Of a DNA stretch of 64,000 nt, positions 1-64,000 are shown piece after piece. This stretch comes from Chiloscyllium plagiosum. Taxonomy: Eukaryota. The notes under the pieces were generated by a model. That model made no database searches. It saw nothing but the letters and a program-made list of their open reading frames with translations, and was not told the origin of the DNA. The position numbers and the translations under genes are program-made. The stretch is taken from positions 5,100,220 to 5,164,219 of the forward strand of contig NC_057754.1 of NCBI RefSeq assembly GCF_004010195.1. Direction: 5' to 3'. Numbering within the stretch: the stretch's first letter is position 1; every line of letters starts with the position of its first letter.

Positions 1-699
1 CCAAGTAGCACCAAGGTATCGTTAGAAATAAAAGAAACAAACAGTCTCACTGCCAAGGAACCCTCTCATAATCCACTGACCCCTGCTAGAAAGTGACTTG
101 TGGAAATCGAGTTTGGACTGAATTGCACTCAGCACTTTTGCCCTTCACTCCAAGACTGAACAACCTCACAGAATTGTTACAGTGCAAAAGGCGGCCATTC
201 GGCCCACGGTGCTTGCACTCGTTCTTCAAATGAGCATCATCACCAGGTGTCAATCTCCTGCCTTTTCCCCACATCTCTGCACGCATCCAATGCCTTCCTG
301 AATGCCTCAATTGAACCTTCCTCTACCACATTTGCAGGCAGGGGATTTTGTTTTTATGTTTACAACAATAGAAGGTTGTTACACAGTCACCACTTGGCTT
401 GCTTTTCATTCTAGAATTAAAAAACTCAAATCTCACCGCCTATCAAAAATGGTACACGACGAAAATAACCAGAACATTCACGAGAATTTCTGGATTACTA
501 GTCCAGGGGCAATACCATGACATCACCACCTCCCCAAACTGGTGAAGCCACAACCTAAGGCTACTTACATACCAAGCAACATGCCATTACAACAGAGTGT
601 GCTGGGTGATCCCACAACCAGTAGATCAGATCTATTCTCTGCAGTTCTCCCACGTCCAGTTGTGAAAGGTGCTCAGAAGTTAAGTAACAGGAGGGAGGA

Positions 700-2180
700 G
701 GTGGCTCCCCAAATACCCCCCTCCTCAATGACGGCAGACCCCAGCAGATCAGTGTAAAAGATGAGGTTGAAGCATTTGCAACAATCTTCAGCCAGAAGTG
801 CTCAGTGGACAAACCATCTCAGTCTTACGCAGAAACCTAGCACAGTTACAACCCTGGCACCTACCCAGCATTATGGATAATTAAGCAGGTTTGCCGTGTC
901 AACAGAGAAGCTGGACAAATGCAATCCAGAAAATTATGGTGCCATCAGCCTACTCCCAATCAAAGTAAATGAGGTTGTCAACTGTCAGCACTTACTCAGC
1001 AATAAATGTTCAATAACACTCATTGTGGGTTCCACCTGGCTCACACAGTTCCTGACCTCATAACAACCTTTGTCCAAATATGGATAAGACAGCTGAACTC
1101 CTGAAGTGTGATCACAGCTTCTGCCCTTGACAACAATGTGACATTTTACTAAGTGTGGCTCCAAACAGCCCAAATAAAACTGGAGTCACTGAATCAAGGA
1201 GGGAACTCTCCATGGAGTTACACCCAGCACAAAGGTAGATAGCTGTGATTGTTGGAGGTCAATCATCTCAGCCACAGGATAGCATCGTAGTAGTTCTTTA
1301 GGGAAATGCCTTTGGTCCAACCATCTTCAGCTACTTTGTCAATGATTGTCACTCCATGATAAGGTCAAAGGCAGTGATGTTTGCTGATGAGTAGACGATA
1401 TTCACGAGCATTCATGACAACTCAAGCAATGCATATCCAAACACAGCTAGGCCCTGACAGCATCCAGGGTTAGACTGACAAGTGGCAAATAATATACATG
1501 TGCTATATGTGTGCGGGACAATGACCATTTCCAACAAGGGAGAGTCTAACCATTTTCCCTGGACATTCCATAGTACTAGCATTTCAGAATCCCCCATTAT
1601 CAGCATCATTGAACAGAAACTGAACAGAAAAATCTATGTAAAAATGATGGCTTCAAGTGCAGGTGACATGCTGGGAATTTTGCAGTGAATAATTCCATCC
1701 TGGGCCTTCAAGGTCTGTTCACCATCTATATGCCATGAGAGGTATGCTATACACTTCACTTGCTTGGAAGAAGACAGTCCTAACGACGCTCATGGAACTC
1801 AACATCATTCAGGAAAAAGCAGTGTGCTTGACTGGCATCTCATCTAACATCACTGACATTCACTTCATCCGCTATCAGTGCAGAGAGGCAGCAGCATGCA
1901 CTACAACAAGAGACACTGCAACAACTCACACAGGCTCTTTACAACACCACCTTCCCACCAGCAACATCTACTACCTAGGAGGCTGAAGGCAACAAGTCCA
2001 TGGGATCAAAATTACCTACAAGTTCCCCTCAAAGGCACACACCATCCCAACTTTGAACTATACTGCTGTTCCTTCATTGTTGCTGGGTCAAATTACTGAA
2101 ACCCCCTTCCTAACTGCATTGTACTTTCCCCTAAAACCCAAGTGCTGCAACAGTTCAAGACACAGCTAACCACCACCCTG
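700..2180 (+). mobile_element. decayed CR1/L2-clade LINE ORF2 (reverse transcriptase) fragment
   Basis: Degenerate NYxPISL-, S/GVPQG- and FADD-like codons (atgtttgctgatga near 1377), broken by stops; boundaries approximate. Confidence 0.6.
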
Positions 2181-4454
2181 TCAAAGGACAATAAGTTCCT
2201 TTTTATTCCTTCACAGAACGTGGGTGTCACTGGCTAGGCCAGCATTTAATGCCATCCCTAATCGGCTAGAGGTCAGTTAAGAATCAACCATATTGCTGTG
2301 AGTCTGGAGCCACACGTAAGCCAATCCAGGTAAACATGGCAGTTTCCTTCCCTAACGGAACACTGGTGAACCAGATTGGTTTTTCCAACGATCTACAATG
2401 ATTTCATCGTTAGACTCTTAACTCTGGATTTTTATTGAATTCAAGTTCCACCATCTGCTAGATCCCTTATACATGGGTCTGTAGATTAATAGTCCAGCAA
2501 TACCACTAAGCCATTGCCTCCCTAAACTGGTGATACGCAATAAATGCTGGTTATGCAATAAATGCTGGTTTAGCTTGTGAGTCCCACTTGCCATGGCGAA
2601 TAAATGTAACTTGGATGCAGAGTTAAATTTGGTATTTTGGGTGTGTATGGCCTGGAGACCCCTTCAAAGAATGGGAGGGAGCGTTTGGGTGGGCGGGTAG
2701 GATCGAAATTCAGCCCAGGAAGCTTTGTTCAAACCTTGGCTGTCCTGGTAAACATGCCTCCTGCGACCAACATCTTACTGCGCCCACACATTTACCTAAT
2801 GATAGTTACCTCATGATATTCAATACAGTTCAAATTACTCTACTGGTTGTTGAAGTCTTTGGGATTGCAACTGATGTTACAACTTAGTAAGTCACTGGGA
2901 AGTCCTTTTGTCCTCTACACTCTGAAATACAACACAAAGAATCACAGTAAAACAAAGCTGTTCTCATCAAAACCTCTAACTCTTGGCCCAGTTAGCAACA
3001 AGTTTGTCAAAACATCCTACTGACAGCCAGAGAAAGTGCCTGTCTACAATCAGAAAATTTAAGGTGAAATATGGGGTCTACTGACTGCTCAAATATCATG
3101 CAAGTATACAATCCATGTGTAGCATCAAAGCCTAAAGCTATGTACCAGAGAGCAATATTTTAGTAGTTGAATTTCAATTTAAAATTGTTACGATGACACT
3201 TACTTCATCACTATATTTCTCTTTATCACTTTCATGATTGCAGATGTCACTGACAATGTATCTGTTTCCCATCCCTAATTGCCCCTTGAGATAATTAGCT
3301 TCCTCAGCCATTTCTGAGGGCCACTAAAAATAAACCACTTTGCTGTAGGTCTGGAGTCACATTTAGGCCAATTGCAAAAAGCAGGCTAACACTGTCATAA
3401 CACAGCAGACAAAAGGATGTCCAACAACTTCAAACCAAGCATGTCGAACTCAAGCTGGGTGAGAAACTCCCTTATTCAATCCTACTTTGCCAGTAAGTGG
3501 CTAAAACATATTACCCGTGGATTATTGTGTTGATTTATGCAACATTTCTCCTCTATATCCAATTTTCAGCATGTTTTGATTATGTGTAGGTGACTGCACA
3601 GGGAATACCAAACAGAGGGATAATTCTACCAGTGAAAGAGGTATGCAAAGATATCTATCAATTACTCATTGGCTTATACACTGTATGAACACCACACATG
3701 AATGCCCTATTTCAGTAACTCTTCACTGCTTAATTGCCCTGCTGTGACCAGTTTAGGCCGACTCACGGAAACCGTCTTGGCAAGTGTGATCAGCAAGTAT
3801 GGGGAGGAAATAAACATGTCTGATAGCATTCAGAGAGGCTACAACAATTCTTGCAAATGAGGCAGATCAGCCTGGGAATGTGGTGACCAGCGAACAGGTC
3901 CCTGGATACAATGACAGCAACATCAAGCACTTTCAGATTGGACAAGAGATAAAGCTTTCTCCACACTGTCCTGTTAACACAGCAAAATGCAATGCTTTAA
4001 TATTTACTGCAGCCCAAACCATGTCAGATGTGTCCTTGAATGATATTTAGTACAGATGTCTGGTAGATTTCCAGCAAGGATCCATAACCCAAGTGTCTCT
4101 GGCTAGGTTCAAAACCAGATTCCCACTGCTGGTCAATTCACAGTCTTGATACAATGCCAAGTTTTTAATCCCAAATATCATATATCTCAGCTCAAGTGAC
4201 CACTGACCATGCACAATCAGAAAAGGCAGCAGACAAAGCCAAGAGGAGTCAGTGAGTGGCAGGCATCAAATAATTTAACTCAGAGGAATTGTCAGGGTCT
4301 GCCTGAGCAAAGCGCTAAACTGGGCAAGTAGCTAGCCTTGATAATATGGCCTCAAGCTACCTCTTGTTAGGCAGAAAGACTGTACCCCAACTCTCACACC
4401 AACTTAAGAAGAAAGGGACCAAACGCAAAGCAGCAACTCGGAGCCAGGAACTGA

Positions 4455-4830
4455 ATGTAAAACACCTGGTATTTATTGTATTAGTTTTCAATACAAGAAA
4501 ATGCATAAACTAAAAAAAAGAGAAGAGTCAGTTTTCTACTGCTGACAGAGGTGCAATGTACTCCTGACCAGCACAAAGAATTGTTACGACTTAAAAACAG
4601 AACACGCAGAACAAGCCCGGTTTTCAGAGAAAGCAGGAGAGGGGTTTGCCACTGCTCACTGCCAGTACAGTGAGCTGGTGTCTAGAACTGAGTTGTACTT
4701 TTAACTATTTCTAAAAATAAAAGATTAGGGGTGGGGTATCGCACCAAATGTCCTTTGCGCTACATCCCGCACAACCCGAAGACTCACACGTATACTGGGG
4801 GGAGGGGGACCCGGAGATACTTAATAATTC
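4455..4830 (-). other. RBM4: RBM4 non-coding terminal (3'UTR) exon
   Basis: Donor AAG|GTGAGG at 5450/5449, 7 nt after the stop; strong acceptor cttctttttgtttcttgcag at 4831; AATAAA at 4477..4472. The 3' end is approximate. Confidence 0.75.
4472..4477 (-). terminator. polyadenylation signal AATAAA of RBM4
   Basis: tttatt on the + strand at the end of the predicted 3'UTR exon. Confidence 0.65.
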
Positions 4831-5456
4831 CTGCAAGAAACAAAAAGAAGTACACACAAGGACGTCAATTTTGATTTCTCTAAATATATATGTTAAAATA
4901 AAGAGGCACACATCTCACCTCAAGTTTGCAGCCTGAAATCGACCACTCTGAAACACGCAGCCATTTCACCCTGTCCTACATGAGCCATGTCGATAACAAA
5001 CTCAGAGACATTCAGTGGCTAATGCACAAAGAACTGAGATCCTCGGCAGCACAGAAAGAAAAAAAAACTGTTCAATGTAAAGATAAAGATCACGAGGTTC
5101 TGTTACCACTAAGCACTTATCAACTTCAGTAACGGTGCAGTCTGCTGTTCTGGTCAACGTTCACCCAATCACCAGCTGTCATCACCTCTACGTAGAAGAG
5201 CTCTGGCTCCACAAGTTTCCTTCCAATAAAATGTGTGATTGGTCCCAATCCACACATAAATCTTAATGGAAGCACATCAGAAGCCTACTAAATAACACTG
5301 GGAATCCCAGCCCACCCTGAACCAATGTTACCCTGGGAGGAAGGGGGCAGAGGAAGAGGAGCCTTGAAGCTCCTTGTGCAATAGCCACCTGAAGTAGCAC
5401 CTGCAATGTCAGACACACACCTGCAGTTGGAAAGAGGATAGTGCCTCACCTTTGGA

Positions 5457-6031
5457 TCAGAACATAGAGTATCGCGAACGGTCCACGTAGGCATTTCCCA
5501 TTGTGCTCGGTATGTCATATGGAGATCTATTGGACAGTGCTGCCGCATTGACTTGTGTGTAATCAAACCCATATCCGGTGCTCGAGGGGGCCACAGGCAT
5601 CCGTCGCAGAGGGCTCCTATCCCGGTTGTAATAGGGAAGGGGCGAGGGCAGCACTGGGTGCCTCCCATAGGGATCTAACCCGCCAGGGACGCAATTGGCC
5701 ATCGCGGCGCCTATAGGTGCAAGCTGAGTTGGGCGCCGATCAAAGTAGGAGTCTCCCGTCGCCGCATATGGCTGTGCCGGGTAGCTCTCGTAGTGGTGAG
5801 CCATCCCGTACCGCTCATCGTACACAGGACGCTCTCCGTATGCTGACATGGGCCGCGTTGGGTAAGGTTGGGGGTAGTCGCAAGAGAATCCACCGTCAAA
5901 ACCGCCGCGATCTTTGGGGCATTCTTTAGACCAGTGGCCCTCTTTACCGCACCGGTAACAGCCATTTTTCTCGCCCATCCCAGGTTGTGTCCGAAGCCGG
6001 CTCCTCGACAGCTGGACATGGATCCGTTTGC
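5457..6031 (-). CDS. RBM4: RBM4 coding exon 3 (CCHC knuckle plus Tyr/Pro/Arg-rich tail)
   Basis: Acceptor ttttcaaag|GC AAA CGG ATC CAT; within ORF 5457..6104; TGA at 5459..5457. Confidence 0.95.
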
Positions 6032-9000
6032 CTTTGAAAACAAGACGCAAGAGAGTTTGCTCAATGACACTTTTCTTTGGAAAAAAAATGCGGTCTCTTG
6101 CCATGGTTCAGTTTAAACCCAGTGCAGAAGTGACAAGGTTTGGGATGGGATTTAGAGTTCTGGTTACAACTGTTACCAAAGGAGGCAGGTAGAGTGGTAG
6201 GGGAATCGACTAACCATCATTTAGTTAGGAGGGAGTGGAATGGGGAAAAGGAGATTTCAATTTTCTAAATGTTTTTGTGCATGAGGCTGAACAGAGATTG
6301 CACTCATCCACAATTAGTACTGGGGGAAAATTGTCAACTAGTTCTGTACACTGCACACTTGAAAGAGAGAGAGGGGTAGTCTCTCAATTAAGGTATTCCC
6401 CCTATTCCCTAAAGGAGTGGAAATTCCTCACAAGAATACAGCTGCAATTTCCTGAGTGCTACAGGTCTGACAGACCCTAAAACCTTGTACAGGAAAGACA
6501 GCACCCAGTTGATTGAATACTCCATTACCAGTGATGGTACCCAGAGTTTTTTCTCCCTTCCCTCCATCAGTTGAGAACTGTGGCTGGGTGGCATTATGCA
6601 CTGGTTCTGACAGAGAAGGCGACTCAAGCTCATGGTAACCATCAGGCAGAAAACAACATTTTTGTTTTAAAATGGCAATCTTTTTGTTGATTCTTATGAA
6701 TGGAGAAGCATTTTTTAATTGAGATGCGCAATTCCCTAGTTACTGCTCACCCTTTAAGACAAATGCCTTTTGGTACTTTTGACTCAACTAAGCCTGGAGA
6801 ATGAAGAAAAACCAAACAGTTGCTGAGCCAGACAGCAAGGAAACCAAAATATATGCCAAAGGATGTGACATTCGGTTAGCTCACATTACTCACCACTCAT
6901 CAATTCAATGAGGTCCATGTGGAGTATCAATATTCCTCAAAGTAAGGAGGAAATTTACAAAAGGAGCAAAATGATAAGGTTTCCTCTAAGACCAGTCAGA
7001 CTGCGTTGCTGAATGGTATCCTTCCAAAGAATGCCAGAATAGTGGGAAGGAATCCCACAAGATGACGCAGAGCAGCATGCGTTTGACCAGGCATGAGAAA
7101 AGTCTCCACATACCCATCTCCATGGTGGACTGATGAGAGGAACATGTGCTGACAAGGAAGAGAAAACGCAGCTGCAGAGAACACCAGATTTTCGTGAAGC
7201 TTCAACAGCAAATGAACAAAAATTCTACACCATGTCCACTTAGAGAAACAGCAGGCACCAGGTACCATTAGGGAATTCCTTCTGCAAACAGCCCCTTGAG
7301 CTCAACACACAAGTGACAGACTGATCTCACTATGGAACCAGTTCAGATGATGGCCAAGGAGAGCGTTACACAGGCATTATGAAAGAATAAGCTTTTCTAC
7401 TCTTTATTGTTATTAATATATCAGAAATGACCTAACTTCCAAATGTTTTGCTTCGGAACAATGGAATAACCTTTAACCTCTGTGGCCACATGCATTTACA
7501 GAAATTCAAGCTGTTGGTACCAATATATATTGATAGTCGGATTCAGATTTTACCCACCGGTGAGGCAAAAAGTAGAGAACACTCCCACGTCCAGGAATTT
7601 CATATAGTACAAACTTGAGCACAGAAAGGAGAGTTATTTTTGTTCTGAGGACTACCTGGTGATCAGCTCCTAGTTGCAGATGGATATGAATTAACATCAA
7701 TGACAACACTAAGAACATGAAACAAAGGAAGGACAAGACAAGAGGTGGGCTTGACACTGGAACCAGCCATTCTCTCGATAAACCTTCTGAACCGTGCAGG
7801 GAGCTTGCGTTTTCAAATTGGATAAAGTCTTTTCTGGGCAAAGACCAAGTTCTAACTTGTTTCATTAGGAGACAGGCAGCATTACAGATTCAGACACTGC
7901 TCTGAAACAGAGTAAAGCCATGATGCTGCATTCTGTTGAGTTTGGCCCAAGAATCAGTGACACATTTCCAGAGTTCCAACTCCAGTCTGTGTGCTCTCCT
8001 TGTGTGGGGCATTAGTGGGAGTGCAGTATTGCTGAATTACCCCCTTAATGCACATGTTACATCATCATAAAGAACACACTTGCAAACTCCAATAGGCAAC
8101 TGCTGAAACCGTCCTTGTTCAGCCCTTGTGGGGGCAGCTTTTGGGAATGTCACCCCATGTAGATAGAGAGCAAGCGCCAAATGAACAGCTGTCTGCCCAC
8201 AAACTACTACAGTGACAGCAACATCAACACATCCTCAACACTAATAATTTCAATCCCAGTGAAGAACAGTTATCTCAACGACTAATACTGAAAATGCTGA
8301 ACTTTCATTTAAAATGTAGGGTCTCTCCAGCTCAACTACTGTAATTTACCTACCAGTGAATGGGTAACTGATGTCTAGCTGTTGCAACCCAGACTACAGT
8401 CTATGCAAGTTATTCAAACAATTGCTAGAACTTGCAAACATTGAGTACTTTTTCTGAAAAGCTGAAAATTCTGTTATTATCAGTTTTCTCCTGATTGCAA
8501 CAACTCCAACTGGAGTACATTTCTTCATGTGCAAGTCTAGATGATGGGCTAATTGGCTGGGATAAAGAGCAGAACCCAGTCCTGCCCTTACTACTTCCTC
8601 TACTCTGCAGCTGTCAGTTTCCACTACCCCTCCAGCATGCAAAGACGATGAAACTTCCACTAGACAGCCAAGGAATCAACCAAAACCCTTCAGAAACGTA
8701 AAGCTCAGTGACAGACCACATCCTTATCAGAGTAATACAGATGTTTATCATTTCCAATACTGTTATCTGAGCCAGGTAATTTCTGCCCAGCTCCTGTTAG
8801 CTCTACAGCATCACTTTACATGCTGTCAGACATTGCACTCAGGATCACACATCACAACGCGGCCTTCAAGCAAAGCCCAAAACGCAGCTAATAGACTTCA
8901 GATGAATACCACTTGACAACTGTGAGAACAGAACTAAAAACTGACAGACATGGAAGAAAGTACAGTGAATGATCCCAATACTACTTACTTAGGGAAATTA

Positions 9001-12000
9001 TGAGACCTTCAAGTTTTGCTGACCCATTCGTGCCTCGGGAACTCTAAACCTACCAGCAGCATTCAAACAGGCAAAGTCTTCATCCATCTGTCAGTCCCTT
9101 ACAGGTGACCGATACAACTGTGGGAAGCATCGAATCTGTTTTCAATGAACATCAACAGGTGCCACTCCCTAAGGTTAGAGGGAGGGGAAAGGGGAGGTTA
9201 TTCAATAGGGATCAACAACTTATGTAGACTTAAATCCCTCGCCCCACCAGTACAGATATATTGTCAGATCGTCTGTCCAGTCAGTATATACTTGGAATGT
9301 GAACGAGGATTTTTGTGATTCAAGGGTCAAAGCCTCACTATCCTCACACGGAAACCAGTTAGAAACAACAACTGCACACAATTTCTAGAAATCAGTAAGT
9401 GTGGATGTAGACAATAGAATATAATCAGAATTTGCGAAGATCAGGTAATTTTTGAAAATGCTAGTATTTTACCATACGGGTATTTGGGGAGGGAGAGGAT
9501 AACAGACATTTATTTTTAAGATGTCAATTATTGCCTCTGTTCTTCCACTTCCCATTCGGAAAAGCTAACAGGGAATATTATGGGATTGTAAACAATGGCA
9601 GCCAGTATTGCAGTGGTATCCATGCTTGGTTTGGCCAGTGCCCAAGCCGGTACCATTTCCCTGCCCAATACCCTCCAGCAATTTCACCTTTAAATTCAGT
9701 GCCATCAAAGCCTCTGATGGCTTCCATGGCATCTTCCTCCCGCTCCATGTGTACAAAGGCATAGTCCTTGACAATGTCACACTCGATGACAGGTCCGTAC
9801 TCTTCGAACCTAGCTCGCAGCTCTTGGTTCGTGCACTCAGCTCCGATGTTACTGACATGCAGCTTAGTGGAGGTCTTCACCTTGCTCTTGCTGGCTTCAA
9901 CATTGATGGGAAGCCCGTGCAGCTTGTGGTGATGAAGGTTCTTGATCGCCTCATCTGCTGCCTCTTTATCCTCCATGTGCACAAAGCCATAATTCTATCA
10001 AGCAAAACAAAAAGTGGTGACATTTTATTTTTAAACCTGCCATCCAGTCCCGTGTACCTTGTGTATGAAAACAGCTGCACTATTATCTGATCACTGCCCA
10101 TAATCTTTTGAACCACGTTGTCTAACAGAGTCCTCCTCACACTTTGTTTCTTTGCTGAGTCTCTACAAACTGACAGTTCTTTACTTCCGTCTTCCCTCAA
10201 ATTAGACATTATTTCTTGTTCAAGGGGATATTTCAGAATACCCAGAACAGGTCCACTCCGATTAGAAAGAAAGACGCCCTGGAGAAAGGACTTCCCAGCC
10301 GTGGCTAACTAAAGTTAAAAGATAGTACCAATTGAAATGAAAAGCATATCAATTTACATAGGTTAGTGGCAAATCATAAGATTGGGAAAAATATAAAGAA
10401 CAGTAAAGAATGACTAAAACAATAATTAGGAAGAAATTAAGAGTGAGAGAAAAATCTAGCAAAAACATTAAGAGTTGTGACATGCACTTGAAAAGAACAA
10501 CTAAAGTGAGCACAGATCCTCGAGAAAGCAAGTCTGAGGAATTAGTAGTGGGAAATAAGGAAATAGTAGATCAAACAAACTTATATCTATCCTTACTGGA
10601 GAGGACATGAGGAAAGAACTTAAAACAATTAGGTATATCTGGAAAAAAGTGCTGAGAAATTTATTAGAACTAATAAGGTCCCAGTGGATTTCATCCTAGG
10701 GTCTTAACAGCTGCCGCTACTGAAAAATGAAATACAATTGTTCTAAGTTTCCGAAGTTCTCTAGATCCTGGCTAGGGCACATCAGACTAGAAAAGAGCCA
10801 ATGGGACTCCTTTATTTAAGGGGTGGAGCAGAACGGAGGAAAGAACAGACCAACCATCTTAACATCTGTCAGACAGAAAATGCTGGAATATTTAAGGAAG
10901 ATATAGCAGCTCATGAGACAATCTCAATGCAATTAGTTAAAAAATCACACAACACTACGTTATAGTCCAACAACTTTAACTGGAAGCACTAGCTTTCTGA
11001 GCGTTGCTCCTTCATCAGGTGGATGATGAAGGAGCGTCGCTCCGAAAGCTAGTGTGCTCCCAATTAAACCTGTTGGACTATAACCTGGTGTTGTGCGATT
11101 TTTAACTTTGTACACCCTAGTCCAACACCGGCATCTCCAAATCATCAATGAAATTAGGCAGAGTCAATGTGGTTTGGAGAGAGGCAAATAATATTTAATT
11201 AGTTTCTCAAAAAGCGTCCAATAAATTAACTGGGAATGCGGAAAAGGAGAACCTGTGGATATGCTGCATTTACTCCAAAAGGCATATGCCATATCATAGG
11301 ATTATTGCATGAAATAAGACCTTATGGTATTGCAGCAACACAACAGTGTAGTTAGAAATTTGGTTCGTCAACAGGAAGGACAGAACAGACATATACATAT
11401 CATTTTCATAGTGCAAGATATGATAGCCGAGTATATTATTGCCAGAGTACTAATCCAGAGACTCTGGTAATATTTGGGAGATAGTGGTTCAAATCCTGGG
11501 TCTGTCAGGATTCCGCTTTGTGCAGAGTGGGGGAGGGAAGTCATATGAGCGATATCCGGAGTTGGTCACACTAATAACAGGCTGGCCCCTGTCTGCTGTG
11601 ATTTCTTTATGGAACGAAATGGTGGCTGTGGTTAGCGCTGCTGCCTCACAGCACCAAGGACCCAGGTTCAATTTCACCCTCAGGCGACTGTCTGTGTGAA
11701 GTTTGTACATCCTTCCCGTGTCTGCATAGGTTTCCTCTGGATGCTCCGGCTTCCTCCCACAGTCCAAAAACATGCAGATTAGATGCATTGGTTGTGGGAA
11801 ATGCAGGATTACAGGGATAGGCCTCGGTACGATGCTCTTTATAGAGTTGTTGCGGACTTAATTGCCCGAATGACCTGCTTCCACACTGTAGGTATTCTAT
11901 GATTTCTAATACTGACTGGAGAGATTGGCCCCGAGGTCCCAACTAGTCACTACCTATTTTATTAACTAGGATAAAGAAACCAAATGTAGGATTATAAAAC

Positions 12001-14913
12001 TAGCTGATCATAGTGACTGGAATGAACTTGTGAAGAGGACAGGTCAGCAACATGTTAAGTGAGTAGACAGAAAATCCACAGATGATGTATAATTCAAACT
12101 TGTACACGATCACAGGAATAGAAAAACAGCATATTATTTAAATAGAGAGATTGCAGAATGCTAAGGTACAAAGGGAACAGGATGATCTGTTACATGAATC
12201 ACAGTTAGGTGAGCAGGTAGGTGTAAATACTGATCAGGAAGGCAAATAGAACATAGATATTCCATTCTCCTTTCAAAAGATGAAAAGTTGGGGTGTTTCT
12301 TTACAGTTATATAGAACATCAGTGAGGCCACAACTGGAGTACTGTCCTAGTCTCCTTATTTAAGATTTTTTAAAATGTGTGGGTGTGGATTTCATTAACT
12401 AGGCCAGCCTTTATTGTCACTGACAGCACAGTAACTGGTCAGTCTGGGTTTGCACAACTTCTTGAGGACAGGCACACCTGGGCAATTTCCAAATTACTGA
12501 GGTGACACTAATGCTGTAGCTATGATGGAATGGGGAGGGAGGGAGGAAATGGTGGCTCAGTGGTTAGCACTGCTGTCTCAGTGCCAGGGACCCGGGTTCG
12601 ATACCAGCCTCAGGCGACTGTCTGTGTGGAGTTTGCACATTCTCCCAGTGTCTGCATGGGTTTGCTCCGGTTTCCCCCCACAGTCCAAAGATGTTCAGGT
12701 CAGGTAAATTGGCCATGCTAAATTGCCCATAGAATTAGGTGCATTAGTTAGGGGGAACGGGTCTGAGTTGGTTATTCTTCGGATGATTGGTGTAGACTTG
12801 TTGGGCCGAAGGGCCTGTTTCCACACTGTCGGGAATGAAATTAAATCTAGCTTGGCTAAAGGCATGGGCGAAAGTGAGTACTGCAGATGCTGGAGATTAG
12901 AGTCAAGATTGCAGTGCTACAAAAGCACAGCAGATCAGGCAGCATCCGAGGAGCAGGTAAATCGACGTTTCAGGCAAAAGCTAGTTCTAGAGCACAGGTC
13001 TTTAGTACTATTGCCAAAATCCTTTCACTGCCACTTATTCACAATATTTCAGGTGCGATCAAACTAGAGCCTTTGATGCTAAAAGTATACAAAAGCACCA
13101 GGTAGACCATTGCTCAAAGACTTGGAACAATTTTGGTCCCTTTCTCCAAGGAAAGACATCCTGTTATTAGAGGTCTGAGTCCAGAGACGTTTCACTAGGT
13201 TGATCCCGGATATGTAGGGATTTTAGAGGTTGAATAGGTTGGGCTTGTACTCACTGGAGTTTAGAAGAATGAGAGGCCACCTCATTGAAACATACAAGAT
13301 TCTTAAGGGTCTGGAGAGGATAGATGCAGAGAAATTTTTCTCCATGTTGATAAGTCTAAAGATTAGACAGACATAATCTCAGAATAAGTAGTTGCCTAGT
13401 TAAGACATGGATGAGGAACAAAATTCTTCTCTCAGGGTAGTGTATGTGGAACTCTTTACCACACAGGGTTATTAAACATAATCAATGCTGAGATTGTATT
13501 TTTAATCAGCAAGAGAATCAAGGGTAATTGGGAAAGGCAGGAAAATTGAGTTCAAAGTAAAAACACGACAATCAATTTTACAATGAGGTAAAGACCAAAT
13601 AATGTTTTCTACTTCCTAACTGAGGGATAGACATTGTTCGGATCACTATGGAATAACTCCCCCAATCACCCTTGAAATAGTGGTCATGTACTGAGAATAC
13701 GGCACAGTGCTGAGCACGACTGCCTCACACAATGCTTGGGACCCAGGTTCGATTCCAGCCTCGGAAAACTTTGCACATTCTTCCCATTTTTGCGTGGGTT
13801 TCCGCTCACAATCGAAAGATGTGCAGGTGAGGTTGATAGGCTATGTTAATTTGTCCATAGTGTGCAGGCTAGGTGAATTAGCCATGGGAAATGCAGGGTT
13901 ACAGAGTCTGAGGGTGGAGGGGGTGAAGAGGAGGATACAATTCAGAGAGTCAGTATGGACTCAATGGACCGAATGTAGGGATTCTATGATTGTATGAACA
14001 CAAGCGAGATCCTGGTCTACCCTCTGAAAGATTGGTACAGCATGACCTTTAGTATTGGTGCTGGAGAACCAGTCTAGATTCTTTTGCTCAAGTCTCAAAG
14101 ATAGGTTCTCCACCCTGGAGGCTCCCTGCCTCTATTCCTGATGAAGAGCTTTTGCCCGAAATGTCGATTTTCCTGCTCCTCGGATGCTGCCTGACCTACT
14201 GTGCTTTTCCAGCACCACTCTAATCTAAACTCTGACAGCAAGCAACCTAGCCCAAATGTGAAATGAATTGCATTCTTTGGCGCATAAGTAGTAACAGACT
14301 TTACATCACTGGTCACAGAATTAGAGTCAGTGAGGTGTACAGCAAGGAAACAGACCCTTCGGTCCACGCCGAACAGATATCCTAAATCTAGTCCCATTTG
14401 CCGGTTCTTTCATCCAATTTTCTCCTGGGCTGTGTTGGAGGCAGATTGGGAGAAAATGACCACTGGTACTTATAATATTGGTGAACAAACCCTCCCCCAC
14501 CCACAAAGAATGGGAACCCAATGGTCCTCTCTCACTCTCCAATCAAAAAGCTTCCCCACACTGGCGCAGGTGACCCATAGGGTTGACTCAAGGACCATGG
14601 ACACCCATCCAGCGTGGGACTGGACGAAGGAGTTCAGTGTAGCACCATTTCCACTACACTAGTCCATCACCTCATATCTTCCCCGCACTAGACATGGGAA
14701 AATTAAAAGAAAATGCGTTTTCGTTGATATTTTAAAAAGTGAGACGCCGACTTCAACCAGATTTTTTTTTTAAAAATCGTTTAATTTATCCGATTAATTC
14801 CCCCTCACCTTGATGATGTCGCATTCTGTCAGTTTACCGTACTTCTCGAATAACTCCTTAATTTCTTCTTTCGTTGCTATGCGCGGCAGATTCCCGATAA
14901 ATATTTTTACCAT
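5457..14913 (-). CDS. RBM4: RNA-binding protein 4 (lark/RBM4 family), spliced CDS join(14809..14913, 9688..9994, 5457..6031), 328 aa
   Basis: Translation [10 protein letters not shown]...ECDIIK/NYGFVHM (RRM1), KLHVSNI...DYAFVHM (RRM2), [14 protein letters not shown] zinc knuckle, RDRSPLRR and C-terminal [12 protein letters not shown] junctions in phases 0 and 1; 987 nt in total. The exact RBM4 paralogue cannot be resolved. Confidence 0.95.
9688..9994 (-). CDS. RBM4: RBM4 coding exon 2 (rest of RRM1 plus RRM2)
   Basis: Acceptor ttttgcttgatag|AAT TAT GGC; donor AAA G|GTGAAA; overlaps ORF 9578..9982. Confidence 0.95.
10935..11145. mobile_element. head-to-head pair of Penelope-like element termini (family B)
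   Basis: gttaaaaaatcacacaacac...ctagctttctgagcgttgctccttcatcagg followed by its reverse complement. Confidence 0.7.
11620..11900 (+). mobile_element. HE1-type V-SINE
   Basis: tRNA-like head ggtggc..gtggttagc.ctgctgcctcacagc; V-domain gggtttcctc.gg.tgctccgg.ttcctcccacagtccaaa; CR1-like tail. Confidence 0.85.
12548..12835 (+). mobile_element. HE1-type V-SINE
   Basis: Same consensus, with A/B boxes ggtggctcagtggttagc and gggttcgatacc. Confidence 0.85.
13100..13550 (+). mobile_element. CR1 LINE 3' fragment
   Basis: ggagtttagaagaatgagagg..ctcattgaaacatacaag, the RMRGDLIETYK-type C-terminal motif. Confidence 0.7.
13700..13990 (+). mobile_element. HE1-type V-SINE, inserted in a Deu-domain SINE remnant
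   Basis: Consensus match with internal deletions. Confidence 0.75.
14809..14913 (-). CDS. RBM4: RBM4 coding exon 1 (35 aa, [35 protein letters not shown])
   Basis: ATG at 14913 in context aaaATGG; donor AAG|GTGAGG; contains the RNP2 motif IFIGNL. Too short for the ORF track. Confidence 0.93.
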
Positions 14914-15009
14914 TTTTAAAATTCCCCTCAGTCGTGGGGGCGGGAAATAACTCTAATGAATGCTGAAAAAGTTTTTAAATTGAAATTAAAGCCCCCCTCC
15001 CAAACGGGT

Positions 15010-15190
15010 CCTCACAAGATGGCGGCTCCGTCGCACTTCGAATAATGCATGTGTCCCGCCCACCGGCGCACCCTGATTGGCCACATCCTCGGGTTATTCC
15101 AGCTCCGACAGGTCCATCAGCCTGTCGCTCATCCGCCATCCCCAGCCTGATTGGACCATCTTGGCCTAGTGACCATCCCGATTGGTTGTC
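15010..15190 (-). promoter_or_regulatory. RBM4 promoter: three CCAAT boxes, GC box, YY1 motif
   Basis: ATTGG at 15076, 15150 and 15181; CCCGCCC near 15055; CAAGATGGCGGC at 15015..15026; CpG-enriched, about 100-270 nt upstream of the ATG. Confidence 0.75.
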
Positions 15191-16311
15191 CATTCATGGA
15201 TGAAGAGCCTTTTAGATTTTGCAATTTACATTGAGTTAGCACCTTGCCCAATTTAGCACCAACCCCCACCGAAACACTTAAGCACCATTGATAAGGCTTT
15301 TTTTAAAAAAATACAAATCTAGTTACTATTGTGAAATACTGGATCCAATTTGCACCCATTCGGTCCCCTTAAACAGCAACACCTTGCTCATAGAGTCATA
15401 AAGCACAGAAACAGGGTTTCGGCCTGAAACATTGATTTTCCTGCTCCTCAGATATTGTCTGGCCTACAGTGCTCTTCCACCCTCACAACTATTGACTGTG
15501 GCTTCCACCATCAGCAGTCCTTACTGTCTCTTAGTCACAGAAACAGAGCCTTCGGTCCAACCAATCCATGCTGAACCTAAACCCAAACTAAGCTTGTTCC
15601 ACCTGCCTGCCTTGGGCCCATCAACTTTTCCTATTCATGTACTTAACCAAATGTCTTTTAAACGCTGTAACTGTACCCGCATCCAGTACTTCCTGAGGAA
15701 GTTCAATCCACATGTGAACCCGTTTGCTTTGGTGTTGGCCTCGGGGTAAAACATTGGCACCAAAGTACCACTGGCGATCTCTTGAAAACATCTGCCAAAG
15801 AGGTAGGAGATGTAGCTCCAGGCTCATCGGCCATTCAAGGAACAATAGAACTCAAAGATAAACAAATTGCTCCTGAAAATCATCACATCACCCTGGAGCA
15901 TTCAGTCATGGAGGCAAGCAATCAGGGAATAGTCGCTCCTGTGTTTGCAGAGAGAGAAGCAGTCATGAAAAAAAATTTTTTTAAAGTAAAAAAAACAACT
16001 TGCTGGAAAAATCTCAGCAGGTCTGGCAGCATCTAGTGGGCAGAAAGCAGAGTTAATATTTTGGGTCTATATGACCCTTCTTCAGAACAGTTCAGCAATT
16101 TCTGTTTGTTTCTGAATTGCACCATCTGCAGTTCTTTGAGTTCTGTGGAAAACAACAAAACCATGCAGTGACACTGAATTTCCTAGATGGATGGACATAG
16201 TCATCAGCGAATGATTACCAATGATAACTGACTCCAGGCGGCTAGCGAGAACTCCACTTCTCACCATGGTTGTTCAAAATATTGGCATTGTCTAAAAGAT
16301 GGAACCTCTTG

Positions 16312-17810
16312 ACTGAAATAGTTCCACAGAGGCTGGTATCCTATTGCCAAATCACCCTTTATTTACACACGGGAGAGTCCTTGACACTGATCCAGCTCGC
16401 AGAGTGAACAGGATGTCGGACACCCCTGTCCGTCTCTGTTAGCTATGCCTCCCTGATTGGACCAGATCAATAGCCCCAATCACAGAAATCCTATTCTATA
16501 AAAAAAGGTCCTACTGGCTGACATTGTTACAATTGCTCCATCCATCTTTCTCGGAGTCCTGGTTCATTTCTTTTTGTATTTCCTCCTGGGGCACTTTAGC
16601 ACTGGGTTAGGTGCGTCCAACTTTGACTCTGATATAGGCATGTGTAATGCACAATAGCTCAGCTCTTGGACCTGGAGCGCCTTGGAAGAAATTCATTCCC
16701 TTCTTCAGGTGGCAAAGGCGTCAAGACAGCGACAGCTGCCGTGCTCATCTCAGATTCCTAAACATCTTCAACAGTTGGTCCATTTGCTTATTCAGGACTG
16801 TCGCACCTATCTGAACTTTAAGTAACTGGACGGGATCTCACATCGACCAAGCCTCTTTTTCATGCAGGAACATTCCCGTGGTTCCTAAACCAAACGTCAT
16901 CTCCTGAAGTAAACCATCTCTCTCACTTAGTGGAGTTTGGCACATTAGCATTGCTGAAGCCGTTTCTCCCTCCCTCTCCCCTGTCAGGGAAGATTAGATT
17001 TAGGATCAGTGGTGCTGGAAGAGCACAGCAGTTCAGGCAGCATCCGAGGACAGGCAAAAAATCGACGTTTCGGACAAAAGCCCTTCATCAGGAATAAAAA
17101 GCAAGCTGGTGCAGTCTTCTCCCCTTCAGCAATTTTGCTGGAGCTATCCTTGTATCTGCATGAGGGGTGTTTCTATAATCAAACAGGAACCTGGGCAGTC
17201 TGGTACCAAGTAAAGCTGCAGGCTATTTATTTAAGCCTGCCTTCAAAGTCTGGACTGCTCTTTCTACCAAACCATTGGATGATGGATGGTATGGAGTTGT
17301 CCTTATGTATCAAATACATTCGTCTTTAGGAAATATTTGAATGCCCTGCTGGCATATGATGGCCCGTGTATTCTAAAAGATGTGCACAATTTTTCTATTG
17401 TTGTCCCCGTGTTTGACAAATGAACTCTTGCATGTCCAGCCACTTTGAGTAGGCATCCAAAATGACTTAAAACAGTCAGCCCATGAAAGGGTCTGCATAG
17501 TTGACATGTATCCAAGTTCAGGGTTGGAGTGGCTGTTTCCATGAATGTGGGCAACCTGTTGGTGGGAATATATGTCCTCGTTGGCACTCTGGACACTACC
17601 TCACCAACGCAGCTATGTCCATATGCAATGCTGGCCACAAGATATATTTTACATTTTGTATCTAGTGTGATCTTTGCTCAGGACAATCACTCTTGCTCCC
17701 ATAATAATATGCCATCCTCTACTGTGATAGCATCAAGAACGTCAATGCCAGACACAAGACTCCTCTGAGCGAGAGGCAGACAGTTTAGTTCAAACTGTGG
17801 TGTCAAAACC
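16312..17810 (-). mobile_element. Ty3/Gypsy LTR retrotransposon 3' fragment (integrase remnant plus 3' LTR about 16312..16530)
   Basis: Degenerate integrase (LHVNYADPF-like, DNGP-like); purine tract followed by a TG...CA LTR containing AATAAA. Confidence 0.65.
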
Positions 17811-17824
17811 ACAGGAATGTCCCT

Positions 17825-18660
17825 GCATGCATAAAAAGGCATGGTCGACACGAGGTGTGGTTCTGCGACGCACGAAGTTCGAGTAGATGAGGTAGTCCTC
17901 AACAAACACATGGACCACAGGAAAGCTGCAACCCTGCAAATGGGGCAAGAGCAAAACATACTTGGCCCCTCAGAACATCCAGAGTTGTTCCTGAAGAAGG
18001 GCTTATGCCCGAAACGTCGATTCTCCTGCTCCTCGGATGTTGCCTGGCCTGTTGTGTTTTTCCAGCACCACACTTTTCAACTCTGGTCTCCAGCATCTGC
18101 AGTCCTCACTTTCTCCCTCAGAACATCCAGCAAGGCTGTCAGAACCCACGGGTTCTCTCCTTCCACTCAGTGTTGAAGCAATCTCGGAGGACGAGATGTA
18201 AAGGGCAGATATTGCAACCTCAATGCTGTTACCACCTGAAGATGAAATTCGTCCAAGAAGTTCCAGTCACAACAGGCAGACTATGGTCCAGTACTCACAG
18301 AGTTGCAGGAATTGGACCGGATGCAAAAATGCCCCAGGAGAAACTAAAGGAAAAAGGATGGGCCTATATCCTAGGATAAGAGGGGGAGGGCTGTAGTGAT
18401 TAGAATGACGTCAGCCAACAGAATATGAATTCCCTGATTGGACCAGATTAACAGCCCCAATCAGGGAAACCTGGCCGACAAATATAAAGGGAAGTGTCCG
18501 CAGTTATGCGGTAGTGTGGGGGTTAAAAAAGAAAAAGAAAACGGAAGTGTCAGGGTTCTGCTCACTCTCGAAGTCAGCTGGGTCAGTATCATGTACTTTG
18601 CACATGTCAATAAAGGGTCACTTGGTGACAGGATACCAGCCTTTGTAGAGTTATTTCAGT
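17825..18660 (+). mobile_element. Ty3/Gypsy 3' fragment with PPT (gagggggaggg) and 3' LTR about 18392..18658
   Basis: LTR is the reverse complement of 16312..16530; contains TATAAA and AATAAA; VLNKHMDH integrase C-terminal remnant. Confidence 0.65.
17988..18021 (+). ncRNA. minimal hammerhead ribozyme core
   Basis: ttc-CTGAAGA-A-GGGC-TTAT-GCCC-GAAA-CGTC-gat. Confidence 0.6.
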
Positions 18661-19939
18661 AATATTTTAAAATACCACAAAATAGAGTTAATTTGCAGAC
18701 AAAAGATCTTGCAATTTGAAACCATCAAAAAGGTTTGCTAACTCATCACATATTCTGCAGAAACAATGTCATCGCAAGAAAGGTCACTTTTCAAAGCATG
18801 AACCCTCTGTCACATTATCTAGTGTGGCTTTAATTCAGAAAAACATCATACACGTCATTTCATACTTTCCAATGTACCATTATGCGGTTTTATTTCTTTC
18901 AAAGGCATCAATCATTTTATTGTCCGATGAAAATACTCTTAGCAGCTAAAAGCAGTGTGAAAACCTCAAGGATTACAGTTTATATAGCTCATATTCAATC
19001 TCACATGGGGACACCTTTATGCTGTTTGAAGAACTGAGCAGCTGGACATGAGAAAGATTTCTACTCATAGATGATCAAACATGAATCTAAAGCAAATACA
19101 TTTTAAGAACTGCAACAAAAACCACAGCTGAGAGTCATCAAGATGATTGCCACTGTTTTAATTGACATTGGAGGCACTGAAGCTGGAATCAAATCCACTG
19201 GCAAGGTAAAACTGGAAAGATATGATGGGCAAACCTCTGTCCTAAAACTCTTCGTTTTCTCCAGAGACTACCATGGATTTCCAGAAATTTCTACAAGGCT
19301 ACCTTGGGTGAAAATCAGGGTGGTTTAACTGGCTGAGCTCAAGAGGCATATCGATATACTGATTCACGATGGCTCCTTTGCAGTCAACAGACCAGAGGGA
19401 GACTCCAACTACATACATTGGCTCGAACCCTCCACAAGGAGTAGTTTCAGTGCAGGGGCAAGTACAACAGAGCTTGAGGTTATCCAACTGCTCAACGGAT
19501 ATCTGCACTAAGAAGTAAAAGCTGACATTGCCAACATATCAGACACTCAGGGATACACAATCCCATCCGCAATGTTGAAATAAAATGGATGCTTTCATGC
19601 TAATCATCCCTTGATTAAGGCAGGGTGCCAGGGCAGTCACAAAGCATAATCACTGTCATAGACTTAGACTGTACTGGAAAAAGATGATAATGGTAGAAAG
19701 CTTGAATACCAGAAAAGAACCTAAAACATGTGGAATTTTCCATTTGAAACAACAACTCTTTGCCTCATAATGTTATGGAGAATGGAGAATAACCTAGTTC
19801 CTGTGCAGGTGAAGCTGTTTAGTCTAATTCAACTTGAATTTACCATACCAAGTTCCTGCTGACTAGTACTCATCCATCACTATGATGGAGATTTATCTCC
19901 AAAAACGTTTTAGTGTTTGAGGCATTTGTTTACAGTTTA

Positions 19940-21261
19940 TCCACCATCTTTCACTCAATTTATTCTCTGAGCTGTTGTAAATTCCTAACTATTGTTTGCT
20001 GGGGTTATGTAGGAATTGCAAGACAGCAAAACTGCTCAATATTTTACTGACTCATCTAGTCTGGATATGAAAACCTGTTACATCTCTGATAAACTAGCTG
20101 TAACAATAAGATCCAACTCAGCACTGTCTGCATGGAATCATAACATTGTCACATCTTTTGGTGGATACAAGGCAACAAATAAATTCTTATGAAAGTGTTG
20201 CTCATGTAAACAGGAACACAGACAGAAAGAAGAAACAAATTTAAAAAAAAAAATCAATATCTTCATCAGGAAGTATAAAGTGTAACATGATGTTTGCAAC
20301 CACAGTAATGAATGATTTGTTTGTGCACTTTACAACTGTAATACAAGATGTGCTTTCATGTTCTATACAAAACTGAAGTTTTGAAAATAACATCCTTTAG
20401 TGTATCGTCAGCATTGTGTAACAGAACCAAAATGGAAGCAATAATATATTACAGAAGAAAATAGCCTTAGAAGATAATACTTTCAACCATGTAAAGAATA
20501 GTCTGAAAATGACAACATTGAAATAGATATAGTCTTCATTAAAAATATGAATTAAAAAAAATTGTCCATCACATTCACCAAAATCCTGAATAAAATATGA
20601 ATAAATAAAACCATTCATTTGGATCCCTACACCAATTGCATAAACTAGGTACACAATGCAGAAAGTTGGGAAGCTTTTCTTCTTTCTGAAAACTTAATGT
20701 TCAATATTCATTTTTGTGGCTATTTCACACTGTAAAGATTAATCCTTATTGTGCGCAAGATCAAAAGGATGAATCTGTGATTTAAATGAACAGACAAGCA
20801 TTGTCATAAAAAGAGGATTTTTATCTCGTAATCAGAGACAGAATTGCAAGAACACCAAACCTTTACAGGAACAATAATTTCCACATCATGAGACAAAAAG
20901 GTGCAGTTTGGCTGGAAAGTGGGCATTAATTGGTGTAAGTGTTGCTATGGAGAGTGCTCCAAATATCCCCAAGCCTTTGTTTAAATTCAAACCAGGCAAG
21001 TCAATTGACATGTCAACCAATGAGCAACTTTCTCTCGTGTACCACAAATGATTGTTACCTTTGAAATCTGGTATGTACTCACATGATTCTTTTCTGAGGA
21101 GTGCAAGACAAAAGCTTCAACAGCATGTCTCTTTTTGCAGCAATGCTCAAGTTCTGTGTTACCAAGCGACACTTTGAACTGATGATAAATGCTAACATCA
21201 AACCTTTTCTCCTGTCACTGTCAGGTATTGCACTGTGCAGTGGACTAATCCCCCTTCTGAC
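19940..21261 (-). other. probable non-coding terminal exon / 3'UTR of the CENPF-like gene
   Basis: Acceptor gtgttccttacag|GTC at 21261; AT-rich sequence; AATAAA at 19964..19959, with another at 18921..18916. Confidence 0.5.
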
Positions 21262-21729
21262 CTGTAAGGAACACTGTATTCTTCAGGATGCTTCATACAA
21301 TACCCTGACAAGGACTTAGAGATAATCAATGATTTAGAGTGTGTTGCAAATGCAAAGGTGTGCATTAATGTACAAGTAACAAAAGGCCCAACACTTCAAT
21401 GAATTGTGCCACACCCACAAAACCTTCCTTTAAAAACAAAGGCTCAATAAATTAAATCAAGATCAAGTGAAGTAGCTTCAACATTAACAAACCCACCATT
21501 AACCCCAGCAGAGTCAAAAATTGTGCAACTTTAAATTCTGATCCAGTTCTCTCACAGGTAGACACACTGGACATCTGCATTCACCATTTAAAAATTCTAA
21601 ATATGTACATGTTTTTTTTTTTTAAAAACATTGATCAAGAACTATAAGTGGATTCCATTTTGTCTAGGAACATGAAGCATTCATCTGGAAACTTTCAACT
21701 GCTGCCAGTTAGGATTCATTGTTCTGTAC

Positions 21730-21875
21730 CTACTGCTCGTTGCTACCACCTAATGCCTTGAAGGCAGCAAGTACAGACTGCCCTTTTTTTTGTTGCTGGG
21801 GCCAAAGTGTAGTGTTTATAGTTGCTCGTCGCAAGACATGTGGGCAGGAAGGTCCAGAAGGGATATCTGCAAAAC
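21730..21875 (-). CDS. CENPF: CENPF-like coding exon 14 (GFADIPSGPSCPHVLRR...GGSNEQ*)
   Basis: tatttccag|GT TTT GCA GAT; ends CAG TAG|GTACAG. Confidence 0.88.
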
Positions 21876-24800
21876 CTGGAAATAGAAGAACTAACATCAG
21901 AACTCACAGGCAAAGTGCAGATTTAAAACAAATCACTGCCAACTCAGAGTCATAGCCACGCACCACGGAAATAGACTGGTCCAACCAATCCATGCCGACC
22001 AAGTTTCCCAAACACTGTAGAGATTCTATGAAATTAGTCCCACTTGGTCCATTTTTATTCTATTTCTTTTCTATTCATCCAAATGTCTTTTAAATGGTTT
22101 AACTGTACATGCAGCCAGCACTTCCTCTGGTAGTTCAGTCCACACACGAACCACCGCGTGTAAAAAAGATCCGCATGTCTTTTTAAAATTTTCTCCTCTC
22201 ACCTTAAAAGTATGTCCCCTAGTTATGAACCATATGAACCACTCTAGGAAAAAGACCCTTATACACGCCCCTCACCTGCGACAGGGTTAGGGTGAGAGTC
22301 TTACTGGAGTCAAATATTAATTCTAACCCTCTCCAACAGATGCTGCTAGATTCATAGAGTATCTTTAGCATTTTCAATGACTATTTTTTACATCTGGCAA
22401 TACCAAGTGTCAAAAGCACAAACATAATCACAGGACCAATAGAAGCCATTTCACTCGTTACACCTGCTGCAGTTTTTTCAAGCTAGTCCCATTCAGTCTT
22501 TGTTATCCCCATGGTCAAGCAACTTTATTGTCTTTTTGAAGTCTCCAATTCTATTTTAAAAGGTCAGGGGTGCCTTGCTAGATTTGCAAGGTGGTCCCAT
22601 CAAATTGCAAGTTGCAACTGTGATTGCAATTCAAACTCTTGAGCTTGGTTCCCATCTCTGAATTACAACAAATCCACAGGGTTTATTTTTCACAGAAACT
22701 ACATCCAACGAATAACTATAGCAAACTTTGTTTTAACTGGCACTCTTCATAAACCTGCAAAAATAATATACCTCAAATACCAGAAGTTTACTGCATTATC
22801 ACGATCTCAGAGTAGTCAGCTGAGGATGCGGGTGAGAAAGCTCTCTGCCAGTAAGTTTTATTTAAGGCAACGTTGCATTATGATATAAGTGATTTATATT
22901 GTAAATAAAACATAACAGTGATATATATACCCCTTATATTACGTTTCTATTACTTCGTGTGCGTTTTTAGTTACTACGTGGACTTTTTGCTCAAGTGGAA
23001 TATCTGATCAACTGATATACTTCTGGTCCCATTAAGTGCCAGTTAATAAAAAGCTTGCTGTATTTCTGTTATCTACTTTAGCAGCACTTGTGCAATTAGA
23101 GCTGAAGGGGTTTGGGCAGTTGTTTGGTTGTGTAGGGGTAGTTTTACTCTGTATCTACCCCCATGCTGAAGCTATCCTGGGAGAGTTCAAGAGATCATAA
23201 ATCATGAACCCTAAAGAGTTAACTGCATATTTATTTGAACAGAAGAGTACAGAAATAAGGTCATCAACCTACCCTTTTGCACCACATCGGGTAATCCATA
23301 TGGTTCATATTCTGTTTCGTCAAACGCTACAGACACATGATGCCTGAATAGCCAATTCCTCTGCAGTCTGGCAGCAAGCTCAGCAGTATTGATTTGCATC
23401 ACGAGCTCTGCAGGATTTAGTCTCACCAAGTATTCTTCAGGATTGGTGTGTCCCTTTGACCTGTGGCTGCTCTCTTTCTGGTTCCGCTCAGCTGCCGGAA
23501 TGGGGTCTCCACCAATCTGTCGTCCAGCATCTGGCTTCCTCTCTTCAGTTGAAGATTGTGCCTTCAAACGTGCAGCAGGCCACTGACCACTGGCCACAGT
23601 TTCAGATCTGCGTTCATGGAAGTGGTCCAGAGCTTTAGACAAGATCTTGTTGGCCACTTTTACCTCTTGGTCTTTGTTTTGTAAATCAGAGTAGCTGAGC
23701 AGATGGTTATCAATCTCTTCACTTTTCCCTTGAACAGTTTGTCTCAGAGCCTCCAGATTAGCACCAAGTTTGCATGCTATGATCTGCGCAGTATCTTACA
23801 GAAAAATCATGAAAAATAACATTAAAAAAATGCTTCTGGAGCGTGTTAAATCAGATATCTTTTTGCAGCTAAATCCCCAGCTTGACACAAAATTTGTTTT
23901 GATTTCTGTTCTGCTGTTGTTGGGCACTTTATCATTCTCATCACAAATGCTATAAATTCCTGCATGAAAATAAGTCCACACAGGCATTTATCAATTCACA
24001 AGTTTTACAAAGAAAGTTAGCGAGTTTTGAGAAGATTTGTAGCTCAGGTTGAGGTTCTGGATGTAGGTTTGCTCGCTGAGCTGGAAGGTTCATTTCCAGA
24101 TGTTTCGTCATCCTCTTAGGTAAAATCTTCAGTGGGCCTCAGGCGCAGCACTGTTCATAATTCCTGCTTTATATTTATATGTTTGGGTCTCTTTGGGTTG
24201 GTGTTGTCATTTCCTGTGTTTCCAACCAGAACTCTAACAACATACACATCGAGTTAGACCCCATCTACCACCCCTTGAGAAAAACAGGAAATGACATCAC
24301 CAACCCAAAGGAACCCAAACATATAAACAGAAAGCAGGAATCCTGTACAGTGCTTCGCCTGAGGCCCACTGAAGAGGTTACCTAGTAGGGTGACAAAACG
24401 TCTGGAAATGAACCTTCCAGCTCAGCGAGCAAACCTAAATTCGCAAAGAAGGTTATTGCCCTCTTTTATTGAAATTTCTCAAATGATTTCACATTCAATC
24501 AGTTTTGGACCACTCCAAAGTAAAACAGGAACAGAATGGGACAAACTGCAAGGCAAGAATCCCTTGCTGAAACTTTTCACATAAAAAATAACCCCAGTCT
24601 ATTCAGCCTCTCACTCTAGGGTTTGAGCTGTGGAGAGAAGCTGAATAGGCTGGGACTATTTTCCCTGAAGCGTTGGAGGATATGGGGTGACCTTTTTGAA
24701 GTTTATAAAATCATGAGGGGCACAAATAAGGTGAAGAGTCAAGGTCTTCCTCGCAGGGGGAGAGGAGTCCAAAACTAGAGGACATAGGTATAAGATTTAA

Positions 24801-27800
24801 AAAAGGACAGGGAGGGCAACTTTTTCACACAGAAGGTGGTGCATGTATAGAATGGAGCTGCCAGAGAAAGGGGTGGGGGCTGGTACAATTACAACATTCA
24901 AAAGGCATCTGGAGGGGTACAAGAAATGGAGGGTTTGGAGGGATCTGGGCCAAACACTGGCAAATGGGACTAAATTAATGTGGAACATCTGGTCGGTGCA
25001 AACAAGTTGGACCAAAGGATCTCTTTCAATGCTGTAAATCTCTATGACACTGACTTTATGATTGACAGCTAATTACTTTACGAAGCACAGAGCTAATGTG
25101 GGCAAGTGCTGCAGCTATGTTCAGCACTGGCAACAGTCACATGGTGGCTCAGTGGCTAGCACTGTTGCCTCACAGCGCCAGGGACCTGGGTTCCAGCCCC
25201 CCTCAGACGACTGCGTGGAGTTCGCATGTGCTCCCTGTGTCTGTGTGGGTTTCCTCCCACAGTCCGAAATTGTGCAAGTTAAGTGGATTGGCCATACTAA
25301 ATTACCTGCTGCGTTTATGGATGTGCAGGTTAGGTGCATTGACCATGGGGATGTACGGTTACAGGGATGGGTCTGGGTGGGATGCTTTTTGAAGGGTCAG
25401 TGGGGGTTGTTGGGCCAAATGGCCTTTTTCCCCAGACTGTAGGGATTCTATGGAAATAGTGGCTTCACTGTTTTTCAGTGACATTAGATGAGAATAAAAC
25501 TTGTCCAGCCACTGGGACAGTTACCATTCCAAATTTGCATAGTGTCATTGCCCCAGACCTCCCTCCAATCCCTGAACAGACAGGGCTTTGGTTTAATGTT
25601 GGAAAAACTGCACCTTTTATGATGATACACACTTGATACTGCGTCAAAGGTATTAAATTAGATTACATACTCAAGTTCTCATGGAGCAAAACCGTTACAG
25701 CTGACGCAAAACTGAACATTTAGTATCCAGAAAGCATCCAGTTATCAAGATGTACAATTGCATAACCTCTATAAATATAAACCTATCATAAATATAAATA
25801 TTTTGACTTTATATGCCATTAGAGAGAGGGGAAAAAAAAAGAAAAAAAACAACATTTACAGAAACTTGAGCTAAATCAATCGGAATGTAATTCAATACCT
25901 ATTCACCCATGTCAAATCTGACAATATTTGCCTCAGGAATGCAAAAATGAAAAGAGGATGCACTCCAGAAAATGGGAGATTTCAAAAGTTTTGGTCAAGA
26001 AGCTTTAGCCTCAGTTAAGAGATTGTTCTTAATCCATGAATCTGGTGAGTGGGAAGCTCTTATGCAATGAGATGACACAGGCAACAACATTCACCTGTTT
26101 CAACCAAATGAGTCTTCTCCCTCTGCTGACTCAGAATAGGAGGGTAACTGTAGTGGCCTAACCACAGCCATCAGCTAAAGTGAGTGAATGGGCCCAGAAC
26201 TAAAAGTAGGATCTGAATGCCTTCACAACACTATACCGAAATCACAGTAAGCCAGAGTTTAGATCAGAGTGGTGCTGGAAAAGCACATCAGGCAGGACCC
26301 TGATGAAGGGCTTTTGCCCGAAACGTCGATTTTCCTGCTCCTCGGATGCTGCCTGACCTGCTGTGCTTTTCCAGCACCACTCTGATCTAAACTCTGGGTT
26401 CTAGCATCTGCAGCCCTCATTTTTGCCACACAGTAATCCACTCGACCATTCAGAGTCAGAGTTGTACAGCACGAAAACAGACGCATCAGTCCAACTCGTC
26501 CGTGCTGATCAGATATCCTAAATTAATCCAGTCCCATTTGCCAGCATTTGGCCCATATCCCTCTAAACCCTTCCTACTCATGCACCTATCTAGATGCTTT
26601 TTAAATGTTGTAATTATACCAGCCTCCACCACTTCCCCTGGCAGCTCAATCCATACACATGCCACCCTCTGCTCGAAAAAGTTGCCCTTAGGTCCCTTTT
26701 ATATCTGTCACCTCTCACCTTAAACCAATGCCGTCTACGTTTGCCCCAACCCAGGGAAAAGACCTTGTTTATTCACTCAATCCATGCCCCTCATGATTTT
26801 ATAAAATTCTATAAAGGTCACCCCTCAACCTCCAGAGAAAATAGCCCAGCCTATTCAGCCTCTCCCTATACCTCAAACCCTCCAACTCTGGAAACATTCT
26901 TGTAGATCTTTTCTGAAGCCTTCAAGTCTGACAACGTCCTTTCTATAGTAGGGACACCAGAATTGCATGCAGTTTTCAAAAGACAAAAAATATATCCATC
27001 CATGTTTGAAACGTACAGAAGAGTGCTGCACTTTCAAAACTACGATCACTAACAGACAGAACAAAGAAAATTTACAGCCCAGAAACAGGCCCTTCAGCCC
27101 TCTAAGTCTGTGCCAATCCAAATCCATTGTCTAAACCTATCGCCCAATTTCTAAGCACCTGTATCCCTCTGCTCCCCATCCTCTCATGCATCTGTCCAGA
27201 TGCACCTTAAATTAATCTACCGTACCTGCCTCTACTACCTCTGCTGGCATCGCGTTCCAGGCACCTACCATCCTCTGTGTAAACTACTTTCTGTGTGTAT
27301 CCTCCTTGTACTTTTCTCCACTCACCTTGAACGCATGACCTCTCACCCTGAGAAAAAGCATATCTCTGTCTACCCTTCATGATTTTGTAGACCTCAATCA
27401 CTTTTTTTTCTAATGAAAACAATCCTAACCTAGTTAACCTCTCTTCACAACTAGTATCTTCCATACCACCTTCCTCTTAAACTTTCTCTGCACCCTCTCC
27501 AAAGCATCCACATCCTTTTGGTAATGTGGTGACCAGAACTTTACACAGTATTCTGAATGCGGCTGAACCAAAGTCTTGTACAATTTTAACGTAACTTGCC
27601 AGCTCTTATACTCAATACCCCGTCGATGAAGGCAAGCATACCATGTGACTTCTTGACCGCTCAATCCACCTGTGCAGCAACCTTCAGGGTACAATGGACC
27701 TGAACTCCCAGACCTCTCTGCTCATCAACTTTTCCCAAGTCTCTTCCATTTACAGTATGGTTTTCTCTAGAATTAACCTTCCAAACTACATCACCTCACA

Positions 27801-30800
27801 TTTGCCTGGATTGAACTCCATGAAGCATATAAGTCTCTCTAGAATTAGACCTTCCAAACTACATCACCTCACATTTGCCTGGATTGAACTCCATTTGCCA
27901 TTTCTCTGCCCAATTCTCCAGTCTATCTATATTCTCCTGTATTCTTTGACAGTTCTCTAGGCTTTCTGCTACTTCACCAATCTTCGTGTCATCTGCAAAC
28001 TTACTGATCAAATCACCAATGCCCTCTTCCAGATCATTTATGTATATCGCAAACAACAGTGGCCCTAGCACTGATCCCTGTGGAACACCACTGGTCACCT
28101 TTCTCCATTTCGAGAAACTCCCTTCAACTACTACTGTGTCCAGTTGTTCAAACAGTTTTTTTATCCACCTAGCTAGAACACCTGCACACCATGTGACTTC
28201 ACTTTCTCCATTATTTTACCATGGGAAAACTTATCAAACACCTTACCAAAGTCCACATATATGACTTCTACAGCCCTTCCTTCATGTATTAACTTGGTCA
28301 CTTCCTCAAAGAACTCTTATGATGGTAAGGCACGATTTCCCCCACACAAAACCATGTTGCCTATCACTGATAAACCCGTTATCTTTCAAAGATAAATAGA
28401 TCTTATCCCTCAGTATCTTCTTCAGCAACTTTCCCACCACTGATGTCAGGCTCACTGGTCTATAGTTACCTGGAATATCCCTACTACCCTTCTTGAACAG
28501 GGAGAACAACATTAGCAACTCTCCAGTCCTCCGACACTTCACCTGTGTTTAAGGATGCTACAAAGAAATCTGTCAGGGCCCCAGCTATTTCCTCTCTTGC
28601 CTCCCCCAGCAACCTGGGATAGATCCCATCCGGTCCTGGGGATTTGTCCACCTTTCATATCCTTTAGCCTACCCAACACATCCTCCCTCCTTATGTCAAC
28701 ATGATCCAGAGTAAACAATTTCTCTAATCTAAACATTCATCATGTCCCTCTCCTCAGTGAACACTGATGCAAAGTAATCCTTGAGAATCTCACCCATTTT
28801 CTCAGGTTCGACACACAACCTTGCTTCCCTACACTTTAGTGGACCAACCCTTTCTCTAGTTACCCTCTCGTTTCTTATATATGAGCAAAAGGCCTTGAGA
28901 TTCTCCTTAATTCTGCTCACTAAAGTTATTTCATGACCCCTTTTAGCCTGCTTGATTCCTCGTTTAAGATAGGTCTTACTCTCCCGATATCTCAAAAAAG
29001 CTATTTAAATGGTACCTTGTTGCTGACTGCCTTCTGGCAGGATGGTCTTGTGAAGACCATTTACCCGCAGAACTTCCTTGGGCACATCCTCTCTGACAGC
29101 AGAGTTTCTTTCCCACAGTTTCAACCTGGCACGCAGTTCCATATTTTCTTTGTTCAGCTCAACAACCCTTTTCTGCAGATGGTCAACCTGCAAATAACAT
29201 TCAAACAGGTGATGAAGGCATGCATATTTCAGGAGATTCGAGACTGGCTTGAGCACCAATTGCACTTGAACGGCTGTAATTTAAAGTGCCTTCGCACACT
29301 GTGCCAAATGCTAGCTTACCGATTATTTGCTCGGCTAAAATTCTGCACATCAGAAACATTTTTGATTGACAATGATGTCAGGGGGTACGGGCACATGCAG
29401 GGAAATAGAGTTCAAGCCATTTCAGATCAGAGGTGACCTGTCTAGAGGCTTGCAGGACAGACCGAGTGGTTTATGCCTGCTTTGGTTTTCTATTCACATT
29501 TTTGCTTGGATTTGAAACATGACTTTGAGAAGCCCAGACCGTGAAAAAAAAGTCTCCAGGTGTTGTGTGCAATCAGATTTTTTGCCCCAAGTGGCACAAC
29601 TGCTCGAGGTGCCAGTATGAAAGTGAGACAGACAAGAGTGCCATCAAATGCAGACCTTTGTCAAGTTCACAATGTTCAACAGTGGAGTTGAGCTGCTGAA
29701 CTATCTTCCTCTCCTTCACGTAGATATGATGTGGAGGTGTCAGTGTCGGGGTGGACAAGGTCAGAAGTCACAACACCAGGTTACAGTCCAAAAGGTTCAC
29801 CTGTAATCACATGCCTTCGGAGCACTGTGCTCCTCCTCGCTTCGCCTGCCGAGAGAACAGAGGCACAGAATCCACAGACAGAGCGACCAAAAGGTCACAC
29901 AAATGGTGTGAGTGGAGTGTTGACAGGCCAAACAACAAACCTTCGTAAAAGATCAAAAGCATAAGACCGCGTGAGCAAACCACTAACAGCTGAACAGAAG
30001 TGAAGGGACGACTTGTTAATGTCCGCCACCTTGAGCAGGGGATATACCTGTCTCTGTCTCTCTCTATGTCTCTCGGATGTTGCAAATGAACCCAAGATGG
30101 CAGACATTAACAAATCGTCCCTTCACTTGCTGTTCAGCTGTTTGCTCACGTGGTCGGACGCTTTTGATCGCTGTTCGGCCTGTCAACACCCCACTCACAC
30201 TACAAGTGCAACCTTTTGGTCTCTCTGCCTCTGGATTCTGTGCTTATGTGCTTCTCCTTGCTTCAGCTGGCGAGGGACTGGCGATCACAGAATTCCAACA
30301 GTGTGGAATCAGACCCTTTGCCAGCCCGCTGAAGAGTATCCCACCCAAACCCATTACCCTACCCTACTACTCTACATTTACCCCAACTAACACATCCCTG
30401 AACACTACGGGTAATTGAGCATGGTGAATCCACCCTCACCTGCTCATCTTTGGATTGTGGGAGGAAACCGGAGCACCCAGAGAAAACCCATGCAGACATG
30501 GGGAGAATGTCTGTGTGGAGTTCGCCCAGTCGCCCAAGGCTGGAATTGAACCCGGGTCCCTGACGCTGTGAGGCAACAGTGCTAACCACTGAGCCACCGT
30601 GCTGATCTGAGGGCCTTTGATTTCAGATGAACCTGTTGGACTGTAACCTGGTGTTGTGTGACTTCTGACCTTGTCCCTAATGTAGAGGCACTGATATGAG
30701 CCAGAACCTTACCTCCACGTTGCTAAATGGCTGAAATGTACAGCCTTTGGCACCCTTTTCCTGAAAAGATGGTGGATGCAGAATCTTTGAATATTTTTAA

Positions 30801-33800
30801 AGTCAAAAGGTAAATGGGTTCTTGATGAGCAAGGAAGGGGTGAGAAAGCTGGAAAGGTTATTGTAGACAGCTGGGAAGATGGAGCAATCAGATTAGCCAA
30901 AATCTGACAGAAACCAGAGCAGGTTCAAGGGACCAGCACAAGCAACACAAGTCACAATCCTGCAGCATTTCGCACCTTCAGGTAAAGGTAGGGGGAAAAG
31001 TGGAAAACACAGGGGAACCTCGATTATCCAAATACCAGATTATCCGAAGGAGATCTCGAGGTCCCAATAGAAACATTACATCAAAGATGTGTTTGCAACA
31101 GTGATCGCGTCTTTTGTTTACAGTGATTAAACAGATACCATCTCCAAATGACTGTCTGCCCACCCTCTCTCTCTCTCCCCCCACACTTTCCCTGGAGTTC
31201 TACAGAGGGGTGTACCCTTAAACCCCCCTTCACCACATAATCTCTCCAACATTGTCCTGTACAGGGCAAAGATAGAACCTGTCAAAAAGTTGCAGTAAAA
31301 AGTTGTGAGTGTGGCTGTAGCTGTGTGCGTGCGTGCACAGACTTACCCCACAGCAGCAGTCTTGTTGTTGGTATCCAGTTCAGCTGGCCCAGAGAGGGGA
31401 TGGGGCAGGGTGGGAGGGGAGTGGGGTTAGATGGGGTTGGGGGACAGGGGCAGGTGGGGGCAGGGGCAGGGTTGCCAGGGCGGAGGTGGGGTTGAGCGCG
31501 GGGCAGGCAGGGGCGAGGTTAGACGGGGTTCTGGAGGCGGTGTTGGGGATGGAGCTCACGTGCTTTGTGGCAGGGCGGGCGGTGCTGGGCTGGGTCTCAC
31601 GCATTGTGTGCTGTTGCAGTCTCCTGAACAGGGAGCAGACTTCTAAAAACTCCGAGCCCCCGAGGAAAGGCATTTAAAGCGATTAAGTGAATAATCAATT
31701 ATCTGAACGAAATAATGCCCGCCCAGCTCGTTCGGATAATCGAGGTTCCCCTGAATACAAAAGCATACAGCACCTGATTCTGGAGTGCAGACTTTTTAGA
31801 CTGGATTGTCTCCAATTCTTCGTGAAGCGGTTTCTGGGAATCCTTTGCAGTTTGAGCTATGTTTTTTAGGGTCTCATGTTCTTCTTCCAGTCGCTGGATC
31901 TGTTTGTTCACCTTGAGCACAGACTCCTGTAACGCACATGGTTCTCCCAGGCCACTTTCCTTCCGAGATTCCGAACCAGCACCATCTTCTAGAACCTTCT
32001 GCTTCCAATCTCGCAGAGCCTTCAACTCTTGCTTCAGGTGGTTCTTCTCTTCGGTACTTGCTCTGAGCCGGGCCTCACTGGACTGGATTGCGTTCATCAA
32101 GTCTTCTTTCTCAGACAGCTTGTCACCAGCTGTTTCCTGGGCTTCCTGAACTTCCAAATGAAGCTGCTCCTTTTCTTGTTCCAGTCTGGTACATTTTGAA
32201 CGCAAGAGATTTAATTCCTTGTTCAAGTCGCTGACCACTTGCTGGCTCAATTCCTTTGTCTCTTTGAGCTCCTCCTCTGAAACATGTAAGGCGTCAGTCA
32301 ACCTGCCTATTACCCTTTCCACTTCTTCAACCAGCTCTTCCTCCGTTCTCAATTCATCAACTGGCTTCTTTTCTTTAAAAGCAAGAACAAGCTTAGAGTC
32401 AGCAATTTCTGTTGTTCCCTCTTCAATTAGCGTTTCAGTTTCATCACAAAACTTCTTGATATGAAAGGCCAACAACTCCTTCTGCATTGAACCACTCGTC
32501 CCCTGAAGGCTGGTGGAATGCCGGGCAGCACTGCCATCATTTCTCTGCTCAGAATTCAGTTCGACGGGTTGCCCTTGGTTTTCAATATTCTGATTTACAG
32601 AACTAACTGTGGAGGGCACCTGTGTGCCAGAGGTCGGCTTTGCAGCTGGATCAGATCTTACCCTCTGTTCCCTCGGTACAGCCAACATAGGATTAAACAA
32701 GTTTTGACAACACAGTGTGTGCTGCTGTGCCTGTATTTCAGGATCCTCTTTCAGTTTCAATACATCAGAGGGCACCTTTGTTTCTTCACATTGGTCGTCC
32801 AGAGCCTGAGGAACAGCCTGCACTTTGGGGAGCAGAGTATCAAACACATTTTCACTGTAGCCGGGCTCAGAGTTTTGAACCATTCCATCAGCAGGCACCA
32901 TGGCGGCTTGTTCACCCAACCCCAAGTTTTGCACGGACAGCACGTTGCCACTTTCACTCTCGCTTGGATCGCCCTGAGGAAGCAACCCCTCACTGGTTTG
33001 CTCCAGCATGGCATCCCTTGATAAAGCTGCACTGTCAGCATACTTCTGTTTGGACTGCAAGGCCACCTTCAAGTTGGTTTTCAGCTCAAAGTTCTCCTTT
33101 TGAAGGCACGACAGAACACTGAAAGTATCTTGCAGGCGCCCATTCAAAACCTGAATGGTCTGGTCCTTCTCCTCCATGCTCAGGAGAAGACCCTCGATGT
33201 TCTTACTTTGGGTTTCCAATGCTACTGTCAACTGCTGCGTTTCCCTGTGAATTCTCGATTGTAGACTGTCAAAATTTTCCTGAGCTTGTCTTTTGGCTTT
33301 TTCTTCTTGCTCCTTCTCAGTGGTCAGTTCTTGACATTTTTTCTTAAGTTCATCTACTTGTTTCAAATGATCTAGTGACTGCTTGTCAAACTCAAGTTGC
33401 TCAGCAACTTTGTGCTTCAGTTGTTCCAGGAAGAGCTCTCGACCATCCTCCTCATAGCTCCTCTCGTTGCCCGCCTTGACGACTTCTACACAGAGATCTC
33501 TCTCCTCATTTAGTTTCTGTTCTAGCATTTCTCCCGAGTCACAGCCCAAATGGTTTGGTGATATCTTGTTAACCTCAAGGTTTTCAGCATCTTGGCTTTG
33601 TAGATTTTCCAAGGGAAGACCACTGCTCTCAGTAACAAACGTCCAACTACTTGCTTTTATGATCTCCTCAATGCAAGTCTTTTCACTGTTAAGATCCTCT
33701 ATCTGTTGTTCAAGCTGCTCTATCTTCTTAGAAGCAGCGTTTTGCAGGATCTGAATTTCATCTTCATTTGGTCTCATATGGCCATCAATGGATCTTGTTA

Positions 33801-36800
33801 GATGAGAGATTCTACTACACTCAAGCTCCAGCAACCTATTGGTCTCTTGCAGCCTTGCCACCTTGACTCTTTCGTGCTCCAGGTCTTTTTCCAGAGCACT
33901 GATCTGTCCCGCCTGCAAAGTAACCAGTGGAGTAGAGTGTTCAGTCTCTGCAGTGCGTTTTTGCGTTGCCTTCTTTAGCTTCCGTCTCAGCTCCACAATA
34001 GTCTGTTGATTTTTCTGGCCTTCGATCACTTTGCTATCAAGTGTTTGCTTCATATCATCCAGATCCTGCTGTAACATCTGCTTTTCAGACTTTACTGCAT
34101 CCAATTCCACCTCACATTCTCTTAGACGTAGAGAAACTGTAATTGGTTTATCAAGCAAGTCAATCATCCCCTCACCTTTCTCTACAGGCTCTCTGAGCAC
34201 AGCTGCATTTTCCATCCCATCCATTTCAAGTTCCTTAGTGGTCTCTTTGCTGACTTCCCGGAGTTGTGTTCCCACTTTCTCCTCAGGATCTGGGAGGACA
34301 TTCCTTGCTTCTTTCAAGCTTTGGGATTCGGTCGAAGTTCCTCTTTGCACAACTTCAGCTTTTATTTCAATGTTTAAATTTGGATCTTTTTCCAGATTGG
34401 TGCCACTATCTTGGTCCAAGCTAACAGATTTTGTTGCTAATTCTCCAAGTTGACTTCCTTCCTTCGAGTCCAACATTTCCTCTCCAGCTTTCAGCGACAA
34501 TCCCACAACCGCACCTGCGTTATCAGACCGCTCATCTTTTGACTGACTGTTCTCTTGCTCACCTATGTCACACTCATTGACCTCATTCCCATCACTTCTG
34601 TTTAACTTGCACATCTCTGGCGACAGATGCATGCTCCTACAGTCCGGTTGGAATGCATAATCCAGTTTCTTTTGAAGATCTTTAAGTTTGGATGCAAGAG
34701 CCACGTTCTCAGCTAAAATTAAAAACAAGATTCAACTTTGTTAAGTTGTAATGGTGATGTTAACTATGTACAGGGTCAGAAAAGCAAAAATCAGTGATCA
34801 TCATGCTCTGGACCAGACCAAAACCCATCAAAACATAGTTTTGAGATAACCATGCACGCTAACATTTAGCTTATTTAAAAGGCAAATGTAAGGCAGTGCA
34901 CTCCAGATGTGATCCGATTACGAGGCTTTAAGCGAAGTGTACCTTATTCTTATGCCACAGTTAAAATACAAACAGAAAAAAAAACTGGTGTGGCTTTAAT
35001 CTATTGAAATACTTAACAAAATACTATTTAACTACTACTCATCAAATGTTCCAATATCCCATAAGCAGCACCTCACAAACACACCCTTGGCAAAGGCAAA
35101 TTTAGCTAAACAAATTCCCTCACTTGCTATTTCCCTTAGTCCGGAAGAAGAAACACCAACAGAATGAACCTAGCAGCCAAGAGAAAACTCAACCTTTTGC
35201 AGCAGCAGAGAAAGACATGTACTTAGCAGCTTCAATTCCACAAAACCCCGACTTCAACAACCGAAAGCAAAACCCAAAACCCTGGGTCGTGTGAGCCTGA
35301 CTCCACCCACTCGTGTTCTGTAAAAAAAATATATCCAAGCTGTTTACTCTGCTCAATGGAGTAGACACCTCGGCACCAGACATACAATACCAACCTTCAA
35401 GAGAACCAGGATAGACAAATCCCTCTTAAATGCACATATCGTCACAGTTGCCAGCCCTTACCCTGCTGAGGCCAAAACACAAATGTTTTCAAGAAGGAGA
35501 CAGGTATCGTCTTTAGAGCTAAAGCCATCAAAGGGAAAGAGGCAAAAGCTGGAACAGGGTACTTAATTCGATGATCAACTAAGATCACACTGAATGGCAG
35601 TGCAGACATGAATGGGCAAATAGCCCACTCCTGTTCCTATTTTGTATGTTTCTTACTTCCATGGCACCATATACTGAAATCTGGGCCAAAAGCCCAAATG
35701 GTACAACAACTGAGCAGTGTCTCCATAGATTGACATTTCACAAGTGCATTGTTCATTGGTAAATATACAACTCATGATTCAGTCTACTACGATTGAAAGG
35801 CTGCTCACGTGCCATTTCCCAGTTTCTCCCTCTGACAAAAAGCTCACTCACACTGTGGACTCGGCTCCAGTCACACAAAGCCAGATACAGTCAGAGTGTT
35901 AATGAACAAGTGGATGCAAAACACAGACTGCTCAGCTCATACTCGTTCACAAAATCCACCCTCTTCTATTTCCAAATGATGGCAGTGGTCAAAACCTTCA
36001 GTGCCAGCACCCAGTGAGTAAGCTCCAATGAAAAGACCCAACTATTAAGCTAAATGGCTGTTATTTTACCAGTCATGTCGATTTGAAAGGCCAGGAGTTA
36101 ACACTCTTGAGTCACTGATAAGACTTATTTAATTTTACTGGGTACCAGACGACAATGAAAAGCTACAACCATTAAAGGCATTTTTTGAGTAACAGACTTA
36201 CATTTAGCTCTCTCTCTCAATTTCTGACACAGAGCCAGCTCTTTCTCCAACTTTTTCAGCTGTGCTTCCAGGTGCATGATTCTCTGAGTGCTTTGGTCGT
36301 GCCAGTCAGCAAAGCGGCCTTTTGCCTCCAGCGCTTCCTGAAAGATGGGCAAGAAAGTCACAAACAGAAAAGTGAATAAGATTACGGTGTTACTTTAGAA
36401 ACTGATGAAAACCTATAATAATCTTTATCCAGATATCCTAGAGGTTACAGAAACATTAGAGAAATTATGCGGCAGCACACAGAAATATGGAGATGTACAG
36501 CACGGTAACAAATCCTTCAGTCCAACTCATTCATGTCAACCAGATACCCTAAAATAATCTAGTCCCGTTTCCCAGCATTTGGTCCACATCCCTCTGAACC
36601 CTTCCTATTCATATACCCATCCAGATGCCTTTTAAATGTTGTACCAGCCTCCACCGCTTACTCACACACGCACCACTCTCTGTGTGAAAAGGTTGCTGCT
36701 TTTAAATCTTTCCCCTTTAACCTATACCCTCTAGTTTTGTCCCCTACCCTGGGGAAAAGACGTTGGTTATTCACCCTACCCATGCCTCTCATGATTTTAT

Positions 36801-39800
36801 AAACTTCTATAAAAGGTCACCCCCTCAACCTCCAAAGCTCCAGGCAAAATAGCCCTCAGCCTCTCCCTATAGCTCAAACTCTGGCAATATCATTGTAAAT
36901 CCTTTCTGCACCCTTTCAGTTTCAAATCTTTCCTACAGTGGGGAGACCAGAATTGCACAATATTCCAAAAACGACCTAAACAAATGTCTTGCACAGCTAC
37001 AACATGACCTCCCAACTCCTACATTCAATGGAATAGCTAACAAAAGCAAACATATGAAACACTTTCCTTGCTATGCTGTCTACCTGTGATACCACTTTCA
37101 ACGAACTGTAAATCTGCACTACGTCCTTGGATCAAATCTTGAAGGCTGCTGTCTTGCCAGGTCATTTCTGTATCTCCTTCCCACCTCACTTTCATCTGAT
37201 CCCTTGAACAATTTGTTGGGAACATAGGACAATTACACAAACGAGGACTTGAATTTAGGAGGTGGTGATTGGATTAATGTTTCATAACACCAAAGAGGAA
37301 CAGATAGAAGAGAAAGTATTTACACTGCCTGGAAAGCCTAGGAATACAGTACATAGTTTAAAAATCAGAGCCAGTCCTTTCAGGAGTGACCTTAAACAAC
37401 ATTCCTACTGCAAAGGGAGCAGGACTTTGGAACTCTCTACAATGATGTTTGGTGAACTTTTAATTTTCAACCGGAGATCGACGGATTTTCATAAACCATA
37501 GCAAATGAGGGCAAAGATAGATTAAAGTCACAGATCTACCTCCCTGGTGAGCAAGTGAATGAATAAATGAGCTTTATTGTCACACATATGCAACGATTAC
37601 AGTGAAAAGTTTATACGTCACCACTTACAGCACAATCTTCGGTTCAAAGGTACTCAGGTACAGCTTCTTTAGTTACAAGATCTTACAAAAGATCTTGTAA
37701 CTAAAGAAGACATAAAATGACCAGCATTGCAGAAATAAAAGTCTAGAACAGCGGCCTTCCAGCCCATACCACGCTGGCACCTAGCCTCCAGTCCACAATA
37801 GATCCCTGGCTCCTGACTGTGCCAAGCTTCACCTTGAGGATCATGAGGTTCGAAGATTGCTTCAGACCGCCAGATGGGCCAAGGATGCCACAGCAGGAGG
37901 CTGCTACACCAGGCAGGGAGGCCACCAAGGATGGCAGAGACCTATGGAAGTGATCTCGGGATAAAAGGATAAGCCACTTAAGACTGAGACGAGGAGAGGT
38001 CTCTTCACACAGAAGATGGTGAATCTTTGCAATTCTTTACCTCAGAGCTGTGGAACTCAATCAATCATGAAACATGCTCAAGACAGAAATCGACAGAATT
38101 CCGGAGACCGGCTACAAGGAATATCGGGATAGTGGCGTTGAAGTAGGTGAACAGCTACAATTTAAAGTGAATGGTGAAGCAGGTTTGACAGGCTGCGTAG
38201 CCTACTCTGGCTCCCATGTTACTCTGGATGGTGTAATTGATTCCAGGGCTTATTTGGTATATCCAGATCCCACATTCCAATAGCAGGAAACATGAGAAAT
38301 TAGATAAGTTGGAATTACCATTGAAAAGGCAGGTTTCTTAAACTATAGTAAGATCCGCAGTAAACATCACCTGGAGACTTTTCTGCAGAGTGTCCCCTTT
38401 TCTTTGGTAAGTCGCTAGTTCCTTTTCTGCACAGTGAAAGTTAGCTTTGACCTCCTCCAACTCTCTGTCCACCTGCTGTCTCTGTGCTGCCATCTGTCAG
38501 AAAAGAAGCAACATTCACTCACATGCTGACAAACGTAGAACCACCTAGCCGATAATATTTAACCAAAATCAGGACATCTACAAGAGTTGAGAAGCCTCAA
38601 GCACTTTCATCCAGATGATTTATCAACAAATTAAAATGAAAGCAGCAAACATTTATCTCGGAGATCTTGCTTCCTCTTAATGGACAGAACTCAGGTGATA
38701 CAAGGGGGACAAAAACAGGTGGCTGGCAGATTTCATAAAAATGAAGCCTCGGTTGGGATGGAGAGGCTGATCCAGTTCCAGACAAAGCTGTGCTCTCCAT
38801 TAAACGCCATTGAAGGATCACAGAAACCGTACAACAAAGAAACAGGTTACGTGAGTAATCTGGCCTATGCTGGTTCTTATAGTGTGCAACAGCCTCCCCT
38901 TGATGTCACCTCTTAACATTTAGTTGCTTTCTCTCGCCAACAAGCCCCTGTCTCAGCAGCTGCTATTCAACATTCCACGCGCTTGGAGGAGTCCAAATCG
39001 AATTACCCAAGAAACATGATACCACCCAGGACAAAGTGGCCCACTTGATTAGAACCCAAACCACCACCTTCAACACTCACTTCCTCCATCACAAACGCAC
39101 TGTCACCAGTGTGTACCAGCGACAAAGTGCACTGCATCAACTCACCCTTCAATAGCATCTCCTGAACCCGTGACCCTGACCACCTAGAAGGACAAGGGCA
39201 GCAGATCCATGGGAACACAAACATTTGCACATTTCCCTCCATCCCAACTCAGAAATATATTGGCAGCTCACTCAGTGCCATTGGATCAAGTCCCTGGACA
39301 TCCTTCCGAGCAGCACAGTCGGTGGGAGACCAACATTCCAAAGACAACTGTGGTTCCTTCCAAAAGGAAAGTGACCACCATCTTCTGGACAATAAATGCT
39401 GGCCTAGCATGTGAAATCTACATCCCACAAATTAATTTTAAAAACATTCCCTCACATCCATCTATGCTGTCTGTCTCAACTACTATGCATTATGGCAAGT
39501 TCCACAAACTTATCACTGTCTGGATAAAGTTTTCTCTGATGGACGCAACAGAATTTCTTGCCCACCCTCTTCTCAAACCCAGCAAAAGATACAATCACAA
39601 GTAAAGCAACCACCTTGATGGAAGTTCCTTCTGTTGATGAAGCTTCCACTTTAAAAGACAGGTTTGATTATAATTATAAAAAAAAAGTGACCCCAATAGT
39701 CAATGAAATTCCTTCTTTAACCCATTCAAGAATCAAGCTGGTCTGGAATGAAGGTGACGACCATATACAGAGGAACCTCGATTATCCATATATCAATTAT

Positions 39801-42800
39801 TCAAATATCGGATTAGCCGAAGGAGATCTCGAGGTACCGATAGAAACATTACACCAAAGAGCTGTTTCAATCCTGATCGCGTCTTTTGTTTACGGTGAGT
39901 AAAAACGATCTCGGCTCACTGAAATGCTACAGAAAACAGTCCTGGATTTCGATGGGGGCCCAGACACCATCTCCAAATGACTGACCTCCCACCCACTCTC
40001 CCTCTCCCCACACTTTCCCTAGAGTTCTACATAGGGGTGAACTCTAAACCGCACTTCCCCAGATAAGCTCTTTAACATTGCCCTATACAGGGCAGAGGTA
40101 GAACTTTTCAAAAAGTTGCAGTAAAAAGTTGTGTCTCTCTGTGCATGTGCGTGCATGCACGTACTATTTGGAGACTTACCCCACAAAGGCAGCAGCAGTC
40201 TTACTATTGGTGCCCACTCTGTCTGCCCCGGCAGCAGGGGCGCACAAGGGTTGGACAGTGGTGGTGGTGGTTGGGGGGGGGGGGGGGTGGAGAAAGGAGA
40301 CTCGTGCACGGTATGTTACTGTCCTCTCCTGAACGGGGAGGAAATTTAACAGAAAACTCTGAGTCTCAGAGGAGAGACATTGAATCAATTAACCAAATAA
40401 TCAATTATCCAAATGAAATAATGTCCGCCCATCTTGTTTGGATAATCAAGGTTCCCCTATAGAGGTTTACAAAATCACGAAGGGTATAGATAGGGTCAAT
40501 TGTAGCTGCCTTTTCCCTGTGGCAGAAGTGAGTACTGCAGATGCTGGAGATCAGAGTCAAGGTTAGAGTGGTGCTGGAAAAACATAGCAGGTCGGGCAGC
40601 ATCCGAGGAGTAGGGGAAAAAAAAAAATCGACGTTTCGGGCAAAAGCTCTTCATTATTCCACCTTTTCCCTGTGATGAGGGATTTTGAGGCTGGGAGCAT
40701 ATTGTTAAGGTGAGAGGAGAGATTTTAAAAAAGACTTGGGGGCAATTTTTTTTTAAAAAATCAGAGAGTGGTTTGTGCGTGGAATGAACTTCCTGAGGAA
40801 GTGGTGGATGCAGGTATAGTTACGATGTTTAAAATACACATGGATAAGTACATGAATATGGCCAGAAGCAGGCAGGTGGGACTAGTTCAGTTTGTGATTC
40901 TGTTCAGCATGGGCTGGCTGGGAAAAAGGATCTGTTTCCGTGCTGAATGACTCTATGGTGTATGTACGCTTTCAATTACATTTGGCTTCTCTTACTTTAT
41001 CCATTGTAGATTGTAAAGCCAGATGCTCGTTCTTGAGCTTCTGGATCTCCTGGTTTAGTTGGCTTTTCTCTTGCTTGCACTGATGTTCCAGATTACAATA
41101 TGCACGTTGCTGATCAGACAGCTCCTAACAAGTGGAGAGGAGAAAATTGCACATTCATCAGTTAATATCTCCACAATTAGTGCTGACTAATAGAATAGGT
41201 ATCGTGTATTGGGCACATTGCACTTTAATCATCTGATAAAGCAAAGTTGCCAATAGCAAATAGACTTCTACACTGGATTACTTATGAAGGTCAACAACAC
41301 CTCCTCATTGGCCTTACGCTACTGAGCCCATTCTGCCTCAAGAAACCTAAAAACTCAGGCTGGACAGCACGTGGGGCTCCAGAACTGTACTCTACATCTC
41401 TGGATTAGAATGGGAAACGAGCCCAGATACCTGCTCCCAACCACCATACAGGAAATAAAGTGTTGTTTAAGATCATCAGGCTTGGCTGTCTTGCACACAA
41501 TTTAACAGCCCACTTTCCACAGGAGAACCGCCGATGCCTGTGGTACTGGGCCTAGTCCCCAGACCAACCCTATTTAAATCGATTCTCACATCTCATGTGA
41601 ATTCATAAAGAATGAGGATGTCCAGATATTGGTTCACAAATTTAAAAACTGATATAAATGGATGAAAGGAAAGAGTGTGAGGTGGAGACAATTCCAATGC
41701 ACAGCAAGAGGGAGTGAGGTGATCGGCAATGAAAGGATGAAAGAAAGTATTTGTGCAGACTACTCTCCACTAATCTATTTATTCTAACCTGCTGGTGTTC
41801 TTTCTCTTTGTCCTTAAACTTCTGCTCCATCAGGCGTCGAGCACTTTCTGCATTCTGCCTCTGACAGCTCAGCTCCTCAGCAACCTGCTTCAGTTTCTGC
41901 TCTAGAATTGCACACTGGCAAGATAAAATAAAAAATGAATCACCAACTTCATTCTCCAATATGTCAGCCATTTAAGATAGTTAAAAAAAAAACATTTTCT
42001 GTAGTCAGTGCAAGAGAAATGTTTGTCATGGATAAGGAATACCCTTTCAATAAGGCACCATGACAAAAAAGAGAGGTTCCTTGACACCATCCTCATCAAA
42101 CACTCCCAGGGCAGGTACAGCACGAGGTTAGAAACAGTAAAGCTCCCTCTACTCTTATAAAACTGAAAGTAAAGCCCCATCCACACTGTTCCCATGAAAC
42201 ATTCCCAGAACATATACAGGACCGGGGCTGACAGAGTAAAGTTCCTTTTGTATTGTCCTATGAAACATTCCAACTGAATAAGCTATGTGCAGACGAGGAC
42301 TCTCTATACTTTTCAAAATTAAAGCAACACAATCCAACTTAAGGTGTGTCCACTAATGTGGAGAAAACGCTCATCCCATGGAGCGTAAACTAGTGCAGGC
42401 AACGGAGACGGAAGCCCAGAATTTAACCCTTTTCATCAGCCATTCAGTCTAACCCACTGCCTTTTATACTGTGCTCTAGCCTCCAATTATAAAGCAGCTC
42501 AGTTAAGTATAGCTCAATTCCCAAAGAGAGGTCAAACCTTGTTGTTGTTCTGCTCCTGCTGTATGTTTGCTCTCATTAGGTCATCTCTGCTCTTCACCAA
42601 AGCTTGTTCTTTCATCGCCAGCTCTGTTCTGGATTTCTCCAGGTGTGACTGCACTTCCTGCAACTTGTTCAGGTGATTTTTAATCTCTTTCTCTTGGGAG
42701 TGAACCCAAACCTCCAGCTCAGACATTGTACTCTGCAGCACTGCAACAAACAGTAGCAACCAAATAAAGCATCATTTTGCACACCACAAAAACAGCAGTT

Positions 42801-45800
42801 ACAATCTACTGAAACTTGCTTTTTTTTTTTTTACATATTAAAAGTTACAAGAACACAAGAGATAGGAGCAGAAATAAACCATTCCGCCCACTGAGCCTGC
42901 TCCGCCATTAACACTACGAGGGTTGATCTTGGACTCCACTTTCCTGCCCATTCCTAATATCTCTAGATTCTGGAGATTCTAAAAACTCATTTATCTCAGT
43001 CCTAAACATACTGGAAATTTTTATTCCAAAAGAGGATTCTGGAAGCTTTATTTTTCAGAGACACATAACCGTTCGAGCAAAAAAGTTCCCATCTCAATCC
43101 TAAGTGAGCGGCCCTTTATCCTGAGACTGTGCCCACACGTACTAGCTTCACCAACCAGTACGAACAACCTCTCGGTGTCTATCCTATCAACCCCCTGCAG
43201 AATCGCCAATATTTCAATGAGATCACTTCGCATTCTCTAATCCTCACATTAGTCAAACTCTTATCATAAGACCAGCTTTTAATTCCAGGGACACTGGAAT
43301 TTTCTCCAATGGAGCAATCCAGCACCAGAGCCCTATGGCAATTTAAGCAAGATCTTTACTCTTCCACTCCAATCAACACATTTACTTCCTAGATCACAAC
43401 TCACTTAGCCTGTCTATTTCTCTATGCAGCCACTAATAGCTGACATTCCAAGCAGCTTTTGCATGATCGGCGAGCTGAAACACAGTAGCCATAATCTCTT
43501 TGGTCAAGGCATTAGTATCGATTATAGAAGGCCGAGGTCCCCAGCAATCATTCCTGAGACACTCCAATGGGCACCTACAAGCTGCCAACTTAAAAAGGGT
43601 CAATTTACGCCTACAGTTTTCTGTACCTTAATCAATCCTCTATTCAGGGTAATAGGTTACCCTCAACTCCCTGAGCCTATATTTTGCCAACTGACTTTGT
43701 GTGTGATGTCTTATCAAATGCCTGTGGGTATTATCGCCTCTGTATAACCAGCACTCCTTCACTATCACCTTAATATCTTGTTCACACACCCAACTGTTTA
43801 AGTACGATTTAACCAGTTTCACTCTTACGTGAATTTACATAGAGTCATAGAGCTGTGAAGCACGGAAACAGACCCTTCAGTCCAACCCATCCAGATATCC
43901 TAAATTAATCTAGCCTTATTTGCTGGCATATCCCTCTAAATACTTCCTGTTCATGTACGCATCAAGATGCCTTTTAAATGTTGTCATTGTACCAGCCTCC
44001 ACCACTTCTTCTGGCAGCTCATTCCACATACAATCTGCCCTCAATGTGAAAAAGTTGCTCCTTCGATCCCTTTTATATCTTTCCCCTCTCACCTTAAACC
44101 TATGCCCTGCAGTTTTGGACTCCCCTACCCTGGGAAGATGATCTTGGCTATTCACCCTATCTATGCCCCTCATGATTTTATAAATCTCTATAAGGTCAAC
44201 ACTTGGCCTCCAATGCTCCAGGGAAAACAGCCCCAGCCTATTCAGCTTCTCCCTATAATTCAAACTCTCCAACAACCTCGTAAATCTTTTCGGCACCCTT
44301 TCAAGTTTAACAACACCTTTCCGATAGCAGGGAGACCAGGATTGAATGCAGTGTTCCAAAAGCTGCCTAACCAAGTTCTGTAGAGCTGCAACATGACATC
44401 CCAATTCCTATACTCAACTCATTGACCAATAAAGTAGAGTGTCCCAAAGCCTTCTTCACTATCCTGTCCACTTGTGACTCATCTCTGCAAAATATCATCT
44501 TGGAATTCTCACAAAATTCCACCTTCCAAACCAAGCAATTAGTAATACACAGTTTAAAAAAAAAATCTAGAGAAATGAGAGGCAGCCCTGACAATGCTCT
44601 ACCCTTTAATGACTAATATTCCCCCCCCCGCCTTTTGCTCAACACTCCCCCACACAAACTAAGAAATCCAACGTCTGCCCCATCACCTCAGCCCCCTTTC
44701 TGCCCTCAAGAGTCCCAGCTGCTCCTACCAGGAGGAGCAAAGTTTTCACACATACTACATGTCTTTCTCAGCTGCTCATGATGTGGTCTCCTTGACTTTG
44801 GAGAATCTGTGCTAGTTCACCCCACTACCTTATTGAACACCCCCCACTCAGTTTGGAAGTAGTTTGATGCCGACCTTCCACCTGCCTGGCATTTCCATTC
44901 TCCTTTCCCAGGTCTCTGTCCCTCAGCCACCCACGTTGTTCCAGTGATGTTTAAAGAAATGCATCTCTATGACTAAGTGAACTCAAGAAGCACAACACCA
45001 CATCTTTTGGTTAGGCAACTGACAAACCTCTGGACACAGCAATTTCTGATCAAAACCAATGAATCCCACCTGCTCAGACAGCAGGCAGTAATGGCTTTCT
45101 GTTACCATTAACATCTTTTTGGATGCATCTTTTGCTTCTTTATTTTGTTCTGTTATTATACCCTTTTGCCTGGCACCGTCATTCCATTATCTGTGCCCAC
45201 TACACCATTACAGACTTCCCTCTTAAGTTTCCTCTTCTAACCCACCTTGACTCTACACTTGCTTATTGACCTTTTTAAATAAGTTAGCCTTTTCATACTA
45301 TTTGTTTTCCCCTCTCTCTCAAACAATATAACACGATTTGGTGAGTGGGTATTTTCCAGCATTTCCTGCGGTCATCGCTGGATTATATTTGAATCTGAAG
45401 CTTTCCCAGAACACTAATTTCCACAAGTATCAACACGAGAGGTGAGATAACTACGCCTTTCTTTCCTGTAAATGTCAGGTTGCCAGACTGGCTGAGCAGG
45501 AATGTGGCAGAATCTGCAAAATAAAAAGGAGGATAGCAGGAATCTAAACAATATCGCAAAAAAAACACCACAGTATCACGGCACCTTGGTTTTCTTTCCT
45601 CAATTCCTGCACTTCAGCATTTGCAGACACCTCAAGAGGACTGAGTTGGCCACTCCCACGCTTCGATCCAAGGGTACTGGATTTGTTGTCATTCTGTTTC
45701 TGGCTGCTGGAATTGTAGTACGGAGGGGACCTCGGCTGCTCCCATGGAAATACAGAGGAGGGTGATCCTCGCCCAACAGGACTCTCGGGCACCCGAGTTG

Positions 45801-48800
45801 GTGTTCCCTCTTGCTGCCACGAAAACGTAGAGGCTCTAATCTGTTGTGGAGCACTTTCCCGGTGACTCTTGTTGCTGCTGAACTGCAACTGTTGAACCTT
45901 GGTCAAAGAACATTCAGTGAATGAGCTTGGAAGGCGAGACCGAGTGTATCTCCTCCATCCCCAACCTGAAGGCACTGACTTGAAAAATACGCTAGGCAAC
46001 AGGAGCTCTGTAATAAATGGTCCCATCACCCATTTTTCACATAATGAAGGAAAGTGGGAATGGAATCTATTAGCGTCTCTCCACAGCCATCACTCAGCAA
46101 CGACGTCAAGTTAATCATTTGTGTAGTGCAATCTGGCAGGGGTAAAATAAGAAAATCCTGACCAAACAAAATAAAACTGAATTGTCTTTGATAAGAGGTT
46201 GAGGCCTTGACAGACACATCTGTGCCTCTTTAGCCACAGGTGTGACCACAGAAGACTAGAGACTAGCCAATGCTATTCCTTTGTTCAACAAGGGCAACAG
46301 GGATAATCCAGGAAATTGTAGGTCGGCAAGCCATCGGTGATAGGAAAATAATTGGAGAAGATTCTTAGGGACATGATTTACTTGTATCTGGAGAAGTGAA
46401 TTATTAGGGGTAGTCCACATGGTTTAATGCAGAGGAAGTCTTGTCTCACAAACATGACTGAGTTTTTTGAGGAAATGACAAAGTGAGGGTAAGGCAGCAG
46501 ATATTGTCCATATGGATATTACTAAGGCATTTGACAAGGTCCCTCATCTTCAGGGTGACAGGGATAGGGTAAGGGAGCTGGGATGCTCTTTACAGGGTTG
46601 GTGTGAACTCAATGGGCCGAATGGCCTGCTTCCAAACTGTACAGATTCTATGTTAAGAGAAAAACGAGTCCCTGTAATTAAAGACAACACTGTAAAAACA
46701 ATACAATTTCCGGCCCAAGTTATCCCACTCCATCGTATCTCAATTCAGCAGCCCACTCACATAGTCACAAACAAGTGATTCTAATTACATTACTGGATGA
46801 GGGAAGAGGCCATAGAGGGGAAGACAGCCAGAGAATCCCAGTGGATTTTTTTCTTCAATTTGCACTGCAGACAAATGAACCACTCTCCTCCAAAGATTAG
46901 AAAATCTTAAATTTATTTAAAGCCTCCAGTGCAATATCAGATCCAAGATGCTTCACAGGAGGGAAGGGGGAATTAGAAGATGACTTTCATTTTTGGAGTT
47001 GCTCATGCAAGTGGAGGTCATTGGATTTGCAAGCATTTACAGGCTCAGTGGTTAGCACTGCTGCCTCACAGCACCAGAGACCCAGTTTCAATTCAAGCCT
47101 CGGGCAACTGTCTGCATGGAGTTTGCACATCCTCCCAGTGTCTGCGTGGGATTTCTTCCGGGTGCTCCGGTTTCCTCCCACAGTCCAAAGATGTGCAGGT
47201 TAAGGTGGATTGGTCAGGGGAAATTGTCCTATAGGGTCTAGGGATGTGCAAGTTAGGGTGGATTGGTCATGGGAAATTATCCACAGTGTTTAGGCACACA
47301 TAGGCGAGGTGCATTAGTCAGGGAAAATGTAGGGTAATGGGTCTGGGTGGGATACCCTTCAGAGGGGCAGTGTGAACTTGTTGGGCAAAGAGCCTATTTC
47401 CACAATGTAGGAATTCTAACGTGCATTTCATTAACGCGAATTCACTGTAACATGCCTGACAAACTGGGAACACGGTTTCTAAAGTGAACTTTTAATATGT
47501 GTATTGGGTGTAACATGATTACAGCACCAACACTTTTAAGCGCTGTTTCTAAAACGTGATTGTTCTGTAATGCAGGGTTGCACAAGAATGCACCCATCAC
47601 ACTATACAAGAGCTACCTGTATTGCTCATCCCTAACTTCTTTGATAAGCAACTTGACGATGTTAAGAGAACTCTTCAAGGTAAAGAAATGCTGCTTAAGA
47701 CAACAGAAGTGGGGAAGGTGGTTCCAGAGGGGAGGACCAGAAGACTGGAAACTATTTAAGGAAGGTTGCTCACCCCTGCCAAGTAACATACTTTTTAAGT
47801 TTCCCAGTCTCTCCCATTCTTACACTGATATCTCTGTAGGTCTGTGAATTCTCCAATATCTTGTTGGAGAACTGTTAGCATGCCACAAGATCTGCCCACC
47901 AATCACCAAGAGGGGTCCCTATGTCCTCATCAGCCCCCACCATCTCCAAAGCTTCAAACTGAAAACAAATCCAAATCCGTGTCCATGTGTGCTGCAACCT
48001 CTGACTTTTCAGTACAGGGGAAATAAAATACAGCCCGATGCAAACAGGGGATGAACAAACAACATCTGCTACTTAACACCCTGATCTTATTTGTCAAACT
48101 ACTCTATATCTGACTGTGCAGTGACGATTCAGTGTCAACCATCCACCAATTCACACCAACCTGCAGTTTCAGAGCTTTCACCTCTGAAACTAGTCGCTTC
48201 TTCTCCTCTATCTCCTGGTTATACTTTTCTTGCAGCTCATCCAGTCTTGAACCTAGAAATCAAGGTGCCATAGTAAACATTACTGTTGGTTTTAGCGTTG
48301 TGGGAAGCAGTTCACGAAGCCCTCAAAACTGCCACAACCTCGACCACATGGAAGGAGGGGGCAACTGATGCATTGGGAACATAATCAAATTCACACCAGT
48401 CCATTATTACTGAGGCAAACATTCCTCGGATTTTCTACTCTTACAGCACTGAGAGAGCACCCTTGCCACACAGGCTTCAGCGCTACAATAGGATTGGCCA
48501 CCACTTTCACAAGGGCCTGCAAGACCCCACATCTCAAGAGCAAGTAAATAAAATGAATATAAAAGGAAATTACTCCTACACGGTTGATGATGGTATCAGT
48601 TAGAATGTGCCCTTTTAATTCCCAGGATACAAATTTTGACAAGGCACAATAGGTTAAGTGCTCCTCTCTCTCTTGCTTAATCATGAAGGTTACATATTTG
48701 GCAGACTAAATCGTTGCAAAACATGTTCCCTGCAATTAAAATAAAACCTCATTTTTAAACAGATCCTCGAAGACCAGAGACTGCAAGTCACATTTACACT

Positions 48801-50752
48801 AAATTCCAGCTCTCTTTCTCAGACAGTAGATGCAAACAGTTTTTTCAGGGGTCAGAGAGCCTGCCATTGCACCTAGGGGGAAGTAGATTAGATTAGATTA
48901 GATTCCCTACAGTGTGGAAACAGGCCCTTCGGCCCAACAAGTCCACACCAACCCTCCAAAGAGCAACCCACCCAGACCCATTCCCCTACATTTACCCCTG
49001 ACTAATCCACCTAACACTACAGACAATTTAGCATGGCCAATTCAACCTGCACATCCCGCAGCACCCGGAGGAAACCCACGCAGACATGGGGAGAACATGC
49101 AAACTCCACAGACAGTCCAAGGCAGGAATTGAACCCGGGTCCCTGGCGTTGTGAGGCAGCAGTGCTAGCCATTGAGCCACCGTGCCGCCCTAATGCAAGT
49201 CTTATTGTTGTAAAGAAAGCATCTGATTCACCAATAACTGCCACCCTTACCTAATCTGACCTACATGTGACTCCAGACCCATAGTGATGAGTTGGACTCT
49301 GAACTGTTGGCCCACTCAGTTATGCCCACACCCCTTAATCTAACATAGCAGCAAATTACTGCAGGTGCTGGAATCTGTAAATATGGGTCCCTCCCAGAAG
49401 CCAAATTCAAATCACATCAACATTTAAAAGAAAACTCAAACACATCCAGGGTGGAAGCACCCTCATCATTCGGAATTGTTGCTCTCTCCACAGCTGCCAA
49501 CCAACCTTCTGGCCCCATTACATTTTCAGTTTTTATCACGATGATATTTTTTCCTGGTCAGATTAACACAATATGCTCCATGATTTTAGAAGGTGTGCAG
49601 AAATCAAGCAACTTGTAAACCTACAATAGTGAGTAGGGTAAAGTTTTCTCTTTAGTGTTTTACTGAGATCTGTCTAGATTAATTTTTTTAAAAATATAAA
49701 GCATCGATATTAAATTATCCTAGGCTATCCTAGAGCATTAAGACTGCACTATTTTCTAGGTCCATAGATTAAGGGACAAAGGTGGCCTTTAGTAGAACAG
49801 TGTGCTCTTCCTGTCAGATGTAGGAGATTAGGGAGAGTTTCCATTTTACTGATGATTATGTCTGCTGGAAGTGCGTTTGGTTGTGAATCCTATCCAATCG
49901 CATGGAGCAGGTGGAGCAGTAGTTGAAGGCAATGAGGAATTTACATGAGCCGGGAGTGGGATGTATGGCAGTTTCAGGAAGGGAGGTAAACTGCAGATCC
50001 AGTCATGTAAATGGGTTACCTCTAGGAAAAGTAGGAGAGGTAAGCAGGTACTGCAGGAGTCTCCTCCATTATCCCCATCTCAAACAAGTATACTATTTTG
50101 GAAAATGTAGGGGGTAATGGACTCTGAGGGGAATGTAGCACTGACAGCCATGTTTCTGGTACCAAGACAGGCTCTATTGTAGTGAGGGTGTGTCAGGTTC
50201 CAAGCAATTGATTGTATAGGGGATTGTGATAGGGCACAGACAGATGTTTTTGCAGCCAACAGCAAGACATCAGAATGGCGCATTGATGGTGCTAGGGTCA
50301 CGGAGATCTTTGGGAGGGTGCAGAATATTCTCAAAAGGGGCGAGTGACTAGCAAGAGGTTGTTGTACATGTTAGTACCAATGACACAAGAAGGGGAAGGG
50401 ACAAAATTCTGAGGAGAAATTAGGCAGATTAAAAAGTAGGTCCTTGAGGGTAGGAATATCTGGAATACTCCTGGTGTCATGTGCTAGTCAGACTAGCAAT
50501 AGTATCATAGAGCAGATGAATGGCTGAGGTGCTGGTGTACAGGGACAAGGGCAGGGGGAGCACCCAAAGTGATAACAAGAAAAGAGCTTAGTCCGAGGTT
50601 AGTACAGTTGAAAAGATGAGCAAGTCAAAGCAGGCAAGAGAAAGGTAAAGAACGAGGTAAGATTGATATATTAAACTGCATTTATTTCAATGCAAGAGGC
50701 CTGACAGGTACAGATGATGAACTCAGGGCATAGTTGGGAACACGGGACTGGG

Positions 50753-50785
<33 letters not shown>

Positions 50786-53700
50786 AGAGGGGTCCATTGG
50801 AAGGTGGCTAATATGGTGCCATTATTTAAGAAAGGTAGCAACGAAATGCCAGGGAGCGAGAGACATCAGTGGTAGATAAGTTGTGGGAGGGGATTCTGAG
50901 GGAAAGGATTTACATGTATTTGGAAAGGCAAGGGCTGATTAGGGATAGTCAACGTGGCATTGTGTGTGGGAAATCATGGCTCACTAACTTGATTTGAGTT
51001 TTTTGAAGAAGTGACAAGGACGATGGAAGAAGGCACAGTGGTCAGCTTAAAGACAAACCCAGTAGTGGTTCGTCCGTCTTTGCTGAACTCCCAATCAAGT
51101 GAAAGAGAACCGGATATGGGAGAAAGTTAAGTGAGAATTTTCATAAACGAGCTACACCACTTCTCCAAAGAGGAACAAGTAAAATCGGAACGTTGACGGT
51201 ACAGGAGATGGCCATTCAGCCCACTGTGTCTGTATCGGCTCTTGCAAGAACTACTCAGCCAGTCCCCACTCTCCTGCCTTTTCACTGCCGTCTTGAACAC
51301 TTCAGATAAATTATCCAATTCCTTTGTGAAAGTTGACACCCCCATCTCTTACCTACGCCTGGCACGTCAAGATCAAAGCAGAAATGTTTAAAGTACTCCC
51401 AATCAGGTTTGCTGGTCTTCAGCTATGTAACTCACCCTCATTAGGCCTGCTGAGCGTGGAACACCCAGGATAGATCTTAGTTGGAGTTAGGTGGAGCTGG
51501 CATTCTGTTGGTGTTGAGGCCCTTTGACTTCGCTCAAGCTCTGCTTCTAGCCTGAAAGCATTCCATGGTTTTACTTTGTATTAAAAAGTTCTTTTTAAAC
51601 CCTTAAAATTAGTATTGCCAAGAGATGAAGATGCAAAGGCCCTTGGTGCAAGGATGCACCATCAAGCTTGGAAAGAGTAGTAAAGGGAAGTTAGGAAGGT
51701 GATTAGGTTAACACCTAACTTTGGTTTCAGAAGCCTGTAAAGCGTAGCAGTCAGAAGCAGCTGAGAGGAGTGAGCAATCCAACAGTTCCTGCAGTCTTGG
51801 CAGTGAAGGAGTTAAGAGTAAGTGACAACACAGAAGTCACAGAAATGTTTGCGCATGAGAAGGGAATAAAAAGCAAATCACCTAAGAGAGCAACAGCACA
51901 GAGAGAGAGTGAGAGAGAGTGAGAGAGAGAGAAAGTGTGAGAGAGAGAAAGAGAAATCGCAGATTGGAAAGAGAAAAGATAAACAGAAGCTTTCATCCAT
52001 GACAAGACATTTTCATATAAATCAACAGCACAATTACAAATGAACATTACAACAGCTGAGCCCCAGATAATGAATCACAAAACATCAGCACATTCCATAC
52101 CCGCTCACATTAGACTTTGATTCATAGCTCTGTACAAAGGCAGCAGATGTTTACACACCATTTAAAGGCCTAGCAACATTCGCATCACCTGGACTGAAAT
52201 GTTTCAGCTGTCCTCAATTTCAACATTTTCCCCAACTGATCCAAAGGAATAAACATAGGCAGCGGTGAAAGAAAAGGTAATTGAGACAGTGAAAAGGTTC
52301 GAGATTGATAAGCACGAGATACTGGACTGACTGTCTGTACTTAAATGCGGAAATTATGCAGGCACTGGCTGTAAGGTTTTAATCTTCCTTAGATTCGGGG
52401 TGGGCCCCTGTGGTGAAGTGTTAGTGCCACTACCTCAGGGCCAGCAGGCTGAGGATCAAGCTCTACCTGCTCCAGCTGTGTGCAAAAGCAAAACTAGTGC
52501 AGATGCTGGAAATCAGAAACAAAAGCAGAAGTTGCTGGAAAAATTCAGCAGGTCTGGCAACATTTGTGGAGAGAAATTAAGTGTTAAAATTTCAGGTCCA
52601 GTGACCTTTTGTCAGACCAACACGAAGAACAGCAACTAAAAGCCAATCAATTTAACACAGATGGTAAGAAACAACAGCTTGACATGAAATGCAGACAAAT
52701 GAAGGTTAATTTAGCATAGAATTGTGTTCTATGGAACAAAATAGAAAATTGTGCTCAGTTAACTTGCTGGTTTTTTGAAAGAGGCAATGCCAAAGGCAAT
52801 GTTATTATTGTGATGTACATGGACTTCCAAATGGCAGTTGATAATGTCATACAACAGACTTGTGGGCAAAAGGTACAAATCGTGAAATAGGGACAATAGC
52901 AACATGGATACAAATTAGCTGACTAATACAAACCAAAGAGCAATGGTCAAGTTAATTTTTTTCCAGGCTTGGGAAAGGTTTGAAGAGGATTTCCATAGGG
53001 GTCAGTACTGGAGCTCTTGTTTTTTCTGACCTATAATAAATGTCCAATAACCTTAATGTATAAAGGAACATGTCAATATTTGCGAATGAAACAAAACTTG
53101 GAGGGATTTGCAAACTGTGAGAAGCAAAATGACATAGACAAACGGAGGAATGGGCAGACAAACAGCAGATGAAGTTCATTGGCGAGAAATGGAAGAACGT
53201 GGAGGCAAAGCACAAAACGAAGTGTACAACTCTAAAGGGTAATGCAAGAGAAGGACCAGTGGTGGATATGTGTATGAGTAACTGAAGGTGTCTGGACAGG
53301 TTCACAGCACGGTTAATCAAGTACAGAGAACCCAAGGCTTTGTAAATGAAGGCATAAAGTACAAAAGCAAGGACGTCACGATGAACTTGTACCAGGAGAA
53401 AGTGAGGTCTGCAGATGCTGGAGATCAAAGTTGAAACTTTATTGCTGGAACAGCACAGCAGGTCAGGCAGCATCCAGGGAACAGGAGATTCGACGTTTCG
53501 GGCACAGGCCCTTCTTCAGGAATGGTACCAGGCACTTGCTTGACCTCAGCTGGAGGATTGTGTCAAGATCTGGGCACCTCATTTTAGAAAGCATTAGGAG
53601 GGAGTGCAAAAAAGATACACAAGAGTGGTTCCCAGCATCAGAGATTTAGAATAATAGAGAAATAAAGCACGGAAACAGATCCTTCGGTCCAAATCGTCCA

Positions 53701-56700
53701 TTCCAACCTGATATTCTACATTAATCTAGTCCTATTTGCCAGCATCTGGCCAATATTCCTGCAAACTTTTCTTCTTCATATACCCATCCGGATGCCTTTT
53801 AAATGTTGTAATTGTACTAGTCTTCTCCAGCAGTTCATTCCATACATGCACCACATGAAAAAGTTGCCCCTCAGGTCCCTTTTAAATCTTTCCACACTCA
53901 CCTTAAACCTATGCCCTATAGTTTTGGACTCCCTTATCCTGGGAAAAAGACCTTGGACATTCACTCTATCCAAGACCCTCATGATTCTGTAAACCTCTAT
54001 AAAGTCGCCACACAGTTTCCGATACTCTAGAGTAAACAGCCCCAGCCTCTACCCATAGCTCAAACCCTCCAACCCTGGCAACATCCTTGTAAATTGTTTT
54101 AGAACCCTTTCAAGTTTTACAACATCTTTCCTATAACAGGGAGACAAGAATTGCATGCAGTATTCCAAAAGTGGCCTAACCAATGTCGTATACCATGTCA
54201 ATGCATCAGTGTGCCTTGGTTTTGGTGGAAGTGAATGTTTGTGGATGTGGTGCCAACATCAAGCAAGCTGCTCTGCCCTTTAGAGTCAAGCTTCGAGCAC
54301 TGTTTGAGCTGCATGCATCCAGGCAAGTGGGGAGCATTCCAGCACATACCTGATCTACGCCTTGTAGATGACTTTGTAGAGTCAGGAGGAGTGCTTCACT
54401 GTAAAATTGCTGGCCTCTGGCCTAGTCTTGTAGACACAGTATTTGTATGGCTAGTCAACGTTATCATCTACGATATGGATAGTGGAGGTTTCAGAGAATT
54501 GGTAATGTCATTGAAAGCTATACAGGTATTGAAAAGGAGTCTGAACAGAGTAGACAGGGAGATACTGTTCTATTCGCAAAAGCATACAGAAAGGGGCCAA
54601 GGTTTTAAAAGTAACTGGACAAAGAAACATTTTCACAAAGCAGTTAAGGTCCTAATGCAGAGCCCAAGAGAAGAGTGGAGACAGGTTCAATCAAGCCATT
54701 CGAAGAGAATTTGTTTGTTATTTCAAAAGTAATGATGTGCAAGGTTATGGGGAGAGGTGGGAGAATTGCTGATTTGTACAGATAAGATTATGAACTATTG
54801 CAGAGTTATAGCTCCCCAATAAACAGTACAGCAAACAAAGCTGGCACAAGCCTGGACAATACCTTTTTAGTTCTTGCTCCAGGTTGTCTATCTGTTTCTT
54901 TGCTGCCAGCAGCTGCCCCTCCAGGTTGCATACCAGGGCCTCCTTTACCTGAATCTCGTGGCATAGCCTCTGCTGTGCCTTCTCTAGACTGTTGCGTGCC
55001 TCTGTCAGACCCTGTGTCCCTCTCTTCAATGCCACATTCTCATTCCGTTCATCTTCAAGCTTAAAAACAATAAGAGTCGCATCAAAATTGCATACAGGTA
55101 ACGTGCCTGAAATGGTGAGGTACATGCAAGAAGATTTCCACTCTGAAATGCTCAGTCTCTATCTCTCCTCTGTACAACTGCTACTTAAAACCAATTGCTG
55201 AGAAAGCATTCAGTCACCCTTCAGAAGAATTTGTTCTTTTGCTTAGTTAAAAATCACACAACACCAGGTTATAGTCCAACAGATTTACTTGGAATCACTA
55301 GCTTTCGGAGCGCTGCTCCTTCATCACGTGGTTGTGGAGTATAAAATCGTAGGACACAGAACTTATAGCAAATGTTTACAGTGTGATGTAACTGAAATTA
55401 CATATTGAAAAAGACCTGGATTGCTTGCTAAGTCTCTCATCTTTTAGAATGAGCATGCTGATTTCAGTTCTTTCATATGTTAATTCCAGAACTTTCTTAA
55501 AGTTACATTCTCAAGTGAACTTTAACAATATGTGCCATGTTGGCCCAGATAATGCATTGAAGGTGTGAGGTGCCCTGTGTGAGACTGTCTGTACCCCAAA
55601 GTTTAGACAGATTCTAATCTAAAAAAAAGGACTTACATGGATTCATGCAGTTTTTGAGCAAACTAAAACGTAATTCTGCAAGTACAAATTCACCCCACAA
55701 ACTTGCGTGTGTGTGTGTGTGTGTATGTGTTTTGCTGAGGTGTTAACTTTTGTCTTTTCTTACTGTTTAGAGGTGCTATACAAACGCAAGCTTTTGCTGC
55801 ACTTTCCAATGAGAATCCACATAAACACCATTTGAGTGTTGAGTTGAGGGGTGACCTTATAGAGGTTTATAAAATCATGAGGGGCATGGATAGGGCAAAG
55901 GTTTTTTTTCCCAGGGTAATGGAGCCCAAAACTAGAGGGCATAGATTTAACGTGAGAGGGGAAAGATATAAAAGGGATCTAAGGGGCAACTTTTTCATGC
56001 AGAGGGTGGTATGTGTACAGAACAAGCTGCCAGAGGAAGTGGTGGAAGCTGGTACAATGTCAACATTTAAAAGGCATCTGGATGGGTAAATGAATAGGAA
56101 GAGTTTGCAGGGACATGGGCCAAATGGGACTAGATTAATTTAGGATATCTAGTCGGCATGAATGAGTTGGTCCAAATGTCTGTTTCCGTGCTGTACAATT
56201 CTAAGTTCAGGTTCTTGAAAACAATTCTTCAAACATTGTAATGTACACAGAAGAGGCTTTGTTTGTGAGAGATCATTGAAGAGACCAGTTTTCAACGCTT
56301 TTCACTTTGTACTCATGAAGATAACTGCAAGAATGCCAAAGTTCAAACAATCGCAACAGTTTATACTCAAAAATGGCATGACTGAATCAGTCAACTTGCC
56401 AACCATCCGTTTGAAATTTTGGCATTCTTGTATTTGTCCTGATGATTGCATATGAAAGCATCAGCCATGTGTCTCACTCTTCAGCAGAATTCAGTTACGT
56501 AAAGAGATATGGGAGCCTTGTGTATTTAGGAGGAATAGGTGTCCTTGGACCCAAGATTCCCAAACAGACGTATTAATTGTTGGAAACTAATCAACATGAT
56601 TGGTCATCATTTATGTACATGGATCCTGAATGGTGGAAGGTGATGAGAAAGTTGGTAGCCTTACACCTGCTAAGGAGATACAGGAAAGCATTCGACCACG

Positions 56701-58538
56701 GTGGGGGCCCATCTGTTCAGAGGAATTGGGGACATCTGTTCTTAGGGTTGGTGTAAATAAGGTGATAACGTTTGTTCACTTAGGGAATGTGTGGCAGTAC
56801 TTCCTTCTGATGCCAGAGGCTGGAAGCGCGCATATTTCACTGTGGGATGACTGATAACTGAGTCTCTGGTTTATATCAAAGACTCTTAACAAAACTCATA
56901 CTCAATAAGAAAAGAACTTGTAATTTAATAAGCTGAGTGGAATATGCACGTAATAGAACAATCCTGACACATTTTCATGTACACCACACTGAGTAGATTT
57001 GAATTTATGAAGCTCAGCTCCCTAATCTTGATTGTTCTGGAATGTGAATGTCTCATTACCCTTACAAAGGCTGAAAGTTGGAAGATGTTCATAGGTGAGT
57101 GAGAGAGAGAGAAAGAAAACATCCTTCTGTAAATTACATTCACTGATCGAAGGGTTCGGTTCAAGAGACACAGAGCTAGAGCGCGAGTGAGCAAGGCAGA
57201 GAGACAGACAGGACGGAAGCTGGTGGAAAGATTAAACCTTTATGGTCTGATTTGAGTGAACACTGGCTTGTCATGGATTAAATGTGTGTGTTGTTCCTTG
57301 GAGCTCAAGATCCGGGAATGTTATGAATTTAAGTTGCATTTTGGGAATCTACGATAATTTTAAAAGAAACGGTCATTTTGTTGGACAATGAGACTGGACA
57401 TGTTAGCTGAGCAAGGCGACCCCATGACCTTTTTCACATACTTTCGACTAGTCTCTCATTTTGATGTACTAGCCAAAACAATTGATCATTTGGCCTGGCT
57501 GGATCAAGGTTTCCCACTTTGATGTGCACGTAGCTCAATTAGTCAAGCGTACACAGACCTGTCAATGAGTTTCTCTTCTGCTGCATACTTTTGCCATTTT
57601 ATTGCTGCTTATCTGATTAAGGACATGTGGTGTTTTTGTAATTTTAATACCAATTTCTGTGTAAAGACTGCAGCAATAAGGGAGCAGCCTGAGAGAGCTG
57701 AGGGGGTAACAGCTGGCACTGCTCCTCTGCTAAAGATTTTAGAACCTTAGCTCAAGCCTGACTTGTAGGAATCTATGTTATCGTGTAATGTTGATGCCAT
57801 TGGTGAATAAAGGTAATAATTTAAACTAAACTGTCTGCAAAAGTTTTATATTCCAGACTACCACAGAGTACGATCTCCAGAACGAATCAAGAGAGGCTAC
57901 AGGTAGAGTCCATCAAGGATTACTTACAGTGTGGAAACAGGCCCTTTGGCCCAACAAGTCCACACACCAACCCTCCGAAGAGCAACCCACCCAGACCCAT
58001 TCCCGTACATTTACCCCATGACCTAACACTACGGGCAATTTAACATGGCCAATTCACCTAGCCTGCACATCTTTGGACTGTGGGAGGAAACCGGAGCACC
58101 TGGAGGAAACCCACGGAGACACGGGGAGAATGTGCAAACTCCACACAAACAGTTGCCCTAGGCGAGAATTGAACCCAGGTCTCTGGCGCTGTGAGGCAGC
58201 AATACTAACCACTGTGCCACCGTGCCATCCCTGAGCCAACTCGAATAAGTTTATTAATGAACCATATGAACATGGACTACACCTCAATTTTTATTTGCTC
58301 TCATACCAAGCAGGTGTTTAGTGCTTTTCATAGCTCACCAAAATTTAGAAGTAAGACCAGTTAAGAGGGAATCCACCTTTTGGTTGTGTTTCCGGAATGC
58401 ATCTTCTAAACTGTCCAATTGAAGCTGCTTTTGTTGTCGCTCCTTCTTCAGTTTCTCCAACTGGGTCTCGTATTCGGATATTTTCTGCAGAGCTTTGCTG
58501 GAGAGTTCAGATTTCCATTCCTCCACTGCCCAGCTCAT
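21730..58538 (-). CDS. CENPF: Centromere protein F-like, 14 coding exons, 5376 nt, about 1791 aa
   Basis: N-terminus MSWAVEEWKSELSSKALQKI (CENP-F_N family); C-terminal EYEPYGLPDVVQKGFADIPSG motif; long coiled coils. All introns are GT-AG with compatible phases. May be a paralogue rather than the orthologue. Confidence 0.88.
22717..23062. mobile_element. MITE with about 28-bp imperfect TIRs and TA ends (Tc1/mariner-Tigger-like)
   Basis: tatagcaaactttgttttaactggcact ... agtgccagttaataaaaagcttgctgta. Confidence 0.6.
23273..23794 (-). CDS. CENPF: CENPF-like coding exon 13 (...EYEPYGLPDVVQK)
   Basis: ttttctgtaag|AT; G|GTAGGT; 522 nt. Confidence 0.9.
24015..24440. mobile_element. Penelope-like element 3' remnant with inverted termini (family C)
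   Basis: 24065-24215 is the inverse of 24285-24437; spacer encodes NSNNIHIELDPIYHPLRK, typical of a PLE C-terminus. Confidence 0.7.
24620..25050 (+). mobile_element. CR1/HER1 LINE 3' end
   Basis: GDLxEVYKIMRG and ELPExxVxAGTITTFKRHL motifs. Confidence 0.85.
25140..25452 (+). mobile_element. HE1-type V-SINE
   Basis: Consensus match. Confidence 0.85.
26300..26327 (+). ncRNA. minimal hammerhead ribozyme core
   Basis: CTGATGA-A-GGGC-TTTT-GCCC-GAAA-CGTC; helix I is disrupted by the inversion junction. Confidence 0.6.
26455..26980 (-). mobile_element. CR1/HER1 LINE 3' end
   Basis: Reverse complement of the 24620 family. Confidence 0.85.
27050..28992 (-). mobile_element. CR1 LINE ORF2, about 1.9 kb, frameshifted reverse transcriptase
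   Basis: ORF pieces PGNYRPVSLTSVVGK, SGVPQGSVLGPLLFAIYINDL, SKFADDTK and LERVQRKF. Confidence 0.92.
29016..29187 (-). CDS. CENPF: CENPF-like coding exon 12 (VDHLQKRVVELNKEN...)
   Basis: ttatttgcag|GTT; G|GTACCA; 172 nt, phase 0 to phase 1. Confidence 0.82.
30295..30602 (-). mobile_element. HE1-type V-SINE
   Basis: Consensus match on the minus strand. Confidence 0.85.
31010..31753. mobile_element. Tigger-like MITE, copy 1
   Basis: TIR caggggaacctcgattatcc / ggataatcgaggttcccctg; homologous to 39768..40459. Confidence 0.8.
31774..34712 (-). CDS. CENPF: CENPF-like giant coding exon 11 (2939 nt, coiled coil)
   Basis: Within the 1009-aa ORF 31699..34728; aattttag|CT; CAG|GTGCTG. Confidence 0.9.
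34800..35445 (-). mobile_element. possible solo LTR
   Basis: Starts TGTGAC on the minus strand and has LTR-like composition; no clear TSD seen. Confidence 0.3.
36202..36337 (-). CDS. CENPF: CENPF-like coding exon 10
   Basis: atctttcag|GAA; T|GTAAGT; 136 nt. Confidence 0.88.
36490..37120 (-). mobile_element. CR1/HER1 LINE 3' end
   Basis: Same family as 26455 and 43840. Confidence 0.8.
38371..38493 (-). CDS. CENPF: CENPF-like coding exon 9 (MAAQRQQVDRELEE...)
   Basis: ttttctgacag|ATG; CAG|GTGATG; 123 nt. Confidence 0.88.
39768..40459. mobile_element. Tigger-like MITE, copy 2
   Basis: ta-cagaggaacctcgattatcc ... ggataatcaaggttccccta-ta; colinear with copy 1. Confidence 0.8.
40460..40955 (+). 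mobile_element. CR1/HER1 3' end with an inserted PLE terminus (about 40525-40660)
   Basis: WNELPEEVVDAG motif; ccttttccctgtg is duplicated on both sides of the PLE piece. Confidence 0.75.
40996..41124 (-). CDS. CENPF: CENPF-like coding exon 8 (ELSDQQRAY...MDK)
   Basis: cttgttag|GAG; AAA|GTAAGA; 129 nt. Confidence 0.9.
41789..41914 (-). CDS. CENPF: CENPF-like coding exon 7 (EELSCQRQNAESAR)
   Basis: cttgccag|TGT; CAG|GTTAGA; 126 nt; carries a hallmark CENP-F motif. Confidence 0.92.
42085..42320 (+). repeat. degenerate tandem repeat, about 67-bp unit, roughly 3 copies
   Basis: Repeating aaacactcccag...acag...cagagtaaagctccctctacactgt. Confidence 0.6.
42538..42740 (-). CDS. CENPF: CENPF-like coding exon 6
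   Basis: tttgttgcag|TG; AAG|GTTTGA; 203 nt. Confidence 0.9.
42845..44480 (-). mobile_element. two adjacent CR1 LINE fragments (42845-43830 and 43840-44480)
   Basis: ORFs MRSDLIEILAILQG and LERVPKRFTRLL...WNELPEEVVEAG. Confidence 0.85.
45585..45897 (-). CDS. CENPF: CENPF-like coding exon 5 (...STFSWQQEGTP...)
   Basis: Within ORF 45544..46029; ccaag|GTT; G|GTGCCG; 313 nt. Confidence 0.88.
46225..46550 (+). mobile_element. CR1 RT fragment
   Basis: PLFNKGNRDNPGN, SCLTN and MDITKAFDKVPH motifs. Confidence 0.8.
47040..47418 (+). mobile_element. HE1-type V-SINE with an internal tandem duplication
   Basis: Consensus match; the gatgtgca.gtta.ggtggattggtca.gggaaatt unit occurs twice. Confidence 0.85.
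48161..48252 (-). CDS. CENPF: CENPF-like coding exon 4 (SRLDELQEKYNQEIEEKKRL...)
   Basis: atttctag|GT; CAG|GTTGGT; 92 nt. Confidence 0.9.
48885..49190 (-). mobile_element. HE1-type V-SINE with (TCTAA)n tail
   Basis: Consensus match; (ttaga)n at about 48885-48903. Confidence 0.85.
49640..51040 (+). mobile_element. CR1 LINE 5' region (ORF1 zinc finger/esterase remnant plus ORF2 start)
   Basis: CSSCQM..CxKC remnant, VVVHVSTND SGNH-like motif, CIYFNARGL endonuclease start. Confidence 0.75.
50750..50783 (+). repeat. poly-G run
   Basis: About 33 nt of almost pure G. Confidence 0.9.
51436..51551 (-). CDS. CENPF: CENPF-like coding exon 3 (LEAELERSQ...RPNE)
   Basis: gctttcag|G; G|GTGAGT; 116 nt, open in the expected phase. 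Confidence 0.88.
51899..51955 (+). repeat. (AG)n microsatellite, imperfect
   Basis: Seen directly. Confidence 0.85.
52700..54190. mobile_element. CR1 fragments (+ strand 52700-53650; - strand 53660-54190) with a PLE terminus at 53395-53525
   Basis: MDFQxAxD and QGSVLG-like remnants; ORF 53776..53982. Confidence 0.7.
53488..53523 (-). ncRNA. minimal type-I hammerhead ribozyme motif in a PLE terminus
   Basis: attc-CTGAAGA-A-GGGC-CTGT-GCCC-GAAA-CG-TC-gaat: full core, 4-bp helix I, 4-bp helix II, GUC cleavage triplet. Confidence 0.75.
54863..55059 (-). CDS. CENPF: CENPF-like coding exon 2 (LEDERNEN...EQELK)
   Basis: ttgtttttaag|CTT; AG|GTATTG; 197 nt. Confidence 0.92.
55245..55725 (-). mobile_element. 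Penelope-like element terminus (family B), ending in (GT)n
   Basis: Starts with the same sequence as 10935. Confidence 0.65.
55838..56200 (+). mobile_element. CR1/HER1 LINE 3' end
   Basis: ORF 55832..56089 LRGDLIEVYKIMRG. Confidence 0.88.
57922..58228 (-). mobile_element. HE1-type V-SINE
   Basis: Consensus match. Confidence 0.88.
58377..58538 (-). CDS. CENPF: CENPF-like coding exon 1 (54 aa)
   Basis: ATG 58538; acceptor at 58574/58573 with a short 5'UTR; donor AAG|GTGGAT. Confidence 0.93.
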
Positions 58539-59539
58539 GATAACTACGATGCGACGTCGGTCGATGATCAGGCCTTGAAGAAAGCAAAAGTTGATACGTC
58601 AGAAAACAAATATACACTAGCAGCACAAAAGGAGATGACAGCTGTTTCAGAAAGAATAAGAGCATGCTGAGAGCGTAACGCTTGCTCTCAAGCACTTTCA
58701 CACATTGCACACCTTTCCTTCCACTTTCATCGCCCCTCCCAAGCTCAATGCTGGACAAGTTATAATACTGGCAGCTTCAATCACCATGGCCATTCTCCAC
58801 ATTTCGTGCTTACAATTATTATGTCTGACCACAAATGGCTTCACCCATGGCGCTCAATCACATCTTGTTGGAGCGGCTATAACGTTTTACGAATACAAAG
58901 AGTTTTCATTTCACCTCACCACCCTCTTATCCCAACTGGTGGAGATAATGGACAAGTCAGATCCTAGAATGGAACCTGGCTTAATAAAACTATGACAAAT
59001 GCAGAGAATGCTGGAGAAACTCAACAGGTCTGGCACTACAGAGAGAAACAGAGTTAGCATTTCAAGTGTCCGGTATGACTCTTCTTCGGCACTAGGTTTT
59101 TCAGAACCAGTAGCAGGTTTCCAAGGTTCAAATAGTTTACAGGGCTTATGCCCGAAACGTCGATTCTCCTGTTCCTTGGATGCTGCCTGACCTGCTGCGC
59201 TTTTCCAGCAACACATTTTCAGCTCAAATAGTTTACAGACCATTCAGAATTCACAAACCACAAAACCTTAAATGAATAGGCAGGAATAGAGAGGCTTAGG
59301 ACTAAAACAAACAGCCTTCTTGGCAATGTTTTTAGAATAAAAAGAAAGTTTGCGTGCATACAGGAAACACTACATGATTCACTTGAACTTTGGTATGTTT
59401 CTGTTAAAAATATTCTCACATCACAAGGTTTTGTCCCGAGCCAACTTCTTTTGGTTTGGACTGAATATATCTAGTATCAGTTTTGTTCCACCAAATATTT
59501 ATTATTTTTATAAATTGTGTTGCACATGGTAACAGTCCG

Positions 59540-59912
59540 ATCTCCAAGCCAGAAAACTTCTGGTTCAAGTCCCAGTCCAGAGATTCAACCACAAAAAAAT
59601 CTAGGCTGACACTCCCTTTGTGTAATAAGGGAACATTGCACTTTTAGAATGCATTGTTTTGAAGAAGATCTTGATGTGAAATCTGGCATTTCAAGTGGCT
59701 GGAAAAGATCCTGCCGCACTATTTCAGAGATGGATAGGAACTTTCTCCGCAAATATGCAACTCAATTTTTACTCATCAACGAACATCTCGACAAAATCTA
59801 GCCACTGTTACACTGTTTCTTTGTGAGACCTTGTTTGCCAGCTGGCTACCATATTTACCCTACTGAAATAGCATCAAAATAACACTTATCACAAATCGCT
59901 TTGGGATGTTTT
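59540..59912 (+). mobile_element. Deu-domain SINE (SacSINE1/AmnSINE-like) remnant
   Basis: ggttcaagtccc..ccagag..aatctaggctgacactcc, aaagatcc..gcactattt, ttgtgagaccttg and cgctttgggatg. Confidence 0.6.
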
Positions 59913-61394
59913 GCAGGAAGGCATCTTTGGACAGCCACCAGAGGAATGCCTTTTAAACAGAATACAAACAAAAGCTCAGGATCTTCCAACAGATTAGTAA
60001 CACCCGAACCTGAAAGAACTGTGCCAACACTCGAAAAACAAGGGAAATTAAGGGGTCAATTAAAATGAATGATCAAAAAAAAATAAACATTTACTGATAT
60101 TCTTCCCAGATTCATTTGTTTTTTTTAAACAAGTCTCACTCATTGACACAAGGTAGATGCCGACAAAGTTACAAAATTTAAGACATTTGAATTTTACATG
60201 AATAGGAAAGGTTTAGAGAGATATGAAACAAATGCAAGCAAATGGGATTAGGTTAGTTTGGGAAAATTGGTCAGCATAGATTAGTCGGACTGAGGGATCT
60301 GTTTCCATTCTGTATGGCTTTAGGAGATAATGAGGACTATAGATGCTGGTAAGTCAGAGTCGATAAAACGTGTGGAACTGGAAAAAGCAAAGCTGGTCAA
60401 GCAGCATCAGAGAAGCAGGGGCCTTGACTTTTCAGGTCAGAAGCTTTCATCAGGACTGCCCAGTCTTAATGAAAGGTTCCGATCTGAAACATCAATCCCC
60501 TGCTTCTATGCTTCACCTACTGTGCTTTTTCCAGCTCCACACTTTATCCATTCATATGACTTTATGGAGGTCACTTATCCATGTATCTAGAGGATTTGGG
60601 GGTCTTTCTACACATATGATAAAAAGCTAGCATTCACATTGAGAGGTAATAGAGAAGGCAAAGAGAGCCTATTAGCCTGTATTTCAAAGGAAATGGAGTT
60701 CAGTATATAAATAAAACTATAAAGGCACTATTTAGAGTACAGCTGGAATACTGTGAACAATTTTTGGTCCCTTATCTAAAGGGAATATGTACTGGCATTG
60801 GAGGCCATTCAGAGAAGGGTCATAAGTTGATCCTGAGTATGGAAGAACTATCTTGCGAGGAGAGGCTTAGCAGATTGGACCTGCACATTGGGGGAATGAG
60901 ATGTAACCCTATTCAAACAGGCAAGATTCTTATGGGCTTGACACGTAGATGCTGAGAGGTCACTTCTCCTTAGGTGAGGATCTAGGGTTGGAAAACAAAG
61001 GGATTGCCTACTTAAGGTAAAAATGAGAAGAAAGATCTTCTCTCAGAAGGTACTGCATGCATGAATTTCTTTGCTGCAAGAAGGCTAGGGTGTCAGCAGT
61101 GTTTTCCTTTTTTTAATCCTTCTGCGCAGTCTGTGCATGCAGCTCAGTGGGAATATTGGCCATTAAAGTACATTGAAGGCTGAGACTGATTTTTAAAGTG
61201 GGGTTGAGGATTATCAGATCAGGCATGTTCCCATTGAATGATGGGGTAAACACAAGCAGCTGAACGGCCTACTTCAGCAAGAACTCGCAGATGGAGTTTC
61301 TCAATAAAGTGGAAGACTGGAAAATGAGATTGACGATTATCAGTTCAGGCACAAACCCACTGAATTTGTGGCAAAAATAAATGGGCTGTAGGGC

Positions 61395-61622
61395 TGCATG
61401 GTGGCTCAGTGGTTAGCACTGCTGCCTCACAGTGCCAGGGACCCAGGTTTGAATCCAGCTTCGGGTAGCCGTCTGAATGGAGTTTGCACATTCTCCCCGT
61501 GTCAGTATGGGTTTCCTCCGGGTACTCCAGTTTGTGAATTGGCCATGCTGAATTGCATAGTGTTCAGGGATGTGTTAGTCAGGCGTAAATGTAGAATAAT
61601 AGGGTAGGGGAAATGGGTCTGG
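61395..61622 (+). mobile_element. HE1-type V-SINE
   Basis: Consensus match. Confidence 0.8.
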
Positions 61623-61851
61623 GAGTCAAAGAGATGGACAGCACAGAAACAAACCCTTTGGTCCAACTCATCCATGCCAACCAGATATCCTAATCTAATG
61701 TAGTCGCATTTGCCAGCACTTGGCCCATATCACTCCAAACCCTTCCTATTTATATACCCAGAATTGCTCTTTGCAAGGTCAGTACAGACTTGTTGAGTCA
61801 AATTGTGCAGGTCAGGTGAACTGGCTATTCTAAATTGCCCATAGTGTTAAG

Positions 61852-62455
61852 TGGGCAAAAGTGAGGACTGCAGATGCTGGAAACCAGGGTTTAGATTAGA
61901 GTGGTGCTGGAAAAAGCACAGCAGGTCGGGCAGCATCCTAGGAGCAGGAAAATCGACGTTTCAGGCTAAAGCCCTTCATGAAGAATGGAGGCGAGGCCAC
62001 GGGTTGGTGGGGTTGATTGGTGCGGCAGTCCTGGAGATGTCCCTAAAGCGCTCTGCGAGGAGGCAGTCTCCCCAATGTACAGGAGACCGCATCGGGAACA
62101 ACGGATACAATAAATGACATTGGTGGATGTGCAGGTGAAACTTTGATGGATATGGATGGAGGTAAGGGCGCAGGATTTGCAATTCCTGTGGTGGGTTAGG
62201 GTTGGAGGGGTGGGGTCTGAGAGTAGAGGTGCAGGATGTGGATGAGATGCATTGGAGGGCATCGTTAGCCACGTGGGAAGGGAAATTGCGGTCTCTAAAG
62301 AAGGAGGCCATCTGATGTGTTCTGTGGTGGAACTGGTACTCCTGGGAGCAGATACAGCAGAGGCAGATGAATTGGGAATACGGGATGGCATTTTTGCAGG
62401 AGGTAGGGTGGGAAGAGGTGTAATTCAGGCAGCTGTGGGTGTCGGTGGGTTTGTA
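61852..62455 (-). mobile_element. Penelope-like retroelement 3' fragment (GIY-YIG endonuclease) nested in a SINE 3' half
   Basis: ORF 61966..62391 reads FTCTSTNVIYCIRCSRCGLLYIGET (GIY-YIG with CxxC), followed by the family-A terminus. Confidence 0.88.
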
Positions 62456-63289
62456 AGTACATTAGTCAGGGGTAAATACAGAGTAGGGGGAATGGGTCTG
62501 GGTGGGTTACTCTTCAAAGGGTCAGTGTGGACTTGTCAGGCCAAAGGGCCTGTTTCGACACTGTAGGGACTCTAATCTAAAAAAAATTGGCCTGTTTCCA
62601 CACTGTCAGGATTCTATGACTCAATGAAAACAGAAAATGCGAGATAAACTCAGCAGATCTGGCAATGTCTGATGAAGGGCTTTTGCCCAAAATGTCGATT
62701 TTCCTGCTCCTCGGATGCTGCCTGAACTGCTGTGCTTTTCCAGCACCACTCTAATCCAGAATCTGTTTTCCAGCATCTGCAGTCGCTGTGTTTACCCAAT
62801 GTCTCTGGAGAGAAAGCAAGAGGTCAGGGCTTTTTTCCTGGAGGATCACCAGACCGCAAGTCTGCTTTCTCTCCACAGGTGCTGCCAAACCTGCTGAGTT
62901 TCGCCAGCAACTTCTGCTTCTCTTTCGGATTTCCAGCAACGCGGTTCTTTATGCTGGGCTTAGCATCCCATTGAACTGTGCAGCAGTCTCAGCGGCAAAT
63001 GTGGGGACTGCAGATGCTGGAAACCAGAGTTTAGATCAGAGTGGTGCTGGAAAAGCACAGCAGGTCAGGCAGCATCCGAGCAGCAGTCTCAATGGGCTGA
63101 ACGGCCGTAGGTCTGATCACATTCTTGTTGGGGTGGGGGAATCAGGGCCGTGCTCTGTTTATTTTTTTTTCTTGCATACACTCCTGCAGCTTTTGCTCAA
63201 GTAGATTCAACACCAGGTCCCCGTGGAGCAGGAACCAACACTCCCAGACACGTTGGGGTTTGCACAACTCAACCAAACCTGCCCCCCCG

Positions 63290-64000
63290 GGAATGGGGAC
63301 CCACGTGGCGTCGGCAACCGATTTGATTGACAGCCGGGAAGCCAGCAGCCAATCGAACGGCGCCTCCTCCGCCCCGGCGACCAATCACCGGCGCAGCCCG
63401 TGCGCGTGACACAAAAATAAACACGTTGGCCCTTCTCCTCCCCCCCCCCACCGTCTCCATTTATTGTTTATAAAACACATTCTGAGAATTCTTAACTTGA
63501 TTTGTTGCAGATATTCATTTATGGAAGAGAGAGAAAAAAAAATCAAACGTTTAAACTTCGCAGAGGAACGGTTTAAACGGAAATATTTTTACTTACACGT
63601 CCACGCAAACAAAAATAGAAGAATGAAATTTCCACGCTTACCGACGAAGTGTATTGCCTTTCCCCTCTGGTTCTTTTTTGACAGAATTGGGGATTCAAAC
63701 GTTTATTTTTATCGCAATTAGCACCGCCTCTCCTCCGGCACCAGCTTGGACCCTTTTCGATTTTCTCGCTCGCGCCCCCTCCTGCCGCCGCGCGCTGATT
63801 GGGTGACGTCACGGGCACCTCGCCCCACCCCCCACCGAACCGCGTCAGCCGCCCCGCCCATCGCGCGGGCGGTGCTCAGGCTCTCGGTCGGTGATTGGGC
63901 AGGGGCTTCCCACACCCGCCCCGCCCCGCCCCCTCCCCGGGCACTTCCGCCCTCTCAGGGGCGAGGGCTCGGTTGCACGACAGTCCCGCCCCCTCCCCGA
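63290..64000. promoter_or_regulatory. CpG-island promoter region (CENPF-like; possibly shared with a divergent gene)
   Basis: CCAAT at 63349 and 63381; ATTGG at 63798 and 63894; E-box CACGTG at 63302; CRE TGACGTCA 63804..63811; GC boxes about 63850-63935; ETS CACTTCCG 63942; TTTGAA (minus) 63699..63694; donor CG|GTAAGC at 63642. Confidence 0.75.

Follow-up and report, generated by a model that had tools for sequence, protein, structure and literature searches.

The window analyzed here, a 64,000-nucleotide stretch of the genome of the shark Chiloscyllium plagiosum, carries on its minus strand a gene of 14 coding exons (58538..21730), which we refer to as CENPFL. We consider it likely that this locus is an intact CENPF-like gene, a paralogue of CENPF of ancient date, with a probable origin in whole-genome duplication and a putative role as a linker to the mitochondrial GTPase Miro. 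CENP-F, also called mitosin or LEK1, has been studied extensively in mitosis, ciliopathy and cancer, and its many functions are difficult to tease apart because they all reside in one giant protein.

The window, which contains no N, encodes the RefSeq 'centromere protein F-like' protein of this species (P0002, 1791 aa; CDS of 5376 nt). A tblastn search with P0002 returned 14 collinear pieces running from 58538 to 21733, and an exact splice-site search rebuilt the protein letter for letter from 14 exons, with GT..AG borders at 13 of 13 introns. This reproduces the original prediction of a 14-exon, 1791-residue ORF with clean splice sites. Coding exon 1 (58377..58538; splice model and tblastn) supplies residues 1-54 from an ATG at 58538, in register with M1 of all CENPF proteins. 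The splice model then places, likewise on the minus strand, exon 2 at 54863..55059, exon 3 at 51436..51551, exon 4 at 48161..48252, exon 5 at 45585..45897, exon 6 at 42538..42740, exon 7 at 41789..41914, exon 8 at 40996..41124, exon 9 at 38371..38493, and exon 10, the final one of ten small N-terminal exons, at 36202..36337. Giant exon 11 (31774..34712; 2939 nt, residues 533-1512) is defined by the splice model and by a 1010-residue open frame on the minus strand (31699-34731) with 100% identity to P0002. It is followed by exon 12 (29016..29187) and by exon 13 (23273..23794), which encodes a segment considered below (residues 1579-1631, 23768-23610) and the first half of a Miro-binding-type motif (23333-23273). 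Exon 14 (21730..21875) completes this motif with G1744-FADIP...LRR (21875-21826) and adds a 31-residue tail past LRR, ending ...KALGGSNEQ before a TAG stop and bearing no CAAX box. The 31774-to-29187 junction, by which the giant exon had been proposed to lead directly into the last coding exons, is exact in the splice model; the ORF, canonical splice sites and an unbroken alignment across it with elasmobranch orthologues appear to support it. These orthologues, of 1648-1839 aa, occur in 13 other elasmobranch species, at identities from 95% (C. punctatum) down to 48% (a skate).

At the protein level, Pfam detected CENP-F_N (PF10481) at residues 1-312, ending at 42685 within exon 6 (E 4.5e-82; 276.6 bits against a cut-off of 37.7), and CENP-F_C_Rb_bdg (PF10490) at residues 1726-1767 (E 5e-20; 71.2 bits). 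The former domain is the microtubule-binding region of human CENP-F. The leucine-zipper repeat CENP-F_leu_zip (PF10473), present in Scyliorhinus CENPF and in the canonical CENPF locus of the same genome described below, gave no match in CENPFL at E up to 0.1 and was found in 0 of the 15 CENPF-like proteins scanned. The region encoded by exons 1-10 matches the initial ~550 residues of CENPF at 42-45% identity, and all ten exon ends (10/10) fall within 0-3 residues of exon-piece boundaries in the canonical gene; the intron that precedes the G of GFADI occurs in CENPFL, that gene and mouse Cenpf alike. Two conserved islands lie in the giant exon: residues 741-860 (33730..34089, minus strand), collinear with CENPF about 650-830 and scoring at least 15 bits in 8 of 11 CENPF targets, and a central island, residues 1001-1050 (33160..33309, minus strand; ...IHRETQQLTVALE.QSKNIE...), which is a hallmark of the CENPF-like family. 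Composition and a low-confidence single-sequence model suggest that the exon 11 product alternates long helices with two acidic, probably disordered stretches. Collinear anchors skip roughly CENPF 970-2190. The CENP-F-like character of the first ten exons and the absence of the leucine zipper were both anticipated in the original prediction, and its figure of about 1300 missing residues proved about right. In architecture, CENPFL combines CENP-F_N with two coiled-coil islands that are conserved and with an invariant YEPYGLPxVVxKGFADIPSGPxCP..LRR motif; missing from its family are the leucine-zipper repeats, ~1200 residues of the central part, the basic microtubule-binding tail at the C-terminus and the farnesylation box.

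A second, full-length CENPF near KCNK2 had been expected in this genome, and we located it on contig C9 at 45.11-45.21 Mb. This gene (C9:45112048-45211133) covers Callorhinchus CENPF residues 1-3018; its two giant exons measure about 3.6 and 2.3 kb, its product carries CENP-F_N, the C-terminal motif and two matches to CENP-F_leu_zip, and it is 81% identical to Scyliorhinus CENPF at its N-terminus. It sits between a Prospero-domain gene (0.45 Mb away) and a K2P gene (0.42 Mb away) for which KCNK2 is the best solved match; this is the canonical PROX1-CENPF-KCNK2 position. CENPFL is one of two CENPF-family genes in the genome, the C9 copy representing the canonical long form. Gaps do occur in contigs of this assembly, the C9 stretch itself containing 5491 N and repeated exon pieces, so one might suspect that CENPFL is an assembly or annotation artefact, namely a truncated or collapsed CENPF copy or a decaying pseudogene. 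Against this stand the N-free window, the intact ORF with its 13 canonical introns, the similarly sized orthologues in 13 other elasmobranchs and the presence of a true CENPF elsewhere, and we regard an artefact as a very remote prospect.

The two proteins share CENP-F_N and the C-terminal motif, and they agree in exon boundaries, the GFADI intron, the collinear anchors of the giant exons and the Miro residues G, F and D. They differ in length (1791 aa for CENPFL, about 3000-3450 aa for CENP-F), in the number of giant exons (one against two) and in genomic setting, CENPFL lying beside RBM4 on contig C45 and CENPF in a different block. CENP-F additionally bears an ENCxVQ farnesylation box and a basic C-terminal microtubule-binding tail, described for the human protein as its last 187 residues (PMC6028960), whereas CENPFL has neither. 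The same article considers that CENP-E may be a distant paralogue of CENP-F (PMC6028960). As a long coiled-coil corona protein with microtubule-binding ends, CENP-E resembles the putative form of CENPFL, but it possesses a kinesin motor and a CAAX box, both missing from CENPFL, and no specific similarity between the two emerged in any search made.

To date the duplication, we computed a maximum-likelihood tree of 41 rows and 614 columns, with rows picked from ~265 collected proteins and the root placed by a single crinoid row on a branch of 1.93. The window protein falls outside the gnathostome CENPF clade (support 96/97) and within a CENPF-like clade of 19 rows (100/99), as a retained paralogue, the reading first proposed for this locus, would do. 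This clade includes rays, coelacanth, salamanders, a caecilian, bichir, sturgeon and teleosts (the zebrafish name being si:dkeyp-115e12.6), and its internal order, elasmobranchs and then (coelacanth + amphibians) and ray-finned fishes, follows the species tree. Five species (Chiloscyllium, Latimeria, Rhinatrema, Ambystoma and Scleropages) place one protein in each clade, and both kinds are present in Denticeps; the Latimeria CENPF-like protein and Latimeria CENPF are only 43% identical. Lamprey is placed with CENPF at only 81/50. A quick tree of 64 rows gave identical splits, and an AU test rejected elasmobranch CENPFL plus chondrichthyan CENPF as one clade, a group named after inspection of the quick tree (lnL difference 95.3, p 7.1e-7). 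The duplication took place before cartilaginous and bony vertebrates diverged.

Several CENPFL rows have long branches and a deviant composition, features that can inflate a clade, and at its N-terminus the window protein is as close to CENPF (42-45% identity) as to Latimeria CENPFL (44-45%). Both observations would suit a duplication confined to sharks or cartilaginous fishes, after which the new copy diverged quickly and lost internal sequence; its grouping with bony vertebrates would then reflect long-branch attraction among independently shortened copies. This account is scarcely credible in light of the AU test, of branching inside the clade that matches the species tree, and of derived characters that lie outside the tree columns: the central island, the PYGLP/SCP residues, loss of the CAAX box in 52 of 52 proteins and a common end point.

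These characters mark the family. PYGLP occurs in 52 collected proteins, none of which has a CAAX box, a feature found in 99 of 110 other motif-bearing proteins; ENCxVQ is likewise found in 0/14 CENPFL versus 10/11 CENPF proteins. The window protein has both the central island (...ETQQLT.A.E.QS.NIE...) and the YEPYGLP...SGPxCP signature. An HMM of the central island matched a lizard (63.8 bits) and a turtle (56.2 bits) protein and found no match in 5 CENPF proteins. Residues G1744, F1745, A1746, D1747, I1748 and P1749 are invariant in all 22 aligned CENPFL proteins (22/22), and members end at the same point, about 30 residues past the motif. We found CENPFL orthologues in elasmobranchs, ray-finned fishes, coelacanth, salamanders, caecilians, a lizard and a turtle; the sauropsid members are much shorter (798 and 924 aa). 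None was seen in mammals, birds, frogs or Callorhinchus among the best 120 of 443 and the best 150 of 260 matches. The proposal that the second copy was lost in mammals agrees with its absence from the mammalian matches listed; the gene is, however, kept by far more lineages than that proposal implied, a lizard and a turtle included.

RefSeq and UniProt hold 'centromere protein F-like' models for elasmobranchs, Latimeria, Erpetoichthys, Acipenser, teleosts, Rhinatrema, Geotrypetes and Elgaria. The window protein is one of these automatic models, with which it has the clade, central island, PYGLP/SCP residues and CAAX loss in common, but their names are pipeline-given, unstudied and inconsistent, ranging over CENPF, CENPF-like, EEA1-like and uncharacterized. 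Thus, the Lissotriton member is an 'uncharacterized protein', that of Ambystoma 'early endosome antigen 1-like' and that of Platysternon 'Centromere protein F', and the Scleropages orthologue appears as 'si:dkeyp-115e12.6' in UniRef. We found no paper on a CENPFL paralogue in the literature, and the gene has apparently never been studied.

The chromosomal neighborhood bears on how the pair arose. Outside CENPFL, the window contains an RBM4-like gene (5457..10308, minus strand) with two RRMs (9578-9994) and a CCHC zinc knuckle (5457-6107); its best solved matches are RBM30/RBM4 (114.6 bits), RBM4B (98.6) and RBM14 (73.1). BBS1 and DPP3 lie on the same contig, C45, 3.7 Mb from the window. KCNK4 and ESRRA had been invoked as paralogues in the RBM4 block, but neither was found on C45, where the sole K2P gene is TWIK-type and no nuclear-receptor zinc finger was seen; the proposed paralogy of the blocks rests instead on a pair of MARK-type genes, one on C45 at 4.7 Mb from CENPFL and the other on C9 at 5.4 Mb from CENPF. 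MARK-type KA1 exons occur on exactly four contigs, C9, C45, C10 and C41, whose human counterparts lie on 1q, 11q13, 14q and 19q13. Prospero genes are found on C9 and C10, TWIK-type K2P exons on C45 and C41, alpha-actinin-type EF hands on C9 and C41, and a nuclear-receptor gene on C9. The distribution over these four contigs is the pattern of a four-fold paralogon.

The presence of a MARK-type gene on each of C9 and C45 fits a whole-genome-duplication origin. The pair would then stem from the early vertebrate duplications (1R or 2R), the block around CENPF resembling 1q32-q41, that around CENPFL resembling 11q13, and each containing a MARK-type kinase gene. The comparison covers only a handful of gene families, with markers that lie megabases from both genes. 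This distance, the small number of paralogous pairs on the two contigs (MARK-type KA1 exons) and the failure to find KCNK4 and ESRRA on C45 favor a gene of the same age that arose by small-scale duplication, segmental or translocated, in a stem vertebrate outside 1R/2R. We judge that origin improbable, since the MARK, Prospero, TWIK-type K2P and alpha-actinin-type families are spread as a four-fold paralogon.

What CENPFL might do is suggested by its ends. In human CENP-F, G2988 and F2989 are reported as essential for Miro binding (PMC6428352), F2989 going into the ELM1 pocket and D2991 pairing with R263 (PMC10897228). The counterparts of G2988, F2989 and D2991 are all in CENPFL, within G1744-F1745-A-D1747-I. 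The kinetochore-targeting and BUB1-binding core of human CENP-F spans residues 2922-2990 and includes Cys-2961. CENPFL residues 1579-1631 can be aligned to this core with MAFFT, weakly (profile scores of 13 bits or less), and the position of Cys-2961 is Ser in CENPFL and Trp in chondrichthyan CENPF. A published G2/M marker module includes zebrafish si:dkeyp-115e12.6 (PMC12891946). CENPFL is most likely a parallel coiled-coil dimer produced in dividing cells, one end of which would bind microtubules through the N-terminal domain while the other would dock on Miro through GFADI, F1745 entering the ELM1 pocket as CENP-F F2989 does. Having a microtubule end and a Miro end, it would therefore serve as a pared-down microtubule-to-cargo linker, without the membrane anchor and second microtubule site of CENP-F. 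We infer the Miro and microtubule roles of shark CENPFL from conserved residues alone.

CENPFL could instead be a natural 'mini CENP-F' that modulates CENP-F, either as a heterodimer formed via the N-terminal coiled coil or as a competitor for Miro, Nup133 or BUB1 sites. Its best conserved parts are those shared with CENP-F (residues 1-550 and 1701-1760), both genes are kept together in many lineages, and the zebrafish orthologue, identified by name, is expressed with G2/M genes. Invariant residues of its own (PYGLP, SCP) and its own central island nevertheless point to partners of its own, and we find the modulator role doubtful. Returning to CENPFL as a linker, we tentatively entertain a division of work between two ancestral jawed-vertebrate genes, in which long, farnesylated CENPF would serve kinetochores and the nuclear envelope, and short CENPFL would be a dedicated cytoplasmic linker from growing microtubule ends to Miro on the mitochondria of dividing cells. 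Mammals would have lost CENPFL, and their CENP-F would as a result also carry the mitochondrial task. The Miro motif of mammalian CENP-F is described as well conserved and dispensable in mice (PMC6428352); under such a division it could be both because the task was formerly that of CENPFL.

The gene models of this family are already public, and what is new is their interpretation rather than the sequence. That interpretation provides a clean added case of early vertebrate duplicates that mammals appear to have lost. CENPFL retains the microtubule domain at its N-terminus together with an invariant motif for Miro binding, and dispenses with the leucine-zipper repeats, second microtubule site and lipid anchor. 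It amounts to a natural separation-of-function variant that can be studied in amenable animals such as zebrafish and axolotl. Should the division of work between the two genes prove true, zebrafish si:dkeyp-115e12.6 would be the gene of choice for knockout.

The window carries no N over its whole 64 kb, and an ORF scan of it revealed an open frame of 1010 aa on the minus strand (31699–34731). Alone, this giant-exon frame matched no Pfam family and had a chance-level match in the PDB, with no meaningful solved relative. Searching a large protein collection with it returned a 100% identical entry, P0002 (RefSeq 'centromere protein F-like [Chiloscyllium plagiosum]', 1791 aa), and proteins of C. 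punctatum and Hemiscyllium that are 92–93% identical. P0002 maps to the window as 14 collinear tblastn pieces, and an exact splice-site search yielded 14 exons, running from 58538 to 21730 on the minus strand, that rebuild it letter for letter with GT..AG at 13 of 13 introns and a CDS of 5376 nt. The model of this gene, which we call CENPFL, is homologue-guided (by P0002) and predicted from genomic sequence; because it reproduces P0002, the protein length, exon number and 31774-to-29187 junction of the original prediction were exact. The sequence, name and gene model are already public and thus not new. A Pfam scan of P0002, whose numbering we follow, found CENP-F_N at aa 1–312 (4.5e-82) and CENP-F_C_Rb_bdg at aa 1726–1767 (5e-20). 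CENP-F_leu_zip was missing, as had been proposed from the DNA, and was found in none of the 15 CENPFL proteins scanned with Pfam.

Scanning the complete assembly for all three Pfam families located a second CENPF in the same genome, as anticipated, on contig C9 at 45.11–45.21 Mb. It outscores the window for CENP-F_N and has the C-terminal motif and two leu_zip matches within a single 778-aa open frame. Callorhinchus CENPF residues 1–3018 map onto a 200-kb stretch of C9 (5491 N), where ten short exons at the N-terminal end are followed by a pair of giant exons (~3.6 and 2.3 kb) and then by the C-terminal exons; over its N-terminus the protein shares 81% identity with Scyliorhinus torazame CENPF. 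The ten N-terminal exon ends of CENPFL fall 0–3 residues from the piece boundaries of C9 CENPF, and both genes have an intron directly before the G of GFADI, as does mouse Cenpf, in which G2871 is reported to open exon 17 (PMC6428352). Two C-terminal exon pieces of C9 CENPF, corresponding to Callorhinchus residues about 2470–2524 and 2521–2580, are each matched three times, ~6–14 kb apart, within C9:45126857–45148143, reflecting either tandem exon triplication in the shark CENPF or an assembly artefact.

Phylogenetic analysis separated the two genes. A 64-row quick tree and a 41-row careful tree (614 columns) agree in overall picture; the rows of the latter were hand-picked from ~265 stored proteins so that each major lineage was sampled once or a few times, with no fragments below 1000 aa and few mammals. 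In the 41-row tree the window protein lies outside gnathostome CENPF, in a CENPFL clade (support 100/99), in keeping with the second copy that had been predicted. Elasmobranchs branch first within this clade, followed by coelacanth plus amphibians and by ray-finned fishes. The gnathostome CENPF clade (96/97) places the C9 gene beside Scyliorhinus and Pristis. Uniting elasmobranch CENPFL with chondrichthyan CENPF, a constraint chosen after the quick tree had been seen, was 95.3 log-likelihood units worse and was rejected (AU p 7.1e-7). A lamprey protein joins CENPF weakly (81/50) and the crinoid outgroup has a branch length of 1.93, so the root is tentative and the duplication may belong to either 1R or 2R.

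Signatures that are independent of the tree also distinguish the families. Conservation along P0002 peaks at aa 1–550, 751–850, 1001–1050 and 1701–1750. A central stretch, aa 985–1087, is 49.5% identical to Erpetoichthys CENPFL in BLAST and also matches Latimeria CENPFL and a lizard protein, with no CENPF matched at 1e-4; a profile of the central island gave 63.8 bits with the lizard protein and 56.2 with that of the turtle Platysternon, and matched none of five CENPF proteins. Of 296 collected proteins (P0002–P0297), 162 carry the C-terminal motif. Fifty-two of these read ...YEPYGLP..VV.KGFADIP.GP.CP..., none with a CAAX box; among the remaining 110, 99 end in a CAAX box and one is a CENPFL with PCGLP. 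An alignment of 14 CENPFL and 11 CENPF C-termini shows every CENPFL ending about 25–35 residues past LRR, whereas CENPF extends ~100–130 residues further, to ENCxVQ.

Among the best 120 of 443 matches, at least 14 elasmobranch species have short CENPF-like proteins of 1484–1839 aa. The Latimeria CENPF-like protein (1880 aa) shares just 43% identity with Latimeria CENPF across the first 540 residues and is therefore a separate gene rather than a fragment. An exhaustive representative search with P0002 residues 1–549 gave 260 matches, and thirty representatives were identified by name. CENPFL was found in ray-finned fishes (Erpetoichthys, Acipenser, Scleropages, Albula, Denticeps, Acnodon, Umbra, Solea and Boleophthalmus), caecilians (Rhinatrema, Geotrypetes) and salamanders (Lissotriton, Ambystoma), and a CENPFL-type protein of 798 aa in the lizard Elgaria. 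Canonical CENPF was represented by Scyliorhinus, Pristis, Polypterus, Polyodon, Lepisosteus, Scleropages, Danionella, Denticeps and Ambystoma, and the named representatives include one lamprey and one crinoid protein. Neither mammals, birds, frogs and crocodilians nor Callorhinchus contributed a CENPFL to the matches listed (the best 120 of 443, and 150 of 260). On sequence grounds, CENPFL is an old vertebrate family and no shark novelty. Full-text searches of openly accessible papers yielded no description of a second vertebrate CENP-F gene; Ensembl, ZFIN, ohnologue databases, supplements and subscription journals may list the pair.

Database names are inconsistent across CENPFL members (for example the stored proteins P0148, P0146, P0199 and P0268): the axolotl protein is named 'early endosome antigen 1-like', that of the newt Lissotriton 'uncharacterized protein' and that of the turtle Platysternon 'Centromere protein F', and one sterlet (Acipenser ruthenus) cluster mixes 'centromere protein F' with 'centromere protein F-like'. 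The sauropsid models P0185 (798 aa), P0199 (924 aa) and P0196 (536 aa) are less than half the fish or shark length. They retain the N-terminal ~135 residues along with the central island and the C-terminal motif; either the genes have shortened further or the models are incomplete.

The surroundings of the two genes bear on their origin. On C9, CENPF lies between a Prospero-domain gene (45.66–45.77 Mb, family search) and a K2P gene (44.67–44.70 Mb) that, among solved proteins, matches KCNK2 best (96 bits, vs 91 for KCNK10 and 61 for KCNK4); a nuclear-receptor zinc-finger gene (43.21 Mb, family match only) and a MARK-type KA1 exon (39.70 Mb, best match MARK1) lie on the same contig, an order that mirrors human 1q32.3–q41. 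The window occupies 5100220–5164219 of contig C45 (13.66 Mb), which carries RBM4 adjoining CENPFL, a K2P exon of TWIK type at 3.89 Mb (KCNK1 173 bits, KCNK6 113) and, by family search, BBS1 (1.41 Mb), DPP3 (1.38 Mb) and a MARK-type KA1 exon (0.36 Mb), which are 11q13 genes in human. The original prediction pointed to KCNK4 and ESRRA as 11q13 paralogues of KCNK2 and ESRRG. Neither appeared on C45: the K2P search of C45 gave the TWIK-type exon, not TRAAK/KCNK4, and the zf-C4 search gave no match there. Alpha-actinin-type EF hands likewise had no match on C45, and pyruvate carboxylase (PYC_OADA) was uninformative, with matches on small unplaced contigs. Across the whole genome, MARK-type KA1 exons fall on exactly four large contigs, C9, C45, C10 and C41; a second Prospero gene is on C10, TWIK-type K2P exons are on C45, C41 and, as a third, C3, and actinin-type EF hands are on C9 and C41. 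This spread, from the few gene families tried, fits a candidate four-fold paralogon of C9, C10, C41 and C45, corresponding to human 1q, 14q, 19q13 and 11q13, and supports a whole-genome-duplication origin of the CENPF/CENPFL pair.

The RBM4-type gene (5457–10308, minus) lies downstream of CENPFL on the same strand, its RRM exon 11.7 kb past the CENPFL stop codon. The two coding pieces examined hold two RRMs (9578–9994, minus) and a CCHC knuckle (5457–6107, minus), with RBM30/RBM4 and RBM4B as top solved matches. Recurrent open frames reading ...CCWKS.AGQAAS.EQENRRFG.KP... mark at least six copies of a dispersed repeat in the window (minus: 58911–59243, 17687–18076 and 14095–14409; plus: 61851–62117, 16958–17329 and 12708–13067). 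The repeat also turns up at C45:3.89 Mb (minus, positions 1–303 of stretch L035), and probably represents an abundant short interspersed element in the shark genome. Two overlapping minus-strand frames of 152 and 161 aa at 61966–62461 had no Pfam match at E up to 0.01; one holds CSRCGLLYIGET, which resembles the GIY-YIG motif of Penelope-like elements. GC content is 0.53 at 62000–64000, vs 0.36–0.48 elsewhere except 0.51 at 30–32 kb, and may mark a CpG-island promoter for a 5' untranslated CENPFL exon or an upstream neighbour.

Profiles of 120 residues, taken in steps along the CENPFL alignment and compared with 11 CENPF proteins, gave collinear anchors that show which parts the short protein retains. 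Residues 1–600 correspond to CENPF 1–580 (9 to 11 of 11 targets) and 721–900 to about 650–830 (8 and 4 of 11), followed by weak anchors of 961–1140 to about 840–967 (2 and 1 of 11) and 1201–1380 to about 2190–2460 (3 and 1 of 11). By BLAST, aa 1376–1513 match Callorhinchus 2335–2472, and aa 1512–1769 match human isoform X2 2715–2954, equivalent to 2870–3109 in the 3210-residue numbering (a shift of 155 residues, confirmed at Cys-2961 and at the CAAX Cys). The single giant exon thus corresponds to the beginning of CENPF's first giant exon and the final part of its second; some 1200 residues, the leu_zip repeats among them, are absent. An AlphaFold model of exon 11 from the single sequence was poor (mean pLDDT 48.5), and from its helix/non-helix pattern alone we take long helices at 675–886, 925–1094, 1273–1443 and 1458 onward, and non-helical acidic stretches at 553–674 and 1095–1272.

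Human CENP-F binds microtubules via residues 1–385 and its last 187 residues, Nup133 via 2866–2933, and BUB1 and kinetochores via 2922–2990, with Cys-2961 contributing, and is farnesylated at Cys-3207, as described in PMC6028960. CENPFL appears to keep the N-terminal microtubule-binding region and lacks the 187-residue tail and CAAX box. Its aa 1579–1631 can be aligned with the kinetochore core, with Ser where human has Cys-2961; among the CENPF proteins aligned, this position is Trp in both chondrichthyans (Callorhinchus and Scyliorhinus), and the remaining nine have Cys. CENPFL could conceivably act at kinetochores or the nuclear envelope, or modulate CENP-F.

The Miro-binding domain of human CENP-F is placed at 2977–3020, with G2988 and F2989 essential (PMC6428352); F2989 is described as entering a hydrophobic pocket in Miro's first EF-hand domain and D2991 as pairing with MIRO1 R263, and a crude FADI motif turned up further Miro clients (PMC10897228). 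KGFADIP of CENPFL has all three of these residues, and G1744, F1745, A1746, D1747, I1748 and P1749 are invariant across a 22-protein CENPFL alignment. Zebrafish si:dkeyp-115e12.6, whose name the Scleropages CENPFL carries in UniRef, appears alongside cenpe, bub1 and ndc80 in a list of G2/M markers (PMC12891946), which fits cell-cycle-regulated CENPFL expression, the link being a name transfer via the Scleropages orthologue. We propose that the N-terminal domain would bind microtubules and that the long helices would form a coiled-coil linker. Because the microtubule domain and long helices are kept, without a lipid anchor and second microtubule site, CENPFL would most likely serve as a linker joining microtubules to Miro-bearing mitochondria in dividing cells.

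Follow-up and report, generated by a model that had tools for sequence, protein, structure and literature searches.

The window analysed here, a stretch of 64,000 nucleotides from Chiloscyllium plagiosum, contains a minus-strand gene with 14 coding exons that spans positions 21730..58538 and encodes a protein of 1791 aa. The region singled out in a preliminary description of this DNA corresponds to the last two coding exons. With exon 13 as the query, a homology search recovered a protein of 1791 aa from the same species that is 100% identical and bears the name 'centromere protein F-like' (P0003), together with 13 further relatives from sharks and rays, and the chain of exons joined at GT-AG sites equals P0003 letter for letter. 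Coding exons 1-5 (58538-58377, 55059-54863, 51551-51436, 48252-48161 and 45897-45585, all on the minus strand, as are the exons that follow) encode the CENP-F N-terminal domain (aa 1-293), exons 6-10 (36202..42740) a conserved coiled coil (aa 294-532), exon 11 (31774..34712, 2939 nt) a divergent coiled-coil rod (aa 533-1512), and exon 12 (29016..29187) aa 1513-1569. Exon 13 (23273..23794; 522 nt, phase 1-1) covers aa 1570-1743 and holds a decayed Bub1-binding helix, a linker free of nuclear localization signal (NLS) clusters, a clade-specific segment and the first half of the Miro motif. The last coding exon (21730..21875, aa 1744-1791) begins with Gly1744 and Phe1745 (21873-21871), continues through Asp1747, a Cys-Pro pair and the VLR strand (21837-21829), and ends with a short tail and a stop codon, without a CAAX end.

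The Miro-binding sequence is thus interrupted, between EYEPYGLPDVVQK and GFADIPSG, by a phase-1 GT-AG intron (23272..21876). The joint between exon 13 and the last exon is present in assembled contigs from two runs belonging to two studies, and the splice between exons 12 and 13 in contigs of runs X1 and X3, all of these runs being putatively RNA; both terminal introns are skipped in these contigs exactly at the GT-AG sites. The same spliced contigs cover a 3' UTR of at least 2.2 kb (19500..21729, minus strand), and candidate AATAAA/ATTAAA signals lie at 19964, 19162, 18921, 18894 and 18834. Zero depth at exon 13 was found in two single-cell raw-read runs, of which about 2% and about 6% were read, a sample that is uninformative on tissue. 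The intact 14-exon chain, the spliced contigs and the presence of the gene across 16 elasmobranch records rule out a pseudogene or a mis-read frame. Exon 13 is symmetric in phase. A predicted newt isoform (P0148) lacks the corresponding region, and its motif begins at GFADIP; no skip of exon 13 appears among the joints shown for two shark contigs. Intron 12 contains fragments of high-copy repeats (23800-28800), among them a frame at 27975-27889 that resembles a remnant of a LINE reverse transcriptase. The interval 63001-64000 has a GC content of 55-57% and an observed/expected CpG ratio of up to 1.16, and it may contain a CpG-island promoter, which would lie some 5 kb upstream of the start codon.

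Judged by its sequence, the gene is a CENP-F family member distinct from the canonical orthologue and coexists with a full CENP-F in the same species. A search with the tail of catshark CENP-F recovered 21 full-type cartilaginous-fish records, including P0315, the canonical CENP-F of the bamboo shark C. plagiosum, which is 3277 aa long, ends in CKVQ (a CAAX end) and lies on a record of 105.9 Mb; the paralog gene lies on a separate record of 13.7 Mb. The presence of this full-length protein rules out that the gene is a shortened shark CENP-F orthologue. Canonical CENP-F, also known as mitosin or LEK1 (P0315, P0121), shares with the paralog the PF10481 domain, the first 560 aa, a long coiled-coil rod and the PF10490 motif, but it measures 3000-3400 aa as against 1791 aa, falls into a separate clade and resides on a separate chromosome-scale record.

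The paralog is not confined to sharks and rays. We searched 50%-identity representatives with aa 1-405 (best 150 of 257 matches listed) and looked up the names of 30 of these representatives. Short proteins bearing the C-terminal signature of the paralog occur in sturgeon, reedfish, teleosts, newt, axolotl, caecilian, two turtles and one lizard, and the best BLAST match assigns to it N-terminal fragments of three other lizards and of a chimaera; the turtle and lizard members are placed in the paralog clade by similarity, not by tree. Among the teleost members, UniRef names the Cyprinus and Paramormyrops proteins si:dkeyp-115e12.6, and the entries under this name or 'centromere protein F-like' are of the same clade with the same C-terminal signature, their names being automatic annotations only. 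No mammal, bird, frog or crocodilian paralog was found among the named matches (best 120 of 368 and best 150 of 257 listed, most representatives being nameless). A functional or evolutionary description of the paralog was not found in the literature within our scope, which excluded subscription journals and supplements.

For a careful phylogeny we used the first 540 aa of 22 chosen rows under LG+G4 with a lamprey root, leaving out the turtle and lizard paralogs, which are too short or too divergent. The paralog clade is supported at 100/99 and the canonical clade at 100/98, P0315 occupies the position of the orthologue, and each clade includes cartilaginous fishes, ray-finned fishes and amphibians. 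Because both clades hold these three groups, the duplication is shown by this tree to predate the split between cartilaginous and bony vertebrates. A duplication limited to sharks can be dismissed, since a clade of all cartilaginous-fish copies is rejected with p-AU of 2.3e-6. When a crinoid was included in a quick tree, support for the paralog clade was just 49 and the lamprey fell beside the canonical group at 86, so that the duplication may have preceded or followed the divergence of lampreys.

The downstream neighbour of the paralog is an RBM4/RBM4B-like gene on the minus strand (5460-9994) with two RRMs, a CCHC knuckle and a Tyr/Ala-rich tail, whose best solved match is RNA-binding protein 30 (E=3.7e-32) and which constitutes a useful synteny marker. 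Scanning 165 flanking open frames against Pfam yielded nothing beyond the RBM4-like exons and one sub-threshold match. We take RBM4 to lie at human 11q13 and the 11q13 block to be a paralogue of the 1q41 region that holds CENPF, and this presumed paralogy together with the single RBM4-like neighbour points to a possible origin of the two copies in whole-genome duplication (2R).

Database names can mislead: the paralogs P0168, P0171, P0197, P0198 and P0274 bear the bare name 'centromere protein F', and P0315, the true orthologue, carries the name 'centromere protein F-like', so that orthology based on names is unreliable. The N-terminal domain is also carried by invertebrate proteins, namely the crinoid P0186, the spider P0201, P0166 and P0185; the crinoid protein, 3169 aa long, ends in CKIQ, and neither a GFADIP motif nor the Cys helix was found in it.

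Two parts of CENP-F are retained in the paralog. At the N terminus, PF10481 matches over the whole profile (E=4.5e-82, 276.6 bits), the match extending to aa 312. Relative to P0124, a 3114-aa protein that we use as the reference for numbering and whose spacing and C-terminal end equal those of P0121, a named human isoform, there are 78/130 identities over aa 1-130 and 80/159 over aa 291-450. BLASTP against aa 1-560 of the shark's own canonical CENP-F gives 43% identity. In the reptile members clear similarity is confined to about the first 135 aa.

The second retained part is the C-terminal motif, which corresponds to Pfam CENP-F_C_Rb_bdg (PF10490; aa 1726-1767) with E=5e-20 and is therefore not due to chance. 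All published Miro-contact elements are kept, namely G1744, F1745, D1747 and VLR. In CENP-F, G2988A or F2989A abolishes Miro binding according to PMC6428352, the report that also describes the Miro-binding domain as heavily phosphorylated, and D2991 and the ILR strand are listed among the contacts with Miro in PMC10897228. The high conservation of the motif and the essential role of its Phe, both stated in the preliminary description, hold. GFADIP, then Cys-Pro and then (V/I)(L/V)RR are found in 39/39 paralog records, with 19 columns of this region identical throughout. These 39 were chosen for a complete C terminus, and at least seven further records of the paralog type stop short of the motif; it is kept even in reptile records of 536-924 aa. 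Upstream of GFADIP lies SVAFDETEYEPYGLPDVVQK (23274..23333, minus strand), which comprises a paralog-specific SxA(F/Y)D lead-in and the conserved GLP-x-VV helix of the Miro-binding domain. The site of the Cys-Pro pair is Ser-Pro (2998-2999) in canonical copies, as seen in 53/54 mammal, 12/12 bird, 12/12 shark and 9/9 ray-finned records. For the C-terminal isoform P0016 no matching solved structure was found.

Most other named features of the canonical protein, which has the PF10473 zipper, an intact Bub1 helix, NLS clusters, the CAAX end and the Ser-Pro, are absent or decayed in the paralog. The preliminary description had noted Ser, encoded by TCT at 23690..23688 (minus strand), in place of a human Cys, and the alignment agrees: Ser1605, within EIDNHLLSYSDL, falls opposite the Cys of EADEYLDKYCSL, which is residue 2865 in the 3114-aa numbering. 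The register at this position can be relied on: we built a profile of the Bub1-binding helix (human 2826-2894) from 102 bony-vertebrate records, and the collinear paralog of Heptranchias matches it over its full length with 30.3 bits. Canonical cartilaginous-fish copies score 49.5-70.7 bits on this profile (18/18, the 18 being the 21 full-type records minus three redundant isoforms), as against 4.6 for the shark paralog P0003, 0-30.3 for elasmobranch paralogs and at most 7.3 for all other paralogs. A recognisable remnant is thus present in shark paralogs, and the helix is undetectable in those of ray-finned fishes and reptiles; identities to P0124 number 12/55 for the paralog versus 28/55 for the shark's canonical copy. 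The stated importance of the Cys is sound in so far as the equivalent change C2961S at least partly impairs BUB1 binding (Ciossani 2018, PMC6028960). As a decisive sign, however, the Cys-to-Ser change fails. The column is Cys in 102/107 bony-vertebrate records, the remaining five of which end early, but among the 18 cartilaginous-fish orthologues it is Trp in 16 (including P0315), Cys in one and Tyr in one, so that a missing Cys is little informative in a shark and decay of the whole helix is the better sign. The Trp replaces the Cys while the rest of the canonical cartilaginous-fish helix is well kept; a Trp at a Cys described as essential for the kinetochore bears on whether Bub1 binding depends on chemistry or on packing.

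The leucine zipper PF10473 (Nup133 region), which is listed for 21/21 canonical cartilaginous-fish records, had no match in 4/4 paralog proteins scanned. The preliminary description was also right that no basic clusters follow the Ser: a K[KR]x[KR] cluster, admittedly a crude pattern test, does not occur in the last 300 aa of P0003, and in that interval it occurs in 1/39 paralogs versus 111/119 canonical proteins. The NLS role that it gave to these clusters agrees with the assignment of the bipartite NLS of human CENP-F to residues 2917-2959 (PMC12216719). Basic runs persist in the rod at aa 176 and aa 775, so another NLS is possible. Where canonical CENP-F has its second basic NLS cluster, the paralog carries INTAELAARLQRNWLFRHH (23337..23393, minus strand), a segment of the PAxLAxRIxRNR type. 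It had earlier been picked out as a distinct segment of this protein, which is real but not specific to the shark; it is clade-wide, the full clade signature being PAxLAxRIxRNR..SxA(F/Y)D. The tail beyond the Miro motif measures 24-30 aa in paralogs versus 109-121 aa in canonical copies. That of P0003 is 30 aa long and ends in SNEQ, as compared with the canonical end CxVQ, and the C-terminal microtubule-binding tail is gone; a Cxxx end is found in 1/39 paralogs versus 112/119 canonical proteins.

The Miro motif has in turn decayed in some canonical copies. The canonical G-F-x-D-(I/L)-P is kept in 75/76 mammal, bird, crocodilian and frog records, and it is decayed in 5/5 rays and skates, 9/9 lizards and the chimaera record. 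Hypanus, Mobula, Narcine, Amblyraja and Elgaria each provide a same-species pair with a decayed canonical motif and an intact one in the paralog. The paralog record of the chimaera is fragmentary and lacks the C terminus. In sharks, ray-finned fishes, salamanders and turtles both copies have the motif. Counted by lineage the comparison is 3/7 versus 0/4 (Fisher p=0.21, from predicted gene models), and the pattern is no more than suggestive of a transfer of Miro binding to the paralog in some lineages. The lizard canonical proteins (P0051, P0058, P0069, P0071, P0080, P0102, P0104, P0125 and P0143) lack K[KR]x[KR] in 8/9 cases and keep a Cxxx end in 9/9.

We consider it rather probable that the paralog acts as a non-kinetochore, largely cytoplasmic Miro adaptor on mitochondria. 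This second CENP-F copy arose by duplication before the split of cartilaginous and bony vertebrates, and its C-terminal G-F-A-D-I-P...(V/I)LR, to judge from the complete conservation of the motif, would dock in the ELF pocket and the GTPase-1 sheet of Miro. At the other end of the rod the N-terminal CENP-F domain may grip microtubules or microtubule-bound partners. The features for Bub1, Nup133, nuclear import, the C-terminal microtubule tail and farnesylation are lost from the sequence, and the corresponding functions would presumably be lost with them. With Cys-Pro instead of Ser-Pro beside the Miro-binding Phe, binding is probably not switched at this site by mitotic kinases, and in some lineages Miro binding may have passed from canonical CENP-F to the paralog. 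The earlier proposal of a CENP-F derivative that has the Miro motif and lacks kinetochore and nuclear features is strengthened by the paralogy, the invariant Miro motif and the decayed or absent helix, but its microtubule-adaptor part calls for caution, as the C-terminal site is missing. This site is sufficient for tip tracking by CENP-F, and beads bearing an N-terminal fragment followed growth in just 7% of cases (Kanfer 2017, PMC5576903). Since the paralog lacks it, any microtubule coupling must use the N terminus.

The N terminus could also serve a different end. Mouse exons 1-5 are reported to hold the sites for syntaxin 4, Hook2 and SNAP25 (PMC3380710), this is the region best kept in the paralog, and the confinement of clear reptile similarity to about 135 residues and the loss of the C-terminal microtubule site likewise suit a protein that tethers Miro to vesicles or the centrosome through one of these partners and does not couple to microtubules directly. 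We nevertheless regard such a tether as unlikely, given that this N terminus has been demonstrated to bind microtubules and to follow their shortening ends under load (PMC4477864). It is slightly less likely still that the paralog remains mitotic, with expression in G2/M and recruitment to the kinetochore or spindle through the residual Bub1 helix or through pairing of its N-terminal coiled coil with canonical CENP-F. Sharks do keep the helix remnant, the Cys is dispensable in shark canonical copies, C2961S impaired BUB1 binding only partly (PMC6028960), and si:dkeyp-115e12.6 is listed in a G2/M gene module, which is a preset scoring list, in the only paper found to name this zebrafish gene (PMC12891946). 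Against this, the helix cannot be detected in the paralogs of ray-finned fishes or in those of reptiles. As to the module, its genes are presumably those of the standard human G2/M list transferred by orthology, and a preset list of this kind is therefore not evidence of expression.

The conserved motif itself might serve a partner other than Miro, such as the Rb-family proteins after which the Pfam domain is named. It overlaps a reported RB-binding sequence, and the invariant SxAxD, Tyr and Cys are unexplained by known Miro contacts. Yet in the Peterka paper (PMC6428352) a two-hybrid interaction with RB went undetected, the mutations G2988A and F2989A abolish binding to Miro, and the loss of the NLS clusters fits a nuclear partner poorly, which leaves this explanation very improbable.

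As a Miro adaptor, the paralog would resemble the known clients of the ELF pocket (TRAK1/2, MYO19, MTFR1/2/1L and VPS13D), in which a conserved Phe or Leu, with a Gly before it, stands beside an acidic residue and is followed by a downstream trans-strand (PMC10897228); the paralog has the same sequence arrangement in G1744, F1745, D1747 and VLR. The pocket residue of TRAK1 comes after a helix and an upstream dimer strand (PMC12227652), and the invariant SxA(F/Y)D of the paralog appears to sit at a similar distance upstream. The proposed likeness is one of function only and extends neither to a motor domain nor to homology. Within the paralog clade, the ray-finned members of the si:dkeyp-115e12.6 type lack the Bub1-helix remnant kept by sharks.

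A broader reading, possible but on balance doubtful, is that jawed vertebrates divided the tasks of CENP-F, with the paralog as a dedicated, cell-cycle-independent Miro adaptor for the positioning of mitochondria. It would be the sole Miro-binding CENP-F of rays, skates, lizards and possibly chimaeras, and where it was lost, as seems to be so in mammals, birds and frogs, one multifunctional protein would remain. The paralog may represent a natural separation-of-function allele, in which the N-terminal domain and the Miro motif are kept and little more. A mouse carrying F2872A is reportedly free of symptoms, which leaves the purpose of the Miro-CENP-F link unanswered, and if our reading is true the zebrafish si:dkeyp-115e12.6 offers a ready test of that purpose; fish cenpf models may be buffered by the second gene. 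The tetrapod paralogs P0148, P0152, P0156, P0187, P0197, P0198 and P0281 all end in Val (7/7), preceded at a distance of two residues by Ser or Thr (SSV, SGV, TSV or TGV), an end that is absent from the shark members and that we take to resemble a class I PDZ-binding end.

What the first reader, a model, noticed from the sequence alone, without database searches (positions are those of the whole stretch)
53395..53525. Family-A Penelope-like termini carry a minimal hammerhead ribozyme (about 10 copies in 64 kb)
Seen: an element of about 125 bp recurs at about 12870, 14135, 17005, 17988, 26300, 40525, 53395, 59140, 61855 and 62668. It contains CUGANGA-A-GGGC-loop-GCCC-GAAA-CG-UC. The helix II loop varies (TTTT, TTAT, CTGT) while the stem is mostly kept. 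Helix III is reduced to the palindrome ACGU. The 53488..53523 copy has a perfect 4-bp helix I and is in the sense orientation of the CENPF-like pre-mRNA. The 61855 copy is attached to a GIY-YIG ORF. Established: PLEs carry minimal hammerheads thought to cleave as dimers. Inference: this is a very high-copy ribozyme-bearing retroelement or retrozyme-like family.
Basis: partly seen in the sequence, partly recalled or inferred. Interest (0 to 1): 0.7.

Follow-up and report, generated by a model that had tools for sequence, protein, structure and literature searches.

The report
Hammerhead-headed Penelope retroelement end stubs
The repeats are short, mostly decayed end-pieces of a Penelope-like jumping gene that begin with a known kind of minimal hammerhead ribozyme motif; most start at the motif's front edge, which in related elements lies about 30 bases after a TATA box, so they are likely copies that ran off the start of the element's RNA.

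Summary
The repeat is real. There are 13 family-A segments in 64 kb, plus older related families. They are 5'-truncated ends (pLTR fragments) of a Neptune-type Penelope-like element (PLE). Evidence: 8-16-bp target duplications, an optional ~35-nt tail, head-to-head inversions, and one copy joined to a deleted RT-thumb/GIY-YIG remnant about 78-83% identical to bamboo-shark PLE proteins.

The motif is the published minimal type I hammerhead (Cervera 2014). Only 4 of 13 segments keep core plus helix II. The core decays like its flanks (p=0.31). The "perfect" helix I at 53488 is a private substitution (1 of 11). There are no tandem arrays, so this is not a retrozyme. Cleavage is untested.

Added here: 9 of 13 5' ends fall within 9 nt of core C3 and none at the cut site. 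In related metagenome elements a TATA-like box sits 34-38 nt before C3 (8 of 9 loci with genuine upstream DNA; background 2%). The transcript therefore probably starts at helix I, and these stubs would be promoterless run-off cDNAs. Earlier notes on this genome already report the 5' pile-up; I found the TATA spacing neither there nor in print. New member of a known kind.

The parts
53397..53524 (-). Family-A stub, 128 bp: starts 5 nt before core C3, includes the tail; lies in a CENPF intron, sense
53488..53523 (-). Minimal type I hammerhead motif: helix I 53523-53520 with 53491-53488, C3 = 53519, helix II, ACGU palindrome; cut predicted 53492/53491
   Evidence: cleavage untested
53525..53532 (-). 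8-bp target-site duplication, 5' side
53389..53396 (-). 8-bp target-site duplication, 3' side
12866..12990 (-). Family-A stub, truncated inside helix II (about +9), with tail; no TSD found
14107..14236 (+). Family-A stub with about 31 nt of genuine upstream element DNA, no tail, helix II broken; reference for the read lay (C3 = 14138)
15415..15535 (+). Old family-A stub, starts in helix II (+8), 11-bp TSD
16985..17097 (-). Family-A stub, complete core (G-U in helix II), no tail; no clear TSD
17983..18114 (+). Family-A stub, complete core, starts at about -7, tail, 16-bp TSD
26251..26428 (.). Head-to-head composite: inverted tail-less arm (about 26251-26295) plus forward arm with complete core and tail; one 8-bp TSD
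40522..40661 (-). Family-A stub, 5' end at the core, 13-bp TSD, sense within the CENPF span
59143..59223 (+). Family-A stub, starts in helix II (+8), no tail, 15-bp TSD
61856..62460 (-). Longest copy: RT-thumb and Cys-linker/GIY-YIG remnant with internal deletions, joined to a mutated hammerhead and tail; lies between two halves of another short repeat
62671..62796 (+). Family-A stub starting at the core, G12 mutated, 8-bp TSD, inserted into a family-B inverted arm
62992..63079 (-). Family-A stub lacking the hammerhead (starts at about +42), 12-bp TSD
52490..52620 (-). Decayed copy of an older related family (B), in the same intron as the 53395 copy; other B copies near 15990, 58985, 62832
60322..60544 (.). 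Older related family (C), head-to-head palindrome; both arms end about 4-5 nt before their cores
51552..54862 (-). CENPF intron holding the 53395 and 52490 copies

Best explanation
These repeats are dispersed, target-duplicated end fragments of a Neptune-type Penelope-like retroelement that carry its minimal hammerhead motif, and most were likely made when the element's reverse transcriptase primed about 95 or 130 nt downstream of the motif and ran off the 5' end of an RNA predicted to start at the motif's first helix. Steps: (1) shown: the unit is the 3' end of a PLE and has two 3' ends about 35 nt apart. (2) Shown: 5' ends cluster at the hammerhead's front edge, not at its cut site. (3) Shown in related elements, weakly in this family: an AT box lies 34-39 nt before core C3. 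(4) Inferred: polymerase II starts 4-7 nt before C3, so the hammerhead is the first ~36 nt of the element's RNA. (5) Inferred from the Anolis element (PMC11167929): the RT primes internally at two sites; at the 5'-proximal pLTR it reaches the RNA's start after 100-135 nt. (6) Inferred: the stubs lack the TATA box, are dead on arrival and decay neutrally. The ribozyme would act only in full transcripts, as a dimer and probably with the protein's help. The intronic 53488 copy is most likely a silent passenger.
For: PLE identity: the remnant is 78% and 71% (P0001), 83% (P0002) and 82% (P0003) identical to Chiloscyllium proteins, and 63-73% to a whale-shark protein. Relatives carry Pfam RVT_1 (4 of 4 scanned) and GIY-YIG (3 of 4). 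Exact 8-16-bp TSDs bound 8 of 12 family-A loci. 9 of 13 segments have the tail and 4 lack it. 5' ends: 9 of 13 lie within -9..+9 of C3 (constant-hazard null: binomial p 3.5e-8; scan test for the post-hoc window p 3e-4); 7 of 10 if only TSD- or inversion-bounded ends are kept; 0 of 13 at the cut (+28). In two DNA runs the top-listed 5' loose end is 14134, the first base of helix I (1054 and 1104 records); 7 of 11 listed opposite-strand joints use 14134/14135 (21 of 26 and 29 of 31 contigs; 30 further joints not shown). In an unrelated metagenome family 6 of 10 distinct copies start at -2..-9 against three long references. TATA-like box at -34..-38 in 8 of 9 loci with independent evidence of genuine upstream DNA, background 2.0% per 9-nt window. 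Of 2 loci picked by protein alone, both have the hammerhead motif 3' of the ORF (degenerate in L027); L027 has TATA at -39/-37 and L028 a T-rich variant at -37. Helix I was outside the search pattern, yet its two core-proximal pairs covary across families (25 of 26 cells paired, 9 double changes; whole-structure covariation 0.316, 0 of 500 shuffles). Within family A, changes fall more on N7 and loop II than on the core (9/52 vs 5/113, p 0.013), while core and body do not differ (5/113 vs 42/562, p 0.31).
Against: No transcription start was measured. The single-cell polyA run shows no start or end pile-up, but it is not a 5'-end method. The family-A upstream box is known only from a majority consensus of loose ends (agreement 0.54-0.57) and reads CATTTATC, not a canonical TATA. 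The 14134 pile-up is partly an alignment effect: the reference differs from most reads just upstream and the loose ends share a few more letters, so true ends may lie a few bases further up, and subfamilies with other upstream DNA would clip there too. The TATA loci fall into about two related groups, so they are not 8 independent cases; the -38 hit in L018/L026 is a chance hit in an inverted arm; the second L027 copy has no match. Window 5' ends were read by eye, and 3 of 13 have no TSD. Metagenome hits were selected for an intact core, which excludes ends inside it. The one PLE promoter that has been dissected (D. virilis) is internal and TATA-less, with a start well upstream of the hammerhead (PMC2377424; PMC4209133). 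No full-length element or 5' pLTR was seen.
Confidence: 0.65

Rival explanations
1. Same PLE end fragments, but the 5' pile-up comes from the reverse transcriptase stalling or switching template at the hammerhead fold (or at a protein bound to it) in a longer RNA, not from the RNA's start.
For: Three window copies end inside helix II (+8, +8, +9). The best-supported inversion joint links the two strands of helix I (14134 with 14171; 13 contigs in each DNA run). Ends scatter over about 18 nt.
Against: A stall at a hairpin should leave ends 3' of it (+20 to +30), where 0 of 13 lie. Six of 13 end at -7..+1, past helix II. It does not explain a TATA box at a fixed 34-39 nt.
Confidence: 0.17
2. A separate non-autonomous ~130-nt family (SINE- or retrozyme-like) with its own master copies and circular RNA, moved in trans by the PLE protein.
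For: Near-uniform length, very high abundance and subfamily variants at N7 and loop II. Animal retrozymes derive from pLTRs (bioRxiv 2026.07.22.740005).
Against: No tandem array of the unit. Every copy has a different 5' junction. Some copies run on into genuine upstream DNA or the ORF (14107, 61856). No polymerase III B-box motif in 12 of 12 family-A copies.
Confidence: 0.1
3. The stubs are copies of the 3' product of hammerhead self-cleavage.
For: The motif keeps all catalytic bases in 4 of 13 segments. One contig junction lies next to the cut site (14167, table 5c).
Against: 0 of 13 window copies start at +28, and most keep the motif's 5' half, which cleavage would remove. The cut site is not among the top-listed loose ends (18 of 512 shown). 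In the Anolis element uncut RNA is the main template (PMC11167929).
Confidence: 0.04
4. The intronic 53488 copy has been co-opted and cuts CENPF pre-mRNA.
For: Complete core, 4-bp helix I and sense orientation.
Against: Helix III is absent. Isolated helix I and ACGU duplexes are marginal (+0.2 and -1.7 kcal/mol). With flanks the minimum-energy fold is a non-hammerhead one. The only sense neighbour in the intron is decayed. The helix I change is private.
Confidence: 0.04

Closest known systems
Minimal hammerheads (min-HHR) in the pLTRs of metazoan Penelope-like elements (Cervera and de la Pena 2014, PMC4209133)
   Same: Type I core, one extra base between positions 9 and 10.1, G10.1-C11.1 pair, palindromic 15.2-16.2 with no helix III, short helix I, mostly solo copies, nearby pairs on opposite strands. 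Reported in fish Xena, Poseidon and Neptune elements, coelacanth (about 4,000) and Xenopus (about 9,000).
   Different: Helix II is only 4 bp and family helix I is 2 bp plus a U-U mismatch. Density is about 13 segments per 64 kb. Sharks are not named in the sections I read. That paper does not map 5' ends or a promoter.
Neptune clade of EN+ PLEs (as defined in Craig et al. 2021, PMC8557442)
   Same: RT, then a CX2-5CxxC linker, then C-terminal GIY-YIG; hammerhead in the 3' end/pLTR; 5' truncation, inverted adjacent copy and an optional 30-40-bp tail.
   Different: Only a deleted remnant lies in the window. No microsatellite targeting here: copies sit in unique DNA or other repeats, with 8-16-bp TSDs.
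Poseidon element PAc of Anolis (Frangieh et al. 2024, PMC11167929)
   Same: Two internal RT start sites that explain the tail; product length set by the template's 5' end; hammerhead upstream of the RT start sites; no RNA reads found at the cut site.
   Different: Different clade. Its hammerhead overlaps the start codon behind a 126-nt UTR construct, and no start site or TATA box was mapped there.
Animal non-LTR retrozymes (bioRxiv 10.64898/2026.07.22.740005)
   Same: Non-coding, type I hammerhead, derived from PLE pLTRs, and reported in one chondrichthyan.
   Different: Retrozymes are tandem head-to-tail arrays of complete units; these are dispersed, truncated single insertions.
Putative TATA + Inr in the pLTR of Adineta vaga Pen2a (PMC3846280); internal TATA-less promoter of D. 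virilis Penelope (PMC2377424)
   Same: Promoter and start site inside the pLTR.
   Different: Neither passage relates the promoter to the hammerhead or to the 5' ends of short copies.

Membership tests
Minimal type I hammerhead of PLEs | Core CUGANGA ... GAAA ... UH in order, with helix II | tested here: met
   4 of 13 segments complete; exact pattern 3 matches against 0.00 by chance
Minimal type I hammerhead of PLEs | Extra base between 9 and 10.1, G10.1-C11.1, palindromic stub of helix III | tested here: met
   features from PMC4209133
Minimal type I hammerhead of PLEs | Helix I pairs across the cut site and covaries between families | tested here: met
   Two core-proximal pairs 25 of 26 cells paired, 9 double changes; outer two pairs only 12 of 26; permutation p 0.0002 on 19 contexts. 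Relatedness between families is not corrected for.
Minimal type I hammerhead of PLEs | Self-cleavage as a dimer or with the PLE protein | not testable with these tools
   Needs an in vitro assay; the RNA run laid cannot show cut ends
EN+ Penelope-like element, Neptune type | PLE RT followed by C-terminal GIY-YIG with a CX2-5CxxC linker | tested here: met
   Remnant aligns to RT thumb, linker and GIY-YIG of P0001 and P0004; relatives have RVT_1 and GIY-YIG; linker motif read in P0001 and P0004; the remnant itself gave no Pfam hit
EN+ Penelope-like element, Neptune type | RT phylogeny groups with Neptune | not tested
   No reference clade set was at hand; clade call rests on the linker motif
EN+ Penelope-like element, Neptune type | 5' truncation, head-to-head inversion, optional 30-40-bp tail, TSD | tested here: met
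   tail continuation also in reads
EN+ Penelope-like element, Neptune type | Full-length pLTR-ORF-pLTR unit | tested here: inconclusive
   None in the window; no whole genome held
Non-LTR retrozyme | Tandem head-to-tail units, each with a complete hammerhead | tested here: not met
   Tandem Repeats Finder: 5 rows, none of this unit; the window only
Non-LTR retrozyme | Abundant circular monomer RNA | not testable with these tools
   polyA single-cell reads only; 99% of 2986 laid reads run on into unlike sequence, on both strands

The most novel reading that the evidence does not exclude
In Neptune-type PLEs from sharks to invertebrate-like hosts, a TATA box in the pLTR starts transcription at the first base of the hammerhead's helix I. 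The ribozyme is then the 5' tip of the RNA, placed to remove the cap-bearing ~32 nt, and the huge numbers of solo hammerheads in animal genomes are promoterless run-off ('strong-stop-like') cDNAs whose 5' ends map the start site. Head-to-head palindromes would arise partly by snap-back at helix I.
Probability: 0.5. Interest if true: 0.55.

Novelty: new member of a known kind. Interest (0 to 1): 0.3.

Why it matters
The ribozyme-in-PLE link is already in print, so the finding as written is an abundant new instance of it. The added point is more useful. The role of PLE hammerheads is open: PMC8557442 calls it unclear, and in vitro insertion does not need cleavage (PMC11167929). If the hammerhead is the first thing transcribed, its likely jobs narrow to decapping, making unit-length or circular RNA with the 3' copy, or switching the RNA between template and message. 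Each can be tested with CAGE and one reporter. It would also explain why genomes hold thousands of solo motifs, and it warns that counting motifs overstates active ribozymes: 4 of 13 here are complete and none has an evident partner.

Tried and rejected
Whole-genome counts: no genome is held, so copy number is not measured. Rfam: 9 weak hits, none a hammerhead. Pfam on the two remnant frames: no hit. Viral contigs: 0 matches to the core pattern and no relative of the PLE protein among 26 candidate stretches. Expression: no RNA holder listed; run X22 laid 0 reads (no test); X21 gave no start or end pile-up and is uninformative on cleavage or start site. A loose hammerhead descriptor gave 7 window hits against 0.93 in shuffles, 3 of them unrelated to the family, so I did not use it for counts. 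Folding z-scores of four whole copies and two isolated motifs were weak (5 of 6 between -0.41 and -1.38); the strongest (-2.71) is an inactive fold. The consensus fold downstream of the motif (8-bp long-range stem into the tail, 5-bp hairpin) has almost no covariation (term -0.33), so I do not claim it. Helix II conservation in the metagenome hits is fixed by my pattern and was not used as evidence. Lunse et al. 2016 is not held; I saw only its citation. Searches for prior print: hammerhead + Penelope + shark gave 1 paper with no shark data; Penelope + TATA + promoter + hammerhead + retroelement gave 0; Penelope-like + TATA box + pLTR gave 1.

Full report
OBSERVATION. The stretch 53395-53530 finds 17 relatives in the window. 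Alignment splits them into 12 family-A loci and 5 older copies of related families; an inverted arm at 26248-26295 makes 13 family-A segments. The exact core pattern occurs 3 times against 0.00 by chance. On the minus strand, 53488-53523 has helix I, the core, one extra A, a 4-bp helix II, GAAA, the ACGU palindrome and a predicted cut between 53492 and 53491. It lies sense in a 3.3-kb intron (54862-51552) of a gene with Pfam CENP-F N- and C-terminal domains. Rfam reports no hammerhead.

WHAT IS OVERSTATED. Only 4 of 13 segments keep the 12 core bases with a pairable helix II. The rest are cut inside the motif, lack it, or carry core or stem changes; the ORF-linked 61855 copy is one of these. 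The 4-bp helix I at 53488 comes from a base found in 1 of 11 copies. Core positions differ from the majority in 5 of 113 cells and body positions in 42 of 562 (p 0.31); N7 and loop II differ in 9 of 52 (p 0.013 against the core). In DNA run X1 the catalytic G12, which sits in a CpG, reads A in about 8% of depth, and a CpG G outside the core in about 12%. I infer selection in the active source lineages and neutral decay in the copies.

WHAT THE ELEMENT IS. The 61856-62460 insertion holds a frameshifted RT thumb and a Cys-linker/GIY-YIG start, with two internal deletions, running into the hammerhead on the same strand. A search with its first 90 residues gave 23 proteins among 25 candidates, the best from Chiloscyllium punctatum (82-84%) and whale shark (63%); four that I scanned have RVT_1 and three also GIY-YIG. 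The host is therefore probably a carpet shark (inference). The CX4CxxC linker points to the Neptune type as defined in PMC8557442; I built no tree. Eight of 12 loci have exact 8-16-bp TSDs. Nine segments end about 125-130 nt after C3 and four about 90-97 nt after it, which matches the optional PLE tail. The composite at 26251-26428 has the tail on one arm only. There is no tandem array.

INDEPENDENT FAMILIES. A metagenome scan for the core gave 27 matches in 26 loci. Three of the 26 have a PLE ORF upstream on the same strand. Both loci picked by protein alone have the motif 3' of the ORF, degenerate in L027. Helix I was not in the pattern. Across 13 representatives that I chose (2 window copies, 10 of the 26 loci, L028) its two inner pairs hold in 25 of 26 cells with 9 double changes, its outer two in only 12 of 26. 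This supports a real fold with a short helix I; relatedness is not corrected for.

WHERE COPIES BEGIN. Relative to C3, the 5' ends read by eye are -600, -31, -7, -6, -5, -1, 0, +1, +8, +8, +9, about +42 and about +55. Nine of 13 lie within 9 nt of C3; a constant-hazard truncation model gives binomial p 3.5e-8 and scan p 3e-4; with only TSD- or inversion-bounded ends it is 7 of 10. None lies at the cut (+28). Laid on the copy that keeps 31 upstream bases, two DNA runs gave 82,920 and 91,698 contigs. Their top-listed 5' loose end is 14134, the first base of helix I, and 7 of 11 listed opposite-strand joints use 14134/14135 (494 loose ends and 30 joints not shown). Caveat: the reference differs from most reads just upstream, so the exact base is uncertain by a few nt and divergent subfamilies would also clip there. 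In one metagenome family 6 of 10 distinct copies start at -2 to -9 (these were selected for an intact core). I noted this pile-up, before finding that earlier unchecked notes on this genome say the same (147 notes there mention hammerheads). They are not independent support.

A PROMOTER AT THE RIGHT DISTANCE. In the 9 pattern-selected loci with independent evidence of genuine upstream DNA (an ORF, or 27 nt or more shared with another copy), 8 have a TATA-like hexamer at -34 to -38; the ninth is truncated at about -30. Background is 2.0% per 9-nt window. Over all 27 matches 11 have such a hit, two of them (one locus filed twice) by chance in an inverted arm. Of the protein-selected loci L027 has it at -39/-37, its second copy does not match, and L028 has a T-rich variant at -37. 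These loci form about two related groups. For family A the loose-end consensus upstream of 14107 is C-rich with CATTTATC, the AT run falling at about -38 to -33 (agreement 0.54-0.57): right place, non-canonical. A TATA box usually lies about 30 nt before the start (established knowledge, recalled), which puts the start at -4 to -7, where a pyrimidine-A step occurs in 8 of the 9 loci.

MECHANISM. I commit to this: the pLTR promoter starts the RNA at helix I; the RT primes internally at two sites downstream, as shown for the Anolis element; at the 5'-proximal pLTR it runs off after 100-135 nt; the product lacks the TATA box and cannot be transcribed by itself. Two cDNAs from both nicked strands, or snap-back at helix I, would give the head-to-head forms; the best-supported joint links the two strands of helix I (13 contigs in each run). 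The hammerhead would work only in full transcripts, where the 5' and 3' copies can pair through ACGU, probably helped by the protein. A lone copy has marginal helices. I put the PLE-fragment identity at about 0.93 and the run-off step at about 0.6-0.65. Against it: no start site was measured, and the D. virilis promoter is TATA-less with a different layout.

RNA. Run X21 (single-cell, polyA) laid 2986 of 12.96 million records; 99% run on into unlike sequence and both strands are present, as expected for copies embedded in other transcripts. It says nothing on cleavage, start site or circles.

COMPARISON AND NOVELTY. It works like, and meets the testable criteria of, the minimal PLE hammerheads of Cervera and de la Pena. 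It fails the tandem criterion of retrozymes in this window. I found no paper on shark PLE hammerheads or on a TATA box fixed to the hammerhead; a putative TATA + Inr in a rotifer pLTR is in print. The library lacks most subscription journals and Repbase entries, so absence is weak.

WHAT I READ. PMC4209133: parts 1-2 of 4 (abstract, results, discussion, start of methods). PMC11167929: parts 1-2 of 4 and passages. bioRxiv 2026.07.22.740005: parts 1-2 of 5 and passages. PMC8557442, PMC3846280, PMC2377424, PMC6765202, PMC6155905, PMC13725137: passages only. Lunse 2016: citation only. I opened no supplements; the alignments in PMC4209133 (figs S2A, S3) could hold shark motifs and fig. S2 of PMC11167929 shows genomic copy ends, so either may bear on the novelty claims.

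VERDICT. Real, but a new member of a known kind; interest 0.3. The promoter-at-the-hammerhead reading is the part worth following.

Noticed in passing
window 60322-60544; 62634-62955; 15990-16136: Older related families (B, C) share the body downstream of the motif with family A but have a different helix II and cut triplet; they also form head-to-head palindromes with arms ending about 4-5 nt before the core. A family-A copy is inserted into the inverted arm of the B palindrome at 62671.
   Followed up: partly
window 14134 and 14171 (table 5): The best-supported inversion joint in two organisms joins the two strands of helix I, as a cDNA snapping back on itself at the RNA's 5' end would.
   Followed up: partly
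family A, +43 to +115 from C3: A predicted 8-bp stem pairs the body with the tail and encloses a 5-bp hairpin; it could be the RT binding site, but covariation is nearly absent.
   Followed up: partly
L027:1776-4604 and L028:1-1126: Penelope-like RT/GIY-YIG genes sit in two bacterial MAG contigs (one titled Endozoicomonas); most likely host DNA binned into the MAGs. L027 holds two copies in opposite orientation.
   Followed up: no
L002, L012/L021, L020/L025: Similarity between these otherwise distinct families begins at the TATA box (-38/-39) and runs through the hammerhead.
   Followed up: partly
window 5457-9994, minus strand: Exons of a gene with RRM domains and a CCHC zinc knuckle, RBM4-like by recall.
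   Followed up: no
window 31699-34731, minus strand: A 1010-codon open frame inside the CENPF span, probably one large coiled-coil exon; no Pfam hit.
   Followed up: no
window 24061-24440: Inverted repeat with 162-nt arms, 89% complementary, 56 nt apart.
   Followed up: no
window 40522-40661 and 17983-18114: A few extra bases lie between the TSD and the element at the 5' junction; at 40661 they read as a short inversion of the helix I strand.
   Followed up: no
window 27434-29004, 43916-44407, 53732-54258 and others: Many fragments of a LINE-type RT element (Pfam RVT_1 at 27859-28215) and of a ~300-bp short repeat (families D3, D8, D12); HE1-SINE- and CR1-like by recall only.
   Followed up: no
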